Assembly: GCA_964607485.1 (NCBI GenBank)
Contig: CAZSKP010000004.1
Coordinates: 64,001 to 128,000 of the forward strand
DNA: 64,000 nucleotides
Direction: 5' to 3'
DNA from: an uncultured bacterium
Lineage (GTDB): Bacteria; Abyssobacteria; SURF-5
The notes beneath the pieces are model-generated. The model had not been told where the DNA came from. It saw nothing but the letters and a program-made list of their open reading frames with translations, and ran no database searches. Of the stretch, positions 1-64,000 are shown piece by piece. The number at the start of each line of letters is the position of its first letter. Positions within the stretch are counted from its first letter, which is position 1. The position numbers and the translations under genes are program-made.

Positions 1-272
1 CCGACCAACTGATCCAAGCCGCGATCGAGGAATCCGTCGACGTGATCGGCCTCTCAATCTTCTCCGGAGGGCATATGATACTCATTCCCCGGATAATAAA
101 CGAATTGCGGAACAACGGTCTGGGAGACATACCCGTGATCGTCGGCGGGATCGTTCCTCCCGAGGATGCGGTTGAATTGAAGAGGCTTGGCGTAAAAGAG
201 GTGTTCGGTCCTGGACGTCCCACGTCCGAAATCGTCTCCGCCTTCCGCCAATGGGCGCAAACTCCTCAATAA
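1..272 (+). CDS. cobalamin-binding domain protein (methylmalonyl-CoA mutase C-terminal-domain type), 5' truncated by window edge
   Basis: Frame open from the window start: DQLIQAAIEESVDVIGLSIFSGGH...VIVGGIVPPEDAVELKRLGVKEVFGPG. Confidence 0.85.
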   Translation, partial: DQLIQAAIEESVDVIGLSIFSGGHMILIPRIINELRNNGLGDIPVIVGGIVPPEDAVELKRLGVKEVFGPGRPTSEIVSAFRQWAQTPQ

Positions 273-280
273 GTGCCGGC

Positions 281-490
281 GGTGAGCGGATTGCCGTGCT
301 GGGGGGCGTTGATATGGATTTGCTCGCCCGTGGATCCGAGCGGGATGTCAGAAAGCGCGTGCGCGAGATAATCGCCGTCTGTCCGCCGGGCGGCGGCTTC
401 ATGCTCGGGACGGGCAATAGCGTCCCAAGCGTCATTCATCGCGAGAACTTTCTTGCGATGCTCGATGAAGGCCTGAAGTGCGGATTCCGA
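281..490 (+). pseudogene. C-terminal fragment of a uroporphyrinogen decarboxylase (URO-D/MtaA) family gene
   Basis: ERIAVLGGVDMDLL...GGGFMLGTGNSVP...ENFLAML matches the last ~65 aa of the family (compare 23303-24478); no N-terminal part. Confidence 0.65.
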
Positions 491-539
491 CCCAAATCGA
501 CGAACCAAACAGATGCTCGAAGAGGATGCCGGAGGGAAG

Positions 540-2105
540 ATGATGATCGAAAGCAAGGAACTGCTTACTTATCAGGGTGTCGAGCACAAATCTCTCACGC
601 GACCCGATGATATCGCCACGGTCTGCGGAGCGCGGAGCCGGACGTGGGCCGAGCTCAACGAGCGCGCCAATCGCGTGGCCAACGGACTCCTGAACATGGG
701 GCTGAAAAAGGGCGACAAAGTGACCATACTGTCGTTCAATTGCACTGAGATGCTCGAGCTATTTGCCGGCCTGAACAAGGCGGGCCTTGTCATTGTAAAC
801 ATGAACTTCCGCAACGTCGGCAGGGAGATATCCTACCAGGTGAACGACTCCGACTCCAAAGCGTTCATACTGGGCGAGGAATTTATCGATCGCGTGTGGC
901 CGATTCGAAACCACCTCGAAAAGGTGGCTCCCGGCAATTACATCGTCATGGGAGAACAGACCCCCGAAGGGGCCGTCAACTATGAAGACCTGCTCGAGCG
1001 CGCCGACGGGGCCAACCCCGGCATAAAGGTCAGCGAAAACGATCCGAGCCTTATCATCTATACCTCCGGCACGACTGGCCATCCCAAGGGTGCCGTGCGC
1101 TCGCATCGAGGCGTGGTGCTGATGGGCCTGTTCGCTTGCGCGGAGTACGGATTTGGCGAGAACGATGTCAATCTCACCGCCGCCCCGCTTTTTCATTCGG
1201 CGCCCGCATTCTTCGCGAACACTCACCTCTACATCGGAGCGAAGGTGTGCGTTCTCAAGGTATTCGACCCCGTGGCGATACTGGAGACAATCGAGCGGGA
1301 AAGGGTCACAGACTTCTTCATGGCACCGACGATGTATGACCTTATCCTCTCGTTGCCCGATGAGGAAAGGAAGAAATACGACGTAAGCTCGGTGCGATGC
1401 GCGATATCCGCGGCGGCCCCTCTGCACACTGCCACCAAGGACGCGATCCTGGACTTTTTCAAAGGAGCTGACCTGCACGAATTCTACGGCGCGACCGAGA
1501 CCGGCATTGTGACAAACCTTCGCCCGCGCGATCAGCGCAGGAAGACCCGCTGCGTCGGCCAGTCGTTTCCCGGCACGGACATCAAGCTGCTCGACCCCGA
1601 CGGCAATGAGGTCAAGCAGGGCGAAGTGGGCGAAATTTACGCCTCTAATCCATTCCTCATGCAGGAGTACTATAAGAATCCCGACGCCACGGAAAAAGGC
1701 ACACACGGCCGCTACTTCTCGGTGGGCGACATGGCTCGCTGCGACGAGGAGGGATACTACTACATCGTCGACAGGCGGCAGGATATGATCATCAGCGGCG
1801 GATCGAACATATATCCCGCCGAAATCGAGGAGACGCTCCACTCGCACCCAAAGATCATGGAGGCGGCCGTGATCGGAGTTCCCAACGAGACTTGGGGCGA
1901 ATCGGTCAAGGCCATAGTTGTCCTGAAGCCCGGCGAGAGCGCCACTGAACAAGAAATCATCGAATACTGTAAGGCGAATGCCGCCGAGTATAAGAAACCA
2001 CGCTCGGTCGACTTCGTCGACGAACTGCCCCGTAATCCTTCAGGGAAGATTCTAAAAAGGACCCTCCGGGAACCATACTGGAAAGACAAGCAACAACAGG
2101 TGTAA
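540..2105 (+). CDS. acyl-CoA synthetase / AMP-binding enzyme
   Basis: YTSGTTGHPKG P-loop, YGATE, GD, SGKILK motifs. Confidence 0.92.
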   Translation: MMIESKELLTYQGVEHKSLTRPDDIATVCGARSRTWAELNERANRVANGLLNMGLKKGDKVTILSFNCTEMLELFAGLNKAGLVIVNMNFRNVGREISYQVNDSDSKAFILGEEFIDRVWPIRNHLEKVAPGNYIVMGEQTPEGAVNYEDLLERADGANPGIKVSENDPSLIIYTSGTTGHPKGAVRSHRGVVLMGLFACAEYGFGENDVNLTAAPLFHSAPAFFANTHLYIGAKVCVLKVFDPVAILETIERERVTDFFMAPTMYDLILSLPDEERKKYDVSSVRCAISAAAPLHTATKDAILDFFKGADLHEFYGATETGIVTNLRPRDQRRKTRCVGQSFPGTDIKLLDPDGNEVKQGEVGEIYASNPFLMQEYYKNPDATEKGTHGRYFSVGDMARCDEEGYYYIVDRRQDMIISGGSNIYPAEIEETLHSHPKIMEAAVIGVPNETWGESVKAIVVLKPGESATEQEIIEYCKANAAEYKKPRSVDFVDELPRNPSGKILKRTLREPYWKDKQQQV

Positions 2106-2257
2106 GCAGTGACTCCATCTGTCAAGCGATTCCATAAAGAAGTCGAAGCAATAGCACTGCTTCATCACGCCAACATTGTTCAAATCGGTGATATTGGAGA
2201 AGACTAGAATCTGCATTTCTTCACCAGTGGAAGGACCTTCAGAAAAGGAAAGGGATC

Positions 2258-3916
2258 ATGAGCTATCAAATGGTTAACGGTTGCCCTTCAACATCGGGAG
2301 ATGATTGCCAGCTGAATGTCATTTCTATCTTGAAAAGCGCATATAGGACCTATCCGGAAGTAGAAATCGTATCGAGAAAAATGGATGGCACGATCTTTCG
2401 TTACAACTATAAGCAGGCATACGAAAGGATACAAAAACTGGCCAACGCCCTCAGAAATCTTGGGGTAAAGCCCGGCGACCGCATCGGTGTGATGGAATGG
2501 AATACTTACAGATTCTTTGAACTCTATTTTGCCATCTCGGGCATCGGTGCAGTCGTACTGCAGATGAACCTGCGGCTTTCACCCGACGACCTCGCTTACG
2601 TGATGAATCACAGCGAGGCCAAACTGATGGTCTCAGGGGATTCCCTGCTTCCCGTGGCTGAGGCCATCTCCGACAAATTGAAGACAGTCGAAGGGTGTAT
2701 TGTCATTACCGACAAGAACCTCGACGAAATCAAGACCAATCTGAAACCCATATACAGCTATGAGACGCTGCTTGAGAACGAGGAGGCGAACTATGATTGG
2801 CCGATGATCGATGAAAGGTCGGCCTACAGCGCCTGCTACACTACCGGGACAACGGGAAAGCCAAAGGGCGTGTATTACTCACATCGGTGCGCTTATCTCC
2901 ATACCATGGCCGTAGCACTGAATTTCAGAATATGCCTGGAAGACGTAATGATGCAAATAGCACCCATGTTCCACGCTGCCGGATGGGGATTATGGCTTTG
3001 TGCCCCTATGGCAGGCGCAAAAATTGTTTTTCCAGGAAGATATACAATGGACCATACGGAAACACTCGTTGATCTCATGCTGGCCGAAGGAGTAACTTGT
3101 ACCAACGGCGCGCCTGCCATCTTTATGCCGATGTTCGAACACATCAGCAAGCTGCCCGAGAAGCCTGCCTTCAGAGGACTTCGAATGATTTCCGGAGCAA
3201 CGGAACCTCCCCTGTCGATGATGCAGGGTTATTCAGAGCTGGGAGCGCAAATCGTGCACGCGTACGGAGCGACAGAAACAGGGCCTCTCGCACTGGTCAA
3301 CCAATTCAAGCCAAGCATCAAGGGATGGTCAAAGGAACAAGGGTGGGAAAACCAGAAGAAACAGGGGTTGCCGGCGGCAGGGCTCGACGTGAAGATTGTG
3401 GATGCCGAAGGTAAAGATGTGCCGCCTGATGGAAAGACGGTAGGTGAGGTCTACGTGAGGGGACCCTGGATCACATCCTCTTATTACAATGACCCACGAA
3501 CCAAGGAATGCTTCGTTGATGGGTACTGGAAGAGCGGCGATGCCGCCACGATTGATGAACACGGATATATCAAGGTTACCGATAGGTTCAAGGACATCAT
3601 CAAGAGTGGTGGCGAGTGGATATCTTCCATCGATTTGGAGAATGCCATCGTTGCGCACAAGGACGTGCTGGAAGCCTCCGTAATCGGGTTGGCTCATCCG
3701 AAATGGCAGGAGAGGCCGCTGGCGCTCGTAGTTTTGAAAGATGAGGCAAAGGGAAAAGTCACAAAGCAAGATATCATCGATTCCTTAAGAAATAGATTTG
3801 CGAAATGGCAGTTGCCTGACGAGCTTCTCATTGTTGAGAAAATACCCAAGACCAGCGTTGGGAAATGTGATAAGAAGGTCCTGCGCGAGCAATATAAGAG
3901 TCTGTATACAACATGA
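2258..3916 (+). CDS. medium/long-chain fatty-acid--CoA ligase
   Basis: YTTGTTGKPKG, YGATE, SGD, KSGGEWISS, KTSVGK motifs. Confidence 0.92.
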   Translation: MSYQMVNGCPSTSGDDCQLNVISILKSAYRTYPEVEIVSRKMDGTIFRYNYKQAYERIQKLANALRNLGVKPGDRIGVMEWNTYRFFELYFAISGIGAVVLQMNLRLSPDDLAYVMNHSEAKLMVSGDSLLPVAEAISDKLKTVEGCIVITDKNLDEIKTNLKPIYSYETLLENEEANYDWPMIDERSAYSACYTTGTTGKPKGVYYSHRCAYLHTMAVALNFRICLEDVMMQIAPMFHAAGWGLWLCAPMAGAKIVFPGRYTMDHTETLVDLMLAEGVTCTNGAPAIFMPMFEHISKLPEKPAFRGLRMISGATEPPLSMMQGYSELGAQIVHAYGATETGPLALVNQFKPSIKGWSKEQGWENQKKQGLPAAGLDVKIVDAEGKDVPPDGKTVGEVYVRGPWITSSYYNDPRTKECFVDGYWKSGDAATIDEHGYIKVTDRFKDIIKSGGEWISSIDLENAIVAHKDVLEASVIGLAHPKWQERPLALVVLKDEAKGKVTKQDIIDSLRNRFAKWQLPDELLIVEKIPKTSVGKCDKKVLREQYKSLYTT

Positions 3917-3963
3917 TGGTTTCCAATGCCGGTTCGGTTTGAATTTCTGACGGGAGACAGGCG

Positions 3964-4770
3964 ATGAAGGTCATTTACGAAAAACGCGGTAAGATTGCTT
4001 ATGTAACACTCAATCGACCGGAAGCAATGAACGCGATTGATCTGGAAATGCACGAATTATTATGGGAGACCTGGAAAGATTTCCGCGACGATGACGCGCT
4101 TGAGCTGGCGATTGTCACAGGCGCAGGAGACGAAGCCTTCAGCGCCGGGGCAGACCTCAAGACGCACGCCCCCTATTGGCTCGAGCATGCCAATGCGATG
4201 TTTCCGAGGGAAAAGATCAAAGACGGTATTGGTGGAATCACCCGCGGCCTTCATCGCATCTATAAGCCTATCATCGCCGCGGTGAACGGCTGGGCGTTGG
4301 CAGGAGGCCTTGAATATGCTCTGGCGTGTGATATCCGCATCGCTTCGGAGAATGCCAAATTCGGCTCTTTCGAAGTCAGGCGGGGCTACCATCATGGTGA
4401 CGGAGGAATTGTTCGCCTAGTTAATATCTGTGGTGTCGGTGTTGCTCTGGAAATGTTATTGACTGCAGAACCCATCGACGCCCAAAGGGCATTGCAGGCC
4501 AACATGGTATCGAGAGTTGTAGCCCACGACAAATTGATGGAAGAAGCAGAGAAGGTGGCGGCGACAGTTCTGCGGAACGATACGTGGGCAATCCGTTCGG
4601 CGAAGGAGACAATCCTGAACGTCATTGGGCGTCAGCTCGACGACCAGTTGACCTACGAGGCCCTGGCGGGCTATAGCGGCGCGGCGAACCCGAGAATCCC
4701 CGAATTATTGAAGGCGTTCTACCACAAGGCCGATAAGGGACGAGCCGGCAAACACAAAACGAATCTATAG
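3964..4770 (+). CDS. enoyl-CoA hydratase/isomerase family protein
   Basis: LNRPEAMNA, AFSAGADL, KPIIAAVNGWALAGGLE crotonase motifs. Confidence 0.92.
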   Translation: MKVIYEKRGKIAYVTLNRPEAMNAIDLEMHELLWETWKDFRDDDALELAIVTGAGDEAFSAGADLKTHAPYWLEHANAMFPREKIKDGIGGITRGLHRIYKPIIAAVNGWALAGGLEYALACDIRIASENAKFGSFEVRRGYHHGDGGIVRLVNICGVGVALEMLLTAEPIDAQRALQANMVSRVVAHDKLMEEAEKVAATVLRNDTWAIRSAKETILNVIGRQLDDQLTYEALAGYSGAANPRIPELLKAFYHKADKGRAGKHKTNL

Positions 4771-4811
4771 AAACCCTGCTTGTCTCATTGGCGCCTCCTG
4801 GAGAAAGGATC

Positions 4812-6011
4812 ATGAGCCCTAAAGAGCGATTGAGGGCGGCGCTGCGCGGAAGAAAGACCGACGTAGTGCCGGCCGCTCCGAGCTATCTGGGCCTGTTCCG
4901 GGCGGCGGCTGAGAAGCGTTACTATGTGGAGCGCTATCGGGAACGAACGCGAGGGATGAAGCGTTACCATCCTGACCACGAGGAAGATGTCGTATTCAGG
5001 GCAGAGGCGCTTCGCCGCGCTTACGACATGTTCAGCGAAAAACCGGACTGGATCGAAGTGGCGCCGGGACCCGCTCGGGATTGGGCCGCCCGAACGGAGA
5101 TCATCAACGAAGATTCCAGGCTCTGGTATCTCGATACTGTCACCGGCGACCGGCGCGATATGCTGGCCTCTCAATTGCCTTCGGGCAGAGACTACCTCTA
5201 CGGCAACATCCCGACGGATGAGCAGGATGTCTGGGATCAGTCAGAGCTCATCCAGAACAGAGATGTCATAGACATGCTCGTAAGGCTCGTGCCCCTCGAG
5301 GAGCTCGAGGATCAGGGCGTATTCGACCTCCCATGCAGGGTTATCCGGGAAAGAGGCGACACGTTCTTCGTAGTGGCTCTGGACAGCACTCCATATACGG
5401 CATCCTTTCTGCTTGGTTTTCAGGGTTTGATGCTCGCGTTCCACGACAATCCGGCCAACCTGAAGTATTTCATCGAGCGAATCCTCGAACAACGCAAGCC
5501 GATCCTGGAGGGATACGCCAAAGCGGGGTATGATGGGCTGTATGTCGAGGAGATCTTCAGCGGTGCCGACATTATATCGCCGGAGTTCTACGATGCCTTT
5601 GTGCTGCCGTGCAACGTCGAATACTTCCGAATCGCGAGAGAACTTGGGCTGTTGACCGTGTACTACTTGTGCGGCAATCCTGTGCCTCTGATTCCGAAGC
5701 TGACGCAACTCTCATGTGATGCGCTGGCATTCGAGGAGAGCAAAAAGAACCTTGTACTCGAAATCGAGGATATCGTTAAGTGGGTTGGTAAGCAGAAATG
5801 CATCTTCGGCAACATTGACGCCGTTCATTTCGGCCTGTATGCGGATCCGGCGCAAGTTAGAGTCGAAGTCAAGCGGCAGATACGGGCGGGATTGAAGGCA
5901 AAGGGCTTTGTTGTGAGCATCGGCAGCCCGTGGCCGGTCGAGACGCCGCTAGAGAATATCAACGCGCTGGTTGTCGCTGCGCACGCGCACGGCATGCTAT
6001 CGAGGACATAA
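4812..6011 (+). CDS. uroporphyrinogen decarboxylase (URO-D/MtaA-CmuA) family protein
   Basis: MSPKERL N-terminus, IISPEFYDAFVLP, YxCG, FGNID, PLENINAL. Confidence 0.75.
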   Translation: MSPKERLRAALRGRKTDVVPAAPSYLGLFRAAAEKRYYVERYRERTRGMKRYHPDHEEDVVFRAEALRRAYDMFSEKPDWIEVAPGPARDWAARTEIINEDSRLWYLDTVTGDRRDMLASQLPSGRDYLYGNIPTDEQDVWDQSELIQNRDVIDMLVRLVPLEELEDQGVFDLPCRVIRERGDTFFVVALDSTPYTASFLLGFQGLMLAFHDNPANLKYFIERILEQRKPILEGYAKAGYDGLYVEEIFSGADIISPEFYDAFVLPCNVEYFRIARELGLLTVYYLCGNPVPLIPKLTQLSCDALAFEESKKNLVLEIEDIVKWVGKQKCIFGNIDAVHFGLYADPAQVRVEVKRQIRAGLKAKGFVVSIGSPWPVETPLENINALVVAAHAHGMLSRT

Positions 6012-6317
6012 TGCTACGCTCATGGCGCCCCATCATCTGAAGAAATGGGTATTATGTCCCGACCTGTTAACACATCATATCGGCACGATGCAAGAGGTTG
6101 AATCAGATTGAGGAACCAGACCAATCCCTCGCGGCATAGGCAAGTGTGTGTAGCCCTGGACCACACCGAACACCCTGGAATGAGGATCCCAACCTTCTAA
6201 TGCTTCAAGTATCTATCCTATCACGAGCAGGGAATTTTACATGGCATGTGGTATCATAGGTCTCTTGATCCGAAATACAATAGCAGGTGATTAAGTGATA
6301 TTCTCCTTGAACACCCT

Positions 6318-7601
6318 ATGACCGAACCGATAAGCGAATCCAAGAGTTGGTCGTACCTTTCGCAGTTGAGCATCAACTATTTTGGCTGGATCTTCTGTTG
6401 GTTCATTGCCACAGCCTACATAGTTCCTAATGTGCTGCTGGGAATGGTCGATAATTCCGTAAAGAACTCTCGCCTGGGCTTGATGACGGGAGTGTCGAAT
6501 ATATTTTTGCTTATTCTCCTTCCTCTCGTCGGAACGATGAGCGACCGATCACGGTCAAAACTGGGGCGTCGGCGGCCGTTTTACCTGTCGGCGGCTCTCT
6601 CCGTTTCCGTTCTCACTCTTCTGCTTGTTCCTTCTCGATATTATCCCGTTCTGTTTCTTCTGCTCTTCCTGATGCACGGAGGAGAGGCGTGTTGGTATAC
6701 GAATTATGCGCTTATCCGCGATGTCGTTCCGATGCAGCGCCGCGGCCGCATCTCCGGCCTTATAAACATAACGAGCACGCTGGGACTCTTGCTTGCCCAT
6801 GCGGTGTCGCCCCATTTCATTACAGCGGGTCACGTGATGAGTTTGGCATTGATTGCCGCTTCGGCCAACACCTTATGCAGCCTGTGGGTCGCCCTAAGGA
6901 TAAGAGAACAGGCGCCGGCCAATCTGCCTCCTCGAATCGGTTCCTGGAAAGAGGTCTATCTCCCGAAACTGGAGGGCTCGAGCGGCCTGGGCTGGCTCGC
7001 AGCGGTGAACTTGTTCACTCAGATGGGGACAGTCGCGATGACCTGCTTCCTTTTATACTTCATCAAGGATCACATCGACCCGGAGCATTTCAATGAGACT
7101 TTCCGCAATGTTAATCTGATCGGGACGACTGTGGCGGTCTTTTCGGCGATTGCAGCAGGATGGATAGCCGACCGATTCGGAAGAAAACGGGTCCTGTTCG
7201 TCGCATGTCTTCTTCAAGTTGTTTCCATGGTCAATTTTCTGGTCTTTCCCTGGGTTCATTCCACGCTCTACGCGACCGGGCTGCTCTACGGGTTGGGCAA
7301 TGCAGCATATTGGAGCCTGTACTGGACACTATTGTCTGATTTGGTTCCCGAAGGTGAGACCAGCAAATACATCGGACTGATTCAGTACACCTCCATGATT
7401 CCTTGGGCAGTTGTGCCACCGACACTGGGCGCAATTGTGGACGGTTTCGGGGCAGCATCCGGCCGAGGGTACCATATACTGTTCATTGTGATAGTGATTC
7501 TGTTGACGACGGGAATGATGCTGATTCGAGGAATTCCGGAAACACTGAAAGCGGATTCTAAAGTTGCTGCCGCAGAGGCGTCCTCACGCGGCGCAGATTG
7601 A
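6318..7601 (+). CDS. MFS transporter
   Basis: About 12 hydrophobic segments; GTMSDRSRSKLGRRRP and GWIADRFGRKR motif A. Confidence 0.9.
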   Translation: MTEPISESKSWSYLSQLSINYFGWIFCWFIATAYIVPNVLLGMVDNSVKNSRLGLMTGVSNIFLLILLPLVGTMSDRSRSKLGRRRPFYLSAALSVSVLTLLLVPSRYYPVLFLLLFLMHGGEACWYTNYALIRDVVPMQRRGRISGLINITSTLGLLLAHAVSPHFITAGHVMSLALIAASANTLCSLWVALRIREQAPANLPPRIGSWKEVYLPKLEGSSGLGWLAAVNLFTQMGTVAMTCFLLYFIKDHIDPEHFNETFRNVNLIGTTVAVFSAIAAGWIADRFGRKRVLFVACLLQVVSMVNFLVFPWVHSTLYATGLLYGLGNAAYWSLYWTLLSDLVPEGETSKYIGLIQYTSMIPWAVVPPTLGAIVDGFGAASGRGYHILFIVIVILLTTGMMLIRGIPETLKADSKVAAAEASSRGAD

Positions 7602-7628
7602 ACGATGAGAGCTACGAGTTGGCACATA

Positions 7629-7727
7629 CCTTCACTGTTTTGAAGCAACGAAGAGTCAACCTTCCACCTATCCGATTCTTCAAGTATCGCTCTCAGAGAC
7701 TGCACACTTCGTCTTCTATTCTGCACT
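7629..7727 (+). repeat. intergenic repeat family, copy A
   Basis: CCTTCACT..AGTCAACCTTCCACCTATCCGATTCTTCAAGTATCGCTCTCAGAGACTGCA-CACTT-CGTCTTCTATTCTGCACT. Confidence 0.85.
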
Positions 7728-7896
7728 CATCTCCCAAACTCCTATTCTCCAGTAAGCATTTCTGGAAATGGAGAATATTTCTCTCTTCAAGGAAGAATCC
7801 CAGCTTCTTGTCGATGCCCCCTGGTCGTGAAAAACCCGCCGCTTTCTGATATACTGATTTTTCCGAGATACCCAGATGTGAAACGAAAAGAAAGGA

Positions 7897-10158
7897 ATGT
7901 TATCCACAATGGCAGAAAGAAAAGAAGACAGGCTCGCTCACGGTAAATCACGTAGGAAGTTCTCTACTGTTGGCGTGATCGCACTGGCTATCGCTGCCCT
8001 GGCGTTGTGTTCAACCCAATCAGCCATGGCGGGCGACATCCCTGGAACCGGTAAGGACGCGGGGAAGACAGTAGTGTATCGCGACACGTGGGGCGTGCCT
8101 CATATCTTTGCGCCGACCGTCGAGGCGGGCGCGTACGCCATTGGCTGGGCCCAGGCGGAAGATAGACCGGAGGAACTCCTCAAAAATTTCCTTCGAGCCA
8201 TGGGTGAAGACGCAAAGGTTGAAGGCCCGGCATGGATCAAGTCGGATCTGGTGATGCGTGCGTGGAGGAACTACGAAGTCTCCAAAGAAAACGCTCACCG
8301 CATCCGGCCTGAAGTGCGTAAGATGCAGCAGGCCTGCGTCCGCGGCATCAACGATTATTATGCTGCGCATCCGGAGGATGTTCCGGAATGGTGGGGAACG
8401 CGCAAGGTCGATGAATACATGATGATCGCGTTTGGCCGATTATTTCTCTATAATTGGTCTTTTGAGCAGGCGTTTGCCGATTTGGCCAGGGGCGGCATAG
8501 AACCCGGCATAGAGCCGATAAAGCATGGCTCGAACGAGTTCGCCGTCTCACCCGCCAGGAGCGCAGAGGGAGCGGCGATTCTTGCTATCGATCCGCATCT
8601 TTCGTGGTGGGGTTTGACTCGCTTCTGGGAGTTCCGCATTCATGCAGGCGAGCTCAACGGAAGCGGCTTCACTCTGCCCGGTTTTCCGAACATTGGGCTC
8701 GGCCATACCGACTATCTCGCCTGGGCGATGACCACCGGTGGGCCCGATACTGCCGATGTGTATGAACTCACCCTCAACGCGAATAACCCCTCGAAATATC
8801 TCTACGACGGCGAATGGAGGCAGATGACTTCACGTGACATAACGATAGAAGTGAAAGGAATGGAACCACAGCATTTCAGGGTCTACTACTCGCACTATGG
8901 CCCTGTCGTGGCCCAGAAGAACGGTAAAGCCTATGCCGCGAAAACCGCCTACGCCGATTGTGTCCAGGCGGGTGAGGCATGGTATGAACTGAACTTCGCA
9001 AAAGATTATCGGGGTCTTATCGCCGCGGCGGACACACTCCAGCTCTACCCGCAGAACGTCATGGTCGCCGATACCTCCGGCAATATTTTCTATGAGCGCG
9101 TGGGGCGCGTGCCCCGCCGGCCGGCGGGATTCGACTGGTCGCGGCCGGTCAACGGATCGACATCGGCGACCGAATGGCAAGGGTTTCATCCGGCCTCTGA
9201 CTTTGTTCAGATACTCAATCCGTCGCAAGGATACATGCAGAACTGCAACGTTCCGCCTGATGTGATGATGGTCGGCAGTCCCCTCACGCCCGGGAAGACG
9301 CTGCCCTACCTGTATGGCGACCTGATCTACGGTCCGCTCAGTGGCTGGATAACTTCACGCGGTGCCCGGGCGGTCGAGCTGCTTCAAGCCGACGACTCGG
9401 TGACTGCGCAAGAAGCCAAATCATATATTCTGGATGTTCGCCCGGCCGGTATTGATCGATGGCTTGAGGTCTTGAGGAACGCGGACGCAAAATTCGGTGC
9501 AGCGCATAAGGACGACAGCGATTACGTGGCAGGCATCAAAGAAATGAAAGCCTGGAATGGCGAGCTTCGGCGCGATTCATCAGCCGCCTTGAAGTACTAC
9601 TATTGGAAGAAGCAGCTCTTCGAGGATTACGGAACCGATCCTTCGGCAATTGAATTGGCCGGGCGCATCGATGACCTGCTTGGCTCAGTGGGTGCTCCCG
9701 CTCCAGAATTGAATTTGACGGACGACCAGCTTGCGGCCCTCGCCGACGCCTTTGCCTCGGCCATGGCAAGCCTGAAGGCCGACATGGGCTCGCTCGACGC
9801 GAAATATGGCGACATGTTCCGCGTGGGGCGAGACGACAAGTCCTGGCCTGTAGGCGGTGGAGGTCCCAATAATCTGGGTATGCGAACGCTCCGTAACGTG
9901 GAATATGGACCCGAACGGCCAGACCATACTCGCTGGGGCAGTGGTGGCCAGACCTCAACGCAGATCGTCGTCATGAGCAAACCCGTGAGGAGCTGGACCG
10001 CTGTACCGATTGGGCAAAGCGACCGACCGGAGTCGCCGCATTACAACGATCAGGCCGAAAAGCTCTTCAGCAAGCGCACGCTGAAACCCACGTGGTACGA
10101 CCCTGAAGAGCTGGCAGGCCACATAGAATCACGCACCGTTCTCGACCGGGCACCTTAA
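7897..10158 (+). CDS. penicillin acylase family (Ntn-hydrolase) secreted amidase
   Basis: Signal peptide, YRDTWGVPHI, GWAQAEDR, GSNEFAV nucleophile Ser, DPHL, GQS..PESPHYNDQ; start uncertain. Confidence 0.9.
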   Translation: MLSTMAERKEDRLAHGKSRRKFSTVGVIALAIAALALCSTQSAMAGDIPGTGKDAGKTVVYRDTWGVPHIFAPTVEAGAYAIGWAQAEDRPEELLKNFLRAMGEDAKVEGPAWIKSDLVMRAWRNYEVSKENAHRIRPEVRKMQQACVRGINDYYAAHPEDVPEWWGTRKVDEYMMIAFGRLFLYNWSFEQAFADLARGGIEPGIEPIKHGSNEFAVSPARSAEGAAILAIDPHLSWWGLTRFWEFRIHAGELNGSGFTLPGFPNIGLGHTDYLAWAMTTGGPDTADVYELTLNANNPSKYLYDGEWRQMTSRDITIEVKGMEPQHFRVYYSHYGPVVAQKNGKAYAAKTAYADCVQAGEAWYELNFAKDYRGLIAAADTLQLYPQNVMVADTSGNIFYERVGRVPRRPAGFDWSRPVNGSTSATEWQGFHPASDFVQILNPSQGYMQNCNVPPDVMMVGSPLTPGKTLPYLYGDLIYGPLSGWITSRGARAVELLQADDSVTAQEAKSYILDVRPAGIDRWLEVLRNADAKFGAAHKDDSDYVAGIKEMKAWNGELRRDSSAALKYYYWKKQLFEDYGTDPSAIELAGRIDDLLGSVGAPAPELNLTDDQLAALADAFASAMASLKADMGSLDAKYGDMFRVGRDDKSWPVGGGGPNNLGMRTLRNVEYGPERPDHTRWGSGGQTSTQIVVMSKPVRSWTAVPIGQSDRPESPHYNDQAEKLFSKRTLKPTWYDPEELAGHIESRTVLDRAP

Positions 10159-10340
10159 TATGATCGCGTTCAGCCTGATGCGGGATGCGAAGATGCTCCG
10201 GCTTCTGGTGGGCAAGAATCCCGTCCTGCAGATAATCGCGCTGCAGAAGGTATGGGATAGATCAGCGATATGCGAGAAGATTTGTATTTTCATATGGGGT
10301 GCAGGGCCGAATTCATTCGGCCACACGACCCCCGAGCGGC

Positions 10341-11369
10341 CTAAATGAACGTCAGCATCCTCGCAGGATTTCCAACCGTTATCGCGTCGATATCCTGATT
10401 GCTCATTCCCTTGCGCTTCATGATGGGAAGCACGCTGTCGAGTATGTGATTATACCCCTCCCCGCCGTATTTCGCCAATTGCGTCTTGTGGCAGACATCC
10501 ATCGATACGAGTATTTTGTCACCGTACCCTCTTTCAATGAGATTGATGATGTAATCGACCCGTCCCGCATCATTCGGCATGTCGATATCCGAAAGCGGAT
10601 AGTAGCTTGCCTCCTGGCCAAAGAGATCGAACTCAATATAGCATCCGGTTTCGGCCAGCCTGAGCATATCGTTCAGTTTCAGGAGTGTCCGCTCCACATG
10701 ACTCATAATCGTTCGTTCCGGATCACCTCCGGCGTCCTTGACAATGCGGATCGCATCGAGAGGCGCCTCCTCGGAGCGCCCGGGATGAATGTTGAGAGCT
10801 GCGCCTGATTGCGTCTGAGCCATGGCGCCGGCGCGAAGAACTCTAACCTCATTGTCATATGCCGGCCAATCCAGCGCTATCTCACCGATGATGCCGGCCT
10901 TTATCCCTGTTCCGTCTGCACCGCGGGTGATTTCGTTCAAGAAAATCCCGGCGATATCCTCTTCCGAGAGATTTGCTATGTCGGGCGGATGAAAGGCGGC
11001 GTTGTAGTAACTCGTTCCCATGACGACATGGACGCCTGCGGCACGCGATATGCGCGCATATGCCTCAGGGTCGCGGCCGGTACCGATGGGACTCAGCTCA
11101 ACAACCGTTGCGCCGCCCGATGCCTTGAAGCGCTTCAATTCTTCAATGGCATCTGTCTCGCTGTCGAGGCTCAAGTTGTACGGATTGCTGAGCCAGTTGC
11201 GTCGAAAATAGCCGACATTCTCGAGCGTTATCGGTTCACCTTTGTATTCTTCACGCAACGTTTCAGGAATCAAGTTAACGAGGAGATGCTCGTGGGTCTG
11301 CGTAAAGCCCAGTTCCTCTGGCCCGATAACGCCCAGAACCGTCTGTACTTTTCCCGTCAATTCTTCCAT
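10341..11369 (-). CDS. phosphotriesterase-related amidohydrolase
   Basis: VQTVLGVI, THEHL, IKAGIIGEI, IHPG, MSHVE, NPARML. Confidence 0.9.
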   Translation of the reverse strand: MEELTGKVQTVLGVIGPEELGFTQTHEHLLVNLIPETLREEYKGEPITLENVGYFRRNWLSNPYNLSLDSETDAIEELKRFKASGGATVVELSPIGTGRDPEAYARISRAAGVHVVMGTSYYNAAFHPPDIANLSEEDIAGIFLNEITRGADGTGIKAGIIGEIALDWPAYDNEVRVLRAGAMAQTQSGAALNIHPGRSEEAPLDAIRIVKDAGGDPERTIMSHVERTLLKLNDMLRLAETGCYIEFDLFGQEASYYPLSDIDMPNDAGRVDYIINLIERGYGDKILVSMDVCHKTQLAKYGGEGYNHILDSVLPIMKRKGMSNQDIDAITVGNPARMLTFI

Positions 11370-11530
11370 CAGACACAATCCTTTTCAGGATTCCCGTCTC
11401 ACAAACGGCCCAAAAGGAATGGAGTGCGCGGCGGAGTAACAGTGCGGCGCGTAGTAAGTATAGTAGTGAGATATTAGCGTGTCAAGCAAGTAAAGGTCTG
11501 CCTGCAGGCATTTGCCTTTCCCCCGCGGGG

Positions 11531-11561
11531 AGAAGCCTAACCGCTGTCCCAGGCTTCTTTT
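11531..11561 (+). terminator. hairpin with T-tract, possible intrinsic terminator
   Basis: AGAAGCCT-N12-AGGCTTCT followed by TTT, between divergent genes. Confidence 0.3.
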
Positions 11562-11833
11562 GTGCAGAAATCAGTGCATTCTGGTATGCTAATATCGTTT
11601 TCGGGATACCAAGAAGACCTGATAGCGTTGGGAGATGCAGGTCACTCTTTCCCCAACCGTCGGAAGCGAATCCAGTTCATACGTCAGTATTTTGGGGCGT
11701 CGGATTCACGAAAAGAGAGGACATTGAGATCCGAAAGCGGAAATAATGGACGTAAGATAGATCATTCTCTCCTTGGTCCTCTCCCGTCATGGGAGGGGAG
11801 GACGACGATGGGATGTGTAATGAAAGGAAATAT

Positions 11834-12586
11834 ATGAAAAGAATATTAGGTCATTCAGATCTCCTTGAATTGAAGCGGTGGAATACGCCCTCCGTCTATA
11901 ACGGGTGGGAGCAAGTGACTGAGCGTGATAGTGCGGGTGAGTGCTTCAATATGGAAGAGACCCGCGATTTCATGCCGCAGATGGGGCCCATGATTGGATA
12001 CGCGGTGACGGTCGTGTTTGAACCCTCAAATCCCAATCATGTTAAAGACAAACCGAACGGCTGGGCGGAATACCGCGACTATGTGGCTTCTGTAGATGGC
12101 CCGAAGATTGTCGTGGTGCAGGATCTTGACAAACCGCAAGGGGTCGGCTCTTTCTGGGGCGAGGTCAATTCCAATATACATAAGGCCCTGGGCTGTGTTG
12201 GAACAATCACCGACGGAGCGGTGCGGGATGTCGATGAGATGGCGAACGCGGGATTCAAGGCCATTGCGCGCAGAATGTGCGTTGGCCATGCCCATTGCCA
12301 TCCGGTAAACTGGAACTGCGAAGTAGAGGTGTTCGGTACAAAGGTGAAACCCGGAGACCTGATACACGCGGACAAACACGGATTCTTGGTTATCCCCCCT
12401 GAAGACCAGAAGCGTCTTCTTGAAGCTTCACGATTTATGGACAGCAATGAATGCAAGACCCTGATTCGCGCGGCGAGAAATTCCTCCGGAAAAACAAACA
12501 GGGAGATACTGGACAGCATAAATGAGGCCGGAAAAGAGTTCGGCAAGAACGTGAAGAAGAAATTCGGAGGACAAGGGGAGTGGTGA
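11834..12586 (+). CDS. RraA/HMG-aldolase family protein
   Basis: MIGYAVT, FWGEVNS, GTITDGAVRDVDE, VKPGDLIHADKHG. Confidence 0.88.
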   Translation: MKRILGHSDLLELKRWNTPSVYNGWEQVTERDSAGECFNMEETRDFMPQMGPMIGYAVTVVFEPSNPNHVKDKPNGWAEYRDYVASVDGPKIVVVQDLDKPQGVGSFWGEVNSNIHKALGCVGTITDGAVRDVDEMANAGFKAIARRMCVGHAHCHPVNWNCEVEVFGTKVKPGDLIHADKHGFLVIPPEDQKRLLEASRFMDSNECKTLIRAARNSSGKTNREILDSINEAGKEFGKNVKKKFGGQGEW

Positions 12587-12728
12587 TTCGATTGTGGAGT
12601 GCGTTATCGCGAACCGGAAATCCCGCTAAGGAGAGTTCGGGGGAATTTGGATTTGGAACTACTCAATAGTATGCAGTGTCGATGGGGGCAGGCCAAAGCC
12701 GTCTTCTTTGGGAAATCGCTGTACGCCA

Positions 12729-13703
12729 ATGACTGAAAAGTTTCGTCCGGCACCCGTATTGAAAAATCCTTTCCTCCAGACCGTTCTGGGCGGCAGCAAG
12801 TTGCGCAAGCTGGGAAACAACCCTATGCTGTCAGCCACCCGGGAAATGATACTTGAAACGAGTGACCATGTTCGGCTGATCGGCCACTATTCCGCCCACC
12901 CCGAATCCAGAGGCCTTGTGATCCTTTTAAGCGGCTGGCTGGGAGATGCGGGTTCCGCATACATCATCAGCACAGGCAGATATCTGTATCAAAATGGTTA
13001 CAGCGTTTTCAGGCTCAACTACCGGGATCACGGTGACAGCCATCATCTCAATGAGGGGCCTTTCTATGCAACCATGCTGGATGAAGTGTTTGAGTGCGTC
13101 GGCCAGGCGGCGTCCATTGAAAAAGGCCGGCCAGCCTTTCTGGCCGGTTTTTCCCTTGGGGGAAATTTTGCTCTGCGCATCGCCCGAAAGTGTGCGACAA
13201 CCCATATTGAAAGTCTGCAGCACATCGTCAGCATCAGCCCCCTCCTTGATCCGGAGAAAACAACGGATGCAGTTGACCGTAATAGAATCATCCGTACCTA
13301 TTTCTTGAAAAAATGGCGCAAATCCCTTTTGAAAAAACAGTCCCTCTTCCCCGAAAAATACGATTTTGGCAGTTTCCTCAACAACAATATACGCGACTTA
13401 ACCGAAGAACTGATTAAACAGTACAGCTCCTATGAAAATGCACAGCAATATTTCGAAGCTTATTCAATCAAAAATGACTCACTCATGAACATACCCGTTC
13501 CAACCACCATTGTTACCGCAGAAGACGACCCCATCATTCCCATTGCGGATTTTCGTCGGCTGAAACTGAATCGCCTGACAAAGCTTGTGATTCATCAATA
13601 TGGGGGACATAACGGCTTTATAGAGAACTTCAGGCTCAATACATGGTATGAGAGACACATGGTAGACCTTTTTGATGAGATTGTTGGCGCCAGTCTTTCA
13701 TAA
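12729..13703 (+). CDS. alpha/beta hydrolase, YheT-like
   Basis: GFSLGGN nucleophile elbow, EDDPII Asp, GGHNGF His. Confidence 0.88.
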   Translation: MTEKFRPAPVLKNPFLQTVLGGSKLRKLGNNPMLSATREMILETSDHVRLIGHYSAHPESRGLVILLSGWLGDAGSAYIISTGRYLYQNGYSVFRLNYRDHGDSHHLNEGPFYATMLDEVFECVGQAASIEKGRPAFLAGFSLGGNFALRIARKCATTHIESLQHIVSISPLLDPEKTTDAVDRNRIIRTYFLKKWRKSLLKKQSLFPEKYDFGSFLNNNIRDLTEELIKQYSSYENAQQYFEAYSIKNDSLMNIPVPTTIVTAEDDPIIPIADFRRLKLNRLTKLVIHQYGGHNGFIENFRLNTWYERHMVDLFDEIVGASLS

Positions 13704-13734
13704 TCGATCCTGCACAACCCGATGATGAGACGTC

Positions 13735-13939
13735 GCCGCCCGAAAACTCCCGCCGCCTGGCATTGACATGAACGCAGTCCTGCCGCTATAACTGCGCCAC
13801 TGTTTTCTACCGACATGCAACCAGGGAATTCCGATGCTCGCGAAGGTCTTCAGCAGTTGCGTGTTCGGGGTGGACGCCTACCAGGTCGAGGTCGAGGTGG
13901 ACCTGGGCGGCGGGCTGCCTTCGTACAAAGTCGTTGGCT
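13735..13939 (+). pseudogene. comM: duplicated comM/YifB promoter plus first ~35 codons
   Basis: 7 mismatches in 176 nt (13763-13938) versus 45443-45618; homology ends abruptly after LPSYKVVG. Confidence 0.92.
13763..13792 (+). promoter_or_regulatory. sigma70-type promoter (copy of the comM promoter)
   Basis: TTGACA-N18-TATAAC. Confidence 0.65.
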
Positions 13940-14013
13940 CGGGAGGCGCCAGCTCAAACCTCTCCGCCCACAAGAACTCTCGCAGCTTTCCAGCCTCCCA
14001 TAAGACTGGCCGC

Positions 14014-14056
14014 GTTGGTAAACCCTTCCGGGCTACGCCCTCCAGGGTTCACCAAC
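14014..14056. other. nested hairpin near the comM-fragment breakpoint, possibly a mobile-element remnant
   Basis: GTTGGTAAACCCT/AGGGTTCACCAAC 13-bp stem (1 mismatch) enclosing GGGC-TAC-GCCC. Confidence 0.4.
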
Positions 14057-14155
14057 CTCTCCCCAATACACTCGCTCCCTTTTGTGCCAGTTGTTATCCG
14101 CTATTATCGTTGCAATGTCGATCGAGCCAAAGCCGGACTGTTTCTCGTCCTTCTA

Positions 14156-14605
14156 TTATCGATAAGGAAAGAGGCTGCGCTTGAAGTCGTCAAGTTGATT
14201 GAGGAGTTTCAAGTGCTTGGATTCGTCTTCAAGCAAATATGTGAGGAGATACCTGATCTCAAATAGTCGACTGTCGCGAATCGCTTCCTGCGCGATATCC
14301 ACTGACTTATGCTCGATCCCGTGGTAGCCTTCCACCAAATCCCATATTTCCACCAGCTCGTCCGGCGTCAGGTGAAGTGCCTCCTTTGTAAGGCTATCTC
14401 TAATAAGCTTCAGAACTTCAATATGCGACTCTGAATCTCTTCGGATTATTTCAGCGATCATTTTTATCAAAGTATTCTTGGTTCTTTTCTGAACTTCGGT
14501 GCATGTTTTTGCTGAAAGTGATTCCATCTTCTGCCATTTGTCCAAGTCAACAAGAAATCGCTCCTTCTTCTCAGCAGACTCCAATGACTTCCTTGGCATG
14601 ATCAA
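14156..14605 (-). CDS. ferritin-like four-helix-bundle protein
   Basis: Two helical repeats with DSESH and EDESKH metal-ligand motifs. Confidence 0.7.
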   Translation of the reverse strand: MIMPRKSLESAEKKERFLVDLDKWQKMESLSAKTCTEVQKRTKNTLIKMIAEIIRRDSESHIEVLKLIRDSLTKEALHLTPDELVEIWDLVEGYHGIEHKSVDIAQEAIRDSRLFEIRYLLTYLLEDESKHLKLLNQLDDFKRSLFPYR

Positions 14606-14930
14606 TCACCCTTTCTTGCCACAGTTCACCTCGCAAGAGTTTTCGGGTTACGGCTCCAATCGTGCGGACGTTCTCCCCATGTCCAGCCAAACCAGGGAAA
14701 ACTCTTGAGAAGGCTGAGGCGCCCCTATAAAACTGAGGCAACACACCCTAAACCATTGGCCTAAGAGCCTTTATTCCTTAGCCCGTTCTGACACCCTCGC
14801 CAGTTGGTAGCTCTGGCCTTGAACATGCGCACATTAATTATACCATGATCTATTGAGCTGTGGCGTATCCGGTGACAATTTGAGAAAAAACAATAGATTT
14901 GCTCATATATTAATTATTTCCAATTTTTGG

Positions 14931-15005
14931 AAAATCAACCTTCCACCCATCCGATCGTTCAAATAGCGCCCTCAGAGAGTGCATAATACGTTTTCAATTC
15001 TGCAT
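14931..15005 (+). repeat. intergenic repeat family, copy B
   Basis: AATCAACCTTCCACCCATCCGATCGTTCAAATAGCGCCCTCAGAGAGTGCA-TAATA-CGTTTTCAATTCTGCAT. Confidence 0.9.
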
Positions 15006-15116
15006 TTTATGAGATGGCGTCTTCCCCCGAAAGGGTAGCCCAATAGGATCTCTTGCTTTGAACATCGTTCTGGAGCCGTTTCAGGCCTTAGAAGAGGCAG
15101 GTGCGTCGAATAACCA

Positions 15117-16034
15117 TTAGAGACTATTCAGTTTGGTGAACAGGTCGCGAAAGATCGGGTCGCGATGGACATAGGTGGCATAGCGGATAAGATGCCGGCT
15201 GCCATCAAAACTCCAGGTGAGTTCATCGGTCACAATCGGGCTGTTGACCAACTCTGTCGGTACCCAATTGTCGTTGATGAGGTAGGCAATGGCGGAGATA
15301 TCCCAGATGATTTTAGACCAGCCAAAGTGGTCTGTATGATACCCTTTAACAGTCTCCACCAGGTAATTTCCTAACTCACTCCTGCCGAGGACAAAAGCCT
15401 CAAGCTCAGGGACCGTGGTCTGCAGGTGAGACGCGACACCCATGGCGGGAATATGAACCAGCGGCACGCCGCAATCGAAGATAAGCCGCGAGGCCGGCAC
15501 GTCCTGCCATAAATTGAATTCCTGCGTATGCGGCCAGTGCAGGGCATGCCCGCCCAACCAGACAACCACAATCCTGTCGACAATCTCAGGCTCCATGAGA
15601 ATTGCGGAAGCCACATTGGTGATGGCCCCGATAGCGACGACATAGAGCAGGTCATCCGCTGACGCGGCCATAGCCCGCGCCACCAGATTTGATGCGGCCT
15701 CACTATCCTGAGGCTGAAGGTTGGCGTTAAGGTAGGCGGTCGATCCCCTATAGGCAAAATCTTCTGCGGGCCACTGCATTTTACTTAACAGCCTGATAAT
15801 CTCCTCATAGCTTTTTTCCATGCCGTCTGCCGGTCCCGAAGACCGGTCGTTGTGGAACGGTGCGGCGTAGATCGCTTCAACCGCCAGCCGGTCCGGCGAC
15901 AGCAGCGCATAGACCAGGGCAAACTGATCGTCAACTTCATTATAAGTATCCGTATCAAGTACCATCCGTACCTTATTCGTTGGCGGCTGCAACCGAGCCA
16001 GGCGCGCCGATTCAGAAATGGTCGGAAATTTCAC
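15117..16034 (-). CDS. nucleoside hydrolase (IUNH family)
   Basis: DTDTYNEVDD, IGAITNVA, WLGG, EFN, IWD motifs. Confidence 0.9.
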   Translation of the reverse strand: MKFPTISESARLARLQPPTNKVRMVLDTDTYNEVDDQFALVYALLSPDRLAVEAIYAAPFHNDRSSGPADGMEKSYEEIIRLLSKMQWPAEDFAYRGSTAYLNANLQPQDSEAASNLVARAMAASADDLLYVVAIGAITNVASAILMEPEIVDRIVVVWLGGHALHWPHTQEFNLWQDVPASRLIFDCGVPLVHIPAMGVASHLQTTVPELEAFVLGRSELGNYLVETVKGYHTDHFGWSKIIWDISAIAYLINDNWVPTELVNSPIVTDELTWSFDGSRHLIRYATYVHRDPIFRDLFTKLNSL

Positions 16035-16276
16035 TATCTCTTCACCTTTCAGAAGGTAACCCGTTGTTGATGAATATAAGAGTCGTGCCCAAAAAGCCTC
16101 GATGCGCGCGTGGCGTTTGATGCGTCGCCATTATAGCCACTGCGTTTCCACTTTATCAGTAGCTTTGTTGCAAGCAGAACATGAAGGAACTCTGTAAATG
16201 ATCTATTCCTCCAGCGGCCTTGCGAAGCACATCTACTAAGCCTGCGTATTAGGCGTCTCCATGAGCATTGCATATG

Positions 16277-16388
16277 AGCGCGGGGAATAGATTCCTGAGA
16301 ATACAGTGAGAACCTTCACTTTCCCGGCCATCCGATCGTTCAAATGGCGTCCTCAGGTAGTGCGCAATACGTATTCAACTCTTGACTG
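16277..16388 (+). repeat. intergenic repeat family, copy C (deletion in left part)
   Basis: ATAGATTCCTGAGAATAC..CCTTCACTTTCCCGG|CCATCCGATCGTTCAAATGGCGTCCTCAGGTAGTGCG-CAATA-CGTATTCAACTCTTGACT. Confidence 0.85.
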
Positions 16389-16411
16389 GCTTTACAAGGC
16401 CGATTCTATCG

Positions 16412-17578
16412 CTATAGCGGTATCGTCAGTTCGTCAAGGGTCTCGGGCGCTTCGGTGAGCTTCGCGTTTCCCGTGTCGGTAATCAGCACCGTGTCGGAGT
16501 GTCGGAAGCCGCCCACGCCCTCTATGTAGATCCCCGGCTCGATGCTGATCATCATTCCCGGCACGAGTTCGCGCTCGTCGCCGAGAGCGACATACGGGGC
16601 CTCATGGCCGGTTATTCCCATACCGTGACCCGTTCGGTGGATGATGTTATGGCCGTAGCCCGCATCTGCAATGACTTTGCGCACTCTCTTGTCTATCTCG
16701 CTCAGAACTGCGCCGGGTTTCGCCATGTCATAGGCAAGCGCCCTTGCCTCCATGGAAACCTCGAAAGGCCTTTTTGCGTTTTCGGGCACGTGGCCGAGGA
16801 AAAATGTCCTCTCGATCTCTACGCCGTAACCGTCAATCTGTCCTCCTACGCCGGAGACATGCGGGCCGCCCTCCTCCATGGGAAGGAACGGGGTAGGCAC
16901 AAAATGCGGGTCGTGCGACTTTGATGGAGGCAGGACCATCGCTACGGGCTTGGTGACAAAGTAATTGCAGTCCGGGATGTCTTCGAGAATTTTTTCCATC
17001 AGGAATCGTTGGACTTCGGTAAATACGAACATCTCCAATGCGCCCGGTCTTGCAACCTCGAGCAGCACCTTGTGTCCCTCGCTTATGATCCCACAGGCAT
17101 GTACGTTCCGTCCGATTTCGTATTCCGTCTTGACAAGGCGAACCTCATCGATGATGTCGTCGACTATCTGCTCTCCGGGCGTTTTCTTGGAGATATGAAT
17201 TGGCATGGCGCCTTCGATTCCCACGAGGGCATCGTTCTCGATCAGAAGTTGATACACCTCGAACCAGTTCTCGCCTTTCGGGGCGGGAAACTCATAGTAT
17301 GTTACATAATCCAGTTCTATCCGCGCCCGTGTCTTAACATGGGCTGCCTCCAGAAGGGGACACACCATGTTCGGCGCTCCACTATTCGATATCACCAGGA
17401 GAAAGGGCCGCTCGTGCACATAATTGGCGAAGTTGGTAAGGTAATAGATGTTCACCGGATCGAAGGAGACATAGTAGTCCAGGTTTCTTTCCCGCATCAA
17501 CGCTCTTACCTTCTCCAGACGACCGGTGAGTTCCTCCTCGGTTGGAGGTGACGCTATCGGCTTTGGTGTTTCGCTCAT
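16412..17578 (-). CDS. Xaa-Pro peptidase family (M24) protein
   Basis: Creatinase-type N-domain, HRTGHGMG..HEAP, SIEPGIY, GFRHSDT. Confidence 0.9.
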   Translation of the reverse strand: MSETPKPIASPPTEEELTGRLEKVRALMRERNLDYYVSFDPVNIYYLTNFANYVHERPFLLVISNSGAPNMVCPLLEAAHVKTRARIELDYVTYYEFPAPKGENWFEVYQLLIENDALVGIEGAMPIHISKKTPGEQIVDDIIDEVRLVKTEYEIGRNVHACGIISEGHKVLLEVARPGALEMFVFTEVQRFLMEKILEDIPDCNYFVTKPVAMVLPPSKSHDPHFVPTPFLPMEEGGPHVSGVGGQIDGYGVEIERTFFLGHVPENAKRPFEVSMEARALAYDMAKPGAVLSEIDKRVRKVIADAGYGHNIIHRTGHGMGITGHEAPYVALGDERELVPGMMISIEPGIYIEGVGGFRHSDTVLITDTGNAKLTEAPETLDELTIPL

Positions 17579-17735
17579 GGCTTCCTCCGATAATCCTTAT
17601 CTTAAGCCCCAACGTCTATGAGTTTTCCCTCATTGATTTAGAATATCATATCATATTGGACAGCCCTGCAAATGGCAGTGCGAACAATCCAGTTCCGTGT
17701 CAAACCTCGCCGTTTCCCTTACCTCTCGGAGGGAA

Positions 17736-17793
17736 ATCCGACCTTTTAGATATCGCTCTGAGAGAGTGTAAAAGACGTTTTCGATTCTGCACT
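17736..17793 (+). repeat. intergenic repeat family, copy D
   Basis: ATCCGACCTTTTAGATATCGCTCTGAGAGAGTGTA-AAAGA-CGTTTTCGATTCTGCACT. Confidence 0.85.
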
Positions 17794-17900
17794 AGTTACG
17801 ACCTTTCCCATAAAGCATTCTTGCTCTTTACGAAACTGAAGGACACCCATCTCACTAGGGTCGGGATGACCTCAAATCTGATGCTGCCTAGGGTTGAGAT

Positions 17901-17929
17901 TTGACATTTGCGCTTTGCCGGTTTATAAT
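17901..17929 (+). promoter_or_regulatory. consensus sigma70 promoter
   Basis: TTGACA-N17-TATAAT upstream of the response regulator. Confidence 0.75.
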
Positions 17930-18108
17930 TTGGTTGAAATTACTTTCCCAACCTCAGGTGCTTCCCGGAGGGGAACAATGGCGCTGGGGTTTGCAAAGGG
18001 AATTCAAAAAGGGCTGTCTTCTCTGACTGTAGGAAGAGAGAAGACAGTTTTTTTATTTGCCGGTCTAAGAATCTTCAGAGACAAGTTGGATCCCATCCGG
18101 CAAAAGCG

Positions 18109-18528
18109 ATGATGTCGGCCATGCTTTCCCAAAAAGCGGAAAAGAAAGTTCTTGTGGTGGACGACAATGAAGATGTTCTAGATTCAATCAAGATTCTCCT
18201 TGAGCTTATCGGATTGAAGGTCAAGGCGATGAGGGGTGGAGAAGAAGCCATTGAGGAGATTAAAGGTCACAAATATGATCTGTTGGTCTTTGATGTCGCC
18301 ATGCCGGGGATTGATGGAGTTGAATTGTATAAAGTAGTCAAGAGCAGCGAAGAACACAAGAACACCCCAGTACTGTTCACTTCTGGATTCCCCAGCTGGA
18401 TCGAGCCTGAGGAACAAAGAAGGAAGATATTCAGCAAAGCAGAGGCCTATATTCAGAAGCCTTTCAATACGGACGCTTTCATCGAAACGATTCAAGGGCT
18501 CTTGAAGGTACGGGATTCTATCACATGA
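18109..18528 (+). CDS. single-domain response regulator (receiver)
   Basis: VLVVDD, FDVAMPGIDG phospho-Asp, QKPF. Confidence 0.9.
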   Translation: MMSAMLSQKAEKKVLVVDDNEDVLDSIKILLELIGLKVKAMRGGEEAIEEIKGHKYDLLVFDVAMPGIDGVELYKVVKSSEEHKNTPVLFTSGFPSWIEPEEQRRKIFSKAEAYIQKPFNTDAFIETIQGLLKVRDSIT

Positions 18529-18604
18529 ATAGGTCCAATTATTTCATGACGACCATTGGCCTGACGGCTCAGAGGCATACGCAGGGAACCTCAGGAGAGG
18601 ATAG

Positions 18605-18865
18605 ATGCTTGATTGGATAATTATCACGCTGGCTTTAGTTTCTTTGATCCCCCTATTGACTGAGTTTCGGGTCAGATGGTTTTCACGGAAAAGGAAAGAT
18701 CCCCATATTTATGAGCAACTGGCAAAGACCGTCAACAGAATAGCGAACGATGCACACAAAGATGAGGAATTATCAGCTGTTAGGAAACGCCTTAAGAAAT
18801 TTTCGGGGACTGGCCAGAGCGATAAGCGAATCTCCAGAATCGAACAGACAGTCCCGTCAATCTGA
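18605..18865 (+). CDS. small membrane-anchored hypothetical protein
   Basis: AGGAGAGG RBS, N-terminal hydrophobic helix followed by basic residues. Confidence 0.55.
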   Translation: MLDWIIITLALVSLIPLLTEFRVRWFSRKRKDPHIYEQLAKTVNRIANDAHKDEELSAVRKRLKKFSGTGQSDKRISRIEQTVPSI

Positions 18866-18979
18866 AACTTGCCGGACTCAGAGCATCAAGTCGATTCTAA
18901 TACAGCGATTGAATAGACCAGTTTCCTAAAAGGCAATCCATCGATGTGCACTTTAAAGGTTTCCTAAGGGAGATTTGGA

Positions 18980-19444
18980 ATGCCTGCCAAGAGAATCTTT
19001 GAGGGTTTGAGCAAGCCTGAGATAAACCGCATATTCGATTTGGGCGTGATTCGCCCAATTAACGAAGGAGAACTGATATTTCGCAAGGGCGACATCGGCC
19101 AAGAAATGTATATCATATTGACGGGAATGATTAATATTGTTGATGAGTTGAAAGCCAATGCTTTAGGAATTATTGCGGAATTGGGGCCCGGCGAGGTCCT
19201 CGGCGAAGTCGCGATATTTGGGGAACCCCATAAGCACTCGGCCCACGCCATTGCCAAGGAACGGACGCAGGTTCTCGTGCTGAGCGAGAAGATGCTAAAC
19301 GAGCTGTTTGAAAAAGATATTCCAAAGAAATTCCTTATGAATATTATCAAGATACTCTGTCATCGTCTTAGGGTCACTAACCGCATGTACATGATCGCCA
19401 AATTCAGCGACAAACTTCTCCCGAAGGAAAGATCAGTGGAATGA
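18980..19444 (+). CDS. stand-alone cyclic nucleotide-binding domain protein
   Basis: IFRKGDIG.EMYIILTG, LGPGEVLGEVA, SAHAIA; no HTH. Confidence 0.85.
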   Translation: MPAKRIFEGLSKPEINRIFDLGVIRPINEGELIFRKGDIGQEMYIILTGMINIVDELKANALGIIAELGPGEVLGEVAIFGEPHKHSAHAIAKERTQVLVLSEKMLNELFEKDIPKKFLMNIIKILCHRLRVTNRMYMIAKFSDKLLPKERSVE

Positions 19445-19488
19445 AGTTGCAGTAGGTCTAATCGTTCGAAATCGCGGCCAAAATCTCC

Positions 19489-19540
19489 AACTCTACCACC
19501 GGTCCGATCGTTCATTGGTGAGTTTCAATTCTTGACTGAT
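19489..19540 (+). repeat. intergenic repeat family, copy E (internally deleted)
   Basis: CCACCGGTCCGATCGTTCA...TTTCAATTCTTGACTG. Confidence 0.6.
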
Positions 19541-19689
19541 TTTCGCTTATCAAGAACCGAATTCTCAGCCTCCAGAAGCGTAGAATTCCCCCCTCCCTGA
19601 GAAGTTTCTTCGCCCCTCCAAATCTCAAACTCTCAGTGGCAAGATCCCTTTGCATTCTGATATACTGAACTCAAAGAAAAGGTGATGCC

Positions 19690-20499
19690 ATGGCAAAAAT
19701 CACAATTGACGGAATTGAGCTCTACTATGAGCTACATGGTTCTGAAGGCCCCTATCTAACCCTCATCTGCGGTCTTGGCTCTCATTTGGCCGCCTGGGAT
19801 TTGGAGCTTGTTGAAGAGCTCTCTAAGAAGACACAATTAGTTCTGTTTGATAATCGAGGGGCAGGACGCAGCGACAAGCCGGATGTCGATTATTCAATTC
19901 AGATGCACGCAGACGATGCTGCAGGTTTGATCGATGCGCTTGGCATCGCAAGGTCTCATATCCTGGGAGCGTCCATGGGAGGAATGATCGCCCAGGAATT
20001 TGCTCTACGCCATTCTGACAGGACAGAAAGCCTCATACTGTGTTGCACGGCTCCCGGTGGAGACATGATGGTCCCGCCCGAGCAGGAAGTTATCCAAAAA
20101 CTTGCTCAAGTAGATGGACTAACCCCGGAAGAAATCTGGCGCAAGAACCTTCCCCTCAGTTTCACGAAGGAGTTCATCCAGAATAATGAAGAGTGGCTCG
20201 ACGAGAAAATGCGTCGAGAGCTTCCATACACTGCGCCACCGTTCTCCTTCAAACGCCAAATGGCGGCGGCAATGCGGCATGATGCTTATGATCGTCTGCC
20301 AGACATAAAATGCCCGACATTAGTGATGACCGGGACAAAGGACATCCTTATTCCACCGCAGAACTCGGATCTTATTGCATCTCAGATCCATGAGGCGGTG
20401 CTTAAGAGGTATGAGTCTGTGGGCCACGCATTCATGACAGAGGTTAGAGAAGAAGTGGTGCGTGACATCCTGGATTTTGTGACGCAAAGCCCTTCTTGA
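19690..20499 (+). CDS. alpha/beta hydrolase (enol-lactonase-like)
   Basis: DNRGAGRS, GASMGG, GTKD, GH catalytic triad. Confidence 0.9.
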   Translation: MAKITIDGIELYYELHGSEGPYLTLICGLGSHLAAWDLELVEELSKKTQLVLFDNRGAGRSDKPDVDYSIQMHADDAAGLIDALGIARSHILGASMGGMIAQEFALRHSDRTESLILCCTAPGGDMMVPPEQEVIQKLAQVDGLTPEEIWRKNLPLSFTKEFIQNNEEWLDEKMRRELPYTAPPFSFKRQMAAAMRHDAYDRLPDIKCPTLVMTGTKDILIPPQNSDLIASQIHEAVLKRYESVGHAFMTEVREEVVRDILDFVTQSPS

Positions 20500-20515
20500 T
20501 AGATCGCAGATTCTA

Positions 20516-20614
20516 AGATTCCCCGGAATAACAGTTGAAAACTTCACTCCGCCGTTTTTCCATAGGTGCACATTTCACCCATCCGATTGCCTAAATATCG
20601 CTCTCAGCTAGTCC
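20516..20614 (+). repeat. intergenic repeat family, copy F (right end lost)
   Basis: GAAAACTTCACT..GGTGCACATTTCACCCATCCGATTGCCTAAATATCGCTCTCAGCTAGTCC. Confidence 0.85.
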
Positions 20615-20741
20615 AGACCGAGATGCAGCTCCCATCCTTTCAATTTCCTAAATTTCGTCTTCGCTCATTTTGGGCAACCTCTCCCTATCTTGACTCTTGA
20701 ACGGAACGGCACCTGCCAGCCTGCTATGCTTGTGCTGGCGG

Positions 20742-21209
20742 TTATCTCAGATCAGCGAGGACTTTATCCGCCACCTGTCGAGCGGCTTCTTTTCGCTCGG
20801 CTTCCGGGACATCGTCAATATTCATGAGGTCTGAATATTTGCGATATATACTGAGGCCGTCGAAAATGCGCAGGCTCTCCCCACCAATCAGGTTTTTCAT
20901 GATTCGGCCATGACAATGCATGAAGCAGCCATCAATCACTACAAACTTTTCAGCCTCCCTTGCCCATTTCGCTATAGCCGAATCGGGGGCCGTGAATATT
21001 TCTCCGTGGCAGCTGCGTGCAAACGGTTCTTCCTTTGCCACCATGTTAGCTGCGAGCCTGGCAATTTCCCCACGGATGCATCCACCTTCGCATGAAATGA
21101 CCGGTATTTTCCCCTGCGCGAGCATCGCATTCCCCGCAGTTTCTCCAACCGGGCAGACATTTGTCGCGCTTTGAACTTCGAGACTAAAACTTCTTTTTGA
21201 CTCACTCAT
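20742..21209 (-). CDS. DGC-domain putative zinc-binding protein
   Basis: SCEGGC..GEIAR, SC, IDGCFMHC. Confidence 0.8.
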   Translation of the reverse strand: MSESKRSFSLEVQSATNVCPVGETAGNAMLAQGKIPVISCEGGCIRGEIARLAANMVAKEEPFARSCHGEIFTAPDSAIAKWAREAEKFVVIDGCFMHCHGRIMKNLIGGESLRIFDGLSIYRKYSDLMNIDDVPEAERKEAARQVADKVLADLR

Positions 21210-21450
21210 GACAGCCTCCTCGCCTGGCCATCCGCAGTTATGGCCACGGCATTGTGATTGCGAACGTTTTTCTTGATCCCATCGCTCCTCGGAACCTTGC
21301 CTACCGTCTGAGAAATCGTTCCATCTCCGCCACAGCCTCCAGAGTCTGTAGCCATTGTCTTTACTCTTTCTTTTTGGCCGAAGAACTTTTAAGATCTTTA
21401 GTCCACTCGCACTTCACTTGACTATAATGGCACGGTGATTCCTCGAGCCA

Positions 21451-21768
21451 TCAGTTTTTGCTTTTCCACCTTATGCGGCTGAAGACACCGATCCACAAGC
21501 CGAACGCTATCATCGCGAGCGGCCAAAACTGTTCCGCCTGAATCCATCCCACGGTATCGGCCAACCAGAGCAGGCCAATCGCGATGAGCAGGATTCCGAA
21601 CCGGCTATGTGAGCCTCTGCCGGCCCTGGCGCGGCCGCCACACCAATCCCAGCAGCTCCAGTCGGTATTGGCGCTACGCTTTTCAGCGGCCTGCCCTGAT
21701 GCGGACTCGTCGCGAGGCTGCTGTTGCCCCAAGTCTGCTGCCTGAGAGGTTCCAGACTTCTTATTCAT
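21451..21768 (-). CDS. small two-TM membrane protein (LiaI/LiaF-TM-like)
   Basis: FGILLIAIGLLWL...FWPLAMIAFGLW; AGGAG RBS. Confidence 0.6.
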   Translation of the reverse strand: MNKKSGTSQAADLGQQQPRDESASGQAAEKRSANTDWSCWDWCGGRARAGRGSHSRFGILLIAIGLLWLADTVGWIQAEQFWPLAMIAFGLWIGVFSRIRWKSKN

Positions 21769-21808
21769 TGTCCTGCTCCTTTCCCTGCTTCCTGAGTGTA
21801 GCCCTACA

Positions 21809-21877
21809 TTATCCGCAACAGCCGGGCGCCTGTTTCGACTCGCTGGACGAGGAAGTCTCCGAAACGGGTTTCCTCAT
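21809..21877 (-). CDS. 22-aa micro-ORF ending in GCCG (or detached tail of the upstream gene)
   Basis: AAGGAG RBS, MRKPVSETSSSSESKQAPGCCG*. Confidence 0.4.
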   Translation of the reverse strand: MRKPVSETSSSSESKQAPGCCG

Positions 21878-21903
21878 CGAACTCCTTTATCCTCGCCTAT
21901 CCG

Positions 21904-22167
21904 CTAGGTCGCACTCCAGCGCGGATCGATACCGTCCTCGACCCGTATCCCCAATGCTTTCCCTTCTGCCACGGCCTTTTGGATATCCTCCTTCGTAACG
22001 CCAGTTGCCTTGAGCTCGGGGATGATCTCGTCTAAGCATTGATCGCAACCAGCACTCGCGGCTACGCCTGCCATAGACAAGAGCGCAATCTTGTGGTCGA
22101 TAATATTTGACGCCCATCTTCCAGTCTTGTTCTTCTTACCGTTACGTTCCTCAATTTTCGTTTGCAT
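21904..22167 (-). CDS. carboxymuconolactone decarboxylase/AhpD-like protein with CxxC, possibly truncated
   Basis: IALLSMAGVAASAGCDQCL...GVTKEDIQKAV. Confidence 0.6.
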   Translation of the reverse strand: MQTKIEERNGKKNKTGRWASNIIDHKIALLSMAGVAASAGCDQCLDEIIPELKATGVTKEDIQKAVAEGKALGIRVEDGIDPRWSAT

Positions 22168-22231
22168 GATCCCGCTCCTTCCTGATGGCCGGACACTTCC
22201 TCTTATCTAAATATCTCTATTTAACGAACTA

Positions 22232-22597
22232 TTAGCCCAAAAAATTTTTCCCCCGATCCCCAGGCTCAGCGACAAATCGGTCCAGGAATCCAGCAAGCTT
22301 TGTGACTGAATTGAGGTTTATTGTGTAATATACCCACCTTCCCCGCTTATGCCGCTCTAGCAATCCTGCTGTATGGAGCTCCTTGAGATATTGCGATATA
22401 GTCGATGGCGCCATCTCAAACTGCTCGCCAAGCTTATCCACACAGCATACAGAATTTTCCTTTACGTCAAGCGCCTCGGCGCATTCTGAATAATTGGCGT
22501 ATTGCGACTGGATCTTCCGGATGGCCTGGAACATTTTGAGCCTATTCTCATTGCAAAGGGCTTTGAAGATCCTGACTAACTGTTCCTGATTCATCAT
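22232..22597 (-). CDS. ArsR/SmtB family transcriptional regulator
   Basis: FKALCNENRL, CCV..L, PSTISQYLKEL..AGLL, GRWVYY. Confidence 0.9.
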   Translation of the reverse strand: MMNQEQLVRIFKALCNENRLKMFQAIRKIQSQYANYSECAEALDVKENSVCCVDKLGEQFEMAPSTISQYLKELHTAGLLERHKRGRWVYYTINLNSVTKLAGFLDRFVAEPGDRGKNFLG

Positions 22598-22611
22598 GCT
22601 CCAACTCCGTT

Positions 22612-22670
22612 AATTCGCAATATTGCGTATTTTCGATATACATTCTATCACCCAATACAGGCTTTGTCAA
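22612..22670 (-). promoter_or_regulatory. ArsR-operon promoter and palindromic operator
   Basis: Minus-strand TTGACA-N17-TAGAAT (22670-22642); dyad AATTCGCAATATTGCGTATT at 22612-22631. Confidence 0.65.
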
Positions 22671-22849
22671 GTATTTTTTTGCACGATGCCAAAAAAATTG
22701 AGCGCCAGCAATGTAAACCTCTTCGTTTCAAATATTTACATGACATGAAGGGACTTTCCGAAGAAGAATCTTTCCTATTCCAAACCTCCTCCGATGTTTT
22801 GAGGTCATCGGCCTCGAGAGATGTCTCCCATAATTTCCCGTGGGCCAAC

Positions 22850-23002
22850 ACCCATTCAGCAACAGAAGCGGACGAGATAGATTTCTGAGAATACTTGTTA
22901 AACGCTTCACTTCTCCGGCTTTTATGAAAGTGCACATTTCACCCATCCGATTGTGCAAACGTTGCTTTCCGCTAATGCAGATAACGTTTTCGACTCTGCA
23001 CT
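22850..23002 (+). repeat. intergenic repeat family, copy G (long form)
   Basis: ACCCATTCAGCAACAGAAGCGGA..CTGAGAATA..CTTCACT..AAAGTGCACATTTCACCCATCCGATT..TGCA-GATAA-CGTTTTCGACTCTGCACT. Confidence 0.88.
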
Positions 23003-23302
23003 GAGTCTCTGGTCTTCGAAGGCTAGTTCTTCGCCTCGAGAAGGAGAGAATTCCACCGTTCCCGCCAGAAAACTTCACACCCGATTACATCCCCGATTCA
23101 TGGAAAGCCGGCTCATATGATCGGGTTTGACTTGACCCATTGTTGTGGTATGATATTCTTTCAGATTTGCCGTTAGCGACCTCGTAGCCGTGTCCCGGGA
23201 GGGGATACCATGGCGCAGGGGTTGTTATCATAGAGAAAAGGTGAAAGACAAAATTCAGGACTGGATTTCAAGCGCGCGCGTCTGCCCCGCACGCTTTTCC
23301 CC

Positions 23303-24478
23303 ATGACCCCAAAAGAACGCGTCCGTACCGCTATTGCGCACAGAGAACCTGACAGGGTTCCCGTGTTCGAACTCACCATCAACTCGCCGGCCGCCTCTGA
23401 TATCATGGGACGCCAAATGTACGTCGGCTTTGGCGGATGGCTCGTCGCCAAACAGTTCTCCGAATGGATGGCCGAGGGACGCAGCCTCGAGCTGGCGGTC
23501 AAGATATTCCAGGATACGATCAAGCTGTACGAACACCTCGAACTCGATATCTTCCCGCTGCCCACGCTTCCCCTGACCGACGAGTCGGTGGAGCCCGTGG
23601 GCGAGAACCGCTGGCGCTACACCGATCCGGCCTCCGGCTTCTGGCGCGTCATCACCTACGAGCCCGGTTCCGATTACCATGGCGAGATCGACTCGAAGAT
23701 CAAGCGGGAGGGCATGCCCGCCCTGCGGCAATACGTCGAGCACCTGGAGCAAAACCCGTCGATCGTATCGCCCGAGCTGGCCGCCGGCCTGAAGGCAGTC
23801 CTCGAGCCCGCGACCGAGCGGTTCTTCGTGCTGGGCCAGGCCGACGTGCTGCTGCCGACCGGCGAGAGCTGGTTTCCGCTGTTTCTCGAAGCGATGGCCC
23901 TCGAGCCCGAGTTGATCGAACGATACGTCGAGGTGACCACCACGTCGATGCTCGACCTGATCGACGCACAGGTCGAGGCGGGCGCCGACGGGTTCATCGG
24001 CGGCACCGATATCGCGCACCACACGAACACGATGTTCTCGCCCGCCATGTTCCGGCGCTTCATGGCACCGCAGCTCCGTCGCATAACGGAGCGGTGCCAC
24101 GCGCACGACGTACCGTTTTTCAAGCACACCGACGGCAACATCGCCGCCATCGAAGAGGACTTGCTGCTCGGCTGCGGAATCGACGGCTACCACGCGATCG
24201 AGCCGACGGCGGGCATGGACATCGCACGGCTCAAGAAGACGTATGGCGATAAGCTCACGCTGCTCGGCAACATCGACTGCGGTTCCCTGCTGACCGAGGG
24301 GCCGCCCGGGCGGATCGTCGATGCCGTGCGCCGATGCATACGCGATGCCGCGCCAGGCGGCGGATATGTGCTCAGCTCGAGCAACTCGATCCACAGCGGC
24401 GTGCCGACCGAGCACTTCCTCACGATGCTGCGGGCCGCGCGCGAGTATGGGACATATTCGATCGGAGCCGTGTCGTGA
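23303..24478 (+). CDS. uroporphyrinogen decarboxylase (URO-D/MtaA-CmuA) family protein
   Basis: MTPKERV..EPDRVP, FSPAMFRRF, HTDGN, LLGNIDC, GGGYVLSSSNSIH; visibly more GC-rich than neighbours. Confidence 0.88.
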   Translation: MTPKERVRTAIAHREPDRVPVFELTINSPAASDIMGRQMYVGFGGWLVAKQFSEWMAEGRSLELAVKIFQDTIKLYEHLELDIFPLPTLPLTDESVEPVGENRWRYTDPASGFWRVITYEPGSDYHGEIDSKIKREGMPALRQYVEHLEQNPSIVSPELAAGLKAVLEPATERFFVLGQADVLLPTGESWFPLFLEAMALEPELIERYVEVTTTSMLDLIDAQVEAGADGFIGGTDIAHHTNTMFSPAMFRRFMAPQLRRITERCHAHDVPFFKHTDGNIAAIEEDLLLGCGIDGYHAIEPTAGMDIARLKKTYGDKLTLLGNIDCGSLLTEGPPGRIVDAVRRCIRDAAPGGGYVLSSSNSIHSGVPTEHFLTMLRAAREYGTYSIGAVS

Positions 24479-24542
24479 GCGATCTCGGGAGAAATTGCGA
24501 AAAACATAACTCTGTTTATCCATCTGTGGAGTTGGGAAAGAA

Positions 24543-25868
24543 ATGGAAAAGCTCGGCATGAATGAAAAGTCCCCGGCAGTGAAGCCCGGCAACAAGATGT
24601 TGAGGCTGGCCGCTGTAATTCTTCTTGTCCTCTTCGGATTTGTCCTGTTGATACTTGTCAAGACAAATCCGGGAAAGATGTGGAAGATATATACATTCTT
24701 TGACGAAGGCAAGAGGATCGAGAATTTCCGCCACTTAGAGCAAATCATGCCTGCCAAGAGGATAAGACGGTCGGGGTCGAAACACGAATTCGCGCGAAAT
24801 ATCCGCGAGCTCAACAAGACATATGAATTCAGGGGCGAGACCAGGAGTGTGGGCGGGTTCCTCGATCGAACCGTGACCACGGGATTTCTTGTCGTCAAGG
24901 ATGACGAGATCGTGACCGAAAAATATTTTCTCGGTGCGACTGAAGAGACGATGTTCACTTCGATGTCTGTGGCGAAATCGTTCGTGTCGGCGCTTGTCGG
25001 AATAGCGATCGATGAGGGATTTATCAAGGACGTCGATGATTCCATAACCGATTACGTCACCACCCTGAGAGGCTCAGGATACGACGGTGTTCCCATCAAG
25101 CATGTCCTTCAGATGTCATCCGGCGTGAAGTTCAACGAGGTATACGATGACCTGTTTTCGGACATCAACCTGCTCTTCTATAAAGTGTTCGGGTTGGGCC
25201 AGCCTATGGATGACTATATGGCAGGCCTCGGTGCCGAAAGTCCATCCGGCGAAACCAGTTATTACAGGAGCTGCGACACACAGGCGCTTGGCATGCTGAT
25301 CTCGGCGGCAACCGGGAAGTCGGTCTCAGAATACCTCGAGGAAAAAATCTGGGGCAGAATCGGAATGGAACATGATGCATTCTGGTCCACAGACGATCAT
25401 GGAACGGAGATAGCCTTCGGATTCCTGAACGCGGCGCTCCGCGATTATGCGAAATTCGGCACGCTGTACTTACACGGTGGAAGCTATAATGGCGAACAGA
25501 TCGTTTCCAAGGAATGGGTATCGGAATCCGTCACGCCGGATAATCCTCACCTTCAGCCGGGAGAAAAACCCAAAGGATACGAGACTTTCGGCAATTTCGG
25601 ATACCAGTACCAGTGGTGGATCCCAGACAATCCTGACGGTGAGTATTTGGCGATCGGAGTCTGGGGGCAATACATATATGTCTATCCGAAAGAAAACCTT
25701 GTTATTGTCAAAACGAGCGTCGATCCAGATTTCGAAGCGAACAATTATGAGCATGATGATGAAACTGTGACGCTCTGCCGCTCGATTGCGGCATTTCTCC
25801 GTGAGAATCACGCGGCAAACGACATGGAGCAAGCGAACCTGTCGGTCCCAACAAACGAATCGGAATAA
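24543..25868 (+). CDS. serine hydrolase, beta-lactamase-like family, membrane-anchored
   Basis: N-terminal TM, SVAK (SxxK), YRS, GYQYQWW, AIGVWGQ. Confidence 0.88.
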   Translation: MEKLGMNEKSPAVKPGNKMLRLAAVILLVLFGFVLLILVKTNPGKMWKIYTFFDEGKRIENFRHLEQIMPAKRIRRSGSKHEFARNIRELNKTYEFRGETRSVGGFLDRTVTTGFLVVKDDEIVTEKYFLGATEETMFTSMSVAKSFVSALVGIAIDEGFIKDVDDSITDYVTTLRGSGYDGVPIKHVLQMSSGVKFNEVYDDLFSDINLLFYKVFGLGQPMDDYMAGLGAESPSGETSYYRSCDTQALGMLISAATGKSVSEYLEEKIWGRIGMEHDAFWSTDDHGTEIAFGFLNAALRDYAKFGTLYLHGGSYNGEQIVSKEWVSESVTPDNPHLQPGEKPKGYETFGNFGYQYQWWIPDNPDGEYLAIGVWGQYIYVYPKENLVIVKTSVDPDFEANNYEHDDETVTLCRSIAAFLRENHAANDMEQANLSVPTNESE

Positions 25869-25896
25869 ATGGAACCACTGCCTTCCATCCGCCACT

Positions 25897-26046
25897 ACCC
25901 ATTCAGCAATATAAGCGGAAGAAATAGTATCTGAGAATATTGTTGAAAGTGTGACTTTTTTTGCCTCTCTGAAAGTGTGACTTTCACCCATCCCATCGTT
26001 CAAATATCACTCTCAGCCAGTGAAGTTTGCGTTTTCACCTCCGCGT
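25897..26046 (+). repeat. intergenic repeat family, copy H (long form)
   Basis: ACCCATTCAGCAATATAAGCGGA..CTGAGAATA..TTTCACCCATCCCATCGTTCAAATATCACTCTCAGCCAGTGAA-GTTTG-CGTTTTCA. Confidence 0.88.
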
Positions 26047-26071
26047 GAACATATTCCCGGCCAAGCACCTG

Positions 26072-26295
26072 CTATCCATGCAGCGTTCGATCAGGGCTTT
26101 GGTATTGAATCGCTCCGGAGATGTGTTCGGCGCGGATGGTGTCGCTCTCGGCCAAGTCGGCGAAGGCGCGGACGACATTGAGGATGCGGTCGAGCAGCGG
26201 GCCGGAGATCTGCCGAGATACCGCTGCACCTGCCACGGCTGGCACGTGCATTCTTTTCTCGGATCGTCCAAATGTCCACAAAGGCAGCCATGTAG
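26072..26295 (-). pseudogene. comM: inverted, internally deleted 3' fragment of comM/YifB
   Basis: [26 protein letters not shown] (1-nt deletion) SGPLLDR fused to ILNVVRAFADLAESDTIRAEHISGAIQY; 42 nt identical to the intact gene. Confidence 0.9.
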
Positions 26296-26665
26296 GACGT
26301 TTGTGTCGAAAATGGTGCCTATCCAATCCAATTTCCTCTCTCGCTGAGGGTATTCTACCCTTTCAAAGCTTTCCTTGTCACTAGTCGCAAAAGCCGTCCC
26401 CTGGGCTCTACAAATCGTGAAGATTTTTGATTAAACTCTTCAAGTTCGCCCGTCTGCCATGCCTCGCAAATTGGAGTGAATACGGCACTTACGGCGACGG
26501 TGAAGAATACCCGCTTTCCGAAATCAGACCTTCAAAATCATCCGTCTGGTTTGCCTCAGGAGGAGGCAAAATTCGGCAACTCTTTGTTTTGGCTGTCCTT
26601 ACGTGGTGGTCAGTACGGTTATTCTATGATATAATTCTGTTCGCTTGAAGGAGGTGGTAAACAAC

Positions 26666-27916
26666 ATGAAAACAAGGGTCTTTTCAATATTATGTGCCGT
26701 CATAATCCTTTCCGTCCTTGTCTCTACAGTATCTGCCGATTTGATCGAACTCAAGAGTGGGAAAATTGTGGAGGGAACGGTCGTTGAAGAAACCGAACAA
26801 TTCATCGCAATCGAAACAGATGCTGGGACATCCTTTATTAAGATGGAGGAGGTCAAGTCCGTAACCAAGACCCAACTGGATCTTGCGACAGGTAATGTCG
26901 CCGAGGTTACGGGAGCCGTGAATGTGCTTCCAAGAGGGAAAGAGCAATGGATACCGGCGGAAAAGGGAATGGTCCTGAACGAGGGAGACTCGATTCGAAC
27001 CGGCCCCGATTCGAATGCGATTGCCGTTCTAGAAAATCAGGTGATCATGGCCGTTGAGCCGGAGAGCACTTTAGGTCTTGATAGATTGCGGCAATCTCCG
27101 AAGAAGGAAATAGACATAAAGGTACGACTTGACAGCGGTCAGATATGGAACGACGTGGGCAGGTTAAAGACAAAAGACTCCAGATTTTACGTAACCACCC
27201 CTGCAGCAGTCACGGGAGTTCGCGGGACGGTCTTTACTGTTCAAACGGTTCCTGAGAAGAAGACGACTGTCGCAGTCGTCGATGGAGGGGTGGACGTACG
27301 CACGCGCAACATGGAAATGGAGCCGGTTCGGGTCAAGAAAAATCGCATGACCGAGGTCGCTCCAAACAAACCGCCCACGGCGCCAACGGCTATCTCCGCC
27401 GGTTTCCTGGCGCAATGGGCCATATATCAAGCAAAATTCGGCCTCCTCAGGAGTGGGATGGGCGCTGGCTTCCATGTATCGCCGGGCCAAGCCACCGTGG
27501 CAGGCGGCGTGGCCGCTGGTGCTGCAGTGGCCGCGGCTGTTGGCGGCGGTGGAGGTGGTGGAGGAGGCGCAACGGGCGTTATTGAAACGGCGAGCGAAAC
27601 CGGCAACTACGCTCCCGCTCCAGTAGACAGAGACATCGACGGCAGTTCCGCCATAGGGAGCCGCCAGGTAACAAGAGTGGATGTGAGGGTCTTATGTGAT
27701 CCTTTCACTGTTCCCGACCAATTCCAAATCTTGTACATGGGCAATGTAATTGGCGATACCGGGTTTGTGGGAGAGGATTCGGGCGATCCAGGAGAGGACA
27801 TAGTGCTGACCGGGAGTGCAGACGGTTCCTCCCCGATTGTCACCATCCGCGTCATAACGGGCCCGCTCGGAACAGATTGGCACTGGGATGCCAGAGTGAC
27901 ATATCATGTGGAGTAA
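26666..27916 (+). CDS. FecR-domain secreted/membrane protein
   Basis: Signal peptide, GDSIRTG, VTTPAAVTGVRGTVF, VAVVDGGV; Gly/Ala-rich segment; AAGGAGGT RBS. Confidence 0.8.
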   Translation: MKTRVFSILCAVIILSVLVSTVSADLIELKSGKIVEGTVVEETEQFIAIETDAGTSFIKMEEVKSVTKTQLDLATGNVAEVTGAVNVLPRGKEQWIPAEKGMVLNEGDSIRTGPDSNAIAVLENQVIMAVEPESTLGLDRLRQSPKKEIDIKVRLDSGQIWNDVGRLKTKDSRFYVTTPAAVTGVRGTVFTVQTVPEKKTTVAVVDGGVDVRTRNMEMEPVRVKKNRMTEVAPNKPPTAPTAISAGFLAQWAIYQAKFGLLRSGMGAGFHVSPGQATVAGGVAAGAAVAAAVGGGGGGGGGATGVIETASETGNYAPAPVDRDIDGSSAIGSRQVTRVDVRVLCDPFTVPDQFQILYMGNVIGDTGFVGEDSGDPGEDIVLTGSADGSSPIVTIRVITGPLGTDWHWDARVTYHVE

Positions 27917-28051
27917 ATCGGGAATCCGCCGGATTTGCCCGTGGGCTTTCGTCTCAAGCTTCCCCCATAGTCCGGGGAAGAGGTTTCGAAGCATTTGCCG
28001 AGGTCTTGCAGCGTAACGGCAAGCTGCGTGGCTCCTTTTAAGGAAGAAGAG

Positions 28052-29635
28052 ATGAATCCACTGCGTTTCTTGTCCGTCCTGACTGCGGTTCTCTCATTGT
28101 TTTCATTGGCCGCGCAGGCCGGGATTGAGACAACCGCGAGGGAAAAGGCGGTCGACGTTGGAGAGTTTGACTCGTGGACGGAAAGCGACCAAATGGTCCA
28201 TTCATCGGCATCTTCTGCACAAGATAGTCCTCTGCCCCAAACAAATCAGCCTTCTGCAGTCGCCGTTTCGGAAGAGCAGGAATCAAAACATCAGAACGCC
28301 GTCCCCCCTCAACCGGCCGTTCAGCCGCTGACACTGGAGGAAGCAATAAACTTGGCCCTGGAAGCAAACCGGAACATCCTGGACGCAAGAGACGGGGTAG
28401 AGAGTGCCCGACTTTCAATAGTTTCTGCAGAATCAGACTTTGAACTCAAATTCTTTCCGGTCGGTGAGGCCGGGTTTACGGACGGCAGCGACGAGGATGC
28501 CGAAGAGAGTTTCGGAGCCGGGGTTGGAATCCAGAAGAGATTGCCTGTTGGAACTCTGGTAACGCTCGAACCGAACGTGCAAAAGACTGCCGGCACGTAT
28601 CAGACGCGTGTGGATGCGAGCTTATTCCAGCCACTCCTGAGAGGGCTGAACCGTGAATTCAATCTATCGGGAGTACACGGAGCCGAGTTCGGTGCGCGGT
28701 CGGCCCGACGTTCTCTCTATCTGACTCGCGTCAGTACGGTGACGTCGACGGTCCGGGCTGTGTATGGAGTTATTCGCCAGCGCGAACTGATGCGCGTAAA
28801 TGATGAGTCTGTCTCACGACTGAAGCATCACGCAGAGGCGGCGAGGGTGAAAGAGAAGTTCGGGCTTGCTACCCCAATCGACGTGTATCGCGCCGAAATC
28901 GAACTGAAACGGTCTGAAGATAACCTTACCAGCGCCCGCGAAGCATATGAGGACGCAATGGACATCCTGAAAGTGATCCTCGCTTTTCCCCTGGAAGGCG
29001 ATATCGATGTGTCCGCCCCCCTGAAATACAGTATCGTTCACATGGATGAAAAAGAGGCAACGGAAACGGCGCTCAACAACCGGGTTGAGCTAAAACAGGC
29101 GTGGGACGCAGTGAAAGAGGCCGAACGGCGGTCCAGAGTGGCAAAACACAGCATTCTTCCAGACCTTAACGTGACTTTGAGTCTTGCTCCCTTCGGCAGC
29201 AGCAGCGACTTCGGCGCAGAATTGGATGAATATACTTGGGGCGTCAGTCTGTCGAGCAGCACGGATATCAGGCGAACGGCGGAGCGAGCGGCATATGGGC
29301 AAAGTGTTCTGGACGTCGATGCCGCGTACAGAAATGTGAGTCTATTGCGGGATGAAGTGATTCGCGAGACGAAAAGCGCATTACGGACCCTCAGAGAAGC
29401 TGAACAGAGGATCGAAATACAGAAGGAACAAATTAAGAATGCTGAGGGCAAACTCAGACTTGCCCAAGTGAAATTCAAACACGGCATGGCAAACAACTTC
29501 GACTTAATAGAGGCTGAGGAACAGTTGCGGCAAGCTGAGACAAATATAATCTCCGTAGTAATTGACTACATAACGGGAGGCTACGATCTCAGAGCAGCAA
29601 TGGGAACGCTTCTGGAACAACCGGCGGGGTTATGA
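28052..29635 (+). CDS. TolC family outer-membrane efflux protein
   Basis: LTLEEAINLALEAN, QPLLRG, two OEP-type helical repeats. Confidence 0.85.
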   Translation: MNPLRFLSVLTAVLSLFSLAAQAGIETTAREKAVDVGEFDSWTESDQMVHSSASSAQDSPLPQTNQPSAVAVSEEQESKHQNAVPPQPAVQPLTLEEAINLALEANRNILDARDGVESARLSIVSAESDFELKFFPVGEAGFTDGSDEDAEESFGAGVGIQKRLPVGTLVTLEPNVQKTAGTYQTRVDASLFQPLLRGLNREFNLSGVHGAEFGARSARRSLYLTRVSTVTSTVRAVYGVIRQRELMRVNDESVSRLKHHAEAARVKEKFGLATPIDVYRAEIELKRSEDNLTSAREAYEDAMDILKVILAFPLEGDIDVSAPLKYSIVHMDEKEATETALNNRVELKQAWDAVKEAERRSRVAKHSILPDLNVTLSLAPFGSSSDFGAELDEYTWGVSLSSSTDIRRTAERAAYGQSVLDVDAAYRNVSLLRDEVIRETKSALRTLREAEQRIEIQKEQIKNAEGKLRLAQVKFKHGMANNFDLIEAEEQLRQAETNIISVVIDYITGGYDLRAAMGTLLEQPAGL

Positions 29636-31164
29636 CAATGACCAATAAGCGAAAACTGATATCGCTCATCGCCGCTGCTGCAACGCCAACGATAGTGGCG
29701 CCGGTTCTAGTGTTCATGTTGGCCGGCGTCAAATCAAACGGGGACCTTTCGCGCACTGATGGGATGATAACTGAGACAGTCAGGAAGAGCTCATTCGATG
29801 TCAGAGTTCAGCTGGTGGGTCATCTTGAGGCCGCGCGCTCCACAACCGTCTCTTCCGAGGTAAAAGGAGATGCAGGGAAGATCATCCATCTCATTGAGAA
29901 CGGCAAACAGGTCGAAGAGGGTGATGTTCTGGTGCGATTGGATCCCACCCCATTCGAGGATGAGGTGACCGAGTGCTCTTCAAAAGTGGAGGCGTGCAAG
30001 GCCAAGGTCATGGCACTTCGACAGGCTCTCGACTGGGAAAAGAATCAGGCCGAGCGAGAGGTAAGCGCAGCGGAGTATGAGCTGGAAGTCTCGAAAATGG
30101 AGCTTGAGAAGATCGAGAAAGGCGAAGGACCTCTGGAACTGGCCCAACTCGAGAATGACATGCGAAAGGCAAAGGACGACTATACTCAGAAGTCGGGCTA
30201 TCTTTCAGACTTGGAGGAACTGGAGAAACAGGGTTTCAGCAGTCCCGCCGAGGTGGAACAGGCTAAGAGGAAGATAGAAGAAGCAAAGGAGGTGTATGAG
30301 ATAGCGGTAAGGAAGCTCAATGCTTTTAAAGAATACCTGCTTCCGGCGAAGATTGAAATGGCCAGAGCCAAAGTCGAAAGAGCCGAGTCGGATTTGGAAC
30401 AAGCAAAGAAATCAGCCGAGATCAGCATTGCGAAAGCATCTGCTGAGTTGGATCAGAGCGAGCAGGAGTTGAGAGCAGCCGAAACCTCACTGGCTGTCGC
30501 GAAGGAGCAGCTTTCAAAGACGGTGGTTAGAGCACCGATACGGGGTCTGGCCGTAGTACGCGAAGTCTACGTAAAAGGGGAAAAGAGGAAAATACAAGTG
30601 GGCGACGCAGTATGGCGAAACCAACCCCTGCTCTACCTGCCGGATATATCTGAGATGTTGGTAAACGCAGAAGTCAGGGAGATAGATCTCCATAAGCTGA
30701 GAAAAGGCCTTCAAGCAACGGTTTCTGTCGATGCTTATCCAGAAACTCGATTCGAGGGCGCCGTTCGCTCCATTGGAGTGCTGGCGGAGAAGAAGACGGA
30801 GGTCAAGAGCCCCGAAAAATATTTCCAGGTGACAATTGCAATTCTTGGACACGATGAGCGGTTGCGTCCGGGGATGACCGCAAAAGTGGACATCTATTCC
30901 GGTGGGGTAACGGATGCGCTGGTTGTTCCGTTGCACGCAATATTTGAGCAGGAAGGACGGAAATGCTGCTATGTGGCCGTCGGAGACAGATACGAATTGA
31001 GAGAGGTGCTGTTAGGCATTCAGAATGAGGATTTCGCAGAGGTCGAGGACGGCCTGACTGAGGGCGAGAAGGTCTGCCTCGTTGAACCACCGTCGAGCCT
31101 GGTTCAAACCCGGAAATTTCTGCGGAGAGAAGATGGGCTCACCCAGCAGAGCGGTCGACCGTGA
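29632..31164 (+). CDS. efflux periplasmic adaptor subunit (MacA-like)
   Basis: G..VEEGDVLVRLD, long coiled coil, VRAPIRG, VDAYP, LRPGMTA. Confidence 0.88.
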   Translation: MTMTNKRKLISLIAAAATPTIVAPVLVFMLAGVKSNGDLSRTDGMITETVRKSSFDVRVQLVGHLEAARSTTVSSEVKGDAGKIIHLIENGKQVEEGDVLVRLDPTPFEDEVTECSSKVEACKAKVMALRQALDWEKNQAEREVSAAEYELEVSKMELEKIEKGEGPLELAQLENDMRKAKDDYTQKSGYLSDLEELEKQGFSSPAEVEQAKRKIEEAKEVYEIAVRKLNAFKEYLLPAKIEMARAKVERAESDLEQAKKSAEISIAKASAELDQSEQELRAAETSLAVAKEQLSKTVVRAPIRGLAVVREVYVKGEKRKIQVGDAVWRNQPLLYLPDISEMLVNAEVREIDLHKLRKGLQATVSVDAYPETRFEGAVRSIGVLAEKKTEVKSPEKYFQVTIAILGHDERLRPGMTAKVDIYSGGVTDALVVPLHAIFEQEGRKCCYVAVGDRYELREVLLGIQNEDFAEVEDGLTEGEKVCLVEPPSSLVQTRKFLRREDGLTQQSGRP

Positions 31165-31844
31165 AGATGAGTGAATCACTAGTAGAAACCAATAATATCA
31201 CAAAGGTTTTCCGGCGAGGGCAAACCTACCTGGAAGCCTTGCGCGGGATAAGCATTTCTATCAGAAAGCAGGAATTCGTGGCGATAATGGGGCCGTCAGG
31301 CTCTGGAAAATCGACCTTGTTGCACATACTCGGGTGTTTGGATCGCCCTACTTCCGGAGCATATTATTTTGGCGGAGAAGATGTTTCTCATCTCAGCGAC
31401 AGACAGCTTTCCCGAATACGCGCGACCCGAATTGGGTTTGTCTTTCAAACGTTTAACTTAGTTCACCAACTCAATGTCCTGGAAAACGTGAGTCTTCCGT
31501 TCATTTATCGAGATGATGAGCAGGAGCTGGCCAAGTTCCGGGCAGTCAGCGCAATAGAGAAGGTAGGACTTGCGGAAAGAATGTGGCACCGCCCTTCTGA
31601 ACTATCCGGTGGAGAGTTACAGCGGGCTGCAATTGCAAGAGCGATATCGATCAATCCGTCGATTATCTTGGCCGATGAGCCTACCGGGAATCTGGATATT
31701 CGCACAGGGATGAGCATTATTGACTTGTTCCTGCAACTCAATTCTCACGGAGTTACCATCATCCTCGTGACCCATGATAAGGATGTGGCCGCGTCTGCGC
31801 AGAGACTCCTCCGTATTAGAGACGGCGTGATCAATTCGGTCTGA
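31161..31844 (+). CDS. ABC transporter ATP-binding protein (MacB/LolD type)
   Basis: [25 protein letters not shown]. Confidence 0.93.
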
Positions 31845-31853
31845 GAGCCAAAG

Positions 31854-33086
31854 ATGAGAATTCAGGAACTGGTCAAACACAGCATTCGTTCCCTCGGTCA
31901 GCACAAGCTCAGAACGTTCTTGAGCGCCATCGGAATAGTTTTCGGCGTGACTGCGATAATAGCAATGGTCTCCATCGGAGAAGGCGCCAAACGCGAGTCA
32001 TTGGCGCTCATTAAGCAGCTCGGTGAGAGCAACATAATCCTGCGAAGCTTGGACATGACCGAAGCACAGGAATGGGCGGCCAAAGAATCTCATTCAGGCG
32101 GGCTGCAGTTGACCGATGCGGATAGAATAAGGGCAACAACGTCGAATGCAGAAGAGATTGCGCCGGTAATAAATGTCAAGGCTGCCCTATCAAAGGCGCC
32201 AAGAGGGTTCAACCCTGAGATAATTGCCACGACCGAGGCTTACCGGGAAATATTGAGTCTGCCTATGGCAGAAGGCCGATTTCTTTGCGAAGAAGATGTG
32301 AGGAGAAAGAATCTCAGTTGTTGTATCGGATGGGATGTCTTCCAAGGCCTGGGACCCGCCGGAAATATAGGCCAATCGCTCCGAATCGAAGACACGTCTC
32401 TAAAGATTATTGGGATTCTGCAGGAGCGAGGGTGGAGCAGCCGCGAAGGTCAGCCGATTTCGGTGCGAAACATAGACCGAATGATTGTGATCCCATTGGG
32501 CACCGAAAGGGCGATTCAAGATTCGACTTCCTCCGACGGGAGGCTTTCGGAAATTGTGGTCAAGCTCGCCGACAAAAGCGACGTTCCATTGACCGCGAAC
32601 CTCGTAGCGGACATTGTGCGAAAAGCCCATCGGGGCGCAGAGGACTTCAGCATAGTTATCCCTCAGGAACTCCTGAATCAGGCACGAAGGACACACGCAG
32701 TTTACAATGCCGTCCTCGGATGTATTGCCGCCATTTCTCTATTGGTCGGCGGTATCGGCATAATGAACATAATGCTTGCAACGATATCGGAAAGAACACG
32801 AGAAGTCGGCATCCGGCGCGCCGTTGGCGCAAATAAGGAACAAATATTTGTCCAATTCTTGGTTGAAACGGTCGTGCTCACGCTCATCGGGGGTGTCCTC
32901 GGAATTGCCGGCGGCATCTTTGTTTCTGTTCAGATTGCGACATTCATAGGGTGGAAGACGGTTGTCACGGGCTGGTCGGTGTCACTTTCCTTGGCCACGT
33001 CGGTTCTGGTTGGGATATGTGCGGGAACCTACCCTGCCGTACGGGCTGCAAGAATGGATCCGATAGAGGCATTGCGGTTCGAGTAA
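31854..33086 (+). CDS. ABC transporter permease (MacB/FtsX type)
   Basis: SLLVGGIGIMNIML..ERTREVGIRRAVGA, AARMDPIEALRFE. Confidence 0.93.
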   Translation: MRIQELVKHSIRSLGQHKLRTFLSAIGIVFGVTAIIAMVSIGEGAKRESLALIKQLGESNIILRSLDMTEAQEWAAKESHSGGLQLTDADRIRATTSNAEEIAPVINVKAALSKAPRGFNPEIIATTEAYREILSLPMAEGRFLCEEDVRRKNLSCCIGWDVFQGLGPAGNIGQSLRIEDTSLKIIGILQERGWSSREGQPISVRNIDRMIVIPLGTERAIQDSTSSDGRLSEIVVKLADKSDVPLTANLVADIVRKAHRGAEDFSIVIPQELLNQARRTHAVYNAVLGCIAAISLLVGGIGIMNIMLATISERTREVGIRRAVGANKEQIFVQFLVETVVLTLIGGVLGIAGGIFVSVQIATFIGWKTVVTGWSVSLSLATSVLVGICAGTYPAVRAARMDPIEALRFE

Positions 33087-33514
33087 AAGCTCTCAATATC
33101 AGCAGTAAACCCTTCCCCTCTCAATTCTTAACTCAGCAAACTCGGCATAAGAGATTCCCCATTGGTCAAGAGTCGCAATGGCTCCAGAATTGCCGAAAAA
33201 ACGGCTTACAGACTTGACAAAATGGCCCGGGTATGATTATATTTGGGCGTGCCGGACATTTTCTATAAAAGAAACAACTTATAGGCTATTCTTATAAGAG
33301 TCATCGGTTAATTTCATTTAACGGAAAATCAATCGTGGCTGGAACATCCGGAGACTTCGGCGGAATCATTGACGCGACGTACGCAGCGAGCTTTCTAAAC
33401 TTGACGGAGATGTGATTTGAAGCTGGATTTGGCTCTAAAGGGGAATTTCCTGCCGGCTCGAGCCCCAAGATTCACCGGTCGTTCAACCCGCCAACAGAGA
33501 AAGGGTGATGACTC

Positions 33515-34540
33515 ATGAAGAGACTATGCATTTTTATCTGCTCCTTCCTTCTGTCGGTTTTTGCCGTAACCCCGTATGCGGCGGCCCAGCTTTGTCCTGA
33601 GCCCGGCGGTGGAGCCGACGTAGTCGAGGTATTCAAGGACGCTTGTGACGAATGTGAGCGGGGCCCTGTTTTAACGTGCAGGGAGGATTTCTCCATCACA
33701 CTCATCGACATCGTCAAAGACGCAGTGACAAGGAAGACTACCTTTATTTACGAGGTACAGAATACCCCGGACACGACGGTCGACAGAGATCTGGCTCACT
33801 GGGTCCTCGGCATCGACCTCGATCAGCTCCAGCTTTTCCTCGCCGATGGCAAGACCTTATCCGACCTTTTCGAAACCTGTTCGGTTGGGGGATTGGAAGA
33901 GGGCATGGATTGCGGCCTTGTGATTCCCGATCCGACAACCCAACTGGATGGCATGAAATTCGAGGCTATTCTTGCCGACGGCGAAAGCCAGACGTTCAGG
34001 GTCACGTTTGACGAGACCGCACTGATTCCGGGAAACGCAATCGGGGAAGGATGTGTTATCGCGGCTACCAAAGCAGGAGACGAGGATATTCAAAGGACAG
34101 ACAGGCAGGCCCCGGGTTACGTCTGCATATCCGGCCCTGTTCTTGTGGAAGGACCATCAGAATTCGTTTGTCCGAGAAGTCAAGGGTATTGGAAGAATCA
34201 TCCGGCTGCGTGGCCCGTTGAATCCCTGGAATTGGGATGTCAGAGCTACTCGAAAACAGAATTGTTGACCATTCTGAACACACCTCCGAGAGGGGATGCA
34301 AGCCTGATATTGGCCAAACAACTAATTGCCGCCAAACTGAACATTGAGAATGGTTCGGATCCTGGTCCAGTTGCGGGAACAATAGAATCAGCAGACGAAC
34401 TGCTCTGCGGTTTTTCCGGAAAACTGCCATATCGAGTGCGGACTTACATTCTAAGCGGACACCAAATGGTGAGGCGTGCCCGCGTGCTGGATGCCTACAA
34501 CAATCGCTGGCTGACTCCAAATTGCGGGTGCCATCAATAA
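33515..34540 (+). CDS. secreted Cys-containing hypothetical protein
   Basis: Signal peptide; C-terminal domain starting RSQGYWKNHPAAWPV, LAKQLIAAKLNI. Confidence 0.7.
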   Translation: MKRLCIFICSFLLSVFAVTPYAAAQLCPEPGGGADVVEVFKDACDECERGPVLTCREDFSITLIDIVKDAVTRKTTFIYEVQNTPDTTVDRDLAHWVLGIDLDQLQLFLADGKTLSDLFETCSVGGLEEGMDCGLVIPDPTTQLDGMKFEAILADGESQTFRVTFDETALIPGNAIGEGCVIAATKAGDEDIQRTDRQAPGYVCISGPVLVEGPSEFVCPRSQGYWKNHPAAWPVESLELGCQSYSKTELLTILNTPPRGDASLILAKQLIAAKLNIENGSDPGPVAGTIESADELLCGFSGKLPYRVRTYILSGHQMVRRARVLDAYNNRWLTPNCGCHQ

Positions 34541-35185
34541 TTACGGGCTCGGTGAAGAGAGATTTCGCAAGGCTTTCTCTTGTCTGATTCTGTTGGATGA
34601 CGATGCGTCTCTCCTGGTCCGAATGATAAGACCTCCACGTCGGAACGCACGGTATTTGTTGCTATCCTGATTGAATTTGGTAAACGATGGGGAAACGACG
34701 CGCTCCGCAGGCTTGCGCGAGATTTGGGCGCACCTTGCGGAGAAGCGATGGTTTTTTTCTTATAATGAGTCGCCTCGTGGGACCTCAACACGCTGAAGAA
34801 TTTCCGCCTGCGCCGGGCAGAGCGTGACTATTCCCTTCCCTAAGTCCTTCCATGACAATGTTGTTGCGTTCTTGAAATATTCCTGCTTGCTGGAACGCTT
34901 GAGATGCGCAACCAAAGAGCATCTGGGAATTTCTGCGCTTTGGATGGAATGAATAGGATCTGGGAGAAGATTTGTGATGAGAATCTTGACTTTCCCTCTT
35001 TCGCTCCGCCTGGCGAATTCGGGCAAGAGTTGCACTATGCAAAATTGCAGAATATCAACCCTTCCTGACCAAACCTTGACCGCGGTTTCCATCCTTTGCA
35101 TGCTTGGGTTTTATAGTTGCACCGTCAGGATATAGAGAACGCCCTCACACAACGGCTCAAAATGGCTCCTGGAAATGAAGGAACC

Positions 35186-35653
35186 CTACGAATCAACCGA
35201 TTGCGTCGTCGCAGAAACTCTGCGGCCTCCATATCGGGCGCTCATGTACATGCTGTTGGTCAGTCGAAGGCGATGACAGAGCATGGCGATGATGTTGATA
35301 AGGAATTGCCTGGACACTCTCTTACGCAGCAGGTTGTCCAGCATGTCCTCGCTCAGTTCAAGAACCTGTGCAGGCTCCCTGACAACGGCGTGCGTCGAGC
35401 GCGTATGGCCTTCTTCGAACATCGCCATCTCCCCGAAGATTTCACCAGGTCCCAATTTGGCTATGATCTCCCCCTGATCACCCAGCTGGTCGATGATGTC
35501 GATCCTCCCCGTCAGTATGAGAAACATCTCATGGCCTGGATCCCCCTTGCGGAAAAGCAGCTTTCCGCCGGGGAGGGGGCAAATCATGCCCCATTCGATG
35601 ATTCGATTGATTTCCCCTTTGCTGAGCCCATCAAAAATCTGGAAGGTCGTCAT
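35186..35653 (-). CDS. stand-alone cyclic nucleotide-binding domain protein
   Basis: LFRKGDPG, LGPGEIFGEMA, RSTHAV; paralog of 18980-19444. Confidence 0.87.
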   Translation of the reverse strand: MTTFQIFDGLSKGEINRIIEWGMICPLPGGKLLFRKGDPGHEMFLILTGRIDIIDQLGDQGEIIAKLGPGEIFGEMAMFEEGHTRSTHAVVREPAQVLELSEDMLDNLLRKRVSRQFLINIIAMLCHRLRLTNSMYMSARYGGRRVSATTQSVDS

Positions 35654-35745
35654 GGCTCATCCTCCTCTTAGATGCTTTAGCCGTTGCGAAGACATTCGTG
35701 GGAATCCTGCAATCCGAATGTGCTGCCGGCTGTGCAAAATCCAAT

Positions 35746-36984
35746 TCACCTCCTGCGGGCGTATTCCACCCTTTTGTCCAATATTTTGTCCCTCACTTTT
35801 CTTATAGTTGATATGAGGTAGTCTAACTGGTCCGTTGTATGGTTATACATCACAGATATCCGCAGTCTGGCCTTTCCCTCGGGCACGGCCGGCCACATTG
35901 ATGTGGGAACAAGAATGCCATAGCTGGACAGCATCTGCGCGGCGGCATATGTTTTTCTCTCGTCGCCTATGAGTATGGGGATTATTTGAGTTTCCGAACC
36001 GCAAATATTCAACCCCATTTCCAAAAAGGCTTCTCGCAGATACCTCGCATTTTCCATGAGTCTCTCTCTGCGCCATGGCTCGTTTCTGACAAGTTCTAGA
36101 GCTTTCATGAGGCCGTACACGACCGGAGGCGCGATGGGGGCGGAGAATATGTACGTTTTGGCCGATATCCGAAGATAATCAATCAGTTCCGTGCTCCCGG
36201 CGACAAAACCGCCGATACCGCCGAAGGATTTCTCTAAAGTGCCCGCCACAACGTCGGCTTTTCCCTCAATGTCGAAGTATTCCTCGACCCCCCGTCCGTT
36301 TCTTCCCAAAATTCCGGTCGCATGGGCATCATCCACGTATACCATTGCGTTGTATCGCTTGGCCAGCGTCAGAATGTCGGGCAGTGGCGCGATATCTCCA
36401 TCCATGCCAAAAACTCCTTCAACAACAATCAACTTCCTTTTTTGTTTCGTGTGCTCTCTCAACTTGGCCTTCAGGTCTGCCATATCGCTGTGTTTGAAGA
36501 TCTCTTTGGGGGCGCCACTTACTCTTATTCCAGCTATCGCGCTGGCGTGATTGCACTGATCGCTGAAGACAACGGTTTCTGACCCACTCGAGAAGCCTTC
36601 ACCGAGCATCAAGAGCGAGGGTTTGATAACGTCAACGATCGCGGGAATGGCCCCGGAGTTGGTCATGTAGTCGGTGGAGAACGTCAGGCACGCTTGCCTG
36701 CCTTTGAAACCGGCAATGCGCGTCTCCAACTCTTCGTGAATCTCGGAGTTGCCGCCCAGCAGCCTGGATGCACCGGTTGCCATTCCCCATTTCTTTAGAC
36801 CCTCGGCCGCTGCTGCAATTACCCGCGCATCGTTCAACATGCCGAGATAGTTATTACTCGAGAACATCAAGATGTTTCTGCCTTCCACAACTGTCTCCGG
36901 CTCGTGGGGACTGTTGACCGTGGGTGCGTACGGATACAGTTGCATGTTCCTTGCTCTGTCAAGCACTGTGGAAATGCTCTCCAT
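35746..36984 (-). CDS. PLP-dependent alpha-oxoamine synthase (BioF/Kbl/SPT family)
   Basis: SSNNYLG, NHAS, GVFGMDGD, DDAHATG, GTLEKSFG (PLP Lys); start set at GGGAGG-preceded ATG. Confidence 0.88.
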   Translation of the reverse strand: MESISTVLDRARNMQLYPYAPTVNSPHEPETVVEGRNILMFSSNNYLGMLNDARVIAAAAEGLKKWGMATGASRLLGGNSEIHEELETRIAGFKGRQACLTFSTDYMTNSGAIPAIVDVIKPSLLMLGEGFSSGSETVVFSDQCNHASAIAGIRVSGAPKEIFKHSDMADLKAKLREHTKQKRKLIVVEGVFGMDGDIAPLPDILTLAKRYNAMVYVDDAHATGILGRNGRGVEEYFDIEGKADVVAGTLEKSFGGIGGFVAGSTELIDYLRISAKTYIFSAPIAPPVVYGLMKALELVRNEPWRRERLMENARYLREAFLEMGLNICGSETQIIPILIGDERKTYAAAQMLSSYGILVPTSMWPAVPEGKARLRISVMYNHTTDQLDYLISTIRKVRDKILDKRVEYARRR

Positions 36985-37229
36985 GTCGTCCTCCCATATT
37001 TGCAATCCCTCGAATCTCCTCCATTTCTTATCTGCGAAAAGGGTGGGCCGCCCGTTCATATCATGCAGGGTGACCCTCACTGTCCAGGAGTCGCGTCATG
37101 GCCATATCGTCCACGTCCCGCTCTCCAAGAGAGACCATTGATTATCCGTCAGTCTCGTTTCAGACTCTCGGGCCGCATACGACGTTGCAGCTCGCTTCCC
37201 TGAAGATGTCGGAGAGTCGTCAGCCACGG

Positions 37230-37517
37230 TCACGTTCCGCATCCCACGACATCCCGAGCCTGCTCCGAACTGGAATCAGCCGTGCCCCCAGATAGGCCAT
37301 GGAGGAAGGTTGGAGAAGCGCCTAAGCTAGGCACTCTCCTGAACGATTGCCCCTCTGCCCCGGCTGCACTCTGTTTCGGAGAGATCAACATTAACCAGAG
37401 CTCGTCGAAGTTCCTGAAGACCTTTTTCCAGTTTGAGCCGACTTCTTCAATGGTTCCCTTGAATATTTCGGGGTTCCTTACGCCGCGATGGTAGACCTGA
37501 ATGAAATAGCTTTCCAT
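37230..37517 (-). CDS. small hypothetical protein downstream of the BTAD regulator
   Basis: GGAGGT RBS; MESYFIQVYHR..GTIEEVG..KVFRNFDELW. Confidence 0.6.
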   Translation of the reverse strand: MESYFIQVYHRGVRNPEIFKGTIEEVGSNWKKVFRNFDELWLMLISPKQSAAGAEGQSFRRVPSLGASPTFLHGLSGGTADSSSEQARDVVGCGT

Positions 37518-37664
37518 CACGCACCTCCCTCTTTGATGACCCACTATTTGCCGGTCGTCTTCGCTTCTTGAAACTGACTGAATCTTATCGCATGGGGGAT
37601 TACGGATAGGATACGGGGAGGTAACAGATAGACAAAAAAATCAGGTGACCAAGATTTTTTTTGA

Positions 37665-40600
37665 TTAATTTTCCGAGAGGACGGATCTGTAGACAGCCTC
37701 AGTTTCGGACGATGGCTCTATGCCTAAGCTCTCGAACAGCAATTTCTTGCAGCGGTCATAAATCAACAGGGCCTCGGTTCGTCGCCCTGACTGCTGATAG
37801 CATCGCATGAGCCCTCGATAGAATTCCTCAGCGAGGCTTTCTACGTCCAGAGCTTGGTGGTAGCATGTTGCAGCCTTGTCCCATTCTTTGATCTGTTCCC
37901 AATATTGGGCCAGTTTTCCAACGCCACGAATGAATTTTCTCTGCATTTGTTCCCGAGGAAGTATTGCCCACGACGCCTCGCTTTCCTCCACGAGGAATGG
38001 GCCCCGATAGATCTCCATGGCCTCCTCGATCGACCGAGTCGCCTCTTCGGCAGCGCTTTCCGTTATCTTCCCTCTTTTCCAAACAGCATCGGCCCGTTCG
38101 AGCAGCCGCTCAAATGTCCAAACATCAATCCAGCAGTATCTCTCGTCCAGCGTCAGACAACCTTCTCGAAGCTGGACGGCTTCGGGATACCCGATCAGCT
38201 TACGGAGGCGGTGAAGGGTGGTTGCGAATGATCTATGCGCCATATCACCTTCGGCGTCGGGCCAGAGCAAATCGGACAGCTGTTCTTCTCTTACTCTCCT
38301 TCCACCGCAGGCTACCAGCGCCTTTAGGAGGGACAGAGGCTTCTGTTGTGCTTTCCGGGAGAATTGGACCGGTCTTCCCTCTGTAACGAGCTCGAATCCT
38401 CCCAATGTGAATATCTTCACGGCCCAGGGCCAATTCTGCAGGTGGATGGGCGGAGTATCCAGAACGAGGCCATGCTTCAGGACGAGCTTCTGACCATATT
38501 CAACTTCAATACCGGCCTCGAGCGCCCTGGCACAAAGCCTGGCCATGACAGCCGGGCGATGGCCAAAGGGTTCGGTGTATCCCCGTTGCTTTCCGACCCT
38601 CATGGCTCTGCGGAGCGACGCCAGCCCGGCTTCTTGCTCGCCCCGATCGAAGCAAAACGTCGCCTCCGCCCAGAGGGCGTGAAACTCAAGCTGTGCGCTC
38701 TTGGTCTCATGCGCGATCGCGAGCGCGTGCGCAAGATGCTCCGACGCCTCCCGATGGTTCCCAGACTCATGCATAACATGGGCCTTTGCCAGATGAGACA
38801 TGGCCGCGGGAAGAGGGTACCCGGAATCGACGGCCAGTTTCAGGGCCTGCTCGGCCTGCGCCGCAGCCTGCTCATGATCTCCCCGAAGCAATGCTTCCCG
38901 CGTTCCCATGAAATGGTAATTATACATATCCCACGGCTTATGGCTTCCGGTGGTTACCTCATCGATGAATGCCTCTATCTTGCCATACAGGTGTTCTCCG
39001 ATCACATTCATTCCATACTCTTCACTGATTTCAAGCCTGCTGCCCCGGATGTGCTCATGCAGGTAATATGCAGCGTCCACGGGAATATAGCTGTTGTCGG
39101 GGTCGTGGACAATCAGGGTAGGAACACGAATGTCGGCAAGGAGCGGACGGACATCGGTCGCGCCGATTGCCGCCGTTATCTTAGACCAAGCATGTTTGGG
39201 AACCCGTCTCAAAACGGCAGAGATGGCGTCCGCCCGGTTTGTCCCGCTTCTGCCACGGGTGAGCTGATGGATAGCACGGCCTCGGTCCGATGCGTCTGCA
39301 CCGAGGAAGGAAGCAAGGACTTCGGGGTTGATCCCGAAGAGGAAATCCTCTGAGTTGAAAAGCTTTGGGCTGGTGCCGGCAAGGATCAGCCCTGCCGTAC
39401 GCTCGGGATGCTGGGCCGCAAAGGAGATGGCCAGGGGGCCCCCATCCGTGGAACCCCAGAGGACCGCGCGCTCGACTCCGGCGGCGTCGAGCACGGCGCG
39501 AATATCCTCCGCGCCGGCAAGGAGGCTGTAGCCCCTTGCGGGTGCGGCAGAGTAGCCCACGCCGCGCCGATCGTAAAGGATCACGCGGCAGCGGCGGGCG
39601 ACCCAGCCCCATCTTTTTTGGACAAACTTGTTTCCGGAACGAATGGCCGGGCAGTTGCTGAGTCCGACGGCGAGCACGTGAGGACCCATCCCCCCGATCA
39701 CCTCGTAGGCGAGCTTTACGCCGTTGCTGTCGGCATACTGGAGGACTTGACCGTGGAGACGCACGCGCGTGGTCGCTGTCAACCCCTCGTATAGGGTCTC
39801 GTGAACAAGGGTGTGCGAGAACCGATAGCGGCCCGCAATGTTGGGCACTTCCCTGATCACGTCGGCAGAGATCGCTTCCTCCAGCAGGTCAAGCAACCGC
39901 TCGCCCGGAAGGTCGCTTGCCCGCTCCAAAGCCTCAAGGGTGAATTCCCGGCCGATGACGGACGCGATCGCCAGGACGCCGTTGCACTCCTCCGACAGAC
40001 GCAATAGCCTTTGGCCGACAACCTCTTTCACGCCTTCGGGGATGCTCATCTGCTCTATGGACACGTCAGTCTCCCAGCGGTCGGCGCGCTGGCGGATGAT
40101 TCCCGTGTCAATGAGGTGACGCAGCACCTCCTCAATAAAGAAGGGGTTGCCCTCGGTCTGCTGGTGGATGGTGGAGATCAGCGTCGCCGCAGGCTCTTGA
40201 CCGAGCCAGTGGCCGATCATCGTGGCTACCTCCGGCCGATCGAGACCCTTCAGGGAAATCCTCCTGAAAGCAGTAGTCCGACGCATGTCGGCGAGTGCCT
40301 TCTTAAGCGGATGCTCGGGCGCCAGTTCCATCTCTCGGTAAGTTCCCATGATGAGCAAGGGCGACTGCATCGAAGACCGCATGATATGCCTGAGGAGGAG
40401 CGGTGTGAGCTCGTCCGCCCACTGCAAGTCGTCGAGGATCAATACTACGGGGCTATCCTTGGACATTTCCGACAGAAATGCGGTGACAGCATCGAATACG
40501 CGATGAGAGGCGTTGCCGGCCAAGTCAGGGGCCGGTCGCTCGAGCATATCGTGCAGGTGGTCGGCCACTTCCGGCACCAGCGCGGCCAGCTCACTCCCAA

Positions 40601-41486
40601 CCTCCCCCACTTGCGCTTGCAGTTTTTCAACCGGACAAAGAGAAACATAGTATCGTAGCGCTTCAACAAAAGGCTGGCAAGGGAATGTCGCGTACTCGTC
40701 CGCGTGTCCGAAGATCACGGTTGCTCCCTCGGCGTGAGCGGAAACGGCTATCTCGGATGCGAGGCGCGTCTTCCCGATACCCGGCTCTCCTGTCAGCAGA
40801 ACCAACCGGCGTTCTCCCGTCCGTGCTCTCACCCATTCCTCCCCAAGACACATCAATTCCCGTTCCCGTCCGACGAAGGCCGACCTTTCGCCGGTCGTGA
40901 GCAGTGGAGGCAGGGGTACTGGCGTGAGCATATCTTCTGCGGCCGTTTTCCATATCACCTCGAAGGCGGAAATCGCCTCGGCAACGCCTTTCAGCGTGAG
41001 CAGTCCCAGATCGTGGAAGCTGTGGCCGCCGCGCGAGCCGACGAGGCGTCGCACCAGATCGGAAGCGAGGATCTGCCCTCCCATGGCGCGTTCGCACAGT
41101 CGCTTTGCAACGACCACCGACATGCCGAAGTAATCCTGCTCTTCCCGGATTGGTTCGCCGACATGGAGGCCCACCCGAACCTGTAGGCGATGACCTTCAT
41201 CGTGCCGCTGATTAAAGAGATTCACTGCTTGCAGCATCGCGATGGCGCAGGCGAGGGCATCCAGGGCACTCGCGAAGACCACCATCAGTCCGTCGCCCAG
41301 CTTCTTCACCTCCTGCCCGCCTCGCACAGCTATGGCGTTTCGGAGGAGTTGCAGGTGAGTGAGCCACAGCACGCGGGCCCTGTTGTCGCCGAGTCGCTCC
41401 AATAGCTCGGTGGAGCGCTCGATGTCGGTAAACAGGAGGGTGACGGTTCCGAGGCGAGCCTCAGGCGAATATTTCGCTTCGGGCAT
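37665..41486 (-). CDS. multidomain regulator: class III cyclase - STAND ATPase - alpha/beta-hydrolase fold - TPR - SARP/BTAD
   Basis: LFTDI..KLGDG..RVGLHVG; GEPGIGKT, LILDDLQWAD; YDRRGVGYS; IFTLGGFEL..LLWPD..TLHRLRK..YRGPFL..LGIEPS. Confidence 0.88.
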   Translation of the reverse strand: MPEAKYSPEARLGTVTLLFTDIERSTELLERLGDNRARVLWLTHLQLLRNAIAVRGGQEVKKLGDGLMVVFASALDALACAIAMLQAVNLFNQRHDEGHRLQVRVGLHVGEPIREEQDYFGMSVVVAKRLCERAMGGQILASDLVRRLVGSRGGHSFHDLGLLTLKGVAEAISAFEVIWKTAAEDMLTPVPLPPLLTTGERSAFVGRERELMCLGEEWVRARTGERRLVLLTGEPGIGKTRLASEIAVSAHAEGATVIFGHADEYATFPCQPFVEALRYYVSLCPVEKLQAQVGEVGSELAALVPEVADHLHDMLERPAPDLAGNASHRVFDAVTAFLSEMSKDSPVVLILDDLQWADELTPLLLRHIMRSSMQSPLLIMGTYREMELAPEHPLKKALADMRRTTAFRRISLKGLDRPEVATMIGHWLGQEPAATLISTIHQQTEGNPFFIEEVLRHLIDTGIIRQRADRWETDVSIEQMSIPEGVKEVVGQRLLRLSEECNGVLAIASVIGREFTLEALERASDLPGERLLDLLEEAISADVIREVPNIAGRYRFSHTLVHETLYEGLTATTRVRLHGQVLQYADSNGVKLAYEVIGGMGPHVLAVGLSNCPAIRSGNKFVQKRWGWVARRCRVILYDRRGVGYSAAPARGYSLLAGAEDIRAVLDAAGVERAVLWGSTDGGPLAISFAAQHPERTAGLILAGTSPKLFNSEDFLFGINPEVLASFLGADASDRGRAIHQLTRGRSGTNRADAISAVLRRVPKHAWSKITAAIGATDVRPLLADIRVPTLIVHDPDNSYIPVDAAYYLHEHIRGSRLEISEEYGMNVIGEHLYGKIEAFIDEVTTGSHKPWDMYNYHFMGTREALLRGDHEQAAAQAEQALKLAVDSGYPLPAAMSHLAKAHVMHESGNHREASEHLAHALAIAHETKSAQLEFHALWAEATFCFDRGEQEAGLASLRRAMRVGKQRGYTEPFGHRPAVMARLCARALEAGIEVEYGQKLVLKHGLVLDTPPIHLQNWPWAVKIFTLGGFELVTEGRPVQFSRKAQQKPLSLLKALVACGGRRVREEQLSDLLWPDAEGDMAHRSFATTLHRLRKLIGYPEAVQLREGCLTLDERYCWIDVWTFERLLERADAVWKRGKITESAAEEATRSIEEAMEIYRGPFLVEESEASWAILPREQMQRKFIRGVGKLAQYWEQIKEWDKAATCYHQALDVESLAEEFYRGLMRCYQQSGRRTEALLIYDRCKKLLFESLGIEPSSETEAVYRSVLSEN

Positions 41487-41606
41487 CGGTGGCCTCCGCT
41501 CTGCGCTGAGGGAATGGTTTCCCCTCACATTGCCCAACGGGGGGTCGGCTGCCCGATCCCTTCAGCAATCCGCCGACGAGTCCTCTCCATGCGCCGTGTG
41601 GAGGAG

Positions 41607-42233
41607 CTACCCGACGTTCACTTTGATGCGACCGTGGGTCTCTGTGATGCTCTTGCGGGGGCTTCGAAATGTGATAATAATCTCCCGCCCCTCGCCGGGA
41701 TCGAAAATCTCGGTCGCTCTGTTCTCGCCACGGTGAAGTTCCCAGAAAAAGCGAACCCGGCGGTTCTCGTCAATGGCTTGAACGAGCTTTTTCCGGACTT
41801 TCTCTTTCTGGTCATTGGGCCACGCGTCGATATGAGCACAGAGCCGCGCGTGGTCTTTTGCGTTCAGGAAGGATTCAAGCCTTTTTTTCGCCCAGGTAGG
41901 AAGCGAGTCGAAATGAGCGTTCCCATCCGCAGCAGCCTCTTTTTGCATCTCGGCGAAGTTTGGGTCCGACCTGAGCCGGCCTGGATCGGCGAACAGCGTG
42001 TCCAACGCTTTCGTGATCTTCGTCCTGCCCGTTCGCAGGATATCCACGAAAGTCTCCGGGCGCATCGTGTCCCAGGAGATGGCTGTCTCTGACGAAACTG
42101 CCCGCACACTCTCGCGGAAACCGGGGACACCAATCACGTTCAAGCCGAGAATCCCCAATGCCGTGCCCGCCCCCAGCGAGGCGGATTTTCCAAGGAGTTC
42201 CCTTCTCGTCAGCCTGGTTTCCTTTTTCGCCAT
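41607..42233 (-). CDS. Tat-signal hypothetical protein, paralog of 42297-42779
   Basis: TRRELLGK plus hydrophobic stretch; AAGGAG RBS. Confidence 0.8.
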   Translation of the reverse strand: MAKKETRLTRRELLGKSASLGAGTALGILGLNVIGVPGFRESVRAVSSETAISWDTMRPETFVDILRTGRTKITKALDTLFADPGRLRSDPNFAEMQKEAAADGNAHFDSLPTWAKKRLESFLNAKDHARLCAHIDAWPNDQKEKVRKKLVQAIDENRRVRFFWELHRGENRATEIFDPGEGREIIITFRSPRKSITETHGRIKVNVG

Positions 42234-42296
42234 GGTTACACTCCTTCGGTTTCGGAGGAGGAATCTCGGATCGTGGCCCGGCGATGCGCACCGGCC

Positions 42297-42779
42297 CTAT
42301 ACGTCTACGATAACTTCCGGCTCCTCGAACCTCACTTTCTTTCGCGGGCTGCGAAAGGTGATGGTGACGGCGCCTCCGGGTCCGGTGTCTTCGATCACAA
42401 TCCCCTCATTTTCGCCCCGATGCAGTTCCCAAAAGAAATCGACTCTGCGGTTTTCGTTAATTACTTCGACGAGTTTGCTGCGCATATCTTCCTTCTGGCT
42501 GTTGGGCCAATCGTCGATGTGCTTGACGATGAGGTTGAACGTCGCATCGGGAACAGGGGGAGGAAGGTTGTCTTTCAATTTGGTCTTGGCCCAGGCCGGG
42601 AGGCTGTCGAGGGCATTCCTTTTCTTGAACCTCTCGTCGGTGAAGTCGGGATCGCTCTTGAGCGGATGATCCGTTTGGGTCGGAGCATTCTGAAAGAGCT
42701 TGTCCAGCGAATGCATGGTTTTCGTCTTTCCCGTCCTGAGCGCATCCACAAAATCTTTCATCTTCGTCGCTGGGGGCAT
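42297..42779 (-). CDS. hypothetical protein without signal peptide, paralog of 41607-42233
   Basis: Shared LRTG.TK, DSLP.WAK, HID.WPN.QKE, ENRRV.FFWELHRGEN, ITFRSPRK. Confidence 0.8.
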   Translation of the reverse strand: MPPATKMKDFVDALRTGKTKTMHSLDKLFQNAPTQTDHPLKSDPDFTDERFKKRNALDSLPAWAKTKLKDNLPPPVPDATFNLIVKHIDDWPNSQKEDMRSKLVEVINENRRVDFFWELHRGENEGIVIEDTGPGGAVTITFRSPRKKVRFEEPEVIVDV

Positions 42780-43295
42780 ACTACTTCCTCCTTTCTGTCC
42801 GGTCCCGCAGGATGCACGGACCCGACACAAGCGGAACTGAATGATCGTGAGAGACGTAGTCGGAGTTCAGAGCTTCGGAGCCGGGACAATCCGGCATTGT
42901 TCGCAGGTCAGACTTCTTCGGAGGGGTTCGCTGGCTGACTTGAGTGTCTCTGAGCGTATCTTTCGCAATACACCCGTTTGACATGATGGCATCCGTAAAT
43001 CAACACTTATCAGGAAACTCCCTGTGGAATCTCCGGCTATCCGTCCCGGACAATGACAACTTTAGAGAAAAAACTTATCATACTTATGCGCAAAGTTATA
43101 TATCATAAAATTCATTTTTTGTCAAATTTCTTCTCTCATTTACGCAGCCACATAGGCCACCTGCAGTTTCTAAGCCCGGACACCGTAAGACAAAGAAACC
43201 GATGCTTTAAGCGATTGGTAATCAAGCATTTCCAGTCTTCCGCTCTGTGGCCGCCCATTGTTGTTAACTCGAACTTGAGGGACCCCTCTTCGCCC

Positions 43296-43345
43296 TTGAC
43301 AAGTAAGCCAAGAGCAGCTACGATAATGAATGAGGTCTCATTTAT
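43296..43345 (+). promoter_or_regulatory. TetR promoter and palindromic operator
   Basis: TTGACA-N17-TACGAT followed by dyad ATGAATGAG-GT-CTCATTTAT. Confidence 0.6.
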
Positions 43346-43406
43346 ATGTGAATGCAGAGTCAGTATTTGGAATGCCCATGTGGGATAACACCAGATTGGA
43401 GGCAAA

Positions 43407-44009
43407 ATGTGCGCGTTGCGACAAAAGAAGAAAGAACTCACGAGACAGCGTCTCATTGATGCGGCGGCAGCCGAATTCGCTCAAGTCGGCTATGCTCGGG
43501 CAAACATCTCGCGAATATCCGAGAAGGCGGATTACGCCGCAGGAACGGTTTATAACTACTTCCGCTCCAAGCACGAACTGCTCGTGGCAGTCCTCACCCG
43601 AGCGATGGAAATGCTCACAGAGCGGATACGGGAAGAGATCGCCGAGATCACCGATCCCGTGGAAAAGGCAAAGCGCGCCATTCAGGTCGACTTCGAGTTC
43701 ATGGAGCGCAACGAAGCCCTGAGCAAGGTGATCATCCGGGAAGGCTTCGCTGCCGACCCCAAGAGGCAAAAGGAAATCCTCGCGGCCCTCGCTCCTGCAT
43801 CGGAGATTTTCGTGGAAATACTCGAACAGGGCAAACGCGAAGGTCTGATTCGGCCGGATATTGATTCGGTATGGGCGACCGTGCTGGCGGATGGGATGGT
43901 GGCGTATATCCTGCTCGCTCGATGGGCATTGGAGGATGAAGAAATGAAGTGTCAGGAAATGTCGGACTTGATGATCAAGTGTTTTGTCGAAGGAATCCTT
44001 GCCAAGTGA
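43407..44009 (+). CDS. TetR/AcrR family transcriptional regulator
   Basis: TRQRLIDAA..F...GY....ISRI....GTVYNYFRSKHELL HTH. Confidence 0.92.
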   Translation: MCALRQKKKELTRQRLIDAAAAEFAQVGYARANISRISEKADYAAGTVYNYFRSKHELLVAVLTRAMEMLTERIREEIAEITDPVEKAKRAIQVDFEFMERNEALSKVIIREGFAADPKRQKEILAALAPASEIFVEILEQGKREGLIRPDIDSVWATVLADGMVAYILLARWALEDEEMKCQEMSDLMIKCFVEGILAK

Positions 44010-44078
44010 AATCACGCGCTCCGGAGGATGGCGCTATCCGGTTTCAACGGAAGAGCGGTGACAGAGGAGAAGCAGCAA

Positions 44079-44464
44079 ATGAACACAGGTCATATTGACG
44101 AAATCCTGGAAGCTGTGACTGCAGGGAGCTACGGCGCCATCATGGAACTCTGCGAAAAGGCGCACGCGGCGGGGTTGCAGGCGAGGGAGATAGTCACTCA
44201 CGGATTGTCTAGGGGGATGGTCAAGACAGCCAAGCTCTACCGGAAGAGGGGTATGTATCTTGATTCCATCGTCAGGTCGGCCGCGGCGTTTCAAATGGGC
44301 ATGGCCTGTCTTCAATCCCATCTGGAGGAAGAAAAGCAGGTGCCCGTGGGACGCATTGTGCTCGGCGTGCCTGACGGTCCCTGGACGATCGGGAAAGACA
44401 TTGTTGCCGCGGTCCTGCGTGCACACGATTTTGACGTCTTCGACGCCGACCCGAAGCGCATCTG
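44079..44464 (+). pseudogene. corrinoid (B12-binding, MtaC-like) protein truncated by an IS remnant
   Basis: Cap domain (GLSRGM..LY..GMYL..IV.SA.AF) plus GRIVLG..TIGKDIVAAVLRAHDFDVFD, then a switch to transposase sequence. Confidence 0.7.
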
Positions 44465-44601
44465 TTACAATGAAACCAGGCCGCACCGCTCACTGGGGGG
44501 CATGCCACCCGGTGAATATACCCGGCTAATGGCCGAAACCCAAGGAGCAGCCGCCCTGGTTTCCTCCAGTCCGTAGTGGTACAGTTTCAGGGAAACGGTC
44601 A
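44465..44601 (+). mobile_element. IS3-family remnant: transposase C-terminus and right end
   Basis: YNETRPHRSLGGMPPGEY; ends GTGGTACAGTTTCAGGGAAACGGTCA. Confidence 0.7.
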
Positions 44602-44661
44602 CAGATTTAGGCCATTATGCAAAATAACATAATAGTCTTCGGGTAAATGGGAAATTGATAG

Positions 44662-45192
44662 ATGTCATCTAATATTGAGGTCAAAGCTAAGGTCAGAGAA
44701 CTGGACCAATTCAGATGCATTGCAATGCGCATGGCCACAGAACCGTTGCAGACACTTCATCAAGAAGACATTTTCTTCCGCGTACGAACGGGAAGGCTTA
44801 AGCTACGAATCTTTTCAGATGGTACAGGTGAACTGATACAATACGAGCGTCCAGATATCAGTGGAGCCAAACAGTCAAATTACCAGATTCACCGCACATC
44901 CAAGCCGCTGGAGTTGCGAAAAATCCTGTCGGAGGCTCTGGGTGAGACTGCAACGGTAAAGAAGAAGAGAGAGGTCTACATAGTAGGGCAGACGAGGATT
45001 CACTTAGATGAGGTCGATACGTTGGGGACTTTTGTTGAAGTGGAAGTAGTGTTGAGTCCCGGCCAGAGCCCGGACGAGGGACGGAGAATTGCATCCGATC
45101 TCATGGATAGGTTGGGCATCAAAGAGTCTGACTTGGTTCCTTGCGCCTATGCAGATCTTCAAAAAAACAAGGCTGAACAAGAGCGTGCCTGA
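44662..45192 (+). CDS. CYTH-domain protein (class IV adenylate cyclase-like)
   Basis: NIEVKAK, RLKLR, VKKKREVY, RIHLDEV, FVEVEV. Confidence 0.88.
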   Translation: MSSNIEVKAKVRELDQFRCIAMRMATEPLQTLHQEDIFFRVRTGRLKLRIFSDGTGELIQYERPDISGAKQSNYQIHRTSKPLELRKILSEALGETATVKKKREVYIVGQTRIHLDEVDTLGTFVEVEVVLSPGQSPDEGRRIASDLMDRLGIKESDLVPCAYADLQKNKAEQERA

Positions 45193-45196
45193 GGCC

Positions 45197-45293
45197 GCTT
45201 CACTTTCCCGGCTGCCCGCGAGTGCACCTTCCACCCTTCCGATCGCTCAAACATCGCTTTGAGAGAGTCAAGTTTTCGTTTTCAATTCTGCAC
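45197..45293 (+). repeat. intergenic repeat family, copy I (comM-proximal)
   Basis: CTTCACTTTCCCGG..GAGTGCACCTTCCACCCTTCCGATCGCTCAAACATCGCTTTGAGAGAGTCAA-GTTTT-CGTTTTCAATTCTGCAC. Confidence 0.9.
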
Positions 45294-45442
45294 CATTTGA
45301 AAGCTTTTCCTTGTCCGGCCTGCCGAGTCCCACGCAGTGAAGGATACCGACCTTTCCGGCTCTCCGAAACCACAAAAATATGAGACATTTCAAGATTGTC
45401 CAGGGTGCTGTGGTGCCGCCGACAAAATCCTGCCGTCTGGCG

Positions 45443-45472
45443 TTGACATGAACGCAGTCCTGCCGCTATAAT
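45443..45472 (+). promoter_or_regulatory. comM sigma70 promoter
   Basis: TTGACA-N18-TATAAT. Confidence 0.75.
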
Positions 45473-45513
45473 TGCGCCACTGTTTTCTACCAGCATGCAA
45501 CCAGGAAATTCCG

Positions 45514-47049
45514 ATGCTCGCGAAGGTCTTCAGCAGTTCCGTGTTCGGGGTGGACGCCTACCAGGTCGAGGTCGAGGTGGACCTGGGCGGCGGGCTGCCT
45601 TCGTACACAGTCGTCGGCCTGCCCGACACGGCCGTCAGGGAAAGCAGGGAACGCGTCGCCGCCGCTATCAAGAACTCCGGCTACGTGCTGCCCAGCAAGC
45701 GCATCACCGTGAACCTCGCCCCCGCCGACGTGAAGAAGGAGGGCTCATCGTTCGACGTGCCCATCGCCATCGGCATCCTCGCCGCCTCCGAGCAGGTCAA
45801 GAGCGAGAAATTCCTCGACTATTACATTGCAGGGGAATTATCGCTCGACGGAACCATCCGCGGCATTCCCGGCGTGCTGACGATGGCGCTTCAGGCGTCG
45901 AAGATGAACAGGCGCGGCATCGTCGTTCCCACCGACAACTCGGCCGAGGCGGCGGTCGTCGAGAAGGTGGAGGTCATACCCGCGAAGACGCTGCGAGCGC
46001 TCGTCGATTTCCTCGAAGATTTCACGCCGATCGAGCCTCACCGGATAGACCTCGAAGCCGCCTTCAGGCAAAGCTCCCGATATGCGATTGACCTTCAGGA
46101 GGTGAAGGGACAGGCGCACGTGAAGCGGTCGCTCGAGGTCGCCGCCGCGGGAGGGCACAACGTGCTCATGATCGGCCCGCCCGGCTCGGGCAAGACGATG
46201 CTGGCCAAACGCCTCGCGACCATCCTGCCCGATATGACCCTCGAAGAGTCATATGAGACCACGAAGATTCACAGCATCAGCGGGTTCCTTCCTCCGGGGA
46301 AGCCGCTCATCGCGACGCGGCCGTTCCGCTCGCCGCACCACACGATTTCCGACGTCGCGCTCGTCGGCGGAGGCAACTACCCGAGACCGGGCGAGGTCAG
46401 TCTCGCGCACAACGGCGTCCTGTTCCTCGACGAACTGCCCGAGTTCAACCGGAAGGCGCTTGCGGCGATGAGACAGCCGCTCGAAGACGGCTGCGTCACC
46501 ATCTCGCGCGCCGCATATTCGCTCACCTTTCCCGCCAGCTTCATGCTCACCGCCGCGATGAATCCGTGTCCGTGCGGTAACCTGGGCGACCCCAGGCGCG
46601 AGTGCACGTGCCAGCCGTGGCAGGTGCAGCGGTATCTCGGCAGAATATCCGGCCCGCTGCTCGATCGGATCGACATGCACATGGAAGTACCCGCCGTCAA
46701 GTATGCCGACCTTTCATCCACCGAGCCGTCGGGCGAGCCCTCCGCCGCAATTCGCACGCGCGTGCAGAAGGCGAGGAACCTCCAGCGCGAGCGCTTTGGC
46801 GACGATTCGCTCCGATGCAACTCGCAGATGGGCTCGAAGCATGTGAAGAAATATTGTGTTACCACCGCCGACGCGAAGGAGCTTTTGAAGGCGGCCATCC
46901 TCAACCTCGGCATCTCCGCCCGTGCCTACGACCGCATCCTCAAAGTCGCTCGCACCATCGCCGACCTCTCCGAGAGCGATGTCATCCGCGCCGAACACAT
47001 TTCCGAGGCCATCCAGTACCGCAGCTTCGATAGAGGCCTCTGGAGGTAG
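45514..47049 (+). CDS. comM: YifB/ComM family Mg-chelatase-like AAA+ ATPase
   Basis: [69 protein letters not shown]. Confidence 0.96.
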
Positions 47050-47182
47050 GATGGAATTGCGCTTGAAGCCGGGGTACTTATGGGCCTGTAGCGAATGAGA
47101 GACAGCTATGACCAATGTGGCTTTCGGACTACCATAAAATGCGGATAGCGTCATCGGGGAAAATCAGCAGGATGCCAAAATA

Positions 47183-48271
47183 GTGAGTGACAAAGACCGC
47201 GTTGACTATCCGTATCAGGTTTCGCTCCACCTTACCGAGGCCTGCAATCTGCGCTGCAAGATGTGCTACTTCTGGGGGGAGACCGGCCGCTATGTCAATA
47301 CCGGCGACAGAGAGAAGCCCAAATCTCTCGACATCGACAGGCTGAAGCGGTTGGTACGAGAGCTCGCCCGAGCGCGCCCGAACTACGAACTGTTTGGCGG
47401 CGAGCCTTTATCGTATTCGCACCTGGAAGAGATCATTCGCGCGATCAAAGAGGCCGGTTCGCCTGTCGAAGCTCCCACGAATGGCACTCTGCTGGAAAAG
47501 TATTCATCGCTGCTGGTGGAAACAGGCTTTGATTCTATTCGCGTGTCGCTCGATGGCCCGCGGGAGATAAACGACGCACAACGTGGCAAGGGCAGCTATG
47601 ACAAAGCGATGGCGGGCATCGAGGCCGTCTTCAAAGAAAAGATAAGGGTAGGCTCAGCTTCTCCCATTTTGAGTGTCACTTATACCGTCACACCGGAAAA
47701 CTACCTCTTCATCGAGCAGTTCTTCCTCCATGAGCTGAACCTGGAGGCAATGGATTGGGTGACGATCCAGAGTCAGAATTTCATCACGGAGGCAATGGGA
47801 CTGGCCTACGCGAAGCTGCTTGAATCGGAATTCGGGATAACGAGTGATTCCTTCTGGCGTGGCTTGGTGAGGTCGCGGGAAGATCTTGCTGAAATGGATA
47901 CCGTCGAACTCTCGCGACAGGTAGGAGAAGTTCAAGAACGTTTCGCGGAGCTTGGCAAGAATGTCCTGCTTCTGCCCCGCACATTTACACCCGAAAACCT
48001 ATCCGCATATTTCCGCATGGACTGGGGTAAGATGAGCGATAGATACTCAAGTTGCCCAGTTCCGTGGAGTTCGCTCGACGTCACTGCAAACGGCGATGTC
48101 GCCGCCTGTCACATCTTTTACGACCTCGTGATGGGCAATATCTACGAGCAGAGTTTTGAAGAGATCTGGAATGGCGAACCCTATAGGAAATTGCGAGCCC
48201 ATATGGAGCGCAAGGGTCTCATGTCGATATGTCCCGGCTGTTGCATCCTCTATCTGGTTGGTAGCACATAA
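47183..48271 (+). CDS. radical SAM/SPASM domain protein
   Basis: CNLRCKMC, GGEP, SLDG; CPVPW..GDVAAC..MGNIYEQSFEEIWNG..CPGC. Confidence 0.92.
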   Translation: MSDKDRVDYPYQVSLHLTEACNLRCKMCYFWGETGRYVNTGDREKPKSLDIDRLKRLVRELARARPNYELFGGEPLSYSHLEEIIRAIKEAGSPVEAPTNGTLLEKYSSLLVETGFDSIRVSLDGPREINDAQRGKGSYDKAMAGIEAVFKEKIRVGSASPILSVTYTVTPENYLFIEQFFLHELNLEAMDWVTIQSQNFITEAMGLAYAKLLESEFGITSDSFWRGLVRSREDLAEMDTVELSRQVGEVQERFAELGKNVLLLPRTFTPENLSAYFRMDWGKMSDRYSSCPVPWSSLDVTANGDVAACHIFYDLVMGNIYEQSFEEIWNGEPYRKLRAHMERKGLMSICPGCCILYLVGST

Positions 48272-48435
48272 TGATCCCGCCTCTCCAAGGCAGCTGCGCG
48301 CCGCGATGGAACCGCCATGACGCCGAATTTGCATTTGATCTCAAAGCCCGCTATGATAATTCCGAATTTGCGCATGACGCGTGAATCGAAATCGTCGCGC
48401 CTTTGCTCCGGGTGGAGCAAGCAGGGAGGTTCGTT

Positions 48436-49491
48436 ATGACTGAGGATGTTTACAAGAGACTACGTGAATTCTTGGACAAGCTGCCGGGGGGATATCCCGA
48501 GACCGACAGCGGGGTCGAAATCAGAATCCTGAAGAAGTTGTTCTCGCCCGAGGACGCCGAACTGACGATGAAACTTAAGCCTGAACCCGAGGGGGTTTCT
48601 TCTATAGCGGAGCGTCTCGGTATCGATGAAGCGAACGCGGCCGAGAAGCTCGAGGATATGGCGAAGCGCGGCCTCATCTTCCGGACGAGGGAAGACGGCA
48701 AGCCGAAGTACCAGGCGTTTCAGTATATCGTCGGCATCTACGAATTCCAACTGCCTCGCATAGACCGCGAATTTGCGGAGTTGATGGAGGAGTATTTCCC
48801 CTATCTGGGAATGTCATTCGCGCCGCTCAAGACCAAACAGCTTCGAATTGCGCCAGTGAATTCCTCGGTCGATGCCCTGCCGACGGTGGCGCCGTATAAC
48901 AAGATTCGCGAATTGGTCAAGCAGCAGAAGCTTATCTTGAATAATCCCTGCATTTGCCGGAAGGAACAGGAATTGCTCGGCAACAAGTGCGACCGGCCGC
49001 GGGACCTGTGCTTTTCGTTTGGCAAGTTTGCGCAATACGGTTTGGACAACGGTACGGGGACGCAGATCACGCCGGAAGAGGCGTTGAAGCTTCTCGACAA
49101 GGCCGAAGAAGCAGCGCTGGTGATGTCGCCCAGCAATACGCAGGAGCTTGAATTCATATGCTGCTGTTGCGGCTGCTGCTGCGGTAGTCTCAAACGCATT
49201 AAGCTGCTCGAAAATCCTGCCGATTTCGTCCAGTCGTATTACCGGGCCGTGATCGACCCGGACGAGTGCACCGCGTGCGGAACGTGCGTTGACCGATGTC
49301 AAGTCGCTGCAATCGAGGAAAAGGATGACGTGATGGAGGTCAATCCGGCTCGCTGCATCGGCTGTGGGCTGTGCGTGTCGGAGTGTCCGGTCGAAGCCAT
49401 CACGCTCGAGGAAAAGGAGGGCGAGGAAGCTCCGCCTGCGGATATAGACGAGGTCCTCCACAGACTCGCAAGCGAAAGGGGACTGAGCTAA
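48436..49491 (+). CDS. 4Fe-4S dicluster binding protein
   Basis: CICR, ICCCCGCCCG, CTACGTCVDRC, CIGCGLCVSECP. Confidence 0.9.
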   Translation: MTEDVYKRLREFLDKLPGGYPETDSGVEIRILKKLFSPEDAELTMKLKPEPEGVSSIAERLGIDEANAAEKLEDMAKRGLIFRTREDGKPKYQAFQYIVGIYEFQLPRIDREFAELMEEYFPYLGMSFAPLKTKQLRIAPVNSSVDALPTVAPYNKIRELVKQQKLILNNPCICRKEQELLGNKCDRPRDLCFSFGKFAQYGLDNGTGTQITPEEALKLLDKAEEAALVMSPSNTQELEFICCCCGCCCGSLKRIKLLENPADFVQSYYRAVIDPDECTACGTCVDRCQVAAIEEKDDVMEVNPARCIGCGLCVSECPVEAITLEEKEGEEAPPADIDEVLHRLASERGLS

Positions 49492-49524
49492 CGAGATATT
49501 GTTTTTCGGCTTAACAGACTATAT

Positions 49525-49554
49525 GGGGGCGCATCCGGTTGCGCTCCCTTTTTT
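49525..49554 (+). terminator. intrinsic terminator
   Basis: GGGGGCGCA-TCCGGT-TGCGCTCCC followed by a T-run after the stop codon. Confidence 0.7.
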
Positions 49555-49672
49555 GTTGTCGGCGCGCCGCCTCGATTCTTTCGACCCTGAAAGGAGTCCT
49601 ATCGCCCCAACGGTCAGGGTTCGGTCAGGTGCACGCTTTGAAGGCAGTTCGCTTGGGATGGCTGTGTAGTTG

Positions 49673-50752
49673 TCAGAACGGGCTGGAATATATGCTTTGC
49701 AGTCTTCTGAATATTTCTTCCGCCTCTCCCATCATGCGTTCGATCAGCTCTTTGCAACTTGGTATGTCGCCGATCATGCCTGAACCTTGTCCCGCAGTGA
49801 TGGTGCTGTTCTCCAGATTGCCATACAAGAAAGCGGACACGGTTTGATGACTTTCCGGAAGGAGGTCGGAGGAACCCGAAGCTCTGACGAGTTCCTCAAA
49901 TGTAGCAACCCCACCCGTTTTCATTAGAATTTGCCTTGCGAAATCGTTGAGAAGGATTCTGACAGAGCCCCGTCGTTCCTCGACGAAGCCCCTCTCTCCT
50001 CTCTTCTCGTCGTCTTCAGGTTTTGGGCTCCCGTGTCGCAACGCAATTGTGCTCGTGTCGGTTGCCTCAAGAATCGCACGCTTGACCCTGGGATGCGCAG
50101 GGCATTCCTTTGTGGGAATGAAACGCGTTCCCATGTACACGCCGTCCGCGCCGAGAGACAGCGCCGCCACAAGACCCCGCGCATCCACAATTCCTCCTCC
50201 CGCAATGACAGGAATCGCAATCGCGTCGGCGGCCTGCGGCACGAGACACAGCGTCGTAATCTGGTCAAACCCGCTGTGCCCGCCCCCCTCCGTTCCGGAC
50301 ACAATGACTGCTTCCACTCCGGCCTCCTCGGCCTTTTTGACATGCCTGACCGTCGAGCAGACATGGATTACTTTCATTCCGCTGTTCTTCAGCCTCTCAG
50401 TATAGGCCATTGGATTGCCCTGGGACACGATTGCCACCGGCACGTGCTCCTCGATTCCCACCTGCACACACCGGTCGCTGAAATCGCGGTCCCAGCCCAC
50501 TACCCCAACCACGAAGTTCACGGCGAACGGCTTATCCGTCATCTCCCTGCACGTTTTGATCTGTTCCCTCAAACGCTCTCCCGTTTCGTCGATGTCGGTC
50601 GTCACCGTCTTGCTCCCCGCATTGGGCCCTATTGTCCCCAGACCACCGGCTTCCGAAACCGCCGCGGCGAGGCCCGCATCCGCAATCCAGGCCATCGATG
50701 CCTGGATGATCGGATAGTCGATCCCCAGGAGTTCCGTTATTCTTGTCTTCAT
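49673..50752 (-). CDS. nitronate monooxygenase / FabK-like flavin oxidoreductase
   Basis: YPIIQASM, GTEGGGH, PVIAGGGI, GVYMGTRF, AGQGSG. Confidence 0.9.
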   Translation of the reverse strand: MKTRITELLGIDYPIIQASMAWIADAGLAAAVSEAGGLGTIGPNAGSKTVTTDIDETGERLREQIKTCREMTDKPFAVNFVVGVVGWDRDFSDRCVQVGIEEHVPVAIVSQGNPMAYTERLKNSGMKVIHVCSTVRHVKKAEEAGVEAVIVSGTEGGGHSGFDQITTLCLVPQAADAIAIPVIAGGGIVDARGLVAALSLGADGVYMGTRFIPTKECPAHPRVKRAILEATDTSTIALRHGSPKPEDDEKRGERGFVEERRGSVRILLNDFARQILMKTGGVATFEELVRASGSSDLLPESHQTVSAFLYGNLENSTITAGQGSGMIGDIPSCKELIERMMGEAEEIFRRLQSIYSSPF

Positions 50753-50813
50753 CTCAGGGTGTCCTCCAATGTATTCTCATTCGAGCCGGATAGACCCGGA
50801 TCGTTCAGGCTCT

Positions 50814-50840
50814 AAAGGCCGTCCTCGGCCGACGGCCTTT
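50814..50840. terminator. perfect 10-bp hairpin, possible terminator or RNA-stability element
   Basis: AAAGGCCGTC-N7-GACGGCCTTT. Confidence 0.45.
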
Positions 50841-50881
50841 GCGCGGTCCGGCCTCCATCGGTGGATTGCCGGACTATCAGC

Positions 50882-51922
50882 CTACGGTTTCCTGCCGGTG
50901 ATTCTGGTCAGAGAACCGGGAATAAATGAATGGACCTGAACATCGATAAATCCGGCATTCTCCAGATATCCAACCACTTCTCCCTCGGAATGAGCTCGTC
51001 CCTCGCTTCCGAATAGAGCCTCGTGAATGCCCCAGAGGGCCGGACCCAGCGGCCCGCATTTTTCATCGTTCAAGGTTTCCCCGACGACATGGTATTCTCC
51101 ACCCGGCTGCAGCGCCTCGTAAGCCTTTGTGAGAATCTTCAGGAGAACGCCTTCGCTGTATTGCGGCAGGTTGCTCGCCATAATCATCACATCGGCGCCG
51201 CGCGGAAGTGGGTCTCTGGTGAAGTCTGCCGGATAGACTGAGATTTTGTCTTGCATTTCCCATTGAGCTATGAACTCTTGCGCTACCTTGCACACGGGTT
51301 CGAAATCCAATACGGTCGCCTTGAGATGGGGATACTTCTGGATTGCCGCTATGCAATACGCGCCGGAACCGCCGCCGAGGTCGAGTATCATTGATCGTCC
51401 GCTCAGGTCCACATCCCTGGCAAACAGCATGCCTGCGCCCAAACCGACGGCGTACGTGGCCTCATGATACTCTCTGGCAATCTCTTCCGTCATGCTTTCG
51501 TAAAGCCCGAGCACCTTGGGAGGGGTGTCCGATTTGAGGTGGTCGGCCAGGTTCTTCCACTGCTCGAAATCCATTCCGGCAAAAAGCAGCCACGGCCCGA
51601 TGTAGGTAAGCTTTCCTCGTACCAGAAATCGCTCCACATCGGGCGCGTTCCGGTATTGGTCTCCTTCCTTTTCCAGGAGCCCGAGAGCCGCGCAGGCAAC
51701 GACAAGCCTTTCCGCATTGAGGTCACTCAAACCAACAGCGCCTGCGACTTGAGAAACATTTATGGCGCCCTCAGATACCCTGGTAAACAAATCCAATTGT
51801 ATCGCTGCTCTCAGAGTTGCACTCTGTTTGTGTCCGTAACTCAGGTTCTGCAAGCGCACGGTGTCTGTCTTTCTCTTACGAGTTGTCACGGATGCCTCCA
51901 AAACATTCTTGCGCCCTGTCAC
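50882..51922 (-). CDS. SAM-dependent O-methyltransferase with dimerisation domain
   Basis: LRAAIQLDLF N-domain; LDLGGGSG, ADF, ALQPGG. Confidence 0.88.
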   Translation of the reverse strand: MTGRKNVLEASVTTRKRKTDTVRLQNLSYGHKQSATLRAAIQLDLFTRVSEGAINVSQVAGAVGLSDLNAERLVVACAALGLLEKEGDQYRNAPDVERFLVRGKLTYIGPWLLFAGMDFEQWKNLADHLKSDTPPKVLGLYESMTEEIAREYHEATYAVGLGAGMLFARDVDLSGRSMILDLGGGSGAYCIAAIQKYPHLKATVLDFEPVCKVAQEFIAQWEMQDKISVYPADFTRDPLPRGADVMIMASNLPQYSEGVLLKILTKAYEALQPGGEYHVVGETLNDEKCGPLGPALWGIHEALFGSEGRAHSEGEVVGYLENAGFIDVQVHSFIPGSLTRITGRKP

Positions 51923-52749
51923 GTCTGGGGTGGTGTGCCGCCTTCTTCTTGAAGCATTTGTTCTATGCTTTTTATGAAGCCCGAAAAATCAAAGGACGTG
52001 TCCCATGTGTAGGGGAGGTCCACAATTTCACCCGGATTCGAGGCCGATGCGAGCACGTTCAGCGCATCCTTCAGAACCTGGGTCTGAAGCTCGACATCAT
52101 GCGGTTTGCCGCATTGATGGCCGAGCGGGAAATTGAGGAATGCGCTGCGAGGAGGTTTGACCCGGGCCATCATGTATCTGCACGAGCCGAGGTAAATTGT
52201 GGAGAGTCCGGCTTCTTCGATCTTGCGTGCTATCAGTCCGACCGACTGATGGTCCAGCGGTCAGGCCGGGACAAGCAGGACAAAATCTGCGCCCTCCCGT
52301 TTCAGAAGAGCCAGTATTTCGGGCACAGTCTCATTCTGTAGCGCTGTGCGTTTATAGAGCCGACCCATCCCGAGCGTGACCGCAATCGGCGCCAACTTTC
52401 CTATGTACCGTTCAGCCTCGAGTTCCTTCAGCCGCTCGACGGGAAACACGCAGTTTAGGTCATTTGCGGCGTCTCTGTGGTCGAAGTAGTTGTGATGAAG
52501 CCTGAGCCTTTCGTATGGGGTGTCGATTGGAATCTGACGGAAGCTCAAGTCATTCACAGCCCAAGGGTTGAACGGCTCTTGGTCGTCTCTGGAAATGCCG
52601 GCTGAACTGACCAGCGCCAGGCAACCTTCTTTCAGCGGTTTGCTCAGCGAAGACCACGGACTCGTGTCAAATTCGGACCATTTATAGGGCGGGAATCCTT
52701 GACTCTGATACATCTCGTTGAGGGCCGATACATAATCTATGGGCTTCAT
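51919..52749 (-). CDS. GrdB/PrdB-like reductase selenoprotein B family protein, Sec (UGA) at codon 163
   Basis: ORFs 52261-52749 and 51919-52173 are in one frame separated only by TGA; readthrough gives LLVPA-U-PLDHQSVGLIARKIEEAGLST..VKPPR..FPLGH. Confidence 0.85.
52232..52250 (-). promoter_or_regulatory. bacterial SECIS-like hairpin
   Basis: ATCAGTC-GGTCG-GACTGAT; G-led loop starting 17 nt after the UGA. Confidence 0.7.
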
Positions 52750-52796
52750 TTATTGCACCTCCTTGCCGTGTAATGAGAAATGCCCGCAAGAGACCA

Positions 52797-53921
52797 TCAG
52801 AGTCCCATTTCCCGGGCAACTAATTCTCTGTGAAAATCCGCATCTCCGAACATCTGTTCCGCGGCCTTCGCCCGTTTGAAGTAGAGCTGGAGGTCATGCT
52901 CTTCCATAAAGCCGATGCCGCCGATAACCTGGTGGCCCAACGCTACCAGTTTGCGGTGGGAATCGCTCACCCAAGCCTTGCACATCGAGGCTTCCAGCTC
53001 GAAAGGAAGTCCTGAGGCGATTCTCCACGCCGCCTCGTACGTCATGTATTTGACCGTATCGGCATATGTGAGCATGTTGGCGCAGTGATGCTGAACGGCT
53101 TGAAATGCGCCGACCGGGCGACCAAACTGTGTCCGATCCTTGACGTAGGTGACCGCCATTTCCAGAACTTTCTGGGCCGCACCGACCATCTCAGCGCTCT
53201 TGGCAACGGCAGACATCAGGAGCACTTTCTTCAGGATGTGCCATGCCGTGCCAACTTCTCCAAGCACGTTGTTCCTCGGCACCGCGACCTCATCGAAAAT
53301 CACCTCACACTGCTTATCGCCCGCCAGCGTGTCGAGGGGGGCAATCTTGATTCCGTCGCTCTTCGCGTCAACCAGGAACAGAGTGACGTCCTCCGGTTCC
53401 GCACCGGTTCTGGCGACACAAATGATGGTATCGGCCACATGAGCGTCCGGCACAAAGAGTTTCGTTCCGGAAAGGATATACTGGTCGTCCCGAAGCCTGG
53501 CAGCCAGCTTTATTGCATCGGGAGAGTAAGTGCCGGCTTGTTCCAGCCATGCCAGTGTCAGAATACGACTCCCTTCGGCGAGTTCGGGCAGGATTTCCGC
53601 CTTTTGTTCCTCGCTTCCCGCTTCAATCAGCGTGAGTCCGCCAAGGACAACGGTGGAGAAAAACGGTCCCGGCAGGCAATAATGGCCCATCTCAGCCAGA
53701 AGGACCACCAGATCGAGAAAGGTCATATCGGAGCCGCCATATTCTTCCGAAACCAGAAGGCCCATCCATCCCAACTCGGCCATCTTCCGCCAGAGGTTCT
53801 GCGTGAACCCCTGTTTATCCTTTGCCATTTCCCGCACAAGCTCGCTCGGACATTCGTCGGCCAGAAACTTGTGCGCCGATTCCCTGAGCATATTCTGTTC
53901 TTCCGTAAGGTCGTAATACAT
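52797..53921 (-). CDS. acyl-CoA dehydrogenase, beta-type subunit
   Basis: LWRKMAELGW, LSGTKLFV, RTQFGRPVGAFQAVQH, GGIGFMEEHDLQLY. Confidence 0.9.
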   Translation of the reverse strand: MYYDLTEEQNMLRESAHKFLADECPSELVREMAKDKQGFTQNLWRKMAELGWMGLLVSEEYGGSDMTFLDLVVLLAEMGHYCLPGPFFSTVVLGGLTLIEAGSEEQKAEILPELAEGSRILTLAWLEQAGTYSPDAIKLAARLRDDQYILSGTKLFVPDAHVADTIICVARTGAEPEDVTLFLVDAKSDGIKIAPLDTLAGDKQCEVIFDEVAVPRNNVLGEVGTAWHILKKVLLMSAVAKSAEMVGAAQKVLEMAVTYVKDRTQFGRPVGAFQAVQHHCANMLTYADTVKYMTYEAAWRIASGLPFELEASMCKAWVSDSHRKLVALGHQVIGGIGFMEEHDLQLYFKRAKAAEQMFGDADFHRELVAREMGL

Positions 53922-53938
53922 TTTCCTCTTTCCCTTCC

Positions 53939-55105
53939 CTATTTTCGCGGGAGCTCCAGTCCTCTCAGGGCCATGATGCCTCGCTGTATCTCGGACGTTC
54001 CGGCATATATCGTCTCGACGACGCTGTTGCGATACAGGTGCTCGATCTGTCCGGCCAGTACCGCATGCTTTGAGCCCTTCTTCAATTGGCCATACATGCC
54101 CAATATCTCCGTGGCTGTATTGGCAATGTGTTGGGCTGTTTCGGTGGCGAACAGTTTTTGCATCGATGCCTGGTAGTTCGGGTGCTGGTCGGTGTCGAGC
54201 ATGTGAGCCAACCTGTAGTAGAGGTGCTTGTTGCACTCCACCTCAATCCTCAACTGGGCCAGTTTCTGCCGAACCAACGGCTTCTTTGACAACATTTCCC
54301 CGTCCACCTCGGTCCGCTTGGCGTATTCCACTAATTCATCAAATACCCGACGATAAACCGCGAGCGGGAACATCCTCTCGAAGTCCAGGGCATGCATGAC
54401 ATAGTAGAATCCTGCGTTCAGGTTGCCGACAAGGTTTTTCTTCGGCACCTTGACATCGTCATAATAGACCTCGTTGGTACGCCAGCCGGCCATGGTAATC
54501 AAAGGGCGAATCGTGATGCCGGGGCTTTTCAGGTCCACGATGAGAATTGACATTCCTTGATATTTCCCCGCGTCGGGGTCGGTTATTGATGCCAGCCAGT
54601 GATAGTCGGCCACGTGGGCATGAGTGTTGAACGTCTTTTGGCCGTTGACGGTGAAAAAGTCGCCGTCATCCACCGCCCGAATGCTCAAAGCTGCAAGGTC
54701 GGAACCTGCCTGAGGCTCTGTGTAGCCGAGGCAGAATTCCACCTCTCCCCGCGCGATAGGCAGCAGCCATTCCTGTTTCATTTCCTCGCTGCCAAAGTGC
54801 ATGATGGTTGGGCCCGCCATGTGCGCGGCAACAAAAATCAATGGCACCCCGGCCAGCGCCATCTCTTCCCGTATCGCGAAGGCTAATGTCGTCGAAGCGC
54901 CCAATCCGCCATACTCCTTGGGCCAGTTGGGCGTCAACCATCCGTTCGCTGCAAACTTCTTGATAAACTTGCGCCCCTCTTCTCCCCCGTAGATATATCC
55001 CAATTGCAGGGTCTCGGCCAACAACTCCGGCGTCGATTCAGACCTCAGAAACTCTCGGACGTCTTCCAGCAACGTCCGCTCCTCTGGTGAAAAACCGAAG
55101 TCCAT
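53939..55105 (-). CDS. acyl-CoA dehydrogenase, alpha-type subunit
   Basis: CLGYTEPQAGSDLA, VNGQK, NEVYYDDV, TIYAGTSEIQR. Confidence 0.92.
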   Translation of the reverse strand: MDFGFSPEERTLLEDVREFLRSESTPELLAETLQLGYIYGGEEGRKFIKKFAANGWLTPNWPKEYGGLGASTTLAFAIREEMALAGVPLIFVAAHMAGPTIMHFGSEEMKQEWLLPIARGEVEFCLGYTEPQAGSDLAALSIRAVDDGDFFTVNGQKTFNTHAHVADYHWLASITDPDAGKYQGMSILIVDLKSPGITIRPLITMAGWRTNEVYYDDVKVPKKNLVGNLNAGFYYVMHALDFERMFPLAVYRRVFDELVEYAKRTEVDGEMLSKKPLVRQKLAQLRIEVECNKHLYYRLAHMLDTDQHPNYQASMQKLFATETAQHIANTATEILGMYGQLKKGSKHAVLAGQIEHLYRNSVVETIYAGTSEIQRGIMALRGLELPRK

Positions 55106-55153
55106 TATCTGGTTCCTCCCATCGATTTAACTTTACCCGTGTTACGGGCCGGA

Positions 55154-55558
55154 CTATGAGCCGGACACGTAGGCTCCCTTCTTTTCCTCAGCGATGTTGT
55201 TTATGTATGCAAAATTCAGGAAGTATTCCAATGTACCCAGATACTTGCCGGACTTATCCCTGATTGCGAAAAAACAATTCAAGGCCCTGAGTCCCCAATC
55301 CTCTTTTATTACCCAGAACTCGTCTTCGTCCTTCTTTCCGCTCTTGAAATCCGACAGCATCTTTTCAAGCCTCGGTAGGCTGCTCTCTTTGTGGCAATCC
55401 CGGACGTCTTTTCCGAGGCTTTCTTCGGGGGGCTCCAGCAGGCGGGCCTTGGAGTTGTTCCAGTACCTGACGCGATCATTCTCGTCGATGAACAGAAGTT
55501 GAAACGGCATCGCATCGAACATACCTTCTATCTGTTCCGCTGTAAGCTTTTCGATCAT
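55154..55558 (-). CDS. PAS-domain protein
   Basis: FDAMPFQLLFIDENDRVRYWN..LGKDVRDCH..IRDKSGKYLGTLE. Confidence 0.8.
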   Translation of the reverse strand: MIEKLTAEQIEGMFDAMPFQLLFIDENDRVRYWNNSKARLLEPPEESLGKDVRDCHKESSLPRLEKMLSDFKSGKKDEDEFWVIKEDWGLRALNCFFAIRDKSGKYLGTLEYFLNFAYINNIAEEKKGAYVSGS

Positions 55559-55721
55559 GTTTCGCTCCTCTCCGTGGACGGCCTGAACGAATAACCGAAA
55601 CTATACTACTCGGTGGCCTCGGCTTTTTCAAGACAATCTCAATGGAAGCGAACGCGTGGGAGAGCTTTCTCCGAAGAGGCGGCATTGTTCACCCGCAGAA
55701 TTGTCACGAAGCATCCTTGGC

Positions 55722-55820
55722 CGTGCAGAATTGGAGAACGATCCGTGACTCATCTGGAGCGGTATGTGAGCGATCGGATGAGTGATGGTTGCGCTCTGGA
55801 GGTGGGGAAAATTGTCAAGG
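55722..55820 (-). repeat. intergenic repeat family, copy J (inverted)
   Basis: Minus strand: CCTTGACA..AGCGCAACCATCACTCATCCGATCGCTCACATACCGCTCCAGATGAGTCACGGATCGTTCTCCAATTCTGCAC. Confidence 0.8.
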
Positions 55821-56675
55821 CTTGGCCGCGAGGTCGAGTTTCGCGGCGAGATTGAACACCGCCCAAGCGCCGCAGAGGTCGCAGTCCACATCGTTACCGT
55901 AGCAGCAGAAGGGGCTTACAAACTCGTCACCCGCGAGATAGAGCGGCAGCAGGTATTTCTTTACCGGACAGTTGTCGGTGACGGCCCTCGCGTTATCGGA
56001 TAGCGTGAGTTCAAGGGCGCGGCGGGTGTTCCAGATGAAATCGGGGTACTTCTCCTTCAGCCTGATCACTTCTCGCACGGCTTTATCCCGCCGTTCGAGG
56101 GAGCCCCAGGTAAATTCTGAATCGTCATTGCTGTGAGGGACATAGAAAGAAAAGGTCATGCCCTCGGCCCGTGTCGGCCGCAAGAGCTCAACCAGCTCTT
56201 CGAGGGCGTCCTCACTGGCTTTCGTCACGGCACACTGACACATGAGTGTCGGCCCAAACTCTTTAGGTACCCGCGACAAAGTGTGCATCACCTTTGCGAA
56301 TGCGCCCTTGCCTCGGGTGGAATCGTTCAGCTCGGGCGGGCCGTCTATTGATACTACATATGTGCATCGGGGCAGGTCTATCGGATCGAGCGTGCCATTG
56401 GTCGTGACAATGTTTCTTTGAAAAAGCTTGGTTCCCTCGGTCAGCACGTCGGGCCTGAGGAGGGGTTCTCCACCCATCCATAGCATGGTCTGTAATCCAT
56501 GGCGCTCCTTCAGCTCGGATATTTTCCGCAGCATCGTCGCGGTGTCCATCTCTTCGCTCGGGTCGTTCGGGTTTCCGTCGCGGTAGATGAAACAGTGCTT
56601 GCAACGAAGGGTGCATCTGTTTGTTATGTTGATGACCGCCGCGGGGTATTGTCTGGCATCAGTTTTCGCTTCCAC
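55815..56675 (-). CDS. radical SAM protein
   Basis: CTLRCKHC, GGEPLL, TNG, VSIDG, Cys-rich tail CCYG..DCDLCG; GTG start after GGAG. Confidence 0.88.
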   Translation of the reverse strand: MEAKTDARQYPAAVINITNRCTLRCKHCFIYRDGNPNDPSEEMDTATMLRKISELKERHGLQTMLWMGGEPLLRPDVLTEGTKLFQRNIVTTNGTLDPIDLPRCTYVVSIDGPPELNDSTRGKGAFAKVMHTLSRVPKEFGPTLMCQCAVTKASEDALEELVELLRPTRAEGMTFSFYVPHSNDDSEFTWGSLERRDKAVREVIRLKEKYPDFIWNTRRALELTLSDNARAVTDNCPVKKYLLPLYLAGDEFVSPFCCYGNDVDCDLCGAWAVFNLAAKLDLAAKP

Positions 56676-56798
56676 CGTTCTTCTCCTTGAAGACCGCCAA
56701 CTCAACCAGTTCCCGGATGATACAACATATGAGGATGCGAGGATAGTGATTGCTGCCCGTAGGCTTCGACCCGGCAGCAAGAATTTCTTCGATCAAGA

Positions 56799-58055
56799 TC
56801 ATCCTCGTCTGAGACTCTCAGTCTCAGACCTGCTCCGGGGCTTCAGCGATTCAACAAAAGCTTCCATCCGGGTGAAAACAGGACCCTCCGCATATGCACG
56901 TTCATCGTTCATGTCCGCTTCCACGAGGATCCCCGGCACTCCTGTCCACTCCGATAACATATTCTTAATGTCGTATTGTCCGAACGAATAAGGTCTGCAG
57001 CTTCTATTTGAATGAAATATCACTCCGTCAATTGCATACTCCTCGATGATTGAACGCATCAGCTTTGCACGATGCTGTATGCTCATGTTTACGAATGCCG
57101 ACGCATACGCGCGCGCGATACCGTCCAGTGGGTCATCTGCCTCGAGATCGTAAGACACCCATCCGTTAAGATACGTGGATGCTACCACACAGGCCCCGAG
57201 GCCGGCGAATTTCTCGGACAAGCTTCGAGTCTTGAACCAGATGGGAAGATTATCCCAAAGAAGACGGTACTTCTCGTTCGGAACGGCGGCCACCCCCTGC
57301 GCCACACGCTCCTCCAGCTCATCCTTGAGAATTTCGTAAAAATCAATTACCTCCTGCTTGCCGCGAAGAGTCACGACGGGCGCCATCAAGACAAAACCGT
57401 CAAAGGCGCTGATAGGGGAAGGAATACTCTTGCAGATTGCAAGCGTGTCTCCCCAGAGTCGTGACGCCTTACTCGAAAGCGCGACGACTTCTCTCAGGCG
57501 CTCCACGTCGAACCGCGTGCCCACGAGGGATTCGAGCCGACCGGCGGCCCGGTCGAGTTGGCGTCTCACATAATTGAGCGCATTCTCAGTCAAGTCTTCG
57601 TGTATGAATGGAGTGTCTATGTAAATGAGAGGGACGTTGAAAAGACGAGCCAGGGCCTCATACCATTTCGTCACCATGCCGCAGGTGTTATTGCAGCAGA
57701 GCAGGGAATCGGGCTTCGGAAGACCCATTATCGGGCTCTTTCCGGTGAGAGCGGAGCCGATATCACAGCGAGCGTAGGAACAGATGTCCCGCGAATATCC
57801 CTCGCGCTCGGCTATTTCGCACAGCTCCACACCCATTTTGGCGGCGCCGCACATTGCCGCATGATTCTCAGGATAGACGGGAATCACGTCCATCGCAATC
57901 AGAAGTTCGACGGGTCCTCCGCCCGTGATCCATGCAACTTTACGATTGTTCTCGGCCGCATTCTTGGCTTCGAGATAATAGGTTGACATCATTTCCCTCA
58001 TGATTCGACTCGACCGAATCTTGCGAGGGGGTGTCTTTGAAATGCCGTTATCCAT
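56799..58055 (-). CDS. 2-hydroxyacyl-CoA dehydratase / benzoyl-CoA reductase subunit (HGD-D family)
   Basis: PVYPENH, GYSRDICSY, NNTC...KWYE, HSNRSCRP, TRMEAFVE. Confidence 0.87.
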   Translation of the reverse strand: MDNGISKTPPRKIRSSRIMREMMSTYYLEAKNAAENNRKVAWITGGGPVELLIAMDVIPVYPENHAAMCGAAKMGVELCEIAEREGYSRDICSYARCDIGSALTGKSPIMGLPKPDSLLCCNNTCGMVTKWYEALARLFNVPLIYIDTPFIHEDLTENALNYVRRQLDRAAGRLESLVGTRFDVERLREVVALSSKASRLWGDTLAICKSIPSPISAFDGFVLMAPVVTLRGKQEVIDFYEILKDELEERVAQGVAAVPNEKYRLLWDNLPIWFKTRSLSEKFAGLGACVVASTYLNGWVSYDLEADDPLDGIARAYASAFVNMSIQHRAKLMRSIIEEYAIDGVIFHSNRSCRPYSFGQYDIKNMLSEWTGVPGILVEADMNDERAYAEGPVFTRMEAFVESLKPRSRSETESLRRG

Positions 58056-58157
58056 AGAGAACCTCGGCTGCATCTGATATTTTCGTCGATTTACTCGCCA
58101 GAATCAGGCTATCATCTCGCAACCATGATACTCGCCCGCCGCTCTAATTTCAAGCAA

Positions 58158-58205
58158 TCCGAGGCCATCCTATACCGCGGCTTCGACCGGGGGCTGTGGA
58201 GGTGA
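58158..58205 (+). pseudogene. comM: 48-bp copy of the comM 3' terminus
   Basis: SEAILYRGFDRGLWR* versus [15 protein letters not shown] at 47002-47049; 38/48 nt identical. Confidence 0.8.
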
Positions 58206-58325
58206 GAAACCAACGAGAAGTCGGGGACTTGATTCTGCCGACTGCTTAGAGTAGAGTCATCTGTAAGAATCATGACGACGTGACTCCTTGACCACGTCAG
58301 AGCTACCTCGGAAAGGGAACAGAAA

Positions 58326-59036
58326 ATGGCAAAGGCTGACAACCCAAGGGAGTATCCGCCCGGATCTTTCGATTCTTTTCGAATCAGGGACGAGAAAAAT
58401 TTTCTGGCCGGAACTCGCGAGCATCCGGAAGAATTGGCAAGCGCCGGCAGAATTTTTCTTGAATTTATTTACGGCCTCCAAGCTCTTGGGACTCTCGGGC
58501 CGTGCGTGACCGTGTTCGGCTCGGCGCGGTTTCCCGAGGAACATCGCTATTACAAACTGGCGCGCGAACTCGGCAGGAGGCTGGCGGAAGAGGGATTCAC
58601 CGTCATGACCGGCGGCGGGCCCGGCATCATGGAGGCCGCAAACCGCGGCGCCAGGGACGCCGGCGGGCTGAGCATCGGATGCAACATAGAGCTTCCCAGC
58701 GAGCAAGAACTGAATCCATACGTTGACCGATTTGTCGAGTTTGAGCATTTCTTCGTGCGGAAGGTCATGCTGGTGAAATATTCCCAAGCATTCGTCGTCA
58801 TGCCCGGCGGATTCGGCACGCTCGACGAGGTGTTCGAAACGCTGACGCTCATCCAGACGAACAAGATCGAGTCGTTCCCCGTCATCGCCATGGGAGGAGA
58901 GTTCTGGGGGGCGCTGACAGGATTTATTCGCGACACGATGGTCGTAGAAGGAACGATAAGCGCTTCGGACCTCAGCCTGATTCACCTCACCGATTCGGTT
59001 GGCGAAGCGATGGAGGTCATCCGACAGGGGATGTAA
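58326..59036 (+). CDS. LOG family (Rossmann-fold) nucleotide phosphoribohydrolase-like protein
   Basis: VFGSAR, TGGGPGIMEAANRG, FFVRK, PGGFGTLDE. Confidence 0.92.
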   Translation: MAKADNPREYPPGSFDSFRIRDEKNFLAGTREHPEELASAGRIFLEFIYGLQALGTLGPCVTVFGSARFPEEHRYYKLARELGRRLAEEGFTVMTGGGPGIMEAANRGARDAGGLSIGCNIELPSEQELNPYVDRFVEFEHFFVRKVMLVKYSQAFVVMPGGFGTLDEVFETLTLIQTNKIESFPVIAMGGEFWGALTGFIRDTMVVEGTISASDLSLIHLTDSVGEAMEVIRQGM

Positions 59037-59224
59037 TCGCATCCGGCGACATGCTGCACAAAGCCCTCGAAAAGCGTGCAAAAATGGGGCTTTTCCTCTC
59101 TCTCTCCTGAATGGTTTCCGACTTGCAATCGGGGCCACCGATTTGGTATTATGGATATTGGGCCGAATTCAAGGCGTACACCCCGGATGAGAATCTCTGT
59201 GGCTTGGCAAAAGGAGCAAGTTCT

Positions 59225-59707
59225 ATGGGTCCGAATCAAGAAGCCACGGCACATCGCGCCTCTCAGAACCCCCGCATTCTTCTTGTGGAGAACGACGCGA
59301 ATGCCGGCAAGGGGCTTCAGACGGTTCTGAGAGAGGAAGGCTATGCCGTTGAGCTGGCGACGACGGGATCAAGCGCACTCGAGTCGTTCAGGGGAAATGG
59401 TTTTGATCTTGTTGTGGCCGACCTTCGGTTGCCGGACATTGACGGCATGGATGTGCTCAAGCAGATCAGTAATGAACGTCCCGAAACGAAAATGCTGGTC
59501 ATCACCGAACATCCGTCGATCTCTTCGGCGGTGGCGGCGGTGAAAATCGGCGTGATCGATTATCTCCGAAAACCTTTCACGGACGATGAGTTCAAGGCGG
59601 CCGTTGCCTCTGCTCTTAAGTCCAGCCAAGGGGCTTCAATGGAGAATCTCCTCGTCGAGACCCATCAGGGGCGTCTGAGAAAGTTGTCGAATTCTGGAAC
59701 GAGCTGA
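59225..59707 (+). CDS. response regulator receiver protein
   Basis: ILLVEND, ADLRLPDIDG, YLRKPF; AAGGAG RBS. Confidence 0.85.
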   Translation: MGPNQEATAHRASQNPRILLVENDANAGKGLQTVLREEGYAVELATTGSSALESFRGNGFDLVVADLRLPDIDGMDVLKQISNERPETKMLVITEHPSISSAVAAVKIGVIDYLRKPFTDDEFKAAVASALKSSQGASMENLLVETHQGRLRKLSNSGTS

Positions 59708-59931
59708 TGGATAGAGGCTCGGAGGCCCTTGAGGGGTATCGGCTTTCCCGCCAGGCCAAGGCCGCGATGCTATCGGGCGATTTTAGAATGGATTCGAAAA
59801 GATGTCGGAGATTTGTCGGAAGAACGGCTCGGCTGCATTAATAAGCCGCTTGAGCGGGAGGCTTGGTAGGTTCTTGTCGATGTTGACAACGGATGCTTGA
59901 CTCAATCTCAGTGGTTGGGAGGATTGGACTT

Positions 59932-60462
59932 ATGGATATTGGCGCACTTGAATCTCCGGTTTCGGAGGATATTGCTGAAATTGAAAAAACCAATTCGGCC
60001 ATGCGGAAAGAATTCGAAGGGAAGCCCGAGGAACTCATCCCCATCCTCCAAATGGTTCAGAGATCGCTGGGGTATCTTCCTGAGGAATCGCTCCTCGAGA
60101 TAGCGCGGTTCATTCGTGTGCCGGAGGCCCGCGTATTTGCTGTCGCAACCTTTTACGCCCAATTTCGATTCACGCCGATAGGGAGACATCATGTGTTGGT
60201 CTGCAGGGGCACTGCGTGTCACGTCAGGGGGGCCCCTCGAATATTGGATGAAATAAAGAAGGACCTGCGCATAGAGGAAGGAGAGACCACGCCCGACAGG
60301 GAGTTTTCACTCGAGACCGTGGCCTGCATCGGCGCGTGTGGTGTGGCTCCGAATATGGTGATAAACGAACGAACCTACGGCCGACTTACGAAGAAAAGGA
60401 TCAAAGAGATATTTGCGGAGATTAGGTCCGAAAACGATGGGAAGGAAAATGAAAAACAATAA
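59932..60462 (+). CDS. NuoE-like 2Fe-2S subunit
   Basis: LIPILQ..LGYLP, ATFY, CRGTAC, CIGAC..AP. Confidence 0.92.
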   Translation: MDIGALESPVSEDIAEIEKTNSAMRKEFEGKPEELIPILQMVQRSLGYLPEESLLEIARFIRVPEARVFAVATFYAQFRFTPIGRHHVLVCRGTACHVRGAPRILDEIKKDLRIEEGETTPDREFSLETVACIGACGVAPNMVINERTYGRLTKKRIKEIFAEIRSENDGKENEKQ

Positions 60463-63400
60463 AAGGACAATCTTCATTTGTCAGGGTACGGGTTGTGTGT
60501 CGGCAGGGTCGCCCGACATAGCCGCTGCAATTGAAGACGAGGCTCGAAAGCTGGCCCTCACGGATGTTGAAGTAAAACTCACCGGATGCCACGGCTTCTG
60601 CCAACGAGGGCCGATAGTCATCGTCGAGCCCGAAGGAATCTTCTATTCCGCCGTAGAGGCTAAAGACGCAACCGAGATCGTTCATTCCCACCTGAAGAAC
60701 AATAAGCCCTTAGAACGCCTGTTTTACAGACATCCCGTCACAGACGAGCCCATTCCCCACTATCGCGACATTCCGTTCTATAGTGAACAGCAACGAGTGG
60801 TCGTTCTCCGCAACTGCGGCCATATTTGCCCCGAAGTCATCGACGATTATCTGGCTGTCGGCGGTTATGACGGCCTGAAAAAAGCGCTGACCGAGATGAC
60901 CCCCGAGCAGGTCATAGAAGAGGTCAAGAAATCCGGGCTTCGCGGCAGGGGAGGTGCGGGCTTCCCGACGGGAAGGAAATGGGAGCTCTGTCATAATGCT
61001 CCAGGTTCCAAGAAATACATGGTATGCAACGCCGACGAAGGGGATCCGGGAGCATTCATGGACCGCAGCGTGCTCGAAGCTGATCCACACAGCGTCCTCG
61101 AGGGTCTCGTAATCGCCGGATATGCCATAGGGGCCGACGAGGGTTATATCTACGTGCGCACTGAGTACCCGTTGGCAGTGCATCGAATCCGCACGGCCAT
61201 ACGGCAGGCTGAAGAGAAAGGCTTCCTGGGGCGAAACATCTTTGGCTCGAAATTTCACTTTCGTGTGAATGTTATGGAGGGCGCGGGAGCCTTCGTCTGC
61301 GGCGAGGAAACGGCCCTCTTGGCTTCCATAGAGGGGAAGAGCGGAAGACCTCGACCTCGGCCTCCCTTTCCAGCCCAATCCGGTCTTTGGGGCAAACCTA
61401 CAACAATAAATAACGTGAAATCCCTTGCCAGCATCCCGGTGATTATCTCAAAAGGCCCGGATTGGTATGCCGCCATCGGGACCGAAAAATGCAAAGGGAC
61501 CGCCGTATTCGCCCTTACCGGCAATATCGCAAATTGTGGTCTTGTGGAAGTGCCGATGGGGACCTCGCTTCGTAAGATTATTTATGACATCGGCGGTGGA
61601 ATTCCCGGCGGCAGGGCATTTAAAGCCGTCCAGACCGGAGGCCCTTCAGGAGGCTGTCTGCCGTCGAGCTTCCTGGATCATCCCGTTGACTACGAGTCCC
61701 TTGCCAGCGCGGGCTCAATCATGGGTTCCGGCGGCATGGTCGTTATGGACGAGAACACATGTATCGTGGATATCGCTCGATACTTCGTTGACTTCACGCA
61801 AAGGGAATCCTGCGGCAAATGCATGCCGTGCCGCCTTGGCACAAAACAGATGTTGGAAATCCTTGAGGACATAACACGAGGCAAGGGAAGGCCCGGAGAT
61901 ATCGACCTGCTCGTTGACATAGGCGAAGCGGTCAAATCGGGTTCGCTTTGCGGTTTGGGGCAGACTGCCCCGAATCCGGTGCTCAGCACGATTCGGTATT
62001 TCAGGGAAGAATACGAAGCCCATGTTAAGTACAAGAGATGTTCGGCAGCCGCGTGCAAGGAGATAATATCTTCCCCTTGCCAACATGCCTGTCCGATAAG
62101 CACGCAGGCAGCGACCTATATTTCCATGATTGCTGAAAGCCGCTTCGACGAGGCGATGGACATAATTTGGATGGACAATCCACTCCCGTCGGTCTGCGGC
62201 AGGGTATGTCATCATCCATGCGAGTTGAAATGCCAAGCGGGCAAATGGGGCGACCCCATCTCGATCAGGGCGCTCAAGAGATTTGTTACCGATTATGCAA
62301 TCAGCAATGGAACCTACTCCGTCGAAGAAAGAACACCGACGAAAACCGAAAAGGTGGCGATTGTCGGTGCCGGGCCGGCAGGTTTGGCGGCGGGTCACTC
62401 CCTCGCCCAGAAGGGATATAATGTTACTGTGTTCGAAGCCCTCCCGGTCGCCGGTGGCGCCGCAGCCGTGTACATACCGGAATACAGATTGCCGAAAGAC
62501 ATCCTCAATCTTGACATCGAGAATATCAAGAAGACAGGCGTGGAAATAAGAACAAATACCAGAGTGGGAAAAGATATATCCTTCGACCAGCTTCGGGATG
62601 ATTATAATGCAGTGTTTATCGCTGCGGGAGCACACGAGTCACGAAAGTTGGGCGTTCCAAACGAAGACGCCGATGGCGTATTGGATGCCATGGAATTCCT
62701 GAAAGCCGTGAATCTCAAGAAGGGCGTCAAAGTAGGAAAACGGGTCGGCGTCATTGGTGGAGGCAACGCCGCGGTTGATGCCGCCAGGGTGGCGATGCGG
62801 CTCGAAGGGTGTGAGAAGGTTCACCTGATCTACAGGAGAACGCGGAACGAGATGCCCGCGTTCAAGGAGGAGGTGGACGCGGCGATTGACGAGGGCATTG
62901 ACATCGTCTATCTCGCCGCTCCCTCCAAGATCGTGACACAGCAAGGGCGAATCACAGGAATCGAATGCATAAGGATGGAGCTGGGACCGCGTGACGAAAG
63001 CGGCAGGAGAAGACCTGTTCCTATCAAGGGATCGGAATTCGTCGTCGAGCTGGACACACTCCTCGTTGCGATCGGTGAAGTGCCCGATGTCTCATTTCTT
63101 GGTGAGATGTGCGGCGTCGAAGTGTCAAAGAGAAACACGATCGCGGTAAATCGCGAAACACTCGCGACTAATGTAGAAGGGGTCTTCGCGGGAGGCGACA
63201 TCGTGACCGGTCCGAATACGCTCATAGAGGCTGTCGCAGCCGGCAAGAGGGCGGCGGAATCCATCGACAGATACATTCGTGGCGAGAGCCTGGTGGGGGA
63301 ATACAACGTCACACGACCTTCAACGTACTTGCCTCCGGTCGAACTGACGGAGGAAGAGATTGCAGAGGCTGAAAGAGCGGCCACTCCGCATCTCTCTATC

Positions 63401-63550
63401 GAACGCAGACAAAGGAGTTTTGATGAGGTCGAACTCACACTCTCCGAAAAGGCGGCAATAAAAGAGGCAAGGCGCTGCCTCAGGTGCGATTTGGAGACTG
63501 AAGACGCCAAGGAATGGCTTGAACAAGCTGCGTCGATGAAGGGTGCTTAA
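60449..63550 (+). CDS. NuoF-like NADH/FMN subunit fused to a GltD-like FAD oxidoreductase domain
   Basis: CQGTGC..GCHGFC, GRGGAGFPTG, NADEGDPG, GEET, ESCGKC.PC; then PCQHACP, CGRVC, GAGPAG, GGGNAA, EARRCLRC. Confidence 0.92.
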   Translation: MKNNKRTIFICQGTGCVSAGSPDIAAAIEDEARKLALTDVEVKLTGCHGFCQRGPIVIVEPEGIFYSAVEAKDATEIVHSHLKNNKPLERLFYRHPVTDEPIPHYRDIPFYSEQQRVVVLRNCGHICPEVIDDYLAVGGYDGLKKALTEMTPEQVIEEVKKSGLRGRGGAGFPTGRKWELCHNAPGSKKYMVCNADEGDPGAFMDRSVLEADPHSVLEGLVIAGYAIGADEGYIYVRTEYPLAVHRIRTAIRQAEEKGFLGRNIFGSKFHFRVNVMEGAGAFVCGEETALLASIEGKSGRPRPRPPFPAQSGLWGKPTTINNVKSLASIPVIISKGPDWYAAIGTEKCKGTAVFALTGNIANCGLVEVPMGTSLRKIIYDIGGGIPGGRAFKAVQTGGPSGGCLPSSFLDHPVDYESLASAGSIMGSGGMVVMDENTCIVDIARYFVDFTQRESCGKCMPCRLGTKQMLEILEDITRGKGRPGDIDLLVDIGEAVKSGSLCGLGQTAPNPVLSTIRYFREEYEAHVKYKRCSAAACKEIISSPCQHACPISTQAATYISMIAESRFDEAMDIIWMDNPLPSVCGRVCHHPCELKCQAGKWGDPISIRALKRFVTDYAISNGTYSVEERTPTKTEKVAIVGAGPAGLAAGHSLAQKGYNVTVFEALPVAGGAAAVYIPEYRLPKDILNLDIENIKKTGVEIRTNTRVGKDISFDQLRDDYNAVFIAAGAHESRKLGVPNEDADGVLDAMEFLKAVNLKKGVKVGKRVGVIGGGNAAVDAARVAMRLEGCEKVHLIYRRTRNEMPAFKEEVDAAIDEGIDIVYLAAPSKIVTQQGRITGIECIRMELGPRDESGRRRPVPIKGSEFVVELDTLLVAIGEVPDVSFLGEMCGVEVSKRNTIAVNRETLATNVEGVFAGGDIVTGPNTLIEAVAAGKRAAESIDRYIRGESLVGEYNVTRPSTYLPPVELTEEEIAEAERAATPHLSIERRQRSFDEVELTLSEKAAIKEARRCLRCDLETEDAKEWLEQAASMKGA

Positions 63551-63665
63551 ATGAGGAAAACCTCCTGTCATTTTTGGATGATCTGGAGATAATTAAGGCC
63601 GCCATTTCTGGGGCCGGTATTTCGTTCAATGCTGCGCATCTTCCATGACTTAAGGAGAAAGAAGC

Positions 63666-64000
63666 GTGAAAAAGGTTACGCTCACAATTGACGGACGCAA
63701 AATTGCAGTGCCTGCGGGGTCCACCGTGCTGGATGCGATCCGGGCGGCGGGTCTCTATGTGCCCACCCTTTGCCACGATTCTGAACTGAAACCATACGGA
63801 GCATGCCGTTTGTGCATCGTTCAGATAGAAGGCTTGCGAGGGCTGCCTACATCTTGCACCACCCCTGCCACAGAAGGCATGGTCGTGCACACGGAAAGCG
63901 AGCAGATTCGCAACGTTCGCAGAACCGTTGTGGAATTGGCAATCGCGAATCATCCGTACGATTGTCTCCTCTGCAGCCAGAACCAGGAATGCGAGCTCCT
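63666..64000 (+). CDS. N-terminus of a NuoG/FdhA/HydA-type Fe-S alpha subunit (truncated by window edge)
   Basis: GTG start; KKVTLTIDG..VPTLCH..YGACRLCIV..TSC..NHPYDCLLC..C. Confidence 0.88.
   Translation, partial: MKKVTLTIDGRKIAVPAGSTVLDAIRAAGLYVPTLCHDSELKPYGACRLCIVQIEGLRGLPTSCTTPATEGMVVHTESEQIRNVRRTVVELAIANHPYDCLLCSQNQECEL

Follow-up and report, generated by a model that had tools for sequence, protein, structure and literature searches.

A non-coding repeat beside comM as a probable family of small interspersed repeats in the Ca. Abyssubacteria group

What is the short non-coding element that closes one gene module after another in the 64-kb stretch of DNA analysed here (the window), and does it build the array in which it lies? 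A sequence-only reading had taken it for the site or scar of serial gene capture anchored at comM. A nucleotide HMM made from the ten window copies, run over the window with nhmmer, found those ten (E from 9e-12 to 2e-32; next best match E=0.76) and no others, nine on the plus strand and one on the minus strand, each where the sequence-only reading had placed it. A second HMM, made from 32 copies (10 from the window and 22 from relatives), returned the identical ten and nothing further. A 25-position IUPAC pattern matched four window copies and none in 100 shuffles. The mean pairwise identity of the ten is 66%. Seven of them lie within 11 kb (simulated P ~0.01), and nine share one strand (binomial P=0.021).

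Seven copies occupy 14.9-26.1 kb, where one closes every gene module. Pfam and the nhmmer positions bore out the module layout that had been described from 14.1 to 26 kb: a ferritin-like gene, a nucleoside hydrolase, an M24 peptidase, an RR/cNMP trio, a hydrolase, a DGC-LiaF-ArsR module, and a URO-D gene with a beta-lactamase-family gene, with a copy after each. All seven copies are on the plus strand. Copy 2 (14884-15016, E=4.8e-28) matches the IUPAC pattern and closes the module of a 149-aa gene, copy 3 (16272-16391, E=2.1e-21) lacks, by the alignment, ~24 nt in the region of the 5' hairpin, and copy 4 lies at 17672-17803 (E=5.3e-19). Copy 5 (19444-19542, E=9.1e-12) is a remnant that the alignment shows to have an internal deletion, and its start coincides with the stop of the cNMP-binding gene; copy 6 (20502-20639, E=1.5e-24), with a degenerate 3' part, begins 3 nt past the stop of the hydrolase gene. 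Copies 7 (22798-23008, E=1.8e-32) and 8 (25832-26047, E=6.6e-31) are long forms. The core of the former spans 22861-23008, with a 5' extension from ~22798 in the long-form alignment; the HMM match of the latter spans 25909-26047, and its 5' extension, from ~25832, covers the last ~36 nt of the gene at 24543-25868. Outside this run, copy 1 (7613-7728, plus strand, short form, E=1.5e-25) lies 12 nt past the stop of an MFS gene (6318-7601), copy 9 (45178-45303, plus strand, E=3.1e-27) overlaps the stop of a CYTH gene 211 nt upstream of the comM ATG, and copy 10 (55712-55825, E=4.8e-20), the sole minus-strand copy, contains the stop codon of a radical-SAM gene (55815-56780).

The copies are found in intergenic spacers, and most start 0-200 nt past the stop codon of an upstream gene that runs in their own direction. 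For the six window copies with such a gene, the starts range from -14 to +41 nt relative to its stop. Over the window and the relatives, the upstream gene is co-oriented with the copy in 21 of 29 scorable cases (P=0.024), a count based on mechanical ORF calls, part of which have no Pfam support; among the relatives alone the figure is 15 of 19 sites. The genes of the window array run both ways, with promoter-like sites of their own, and four of its seven copies are antisense to the upstream gene.

The repeat is non-coding and roughly 110-250 bases long. A well-kept copy has two stem-loops, H1 (GAAAGTTTCACT ... AGTGAAACTTTC) and H2 (AGTGAAGAAT - CGTTTTC - ATTCTTCACT), on either side of an unpaired, strongly conserved core of 30 nt (CACCCATCCGATCGTTCAAATATCGCTCT). 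H2 is AT-rich, closes at a sharp 3' edge common to the copies and is followed by no T run in most of them; the 5' part is variable, and the long form adds ~100 nt. In 27 copies, 70.9% of the cells in H1 and H2 are paired, compared with 32-44% when the partner is slid, and the stems hold 26 double changes, compared with 17.4 in shuffles (5 of 500 shuffles reach 26). Variants of the left and right arms of H2 are weakly associated, and RNAalifold returned no consensus structure from either 9 or 27 copies. The conservation of the core exceeds that of the stems: core and CGTTTTC spacer are 80-90% conserved even in nine copies outside the pattern selection, and the exact spacer is present in 22 of 32 copies. 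This uneven conservation along the element hints at a constraint beyond neutral decay. Four well-kept copies from relatives have folding z scores of -3.3 to -5.5, whereas all ten window copies (-1.9 to +1.5) have lost the stem-loop fold, and five relatives' copies outside the pattern selection score -1.4 to +0.7. Most copies are decayed.

The genome-wide picture comes from the genomes of relatives. One scan of 185,579 species genomes with an exact pattern, which recovers just four of the ten window copies, located the repeat in six assemblies, including one with the title Ca. Abyssobacteria SURF_17, at 17 loci spread over 16 contigs. A full copy is present at every locus (nhmmer E<=1.5e-20), and 22 copies were found altogether; at 14 loci the copy is single within the fetched flank. 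The flanks of the 17 loci have no mutual similarity, no protein family recurs beside the copies, and the neighbouring genes have no common function. Among the 39 ORFs compared with Pfam are glnA (glutamine synthetase, locus L011), pyruvate:ferredoxin oxidoreductase (POR, L004), OmpA (L003) and a protein kinase (L006). In a tblastn comparison with the 71 window ORFs, comM was absent from 17 of 17 loci. The proposed anchoring at comM finds no support in these 16 contigs, on which the repeat adjoins unrelated genes, some of them housekeeping genes. Its place beside ordinary genes on many contigs fits a small interspersed repeat family better than a comM-bound machinery for gene capture. Between assemblies, copies are 70-84% alike, as much as copies within one assembly (75-82%), while each copy is 71-92% identical to the consensus, above the mean likeness of copy to copy; the pattern of similarity is star-like. 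Copies on the same contig share one orientation regardless of gene direction (nine of ten in the window, six of six in a SURF_17 array and two of two at L015), which random insertion does not predict. A spread of copies through the genome had been named beforehand as the mark of an ordinary repeat or regulatory site; the occurrence in relatives largely agrees with this.

The SURF_17 assembly gave four pattern matches, and eight copies were found in it, six of them within 7.3 kb of one contig; for a MITE, the copy number looks low and clustered. Blastn and tblastn identified a single module common to the window and a relative, the minus-strand segment 14102-14851, which comprises the 149-aa gene (14156-14605) and its upstream region. 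It matches positions 2376-3121 of the SURF_17 locus L014, where repeat copies lie on both flanks, with 85% nucleotide and 92.6% amino acid identity. The other SURF_17 modules differ (an amidase, DAO and a URO-D paralogue at 26% identity), although the two genomes appear fairly close from the 92.6% identity of the 149-aa protein and the 82-89% identity of the ComM proteins of the lineage. Module breakpoints had been expected exactly at the repeat. In this one module the homology stops 77 nt short of the upstream copy; on the downstream side the gap to the copy is 33 nt in the window and 270 nt in SURF_17, so that the edges of homology fall 33 to 270 nt off the repeats. The adjoining window copy resembles either SURF_17 copy at only ~79-81%, a level that unrelated copies also reach.

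The comM gene itself (45514-47049, plus strand) encodes a YifB-family Mg-chelatase-like ATPase of 511 aa from the ATG, preceded by a sigma-70-like promoter at 45443-45472. It is intact, as had been claimed: Pfam finds all three Mg-chelatase domains, and the protein can be aligned over its whole length with relatives of 511 aa, at 82-89% identity. Repeat searches, together with blastn and tblastn, revealed three relics of the gene in the window. Relic (a) (13735-13938, plus strand) carries the promoter, the 5' UTR and the first 35 codons, is 93% identical to 45415-45618 and has a sharp right edge in the edge alignment. Relic (b) (26081-26331, minus strand) is an inverted 3' part in which approximately residues 351-400 are joined to residues 475-523 of the 525-residue ORF from 45472 (blastn: 93% over 72 nt and 80% over 118 nt), and it abuts repeat copy 8. 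Relic (c) (58158-58203, plus strand) retains the final 15 codons (83% identity to 47002-47047) and then its own stop codon. Relics (a) and (b) bracket the dense array. Judged from its sequence, the comM region is a rearrangement hotspot because of these three relics, evidence that the sequence-only reading had not seen. PMC10293859 describes two comM-targeting transposons, Tn6022 (Tn7-like, with TnsF) and Tsy (a tyrosine-recombinase transposon), which enter the gene at its Walker B motif and break it in two. The window resembles such insertions in having foreign DNA flanked by 5' and 3' comM pieces, but Walker B lies here at 46420-46434, away from the relic edges at 45618, ~46583 and 47002, comM is unbroken and one relic is inverted. 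No TnsA/B/C, TnsF or YRec gene was found in the window with Pfam or NCBIfam.

A search for a recombinase co-occurring with the repeat had also been suggested. None turned up: no integrase, transposase or recombinase was found among 64 window ORFs searched against Pfam, 26 searched against NCBIfam, or the 39 ORFs of the 17 relatives' loci searched against Pfam, and no autonomous parent element was seen in the window or at those loci. The repeat has no match in Rfam even at E<=1 and matches no described family among plasmid and phage sequences, in keeping with its earlier description as an unrecognised non-coding repeat. The terms 'repeat', 'transpos', 'mobile' and 'integron' have zero occurrences in the paper that describes the lineage. 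It had further been held that the repeat is not attC, and the ends indeed do not pair: RNAalifold gave 0 pairs, and the end pairing showed no sign of covariation, 300 of 500 shuffles having a paired percentage at least as high as the one observed.

The evidence leaves three other explanations to be weighed. The repeat might serve a cassette system other than an integron as its recombination site, the recombinase being encoded elsewhere, with circular modules of genes plus one site inserted or excised at the repeat to build co-oriented arrays, and with single copies serving as landing pads or secondary sites. Integron cassette arrays, such as the VCR arrays of Vibrio cholerae, offer a comparison. 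Like these and like CALINs, which are attC clusters without an integron-integrase (PMC4889954), the window array consists of unrelated short modules, each closed by a co-oriented ~120-nt repeat, with genes that stop at or inside the repeat and no integrase nearby. The likeness ends at the absence of intI, the unpaired ends, the conservation of sequence and not structure, the genes in both directions with promoter-like sites, and the single copies by housekeeping genes. Of the idea of serial gene capture, the co-orientation and the SURF_17 array with its different modules have held up, as has the closing of each module by a copy; the bracketing comM relics also fit, and the 10-11-bp inverted arms of H2 around a spacer recall, in layout only, a tyrosine-recombinase core site. 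Against it, a recombinase is missing from the 64 kb and all 17 loci, the hairpins are lost in the ten window copies with H2 arm variants only weakly associated, most relatives' loci are single-copy, and the shared module neither ends at the repeats nor carries a closely matching copy. We consider this explanation unlikely, although it is the foremost of the three.

The two stem-loops suggest a further possibility, that the family derives, as a non-autonomous form, from a single-strand transposon of the IS200/IS605 ('peel and paste') type. The stem-loops would be recognised by a Y1 transposase whose gene lies elsewhere, and insertion into the lagging-strand template would set orientation relative to replication. 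In IS608, the imperfect palindromes that TnpA recognises are subterminal and present at both ends (PMC3201880); the lagging-strand template is the target of IS608 and ISDra2 (PMC6006769). The repeat shares with the palindrome-associated elements derived from this family (PMC5027513, PMC3201880, PMC6006769) imperfect palindromes near the ends, the lack of terminal inverted repeats and a contig-wide uniform orientation, and the 15 of 19 co-oriented upstream genes in relatives would likewise fit strand-specific insertion. It departs from them in that neither a Y1 transposase (TnpA) nor TnpB was seen in the window or loci, the 5' edge of the long forms shows no conserved tetra- or pentanucleotide as a target, and the 5' extent varies, which is untypical of the family; GC skew in the window merely tracks gene direction and is no guide to the direction of replication of the contig. 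This origin is doubtful, and ranks second among the alternatives. The least probable of the three holds that the element is not mobile but a selected cis-acting DNA or RNA signal, such as a 3'-UTR stabiliser, a weak terminator, a small RNA or a protein-binding site. The position of 21 of 29 starts, 0-200 nt past the stop of a co-oriented gene, agrees with this, as do the conserved core and loop motif and some compensatory change in the hairpins. However, the four antisense array copies, the AT-rich H2 mostly without a T run, the lack of an RNAalifold consensus or Rfam match, the loss of the fold in most copies and the neighbouring genes without common function argue against it.

Bacterial interspersed non-coding repeats include MITE-like elements and the REP/BIME, ERIC, BOX and Correia/NEMIS families. 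The repeat described here resembles them in being 100-300 nt long, non-coding, intergenic, multi-copy and lineage-restricted, with internal imperfect palindromes, a mosaic of long and short forms and star-like similarity. It differs in its apparently low copy number, its co-oriented arrays in two genomes and its 30-nt unpaired core conserved above the stems. No terminal inverted repeats were found in the copy alignments, and no target-site duplications were seen, these being undefinable because the 5' ends vary. The missing inverted repeats, parent element and transposase, as well as the low and clustered copy number, the co-orientation within contigs and the uneven conservation, all count against a MITE/REP-like reading.

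We nonetheless favour, with a probability of about 0.55, the reading of the repeat as a family of interspersed non-coding repeats of the MITE/REP/ERIC kind, undescribed and specific to its lineage, in the Ca. Abyssubacteria group. The family is multi-copy and non-coding, occurs on many contigs and in several genomes, and carries no gene for an enzyme; it would have spread in trans through an enzyme encoded elsewhere. The ten window copies would be old, decayed insertions, and the dense co-oriented run at 14.9-26.1 kb may reflect a fast-changing accessory region adjoining the rearranged comM, where modules are probably lost and gained with the help of recombination between co-oriented copies.

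The sequence-only reading had proposed at least ten copies of one non-coding intergenic repeat in the window, and our searches bore this out for the ten listed. A hidden Markov model built from the ten claimed copies and run with nhmmer against the 64 kb recovered 10/10, with E-values between 9e-12 and 2e-32, and the next-best match outside them had E=0.76. A second model, built from 32 copies, returned the identical ten and no extra copy, and a de novo repeat search of the window found 7-8 direct copies at the positions that reading had named. Nine copies lie on the plus strand, the copy at 55712-55825 being the sole one on the minus strand (same-strand share 9/10, P=0.021), and seven of the ten fall inside 11 kb (simulated P about 0.01). 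The mean pairwise identity of the window copies is 66%; the alignment shows copy 19444 to be a remnant with a deletion and copy 20502 to have a degenerate 3' end. The ten copies are probably old. The Pfam map likewise confirmed the modules that had been named, which are the gene groups between repeat copies, and every one of them from 14.1 to 26 kb ends in a repeat copy.

The species genomes were scanned with a 25-position, 38-bit pattern that matches 4/10 window copies and 0/100 shuffles. Among the alternatives, patterns fitted to all nine copies caught 1/9 left-out copies, subset-fitted patterns caught none, and contiguous consensus blocks caught 3/9 copies. The sensitivity of the pattern is low, so that copy and locus counts in relatives are lower bounds. 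At least 17 loci were found on 16 contigs of six assemblies: six in CAYZZY01, four in CBDUSG01, four on three contigs of QZKI01 (Ca. Abyssobacteria SURF_17), and one each in CAZEBC01, CBFDAY01 and JBDRGH01. The window's own genome is absent from these loci, none of which has the match spacing of the window. For the relatives, the data consisted of the pattern matches with 2-kb flanks, in which nhmmer found a full repeat copy at 17/17 loci and five more copies nearby; these 22 copies and the ten of the window bring the known total to 32. The flanks of the 17 loci showed no similarity among one another and offered no orthologous pair for a comparison of filled and empty sites.

The alignment of the 32 copies gave the consensus ..TTGTTGAAAGnTTCACT - about 17 nt - AAAGTGnAnCTTTCACCCATCCGATCGTTCAAATATCGCTCTCAGAGAGTGAAGAnTnCGTTTTCnATTCTGCACT. 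All copies share one sharp 3' edge; the 5' extent of the repeat is variable, with a further ~100 nt on that side in about a dozen copies, 22861 and 25909 of the window among them. The alignments revealed no complementarity between the 5' end of the long forms and the common 3' end, and the left edges of nine long forms shared no obvious motif. Inspection of the alignment by eye, with no formal statistic, found no conserved reading frame. Well-kept copies contain two stem-loops, each a local imperfect palindrome: H1, with the arms GAAAGTTTCACT and AGTGAAACTTTC, and H2, with the arms AGTGAAGAAT and ATTCTTCACT around the spacer CGTTTTC. Across 27 copies, the pairing of H1 and H2 was kept in 70.9% of cells, compared with 32-44% when the partner was slid, and 26 double changes were observed compared with 17.4 in shuffles, a value of 26 being reached by 5/500 shuffles. 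The single-strand fold had z = -3.3 to -5.5 in four well-kept copies of relatives. It is lost in 10/10 window copies (z -1.9 to +1.5) and in five relatives' copies outside the pattern selection (z -1.4 to +0.7), and RNAalifold returned 0 consensus pairs both for nine window copies (both strands) and for the 27 copies. The conservation of the repeat lies in its primary sequence and is uneven along the element. The unpaired core between H1 and H2 and the CGTTTTC spacer are kept at 80-90% even in nine copies missed by the scan pattern, and the exact spacer occurs in 22/32 copies (5/10 in the window and 17/22 in relatives). Most copies, including all ten in the window, have decayed.

The genes adjoining the repeat in the relatives bear no relation to one another or to the window genes (Pfam, 39 ORFs), and include genes for glutamine synthetase, a pyruvate:ferredoxin oxidoreductase subunit, OmpA, a Ser/Thr kinase, multihaem cytochromes and an MFS sugar transporter. 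An all-against-all blastp of the neighbours found no recurring protein family beside the repeat copies; the sole matches were spurious ORFs reading through the repeat. No integrase, transposase or other recombinase, including any Phage_integrase domain, was detected in 64 window ORFs searched with Pfam or in 26 further ORFs searched with NCBIfam, and none was detected by Pfam among the 39 ORFs of the relatives' loci. A Pfam search for Y1_Tnp or TnpB domains in the window ORFs and the 17 loci was also negative.

Copies on the same contig of a relative share their orientation. In SURF_17, the loci L013 and L014 form an array at about 79.7-87.0 kb of contig QZKI01000022.1, with six copies on one strand within 7.3 kb plus one remnant, and locus L015 holds two co-oriented copies. 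The window and SURF_17 arrays have exactly one module in common. This shared module, a 149-aa gene and its upstream region at 14102-14851, matches L014 2376-3121 with 85% nucleotide and 92.6% amino acid identity, and its neighbours in SURF_17 are different ones (an amidase, a DAO-family oxidoreductase and a URO-D paralogue at 26% identity). The edge of homology in SURF_17 lies 77 nt from the upstream repeat copy, and the distance from the homology edge to the nhmmer start of the downstream copy is 33 nt in the window and 270 nt in SURF_17. In this one case, the homology ends at positions away from the repeats. The repeat copies adjoining the shared module resemble each other at just 79-81%, a level also seen between unrelated copies, and the spacers adjoining it showed no convincing homology between the window and SURF_17 by alignment. 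We also considered horizontal transfer of the module and rejected it. Identities of 84-93% are found for other relatives of the 149-aa protein, and of 82-89% for ComM relatives (SURF_5 ComM, 82%); the 92.6% identity to SURF_17 is therefore within the norm of the lineage, and the module bears no sign of recent transfer. The two arrays are probably orthologous, with quick turnover of their modules.

The sequence-only reading had placed comM, a YifB-family Mg-chelatase-like ATPase gene, at the centre of the repeat array. The gene at 45514-47049 is indeed intact, as judged from Pfam and from alignment to relatives. The proposed link to the repeat found no support: nothing in the other genomes ties the two together, and tblastn with 71 window ORFs found comM at none of the 17 relatives' loci. 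Beyond what had been reported, the window contains three comM relics. Relic (a), at 13735-13938 on the plus strand, comprises the promoter, the leader and the first 35 codons, is 93% identical to 45415-45618, and has a sharp right edge. Relic (b), at 26081-26331 on the minus strand, is a 3' part in inverted orientation that lacks an internal segment, and relic (c), at 58158-58203 on the plus strand, consists of the last 15 codons and the stop codon (83% identical). The dense repeat array lies exactly between relics (a) and (b), in the order of the comM 5' piece, the array, and the inverted 3' piece with the gene end toward the array. One inversion splitting a second comM copy and its downstream DNA would produce this layout. 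No repeat remnants could be convincingly aligned between relic (a) and the shared module. Upstream of comM there is a near-perfect sigma-70-type promoter at 45443-45472 (TTGACA, 17 nt, TATAAT), whose copy in relic (a), at 13763-13792, differs by one base (TATAAC).

[quoted passage not shown] According to PMC10293859, Tn6022 and Tsy insert at the comM Walker B and are defined by TnsF together with TnsABC or YRec genes. None of these genes was found in the window (Pfam, 64 ORFs; NCBIfam, 26 ORFs). Tn6022 and Tsy were consequently rejected as the origin of the relics, on the grounds of both the breakpoints and the absent genes. Overall, comM is a rearrangement hotspot in the window.

Several other features of these regions were recorded. 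Genes of the URO-D family (MtaA-like methyltransferases) recur beside repeats, at 4788-6011 and 23303-24478 in the window and in two SURF_17 loci (L012 1381-1773, L013 2230-3351); they are distant paralogues with 20-26% identity. A corrinoid-protein gene at 44028-44576 on the plus strand (MtaC/MtbC-like, B12-binding) looks truncated, with profile positions 2-117 of 197 matched, and over 16 residues its tail weakly resembles rve_3, an integrase-core domain (E=6e-4, below cut-off). Together, the URO-D genes and the corrinoid protein suggest a methyl-transfer accessory metabolism in the repeat regions. A GrdB/PrdB-family reductase gene at 51919-52749 on the minus strand, which ORF calling listed as two ORFs (Pfam GRDB and NCBIfam PrdB matches), forms one frame of 276 residues with a single in-frame TGA at 52261-52263 (..LLVPA*PLDHQ..), suggesting that this TGA is a selenocysteine codon. 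Two paralogues encoding cNMP-binding (CRP-like) proteins, at 18980-19444 (plus) and 35186-35653 (minus), form a 71-nt inverted repeat with 79% complementarity. A 1290-aa protein encoded at 37665-41537 on the minus strand combines an adenylate/guanylate cyclase, an AAA_16 STAND ATPase, an alpha/beta hydrolase, TPR and a BTAD activator domain. It is followed at 41538-43400 by about 1.9 kb of 56-60% G+C in which both strands carry overlapping ORFs of 177-223 aa, none with a Pfam or NCBIfam match.

We favor the reading that the repeat represents a new family of MITE/REP-like non-coding repeats, interspersed and specific to this lineage, that has two stem-loops and a conserved core and spread in trans; we assign this reading a probability of roughly 0.55. 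MITEs are non-autonomous derivatives of DDE transposons, with terminal inverted repeats and target-site duplications. The repeat shares with interspersed repeats the presence of many non-coding copies at unrelated loci, within and among genomes. The enzyme that spread it would be encoded away from the repeat copies and act in trans, and the dense run in the window would have built up locally in an accessory region that changes quickly and lies beside the rearranged comM. Recombination between copies of like orientation may plausibly add to the turnover of the modules. That a single-strand mechanism of the IS200/IS605 type spread the repeat is improbable in our estimate. Such elements have imperfect palindromes near both ends, a Y1 (HUH) transposase and a fixed target tetra- or pentanucleotide at the left edge; the mechanism would account for the uniform orientation of the copies, and H1 and H2 are imperfect palindromes near the ends, with the fold lost in most copies. 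The nine long forms showed no obvious common left-edge motif, and Y1_Tnp was not among the domains detected in the window and the 17 loci. A selected cis-acting signal is the least likely of the explanations. The gene on the 5' side is co-oriented with the repeat in 21/29 scorable cases (mechanical ORF calls, P=0.024), the six window copies with a co-oriented 5'-side gene start -14 to +41 nt from its stop codon, and a few repeat copies contain the stop codon of the adjoining gene. The decay of most copies has to be set beside these positions, as do the Rfam searches, which gave 0 matches at the gathering score for the whole window and 0 at E<=1 for L014 with its three copies.

We regard it as unlikely that the repeat is a true recombination site of a cassette system, a reading that the closure of every module by a copy had invited. 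In integron arrays, the intI tyrosine recombinase gene and attI adjoin cassettes that are mostly promoterless, single-gene and co-oriented. In contrast, no integrase domain was detected in the ORFs of the window or of the 17 loci, and the window's seven modules lie on both strands (four on minus, three on plus), include two with three genes (RR-x-cNMP and DGC-LiaF-ArsR), and have their own strong promoter-like sites, for example at 17901-17929 (12/12 matches) and 22670-22642 (11/12). In attC sites, the ends (R''/R') and inner boxes (L''/L') pair as one long imperfect hairpin, of which the structure and not the sequence is conserved, whereas the repeat lacks a long end-to-end hairpin and is conserved in primary sequence. 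An attC-like pairing of its ends was rejected: the 74% of paired positions came with no covariation, and 300/500 shuffles reached this percentage. CALINs also occur without intI, according to PMC4889954, and a missing intI alone therefore does not rule out an attC cluster. A fuller version of the cassette reading, which we find rather doubtful, would be a system of the Abyssubacteria group without an integron-integrase. The repeat would be its site, an unlinked recombinase would cut and join circular modules at the H2 core (inverted arms around CGTTTTC), the co-oriented arrays would turn over quickly, and the window array would have been seeded beside part of a second comM copy and later inverted with it. 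The quick turnover of the two arrays is consistent with this version; the homology edges of the one shared module lie away from the repeats.

A long-form copy had no blastn match in plasmid and phage collections, and the paper describing the lineage (PMC6121073) contains 0 occurrences of 'repeat', 'transpos', 'mobile' or 'integron'. For annotation, the interspersed family provides a poorly known subsurface lineage with a defined repeat, a consensus and hidden Markov models. Copies of the repeat serve as markers of intergenic spacers and of regions prone to rearrangement, and they can cause breaks in the assemblies of these genomes. If the cassette-site reading were true, it would represent a second, integron-independent route to gene cassette arrays. 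A simple interspersed repeat would not usually form co-oriented arrays whose modules differ between two related genomes, and the three comM relics are likewise unusual; together they make a good test case for small repeats promoting gene turnover.

Follow-up and report, generated by a model that had tools for sequence, protein, structure and literature searches.

The stretch of DNA analysed here, 64,000 nucleotides from an uncultured bacterium (hereafter the window), raises the question of how functionally unrelated genes came to lie between copies of one degenerate intergenic repeat, in a region that also holds comM. An earlier note took this arrangement for a serial gene-capture platform, distinct from an integron and centred on comM. 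Integrons and pdif modules are established ways of stacking unrelated genes at a repeated site; in integrons, gene cassettes are strung between degenerate attC sites, whose ends read RYYYAAC ... GTTRRRY, together with IntI and attI, and attC clusters that have no integrase (CALIN) also exist.

All ten repeat copies previously listed for the window are present on the strands given, with refined envelopes shifting their starts by up to about 45 nt (Table 1). Nine of the ten score E<1e-3; the copy at 19454, which has lost 23 nt internally, reaches only E=0.93 under the refined model, and the 3' arm behind it, which was not a model seed, is recovered independently. A reversed-genome control for the repeat model returned four matches, all with E>2. 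The module identities proposed from sequence agree with Pfam, apart from that of the 'ferritin-like' gene, for which the Atlas offers a rubrerythrin-like lead but Pfam and NCBIfam give no match. The comM gene is intact, as had been noted, encoding 511 aa and matching TIGR00368 with 653 bits against a cut-off of 362.

Table 1. Repeat copies, modules and comM-derived segments in the window (coordinates of the whole stretch).
Feature	Position	Strand	Basis or remark
Repeat copy, full	7622..7730	+	E=2e-19
Element 3' arm with predicted sigma-70-type promoter (7827-7855, extended -10)	7729..7909	+	Arm-model seed; faces penicillin-amidase-family gene 7897-10158
Orphan comM promoter and first ~35 codons	13735..13938	+	93% identical to 45415-45618
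Module: 149-aa rubrerythrin-like protein (lead only)	14156..14605	-	Recurs beside repeats in relatives
Repeat copy, box 1 decayed	14901..15009	+	E=8e-21
Module: nucleoside hydrolase	15117..16034	-	Pfam
Repeat copy, internal deletion between box 1 and core	16306..16390	+	E=2e-11
Module: M24 peptidase	16412..17578	-	Pfam
Repeat copy with 10-nt deletion	17698..17796	+	E=2e-14
Module: receiver protein, 86-aa protein, cNMP-binding protein	18109..19444	+	Pfam
Degenerate repeat copy (19454-19540), 3' arm and promoter facing next gene	19454..19679	+	Arm E=4.5e-14
Module: alpha/beta hydrolase	19690..20499	+	Pfam
Repeat copy, ends after model position 85	20534..20641	+	Refined repeat model
Module: ArsR-type regulator, CMD-like, small membrane and DGC-domain genes	20742..22597	-	Pfam
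Repeat copy (core 22897-23005), 5' extension and partial 3' arm	22834..23113	+	Model scans
Module: URO-D-family protein and serine hydrolase (PF00144)	23303..25868	+	Pfam
Repeat copy (core 25942-26050) and 5' extension	25885..26050	+	Model scans
comM 3'-part fragment, inverted, internally deleted	26081..26331	-	Sequence comparison
Weak copy of related 'B' unit made from same boxes	34966..35059	-	E=0.004
Repeat copy (core 45190-45297) and 3' stretch common to C79 copy	45190..45359	+	C79 copy leads into kinase gene start
comM (YifB) with own promoter; intact gene 45514-47049	45415..47049	+	TIGR00368
Repeat copy, full	55719..55827	-	Sole minus-strand copy among 12 on contig
Short comM 3'-end copy (83%)	58158..58203	+	Sequence comparison

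The repeat is an unstructured, double-stranded-DNA-type site of about 105 bp, in which four boxes of about 11 bp (consensus about AGTGMAGNWT) are held at fixed spacing around a conserved core. Across a set of 97 copies, the gap between boxes 1 and 2 is 16 or 17 in 70 of 73 scored copies, the distance from box 2 to box 3 is 45 nt in 83 of 85, and the gap between boxes 3 and 4 is 7 in 72 of 76. Boxes 3 and 4 are inverted around a conserved 7-bp spacer, CGTTTTC, and an inverted repeat of 14 bp is made up of boxes 1 and 2, whose intervening spacer is poorly conserved and occurs in two lengths. Conservation is uneven, at 1.72 bits for the 7-bp spacer, 1.57 for the core, 1.1-1.2 for the boxes and 0.52 for the spacer between boxes 1 and 2. 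The element continues past 105 bp on both sides, and long copies carry additional boxes 5 and 6 and an outward promoter. The promoter arm was detected in 29 of 145, with core and boxes remaining conserved where it is lost. No sharp ends were found, and truncated copies stop at scattered positions. A role as RNA or as a hairpin was rejected: the window gave no Rfam match at gathering score, the RNAalifold consensus contains no pairs, no covariation was seen, and pairing between box positions equals the expectation from composition. Folded as DNA, the copies of the source genome have median z values of -0.8 and -0.9, with z<-2 in 11 and 6 of 45.

Scanning the genome and its relatives, as the earlier note had proposed, recovered the repeat in all nine genomes of the family, a group of uncultured sediment bacteria, and in none of 141 others, but the copies are not confined to the comM region. 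The source genome (G000) holds 45 on 14 of its 93 contigs, nine of them within the window. Among these, 19 neighbour pairs lie less than 5 kb apart, compared with a random mean of 1.9 and a maximum of 8 in 2000, and 17 of the 19 are on the same strand. On contig C3 of genome G006, six copies share one strand and are separated by single genes; contig C7 has mixed strands, with five plus and six minus copies. Gene order is lost at these sites: none of 21 junctions with a repeat was retained, as opposed to 24 of 47 without one (G000, p=1.5e-5), a contrast inflated by the larger share of housekeeping genes among the control junctions than in the repeat flanks. Since copies are clustered and module order is lost at the repeat, neither the even genome-wide spread nor the conserved module order that had been named as evidence against the original proposal was found, and the core of that proposal, a non-integron repeat delimiting unrelated modules, is supported.

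The suggested anchoring at comM fared differently. A serial capture platform tied specifically to this gene would fit the copy that lies 118 nt ahead of the comM promoter and the comM fragments that bracket the local array; the window contains three comM fragments. However, 36 of the 45 copies are found outside the window, further clusters sit in tRNA-Val and tRNA-Thr islands, and none of the five family genomes with a scanned comM locus has a full copy next to the gene, some of these loci being cut by contig ends. We therefore rejected comM as the anchor, an idea that now seems extremely improbable; comM is just one landing region among several. A 204-bp duplication of the comM promoter and 5' end, ending near codon 35, brackets 13.9-45.4 kb, and we infer its left copy (13735..13938) to be the left att of an island of about 31.7 kb at the comM 5' end. 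Ends of tRNA genes are likewise duplicated in regions holding the repeat. No tyrosine recombinase gene is present on the window's contig.

Comparison among genera indicates that modules have been exchanged between repeat arrays, as in integrons and CALINs. In other genera the same modules are again enclosed by copies, with other genes next to them; identities are 82-87%. An FAD-oxidoreductase module shared by contig C32 of genome G005 and contig C3 of G006 is 83.5% identical over 1,573 nt; the shared sequence begins inside one repeat and stops inside the next, at one end it fades between boxes 1 and 2, and the neighbouring genes differ. A FemAB-like acetyltransferase module stands beside the repeat with other neighbours at G000:C9, G005:C44 and L199, and the 149-aa module of the window lies between two repeats in G006:C3 (85% nucleotide identity) and ahead of one in G005:C51 (82%). 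Among homologues of the window's genes in relatives, the repeat lies within 1.5 kb at only 2 of 27 loci, and in two shared modules homology ends 85-180 nt before reaching the repeat. Neither blastn nor tblastx found an empty site. Read data consisted of contigs from one study, one of them possibly the source; the single joint there between two copies (26008 to 14944, with 38 letters on its short side and a likeness of 85) most plausibly reflects a paralogous copy and was not counted. The crossover point could not be located from half-sites, whose truncation ends are scattered, or from shared flanks (4 and 9 pairs, no clear switch point); variable positions 72-77 are rarely shared (2 of 41 against a background of 17%), a weak signal from one of 14 comparisons.

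Some repeat copies retain codons from the very start or end of a Ser/Thr kinase-TPR gene, and these gene-end remnants lie between the repeat and unrelated genes. The arm and promoter stand directly ahead of four of the six closest kinases (two being model seeds) and of none of 21 more distant ones, and on contig C2 a half copy of the repeat is followed by a tandem kinase-TPR cluster. Judged from these sequences, the ancestral cargo of the repeat system was probably a kinase-TPR gene. The same data are also compatible with the repeat being the operator and promoter of one kinase subfamily, spread by tandem duplication and now serving as a RecA-type homology anchor, for example in natural transformation, without a dedicated enzyme. 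Scattered break points and the failure to find an enzyme fit such an origin, and the duplicated ends of comM and of tRNA genes point to homology-flanked insertion in the regions that hold the repeat. Yet copies within G000 share a mean pairwise identity of only 0.67 (maximum 0.79), and 0.69 (maximum 0.91) with copies of other genomes; identity of 67-69% is low for RecA over 100 bp. Core and boxes are moreover conserved in copies that have lost the promoter arm and in the 17 of 45 copies that are followed by an antisense gene, and genes are co-oriented with the repeat more often upstream (32 of 44) than downstream (28 of 45). We consider this origin unlikely. An operator or chromosome-organising site with no part in mobility, merely co-occurring with variable regions, would account for the multiple boxes upstream of the promoter in long copies and for position-specific conservation, but is very hard to reconcile with synteny broken at every testable copy, modules that recur in other genera with copies at their bounds, functionally unrelated cargo and the kinase remnants at module edges.

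The recombinase expected to co-occur with the repeat did not emerge: searches with PF00589, PF13495, TIGR02249, PF00239, PF01797, PF00665 and PF01548 yielded nothing tied to it. The only tyrosine recombinases common to the family are XerC/XerD-like, with genes in most family genomes; a third XerD-like gene (C56) was discarded as a candidate, having no orthologue among the best matches in relatives and no repeat nearby. Only two of 75 recombinase or transposase loci have the repeat nearby, both beside IS fragments, and no small recombinase nested in a copy was found among the recombinase loci and 415 ORFs beside copies. Resolvase (PF00239) is absent from all five genomes searched, with the control detected in 12 of 14; integron integrase (TIGR02249) stays under its cut-off in the same number of genomes, which are incomplete, and no control genome passed either. 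Searches for Y2 transposase (PF04986, IS91/ISCR) and TniQ (PF06527), each without a match in five genomes, are uninformative because their controls gave no match anywhere. Viral contigs contained no match to three patterns of the repeat, and plasmids and phages gave no blastn match.

A transposase acting in trans must also be weighed, with the repeat formed by the abutted right and left ends of non-autonomous transposable units (TIME-, MITE- or Pack-like) and arrays built by repeated insertion into end junctions through a DDE enzyme. The inverted boxes 1 and 2 around their two-length spacer resemble such ends, and it is between these boxes that the FAD-oxidoreductase module fades; interior replacement that leaves gene remnants is typical of non-autonomous elements and would suit the kinase remnants. 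A Mu-like transposase does adjoin a repeat copy in L180 and L200, but was rejected as the repeat's enzyme, as it has no homologue in G000 and in L180 its element appears to interrupt box 4. The rve matches near other copies are IS fragments, no burst of near-identical copies is seen within G000, and truncation points are scattered rather than placed at one junction. These observations make transposable ends an improbable origin.

The reading we favour, with about even confidence, is that the repeat joins the units of a non-autonomous gene-module system found throughout the family, which operates in the manner of an integron or pdif array but through a site of its own, with the recombinase provided in trans; we infer that the repeat itself is the recombination site. 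A module would consist of the 3' part of a site with its arm and promoter, the cargo, and the 5' arm and 5' part of the next site. The recombinase, most likely a tyrosine recombinase because boxes 3 and 4 form an 11-7-11 inverted pair, would bind the boxes and excise the module between two directly repeated sites. Insertion of the excised module at an existing site would build same-strand arrays in permissive regions, among them the islands at comM, tRNA-Val and tRNA-Thr, and new modules may arise when other DNA replaces the interior of an existing one, the ends of the kinase gene, probably the ancestral cargo, surviving as remnants of variable length. More tentatively, and with the balance tipped against it, the system may be a new, lineage-specific kind of gene capture, with a six-box, promoter-bearing site, a repurposed host Xer or an enzyme of no recognised recombinase family, an origin in a mobile Ser/Thr kinase-TPR gene, and interior swaps that yield new cassettes and kinase fusions.

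The likeness to integrons and CALINs lies in unrelated genes between degenerate site copies, same-strand runs, a site-borne promoter, the same unit in different order in relatives and an enzyme possibly in trans. Unlike attC, the repeat has neither the characteristic ends (0 of 97 copies on either strand, as the earlier note had observed for the window) nor a covarying hairpin; no integron integrase exceeds the cut-off in five genomes, modules frequently run antisense or hold several genes, the site has four to six boxes of the same type, and kinase remnants persist at module ends. Acinetobacter pdif/dif modules, recombined by XerC/XerD, are described as site-flanked genes in linear chromosomal arrays with no adjacent enzyme gene (PMC12907356). 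The present modules share that layout, and XerC/XerD-like proteins are the sole shared tyrosine recombinases here, but the 28-bp, 11-6-11 dif pattern is absent (0 of 97), the spacer is 7 bp rather than 6 bp, the 105-bp multi-box site is mostly in direct orientation, and its boxes do not match the dif-like candidates of G000. TIMEs, non-autonomous and Tn3-derived, are likewise short, lack an enzyme of their own, and enclose and mobilise varied modules (PMC4133298); no 38-bp terminal inverted repeats were seen here, and there is no resolvase in five genomes.

Other parallels concern the landing region or the joint. Tn6022/TnsF and Tsy elements insert near the Walker B codons of comM and split it (PMC10293859), whereas here comM is intact and the duplication ends near codon 35. 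SE elements (PMC10214605) have a short exchangeable spacer at their joint, as the repeat does, and carry the gene set intA-CDS2-intB-CDS4, whose divergent integrases a PF00589 search may miss. Islands at dusA, integrated in the 5' end of a gene (PMC4482086), are a likely model for the comM 5' duplication, although the comM island holds no integrase and the model explains the landing region, not the repeat. A literature search consisting largely of papers outside subscription yielded no description of the repeat, and the main text of the lineage paper (PMC6121073) does not contain repeat, mobile, transpos-, integr- or kinase.

How integron cassettes are first made is an open question, and the kinase remnants offer a rare trace of cassette birth, in which cargo appears to take the place of an older cassette's interior. 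The site is defined well enough, in boxes, spacings and promoter, for enzyme hunting and a two-site recombination assay. A third type of site, kept throughout an uncultured family and used by its genera to exchange metabolic genes instead of resistance genes, would mean that this strategy has originated independently once again. If the more tentative reading is true, the new capture system would both enlarge the set of kinase paralogues and pass metabolic genes between genera of one family.

All ten copies of the intergenic repeat reported in the earlier note are present in the window on the strands described, and nine score at E<1e-3 against a profile derived from 43 copies in the genome; the reversed genome, serving as control, gave four matches, every one at E>2. 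The tenth copy has lost 23 nt and reaches E=0.93 with this profile, while the arm (a flanking extension) behind it scores E=4.5e-14. Inspection of the interval at 14.1-26.1 kb bears out that a copy closes each module, or gene group between copies, and Pfam concurs with the module gene names, save that 'ferritin-like' has an Atlas lead as its sole basis.

The ~105-bp repeat core comprises four boxes with a common consensus of about AGTGMAGNWT, arranged as box 1 in reverse, box 2 forward, a conserved centre, box 3 forward and box 4 in reverse. Across 97 copies, the gap between boxes 1 and 2 is 16 or 17 nt in 70 of 73 scored, the distance from box 2 to box 3 is 45 nt in 83 of 85, and the spacer between boxes 3 and 4 is 7 nt in 72 of 76. 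Conservation peaks in this 7-nt spacer (CGTTTTC, 1.72 bits) and in the centre (1.57 bits), and is lowest in the spacer between boxes 1 and 2 (0.52 bits). Because the copies displayed neither a consensus fold nor covariation, the repeat reads, from its sequence, as a putative protein-bound duplex site; that it is a plain operator we consider improbable. Beyond the core, long copies carry boxes 5 and 6 on the 3' side, followed by a promoter with an extended -10. Of 145 copies, 29 keep an arm remnant (ten of them seeds of the arm model), core-less arms occur at nine further places in the window's own genome (G000), and ~163-bp tandem 'B' units derived from the same boxes are inserted at some loci.

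In G000, 45 copies reach E<1e-3; they occupy 14 of the 93 contigs, with nine in the window, 12 on the window's contig and 11 on contig C7. An even genome-wide spread, which the earlier note had set against its proposal of serial gene capture, was not seen: 19 neighbour pairs are separated by <5 kb, where 2000 random draws gave a mean of 1.9 and at most 8, and 17 of the 19 pairs are same-strand. Strands on C7 are mixed overall. Further clusters occupy islands at tRNA-Val (C7) and tRNA-Thr (C20), in which a copy lies 250-310 nt from the tRNA or from its duplicated 3' end. With these clusters, and with 36 of the 45 copies outside the window, the proposed anchoring at comM does not stand; moreover, no full copy was found beside comM in five relatives from the same family (G004, G005, G006, G007 and G009), compared over 1.5-kb flanks in three, some ended by contig ends, and over 20-kb stretches in two. 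A comM-anchored platform is accordingly left with a very slight probability.

The window's comM is, as described, intact. Its promoter and opening ~35 codons occur a second time (204 bp, 93% identical), bracketing 31.7 kb; from this duplication, and by comparison with the dusA islands, whose integration at a gene's 5' end is described in PMC4482086, we infer that the bracketed segment is an island integrated at the comM 5' end. No PF00589 integrase was found within it. In PMC10293859, TnsF-guided elements are described as entering comM close to its Walker B codons and splitting it, whereas comM here is not split near those codons. The comM 3' end is subject to a serial-insertion process separate from the repeat: copies of this end recur behind comM in G000, G005 and G010, each closing short gene blocks, which in G005 contain toxin-antitoxin-like, Fic-like and four-helix-bundle-like genes (named by eye from sequence) and which are present in G010 although that genome lacks the repeat. 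Short comM pieces from around the Walker A codons are scattered over G000; C3 carries a fusion of two 100% identical pieces, behind which lies a broken phage-type integrase adjoining tRNA-Pro.

Coordinates of the features discussed
Feature	Location	Remark
Repeat copy with deletion	window 19454-19540	
Extended -10 promoter	window 7827-7855	
Duplicate of comM 5' end	window 13735-13938	
cNMP-binding genes	window 18980-19444, 35186-35653	opposite orientations
Acyl-CoA dehydrogenase ORFs	window 52797-54236, 53939-55105	minus strand
comM 3'-end copies	window 26081-26331, 58158-58203	
comM 3'-end copies	G000:C4:131540-131644, 133195-133341	
comM 3'-end copies and blocks	G005:C4:12152-14031	
comM 3'-end copies and blocks	G010:C62:38-1041	
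Walker A-region comM pieces	G000:C3:162754-163564, 187749-187811; C5:91930; C6:115233; C27:13461	
Ku and split LigD genes	G006:C3:74954-79400	L078
Tandem kinase genes	G000:C2:79817-96229	L218
Kinase-sensor fusion	L163:1011-2621	
XerD paralogue	G000:C56:10698-11741	L220
Mu-like element	L180:3-5980; L200; G006:C27:46653-48338	
Candidate dif-like site	G000:C2:113106	

Comparison of relatives shows a FAD oxidoreductase module, 83.5% identical over 1,573 nt between G005:C32 and G006:C3, that spans the inside of one repeat to the inside of the next and has different neighbours in each. Two further modules likewise recur beside the repeat at 82-85% among other neighbours: one for a FemAB-like acetyltransferase (in G000:C9, G005:C44 and locus L199), the other being the window's module with the 149-aa protein, found also in G006:C3 and G005:C51. 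For most of the remaining window genes, identity to relatives is 68-79%. The homology in two shared modules breaks off 85-180 nt ahead of the repeat. Adjacency across the repeat, scored for relatives' copies with G000 homologues of both flanks, is kept in G000 at 0 of 21 junctions versus 24 of 47 control junctions (95 of 139 sampled; p=1.5e-5), the controls being richer in housekeeping genes than the repeat flanks. Conserved module order at the repeat, which the earlier note likewise set against capture, is thus not seen. A repeat lies near only 2 of 27 relatives' loci homologous to window genes, indicating that most of the cargo is also found in the form of ordinary genes. Within G000, copies resemble each other (likeness 0.67) no more than they resemble those of other genomes (0.69), which counts against a single MITE having multiplied recently and against the unlikely alternative that the repeat represents the abutted ends of non-autonomous transposable units.

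Several neighbouring genes were also observed. In G006, a six-copy array is immediately followed by two Ku genes and a split LigD (identified from sequence by eye), beyond which lies the ruvAB-queA region. Related cNMP-binding genes (about 70% at the nucleotide level), with more relatives in other genomes, lie one within the window's array and one outside it. Two acyl-CoA dehydrogenase ORFs overlap by ~300 nt, the longer probably starting later.

By tblastn, 4 of the 140 3' flanks show a Ser/Thr kinase-TPR gene, whole or as a broken start, behind the arm promoter; a fifth match, to a hydrolase domain, was left out. Two more short kinase gene starts lie behind this promoter. The arm precedes four of the six closest kinases (two being seeds) as opposed to 0 of 21 more distant ones. 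On C2 of G000, a half copy with its promoter arm heads a tandem cluster of Ser/Thr kinase-TPR genes, comprising seven kinase or hydrolase-kinase-TPR genes. The closing codons of a kinase-TPR gene are kept on the 5' side, directly before the repeat, in 2 of 141 flanks (E<0.01), and one such remnant, of 53 residues, lies behind an unrelated radical-SAM gene; five weaker matches to kinase ends occur on this side, and none antisense. At L163, a truncated cache-type sensor fragment joined to a kinase domain, between promoter arm and repeat, is likely a chimeric gene made by cargo replacement. We infer an ancestral module of the form arm-promoter-kinase-arm, whose inside was replaced by other DNA. 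That the repeat is instead a kinase operator-promoter, used as a homology anchor only, we consider doubtful.

With a sequence-only model, the repeat was detected in 9/9 family genomes (1-23 matches each) and in 0 of 141 others (25 candidates scored per genome). An exact pattern matched 17 stretches among GTDB contigs and 35 among metagenomes, with no match in viral contigs, plasmids or phages; a same-strand array also lies on a Candidatus Abyssobacteria contig.

Profile searches of family genomes for an enzyme dedicated to the repeat found none, and XerC/XerD-like recombinases alone are common to the family. A crossover point was not located among repeat copies and shared modules, and neither empty sites nor excised circles were seen. 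G000 encodes a stand-alone 347-aa XerD paralogue, 44% identical to its other XerD-like protein, that appears by eye to lack catalytic residues and has no orthologue among the best matches in relatives; the genome's best candidate dif-like 11-6-11 site lies on C2. A compact Mu-like element (transposase, AAA ATPase, excisionase-like HTH, head-protease-like and RadC genes) abuts a repeat copy at L180 and appears to interrupt it.

In their working, the arrays resemble those of integrons and pdif modules; the repeat, however, fails the defining site tests of both and is not dif-like. A literature search found no description of it. We class the arrays as a variant of integron/pdif-type arrays with a different site, and propose only tentatively that they constitute a new kind of capture system. 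Our favoured reading, to which we give even odds, is that the repeat is a site of site-specific recombination by a trans-acting, probably tyrosine, recombinase, which would act between directly repeated sites and would thereby give rise to same-strand arrays within permissive islands.
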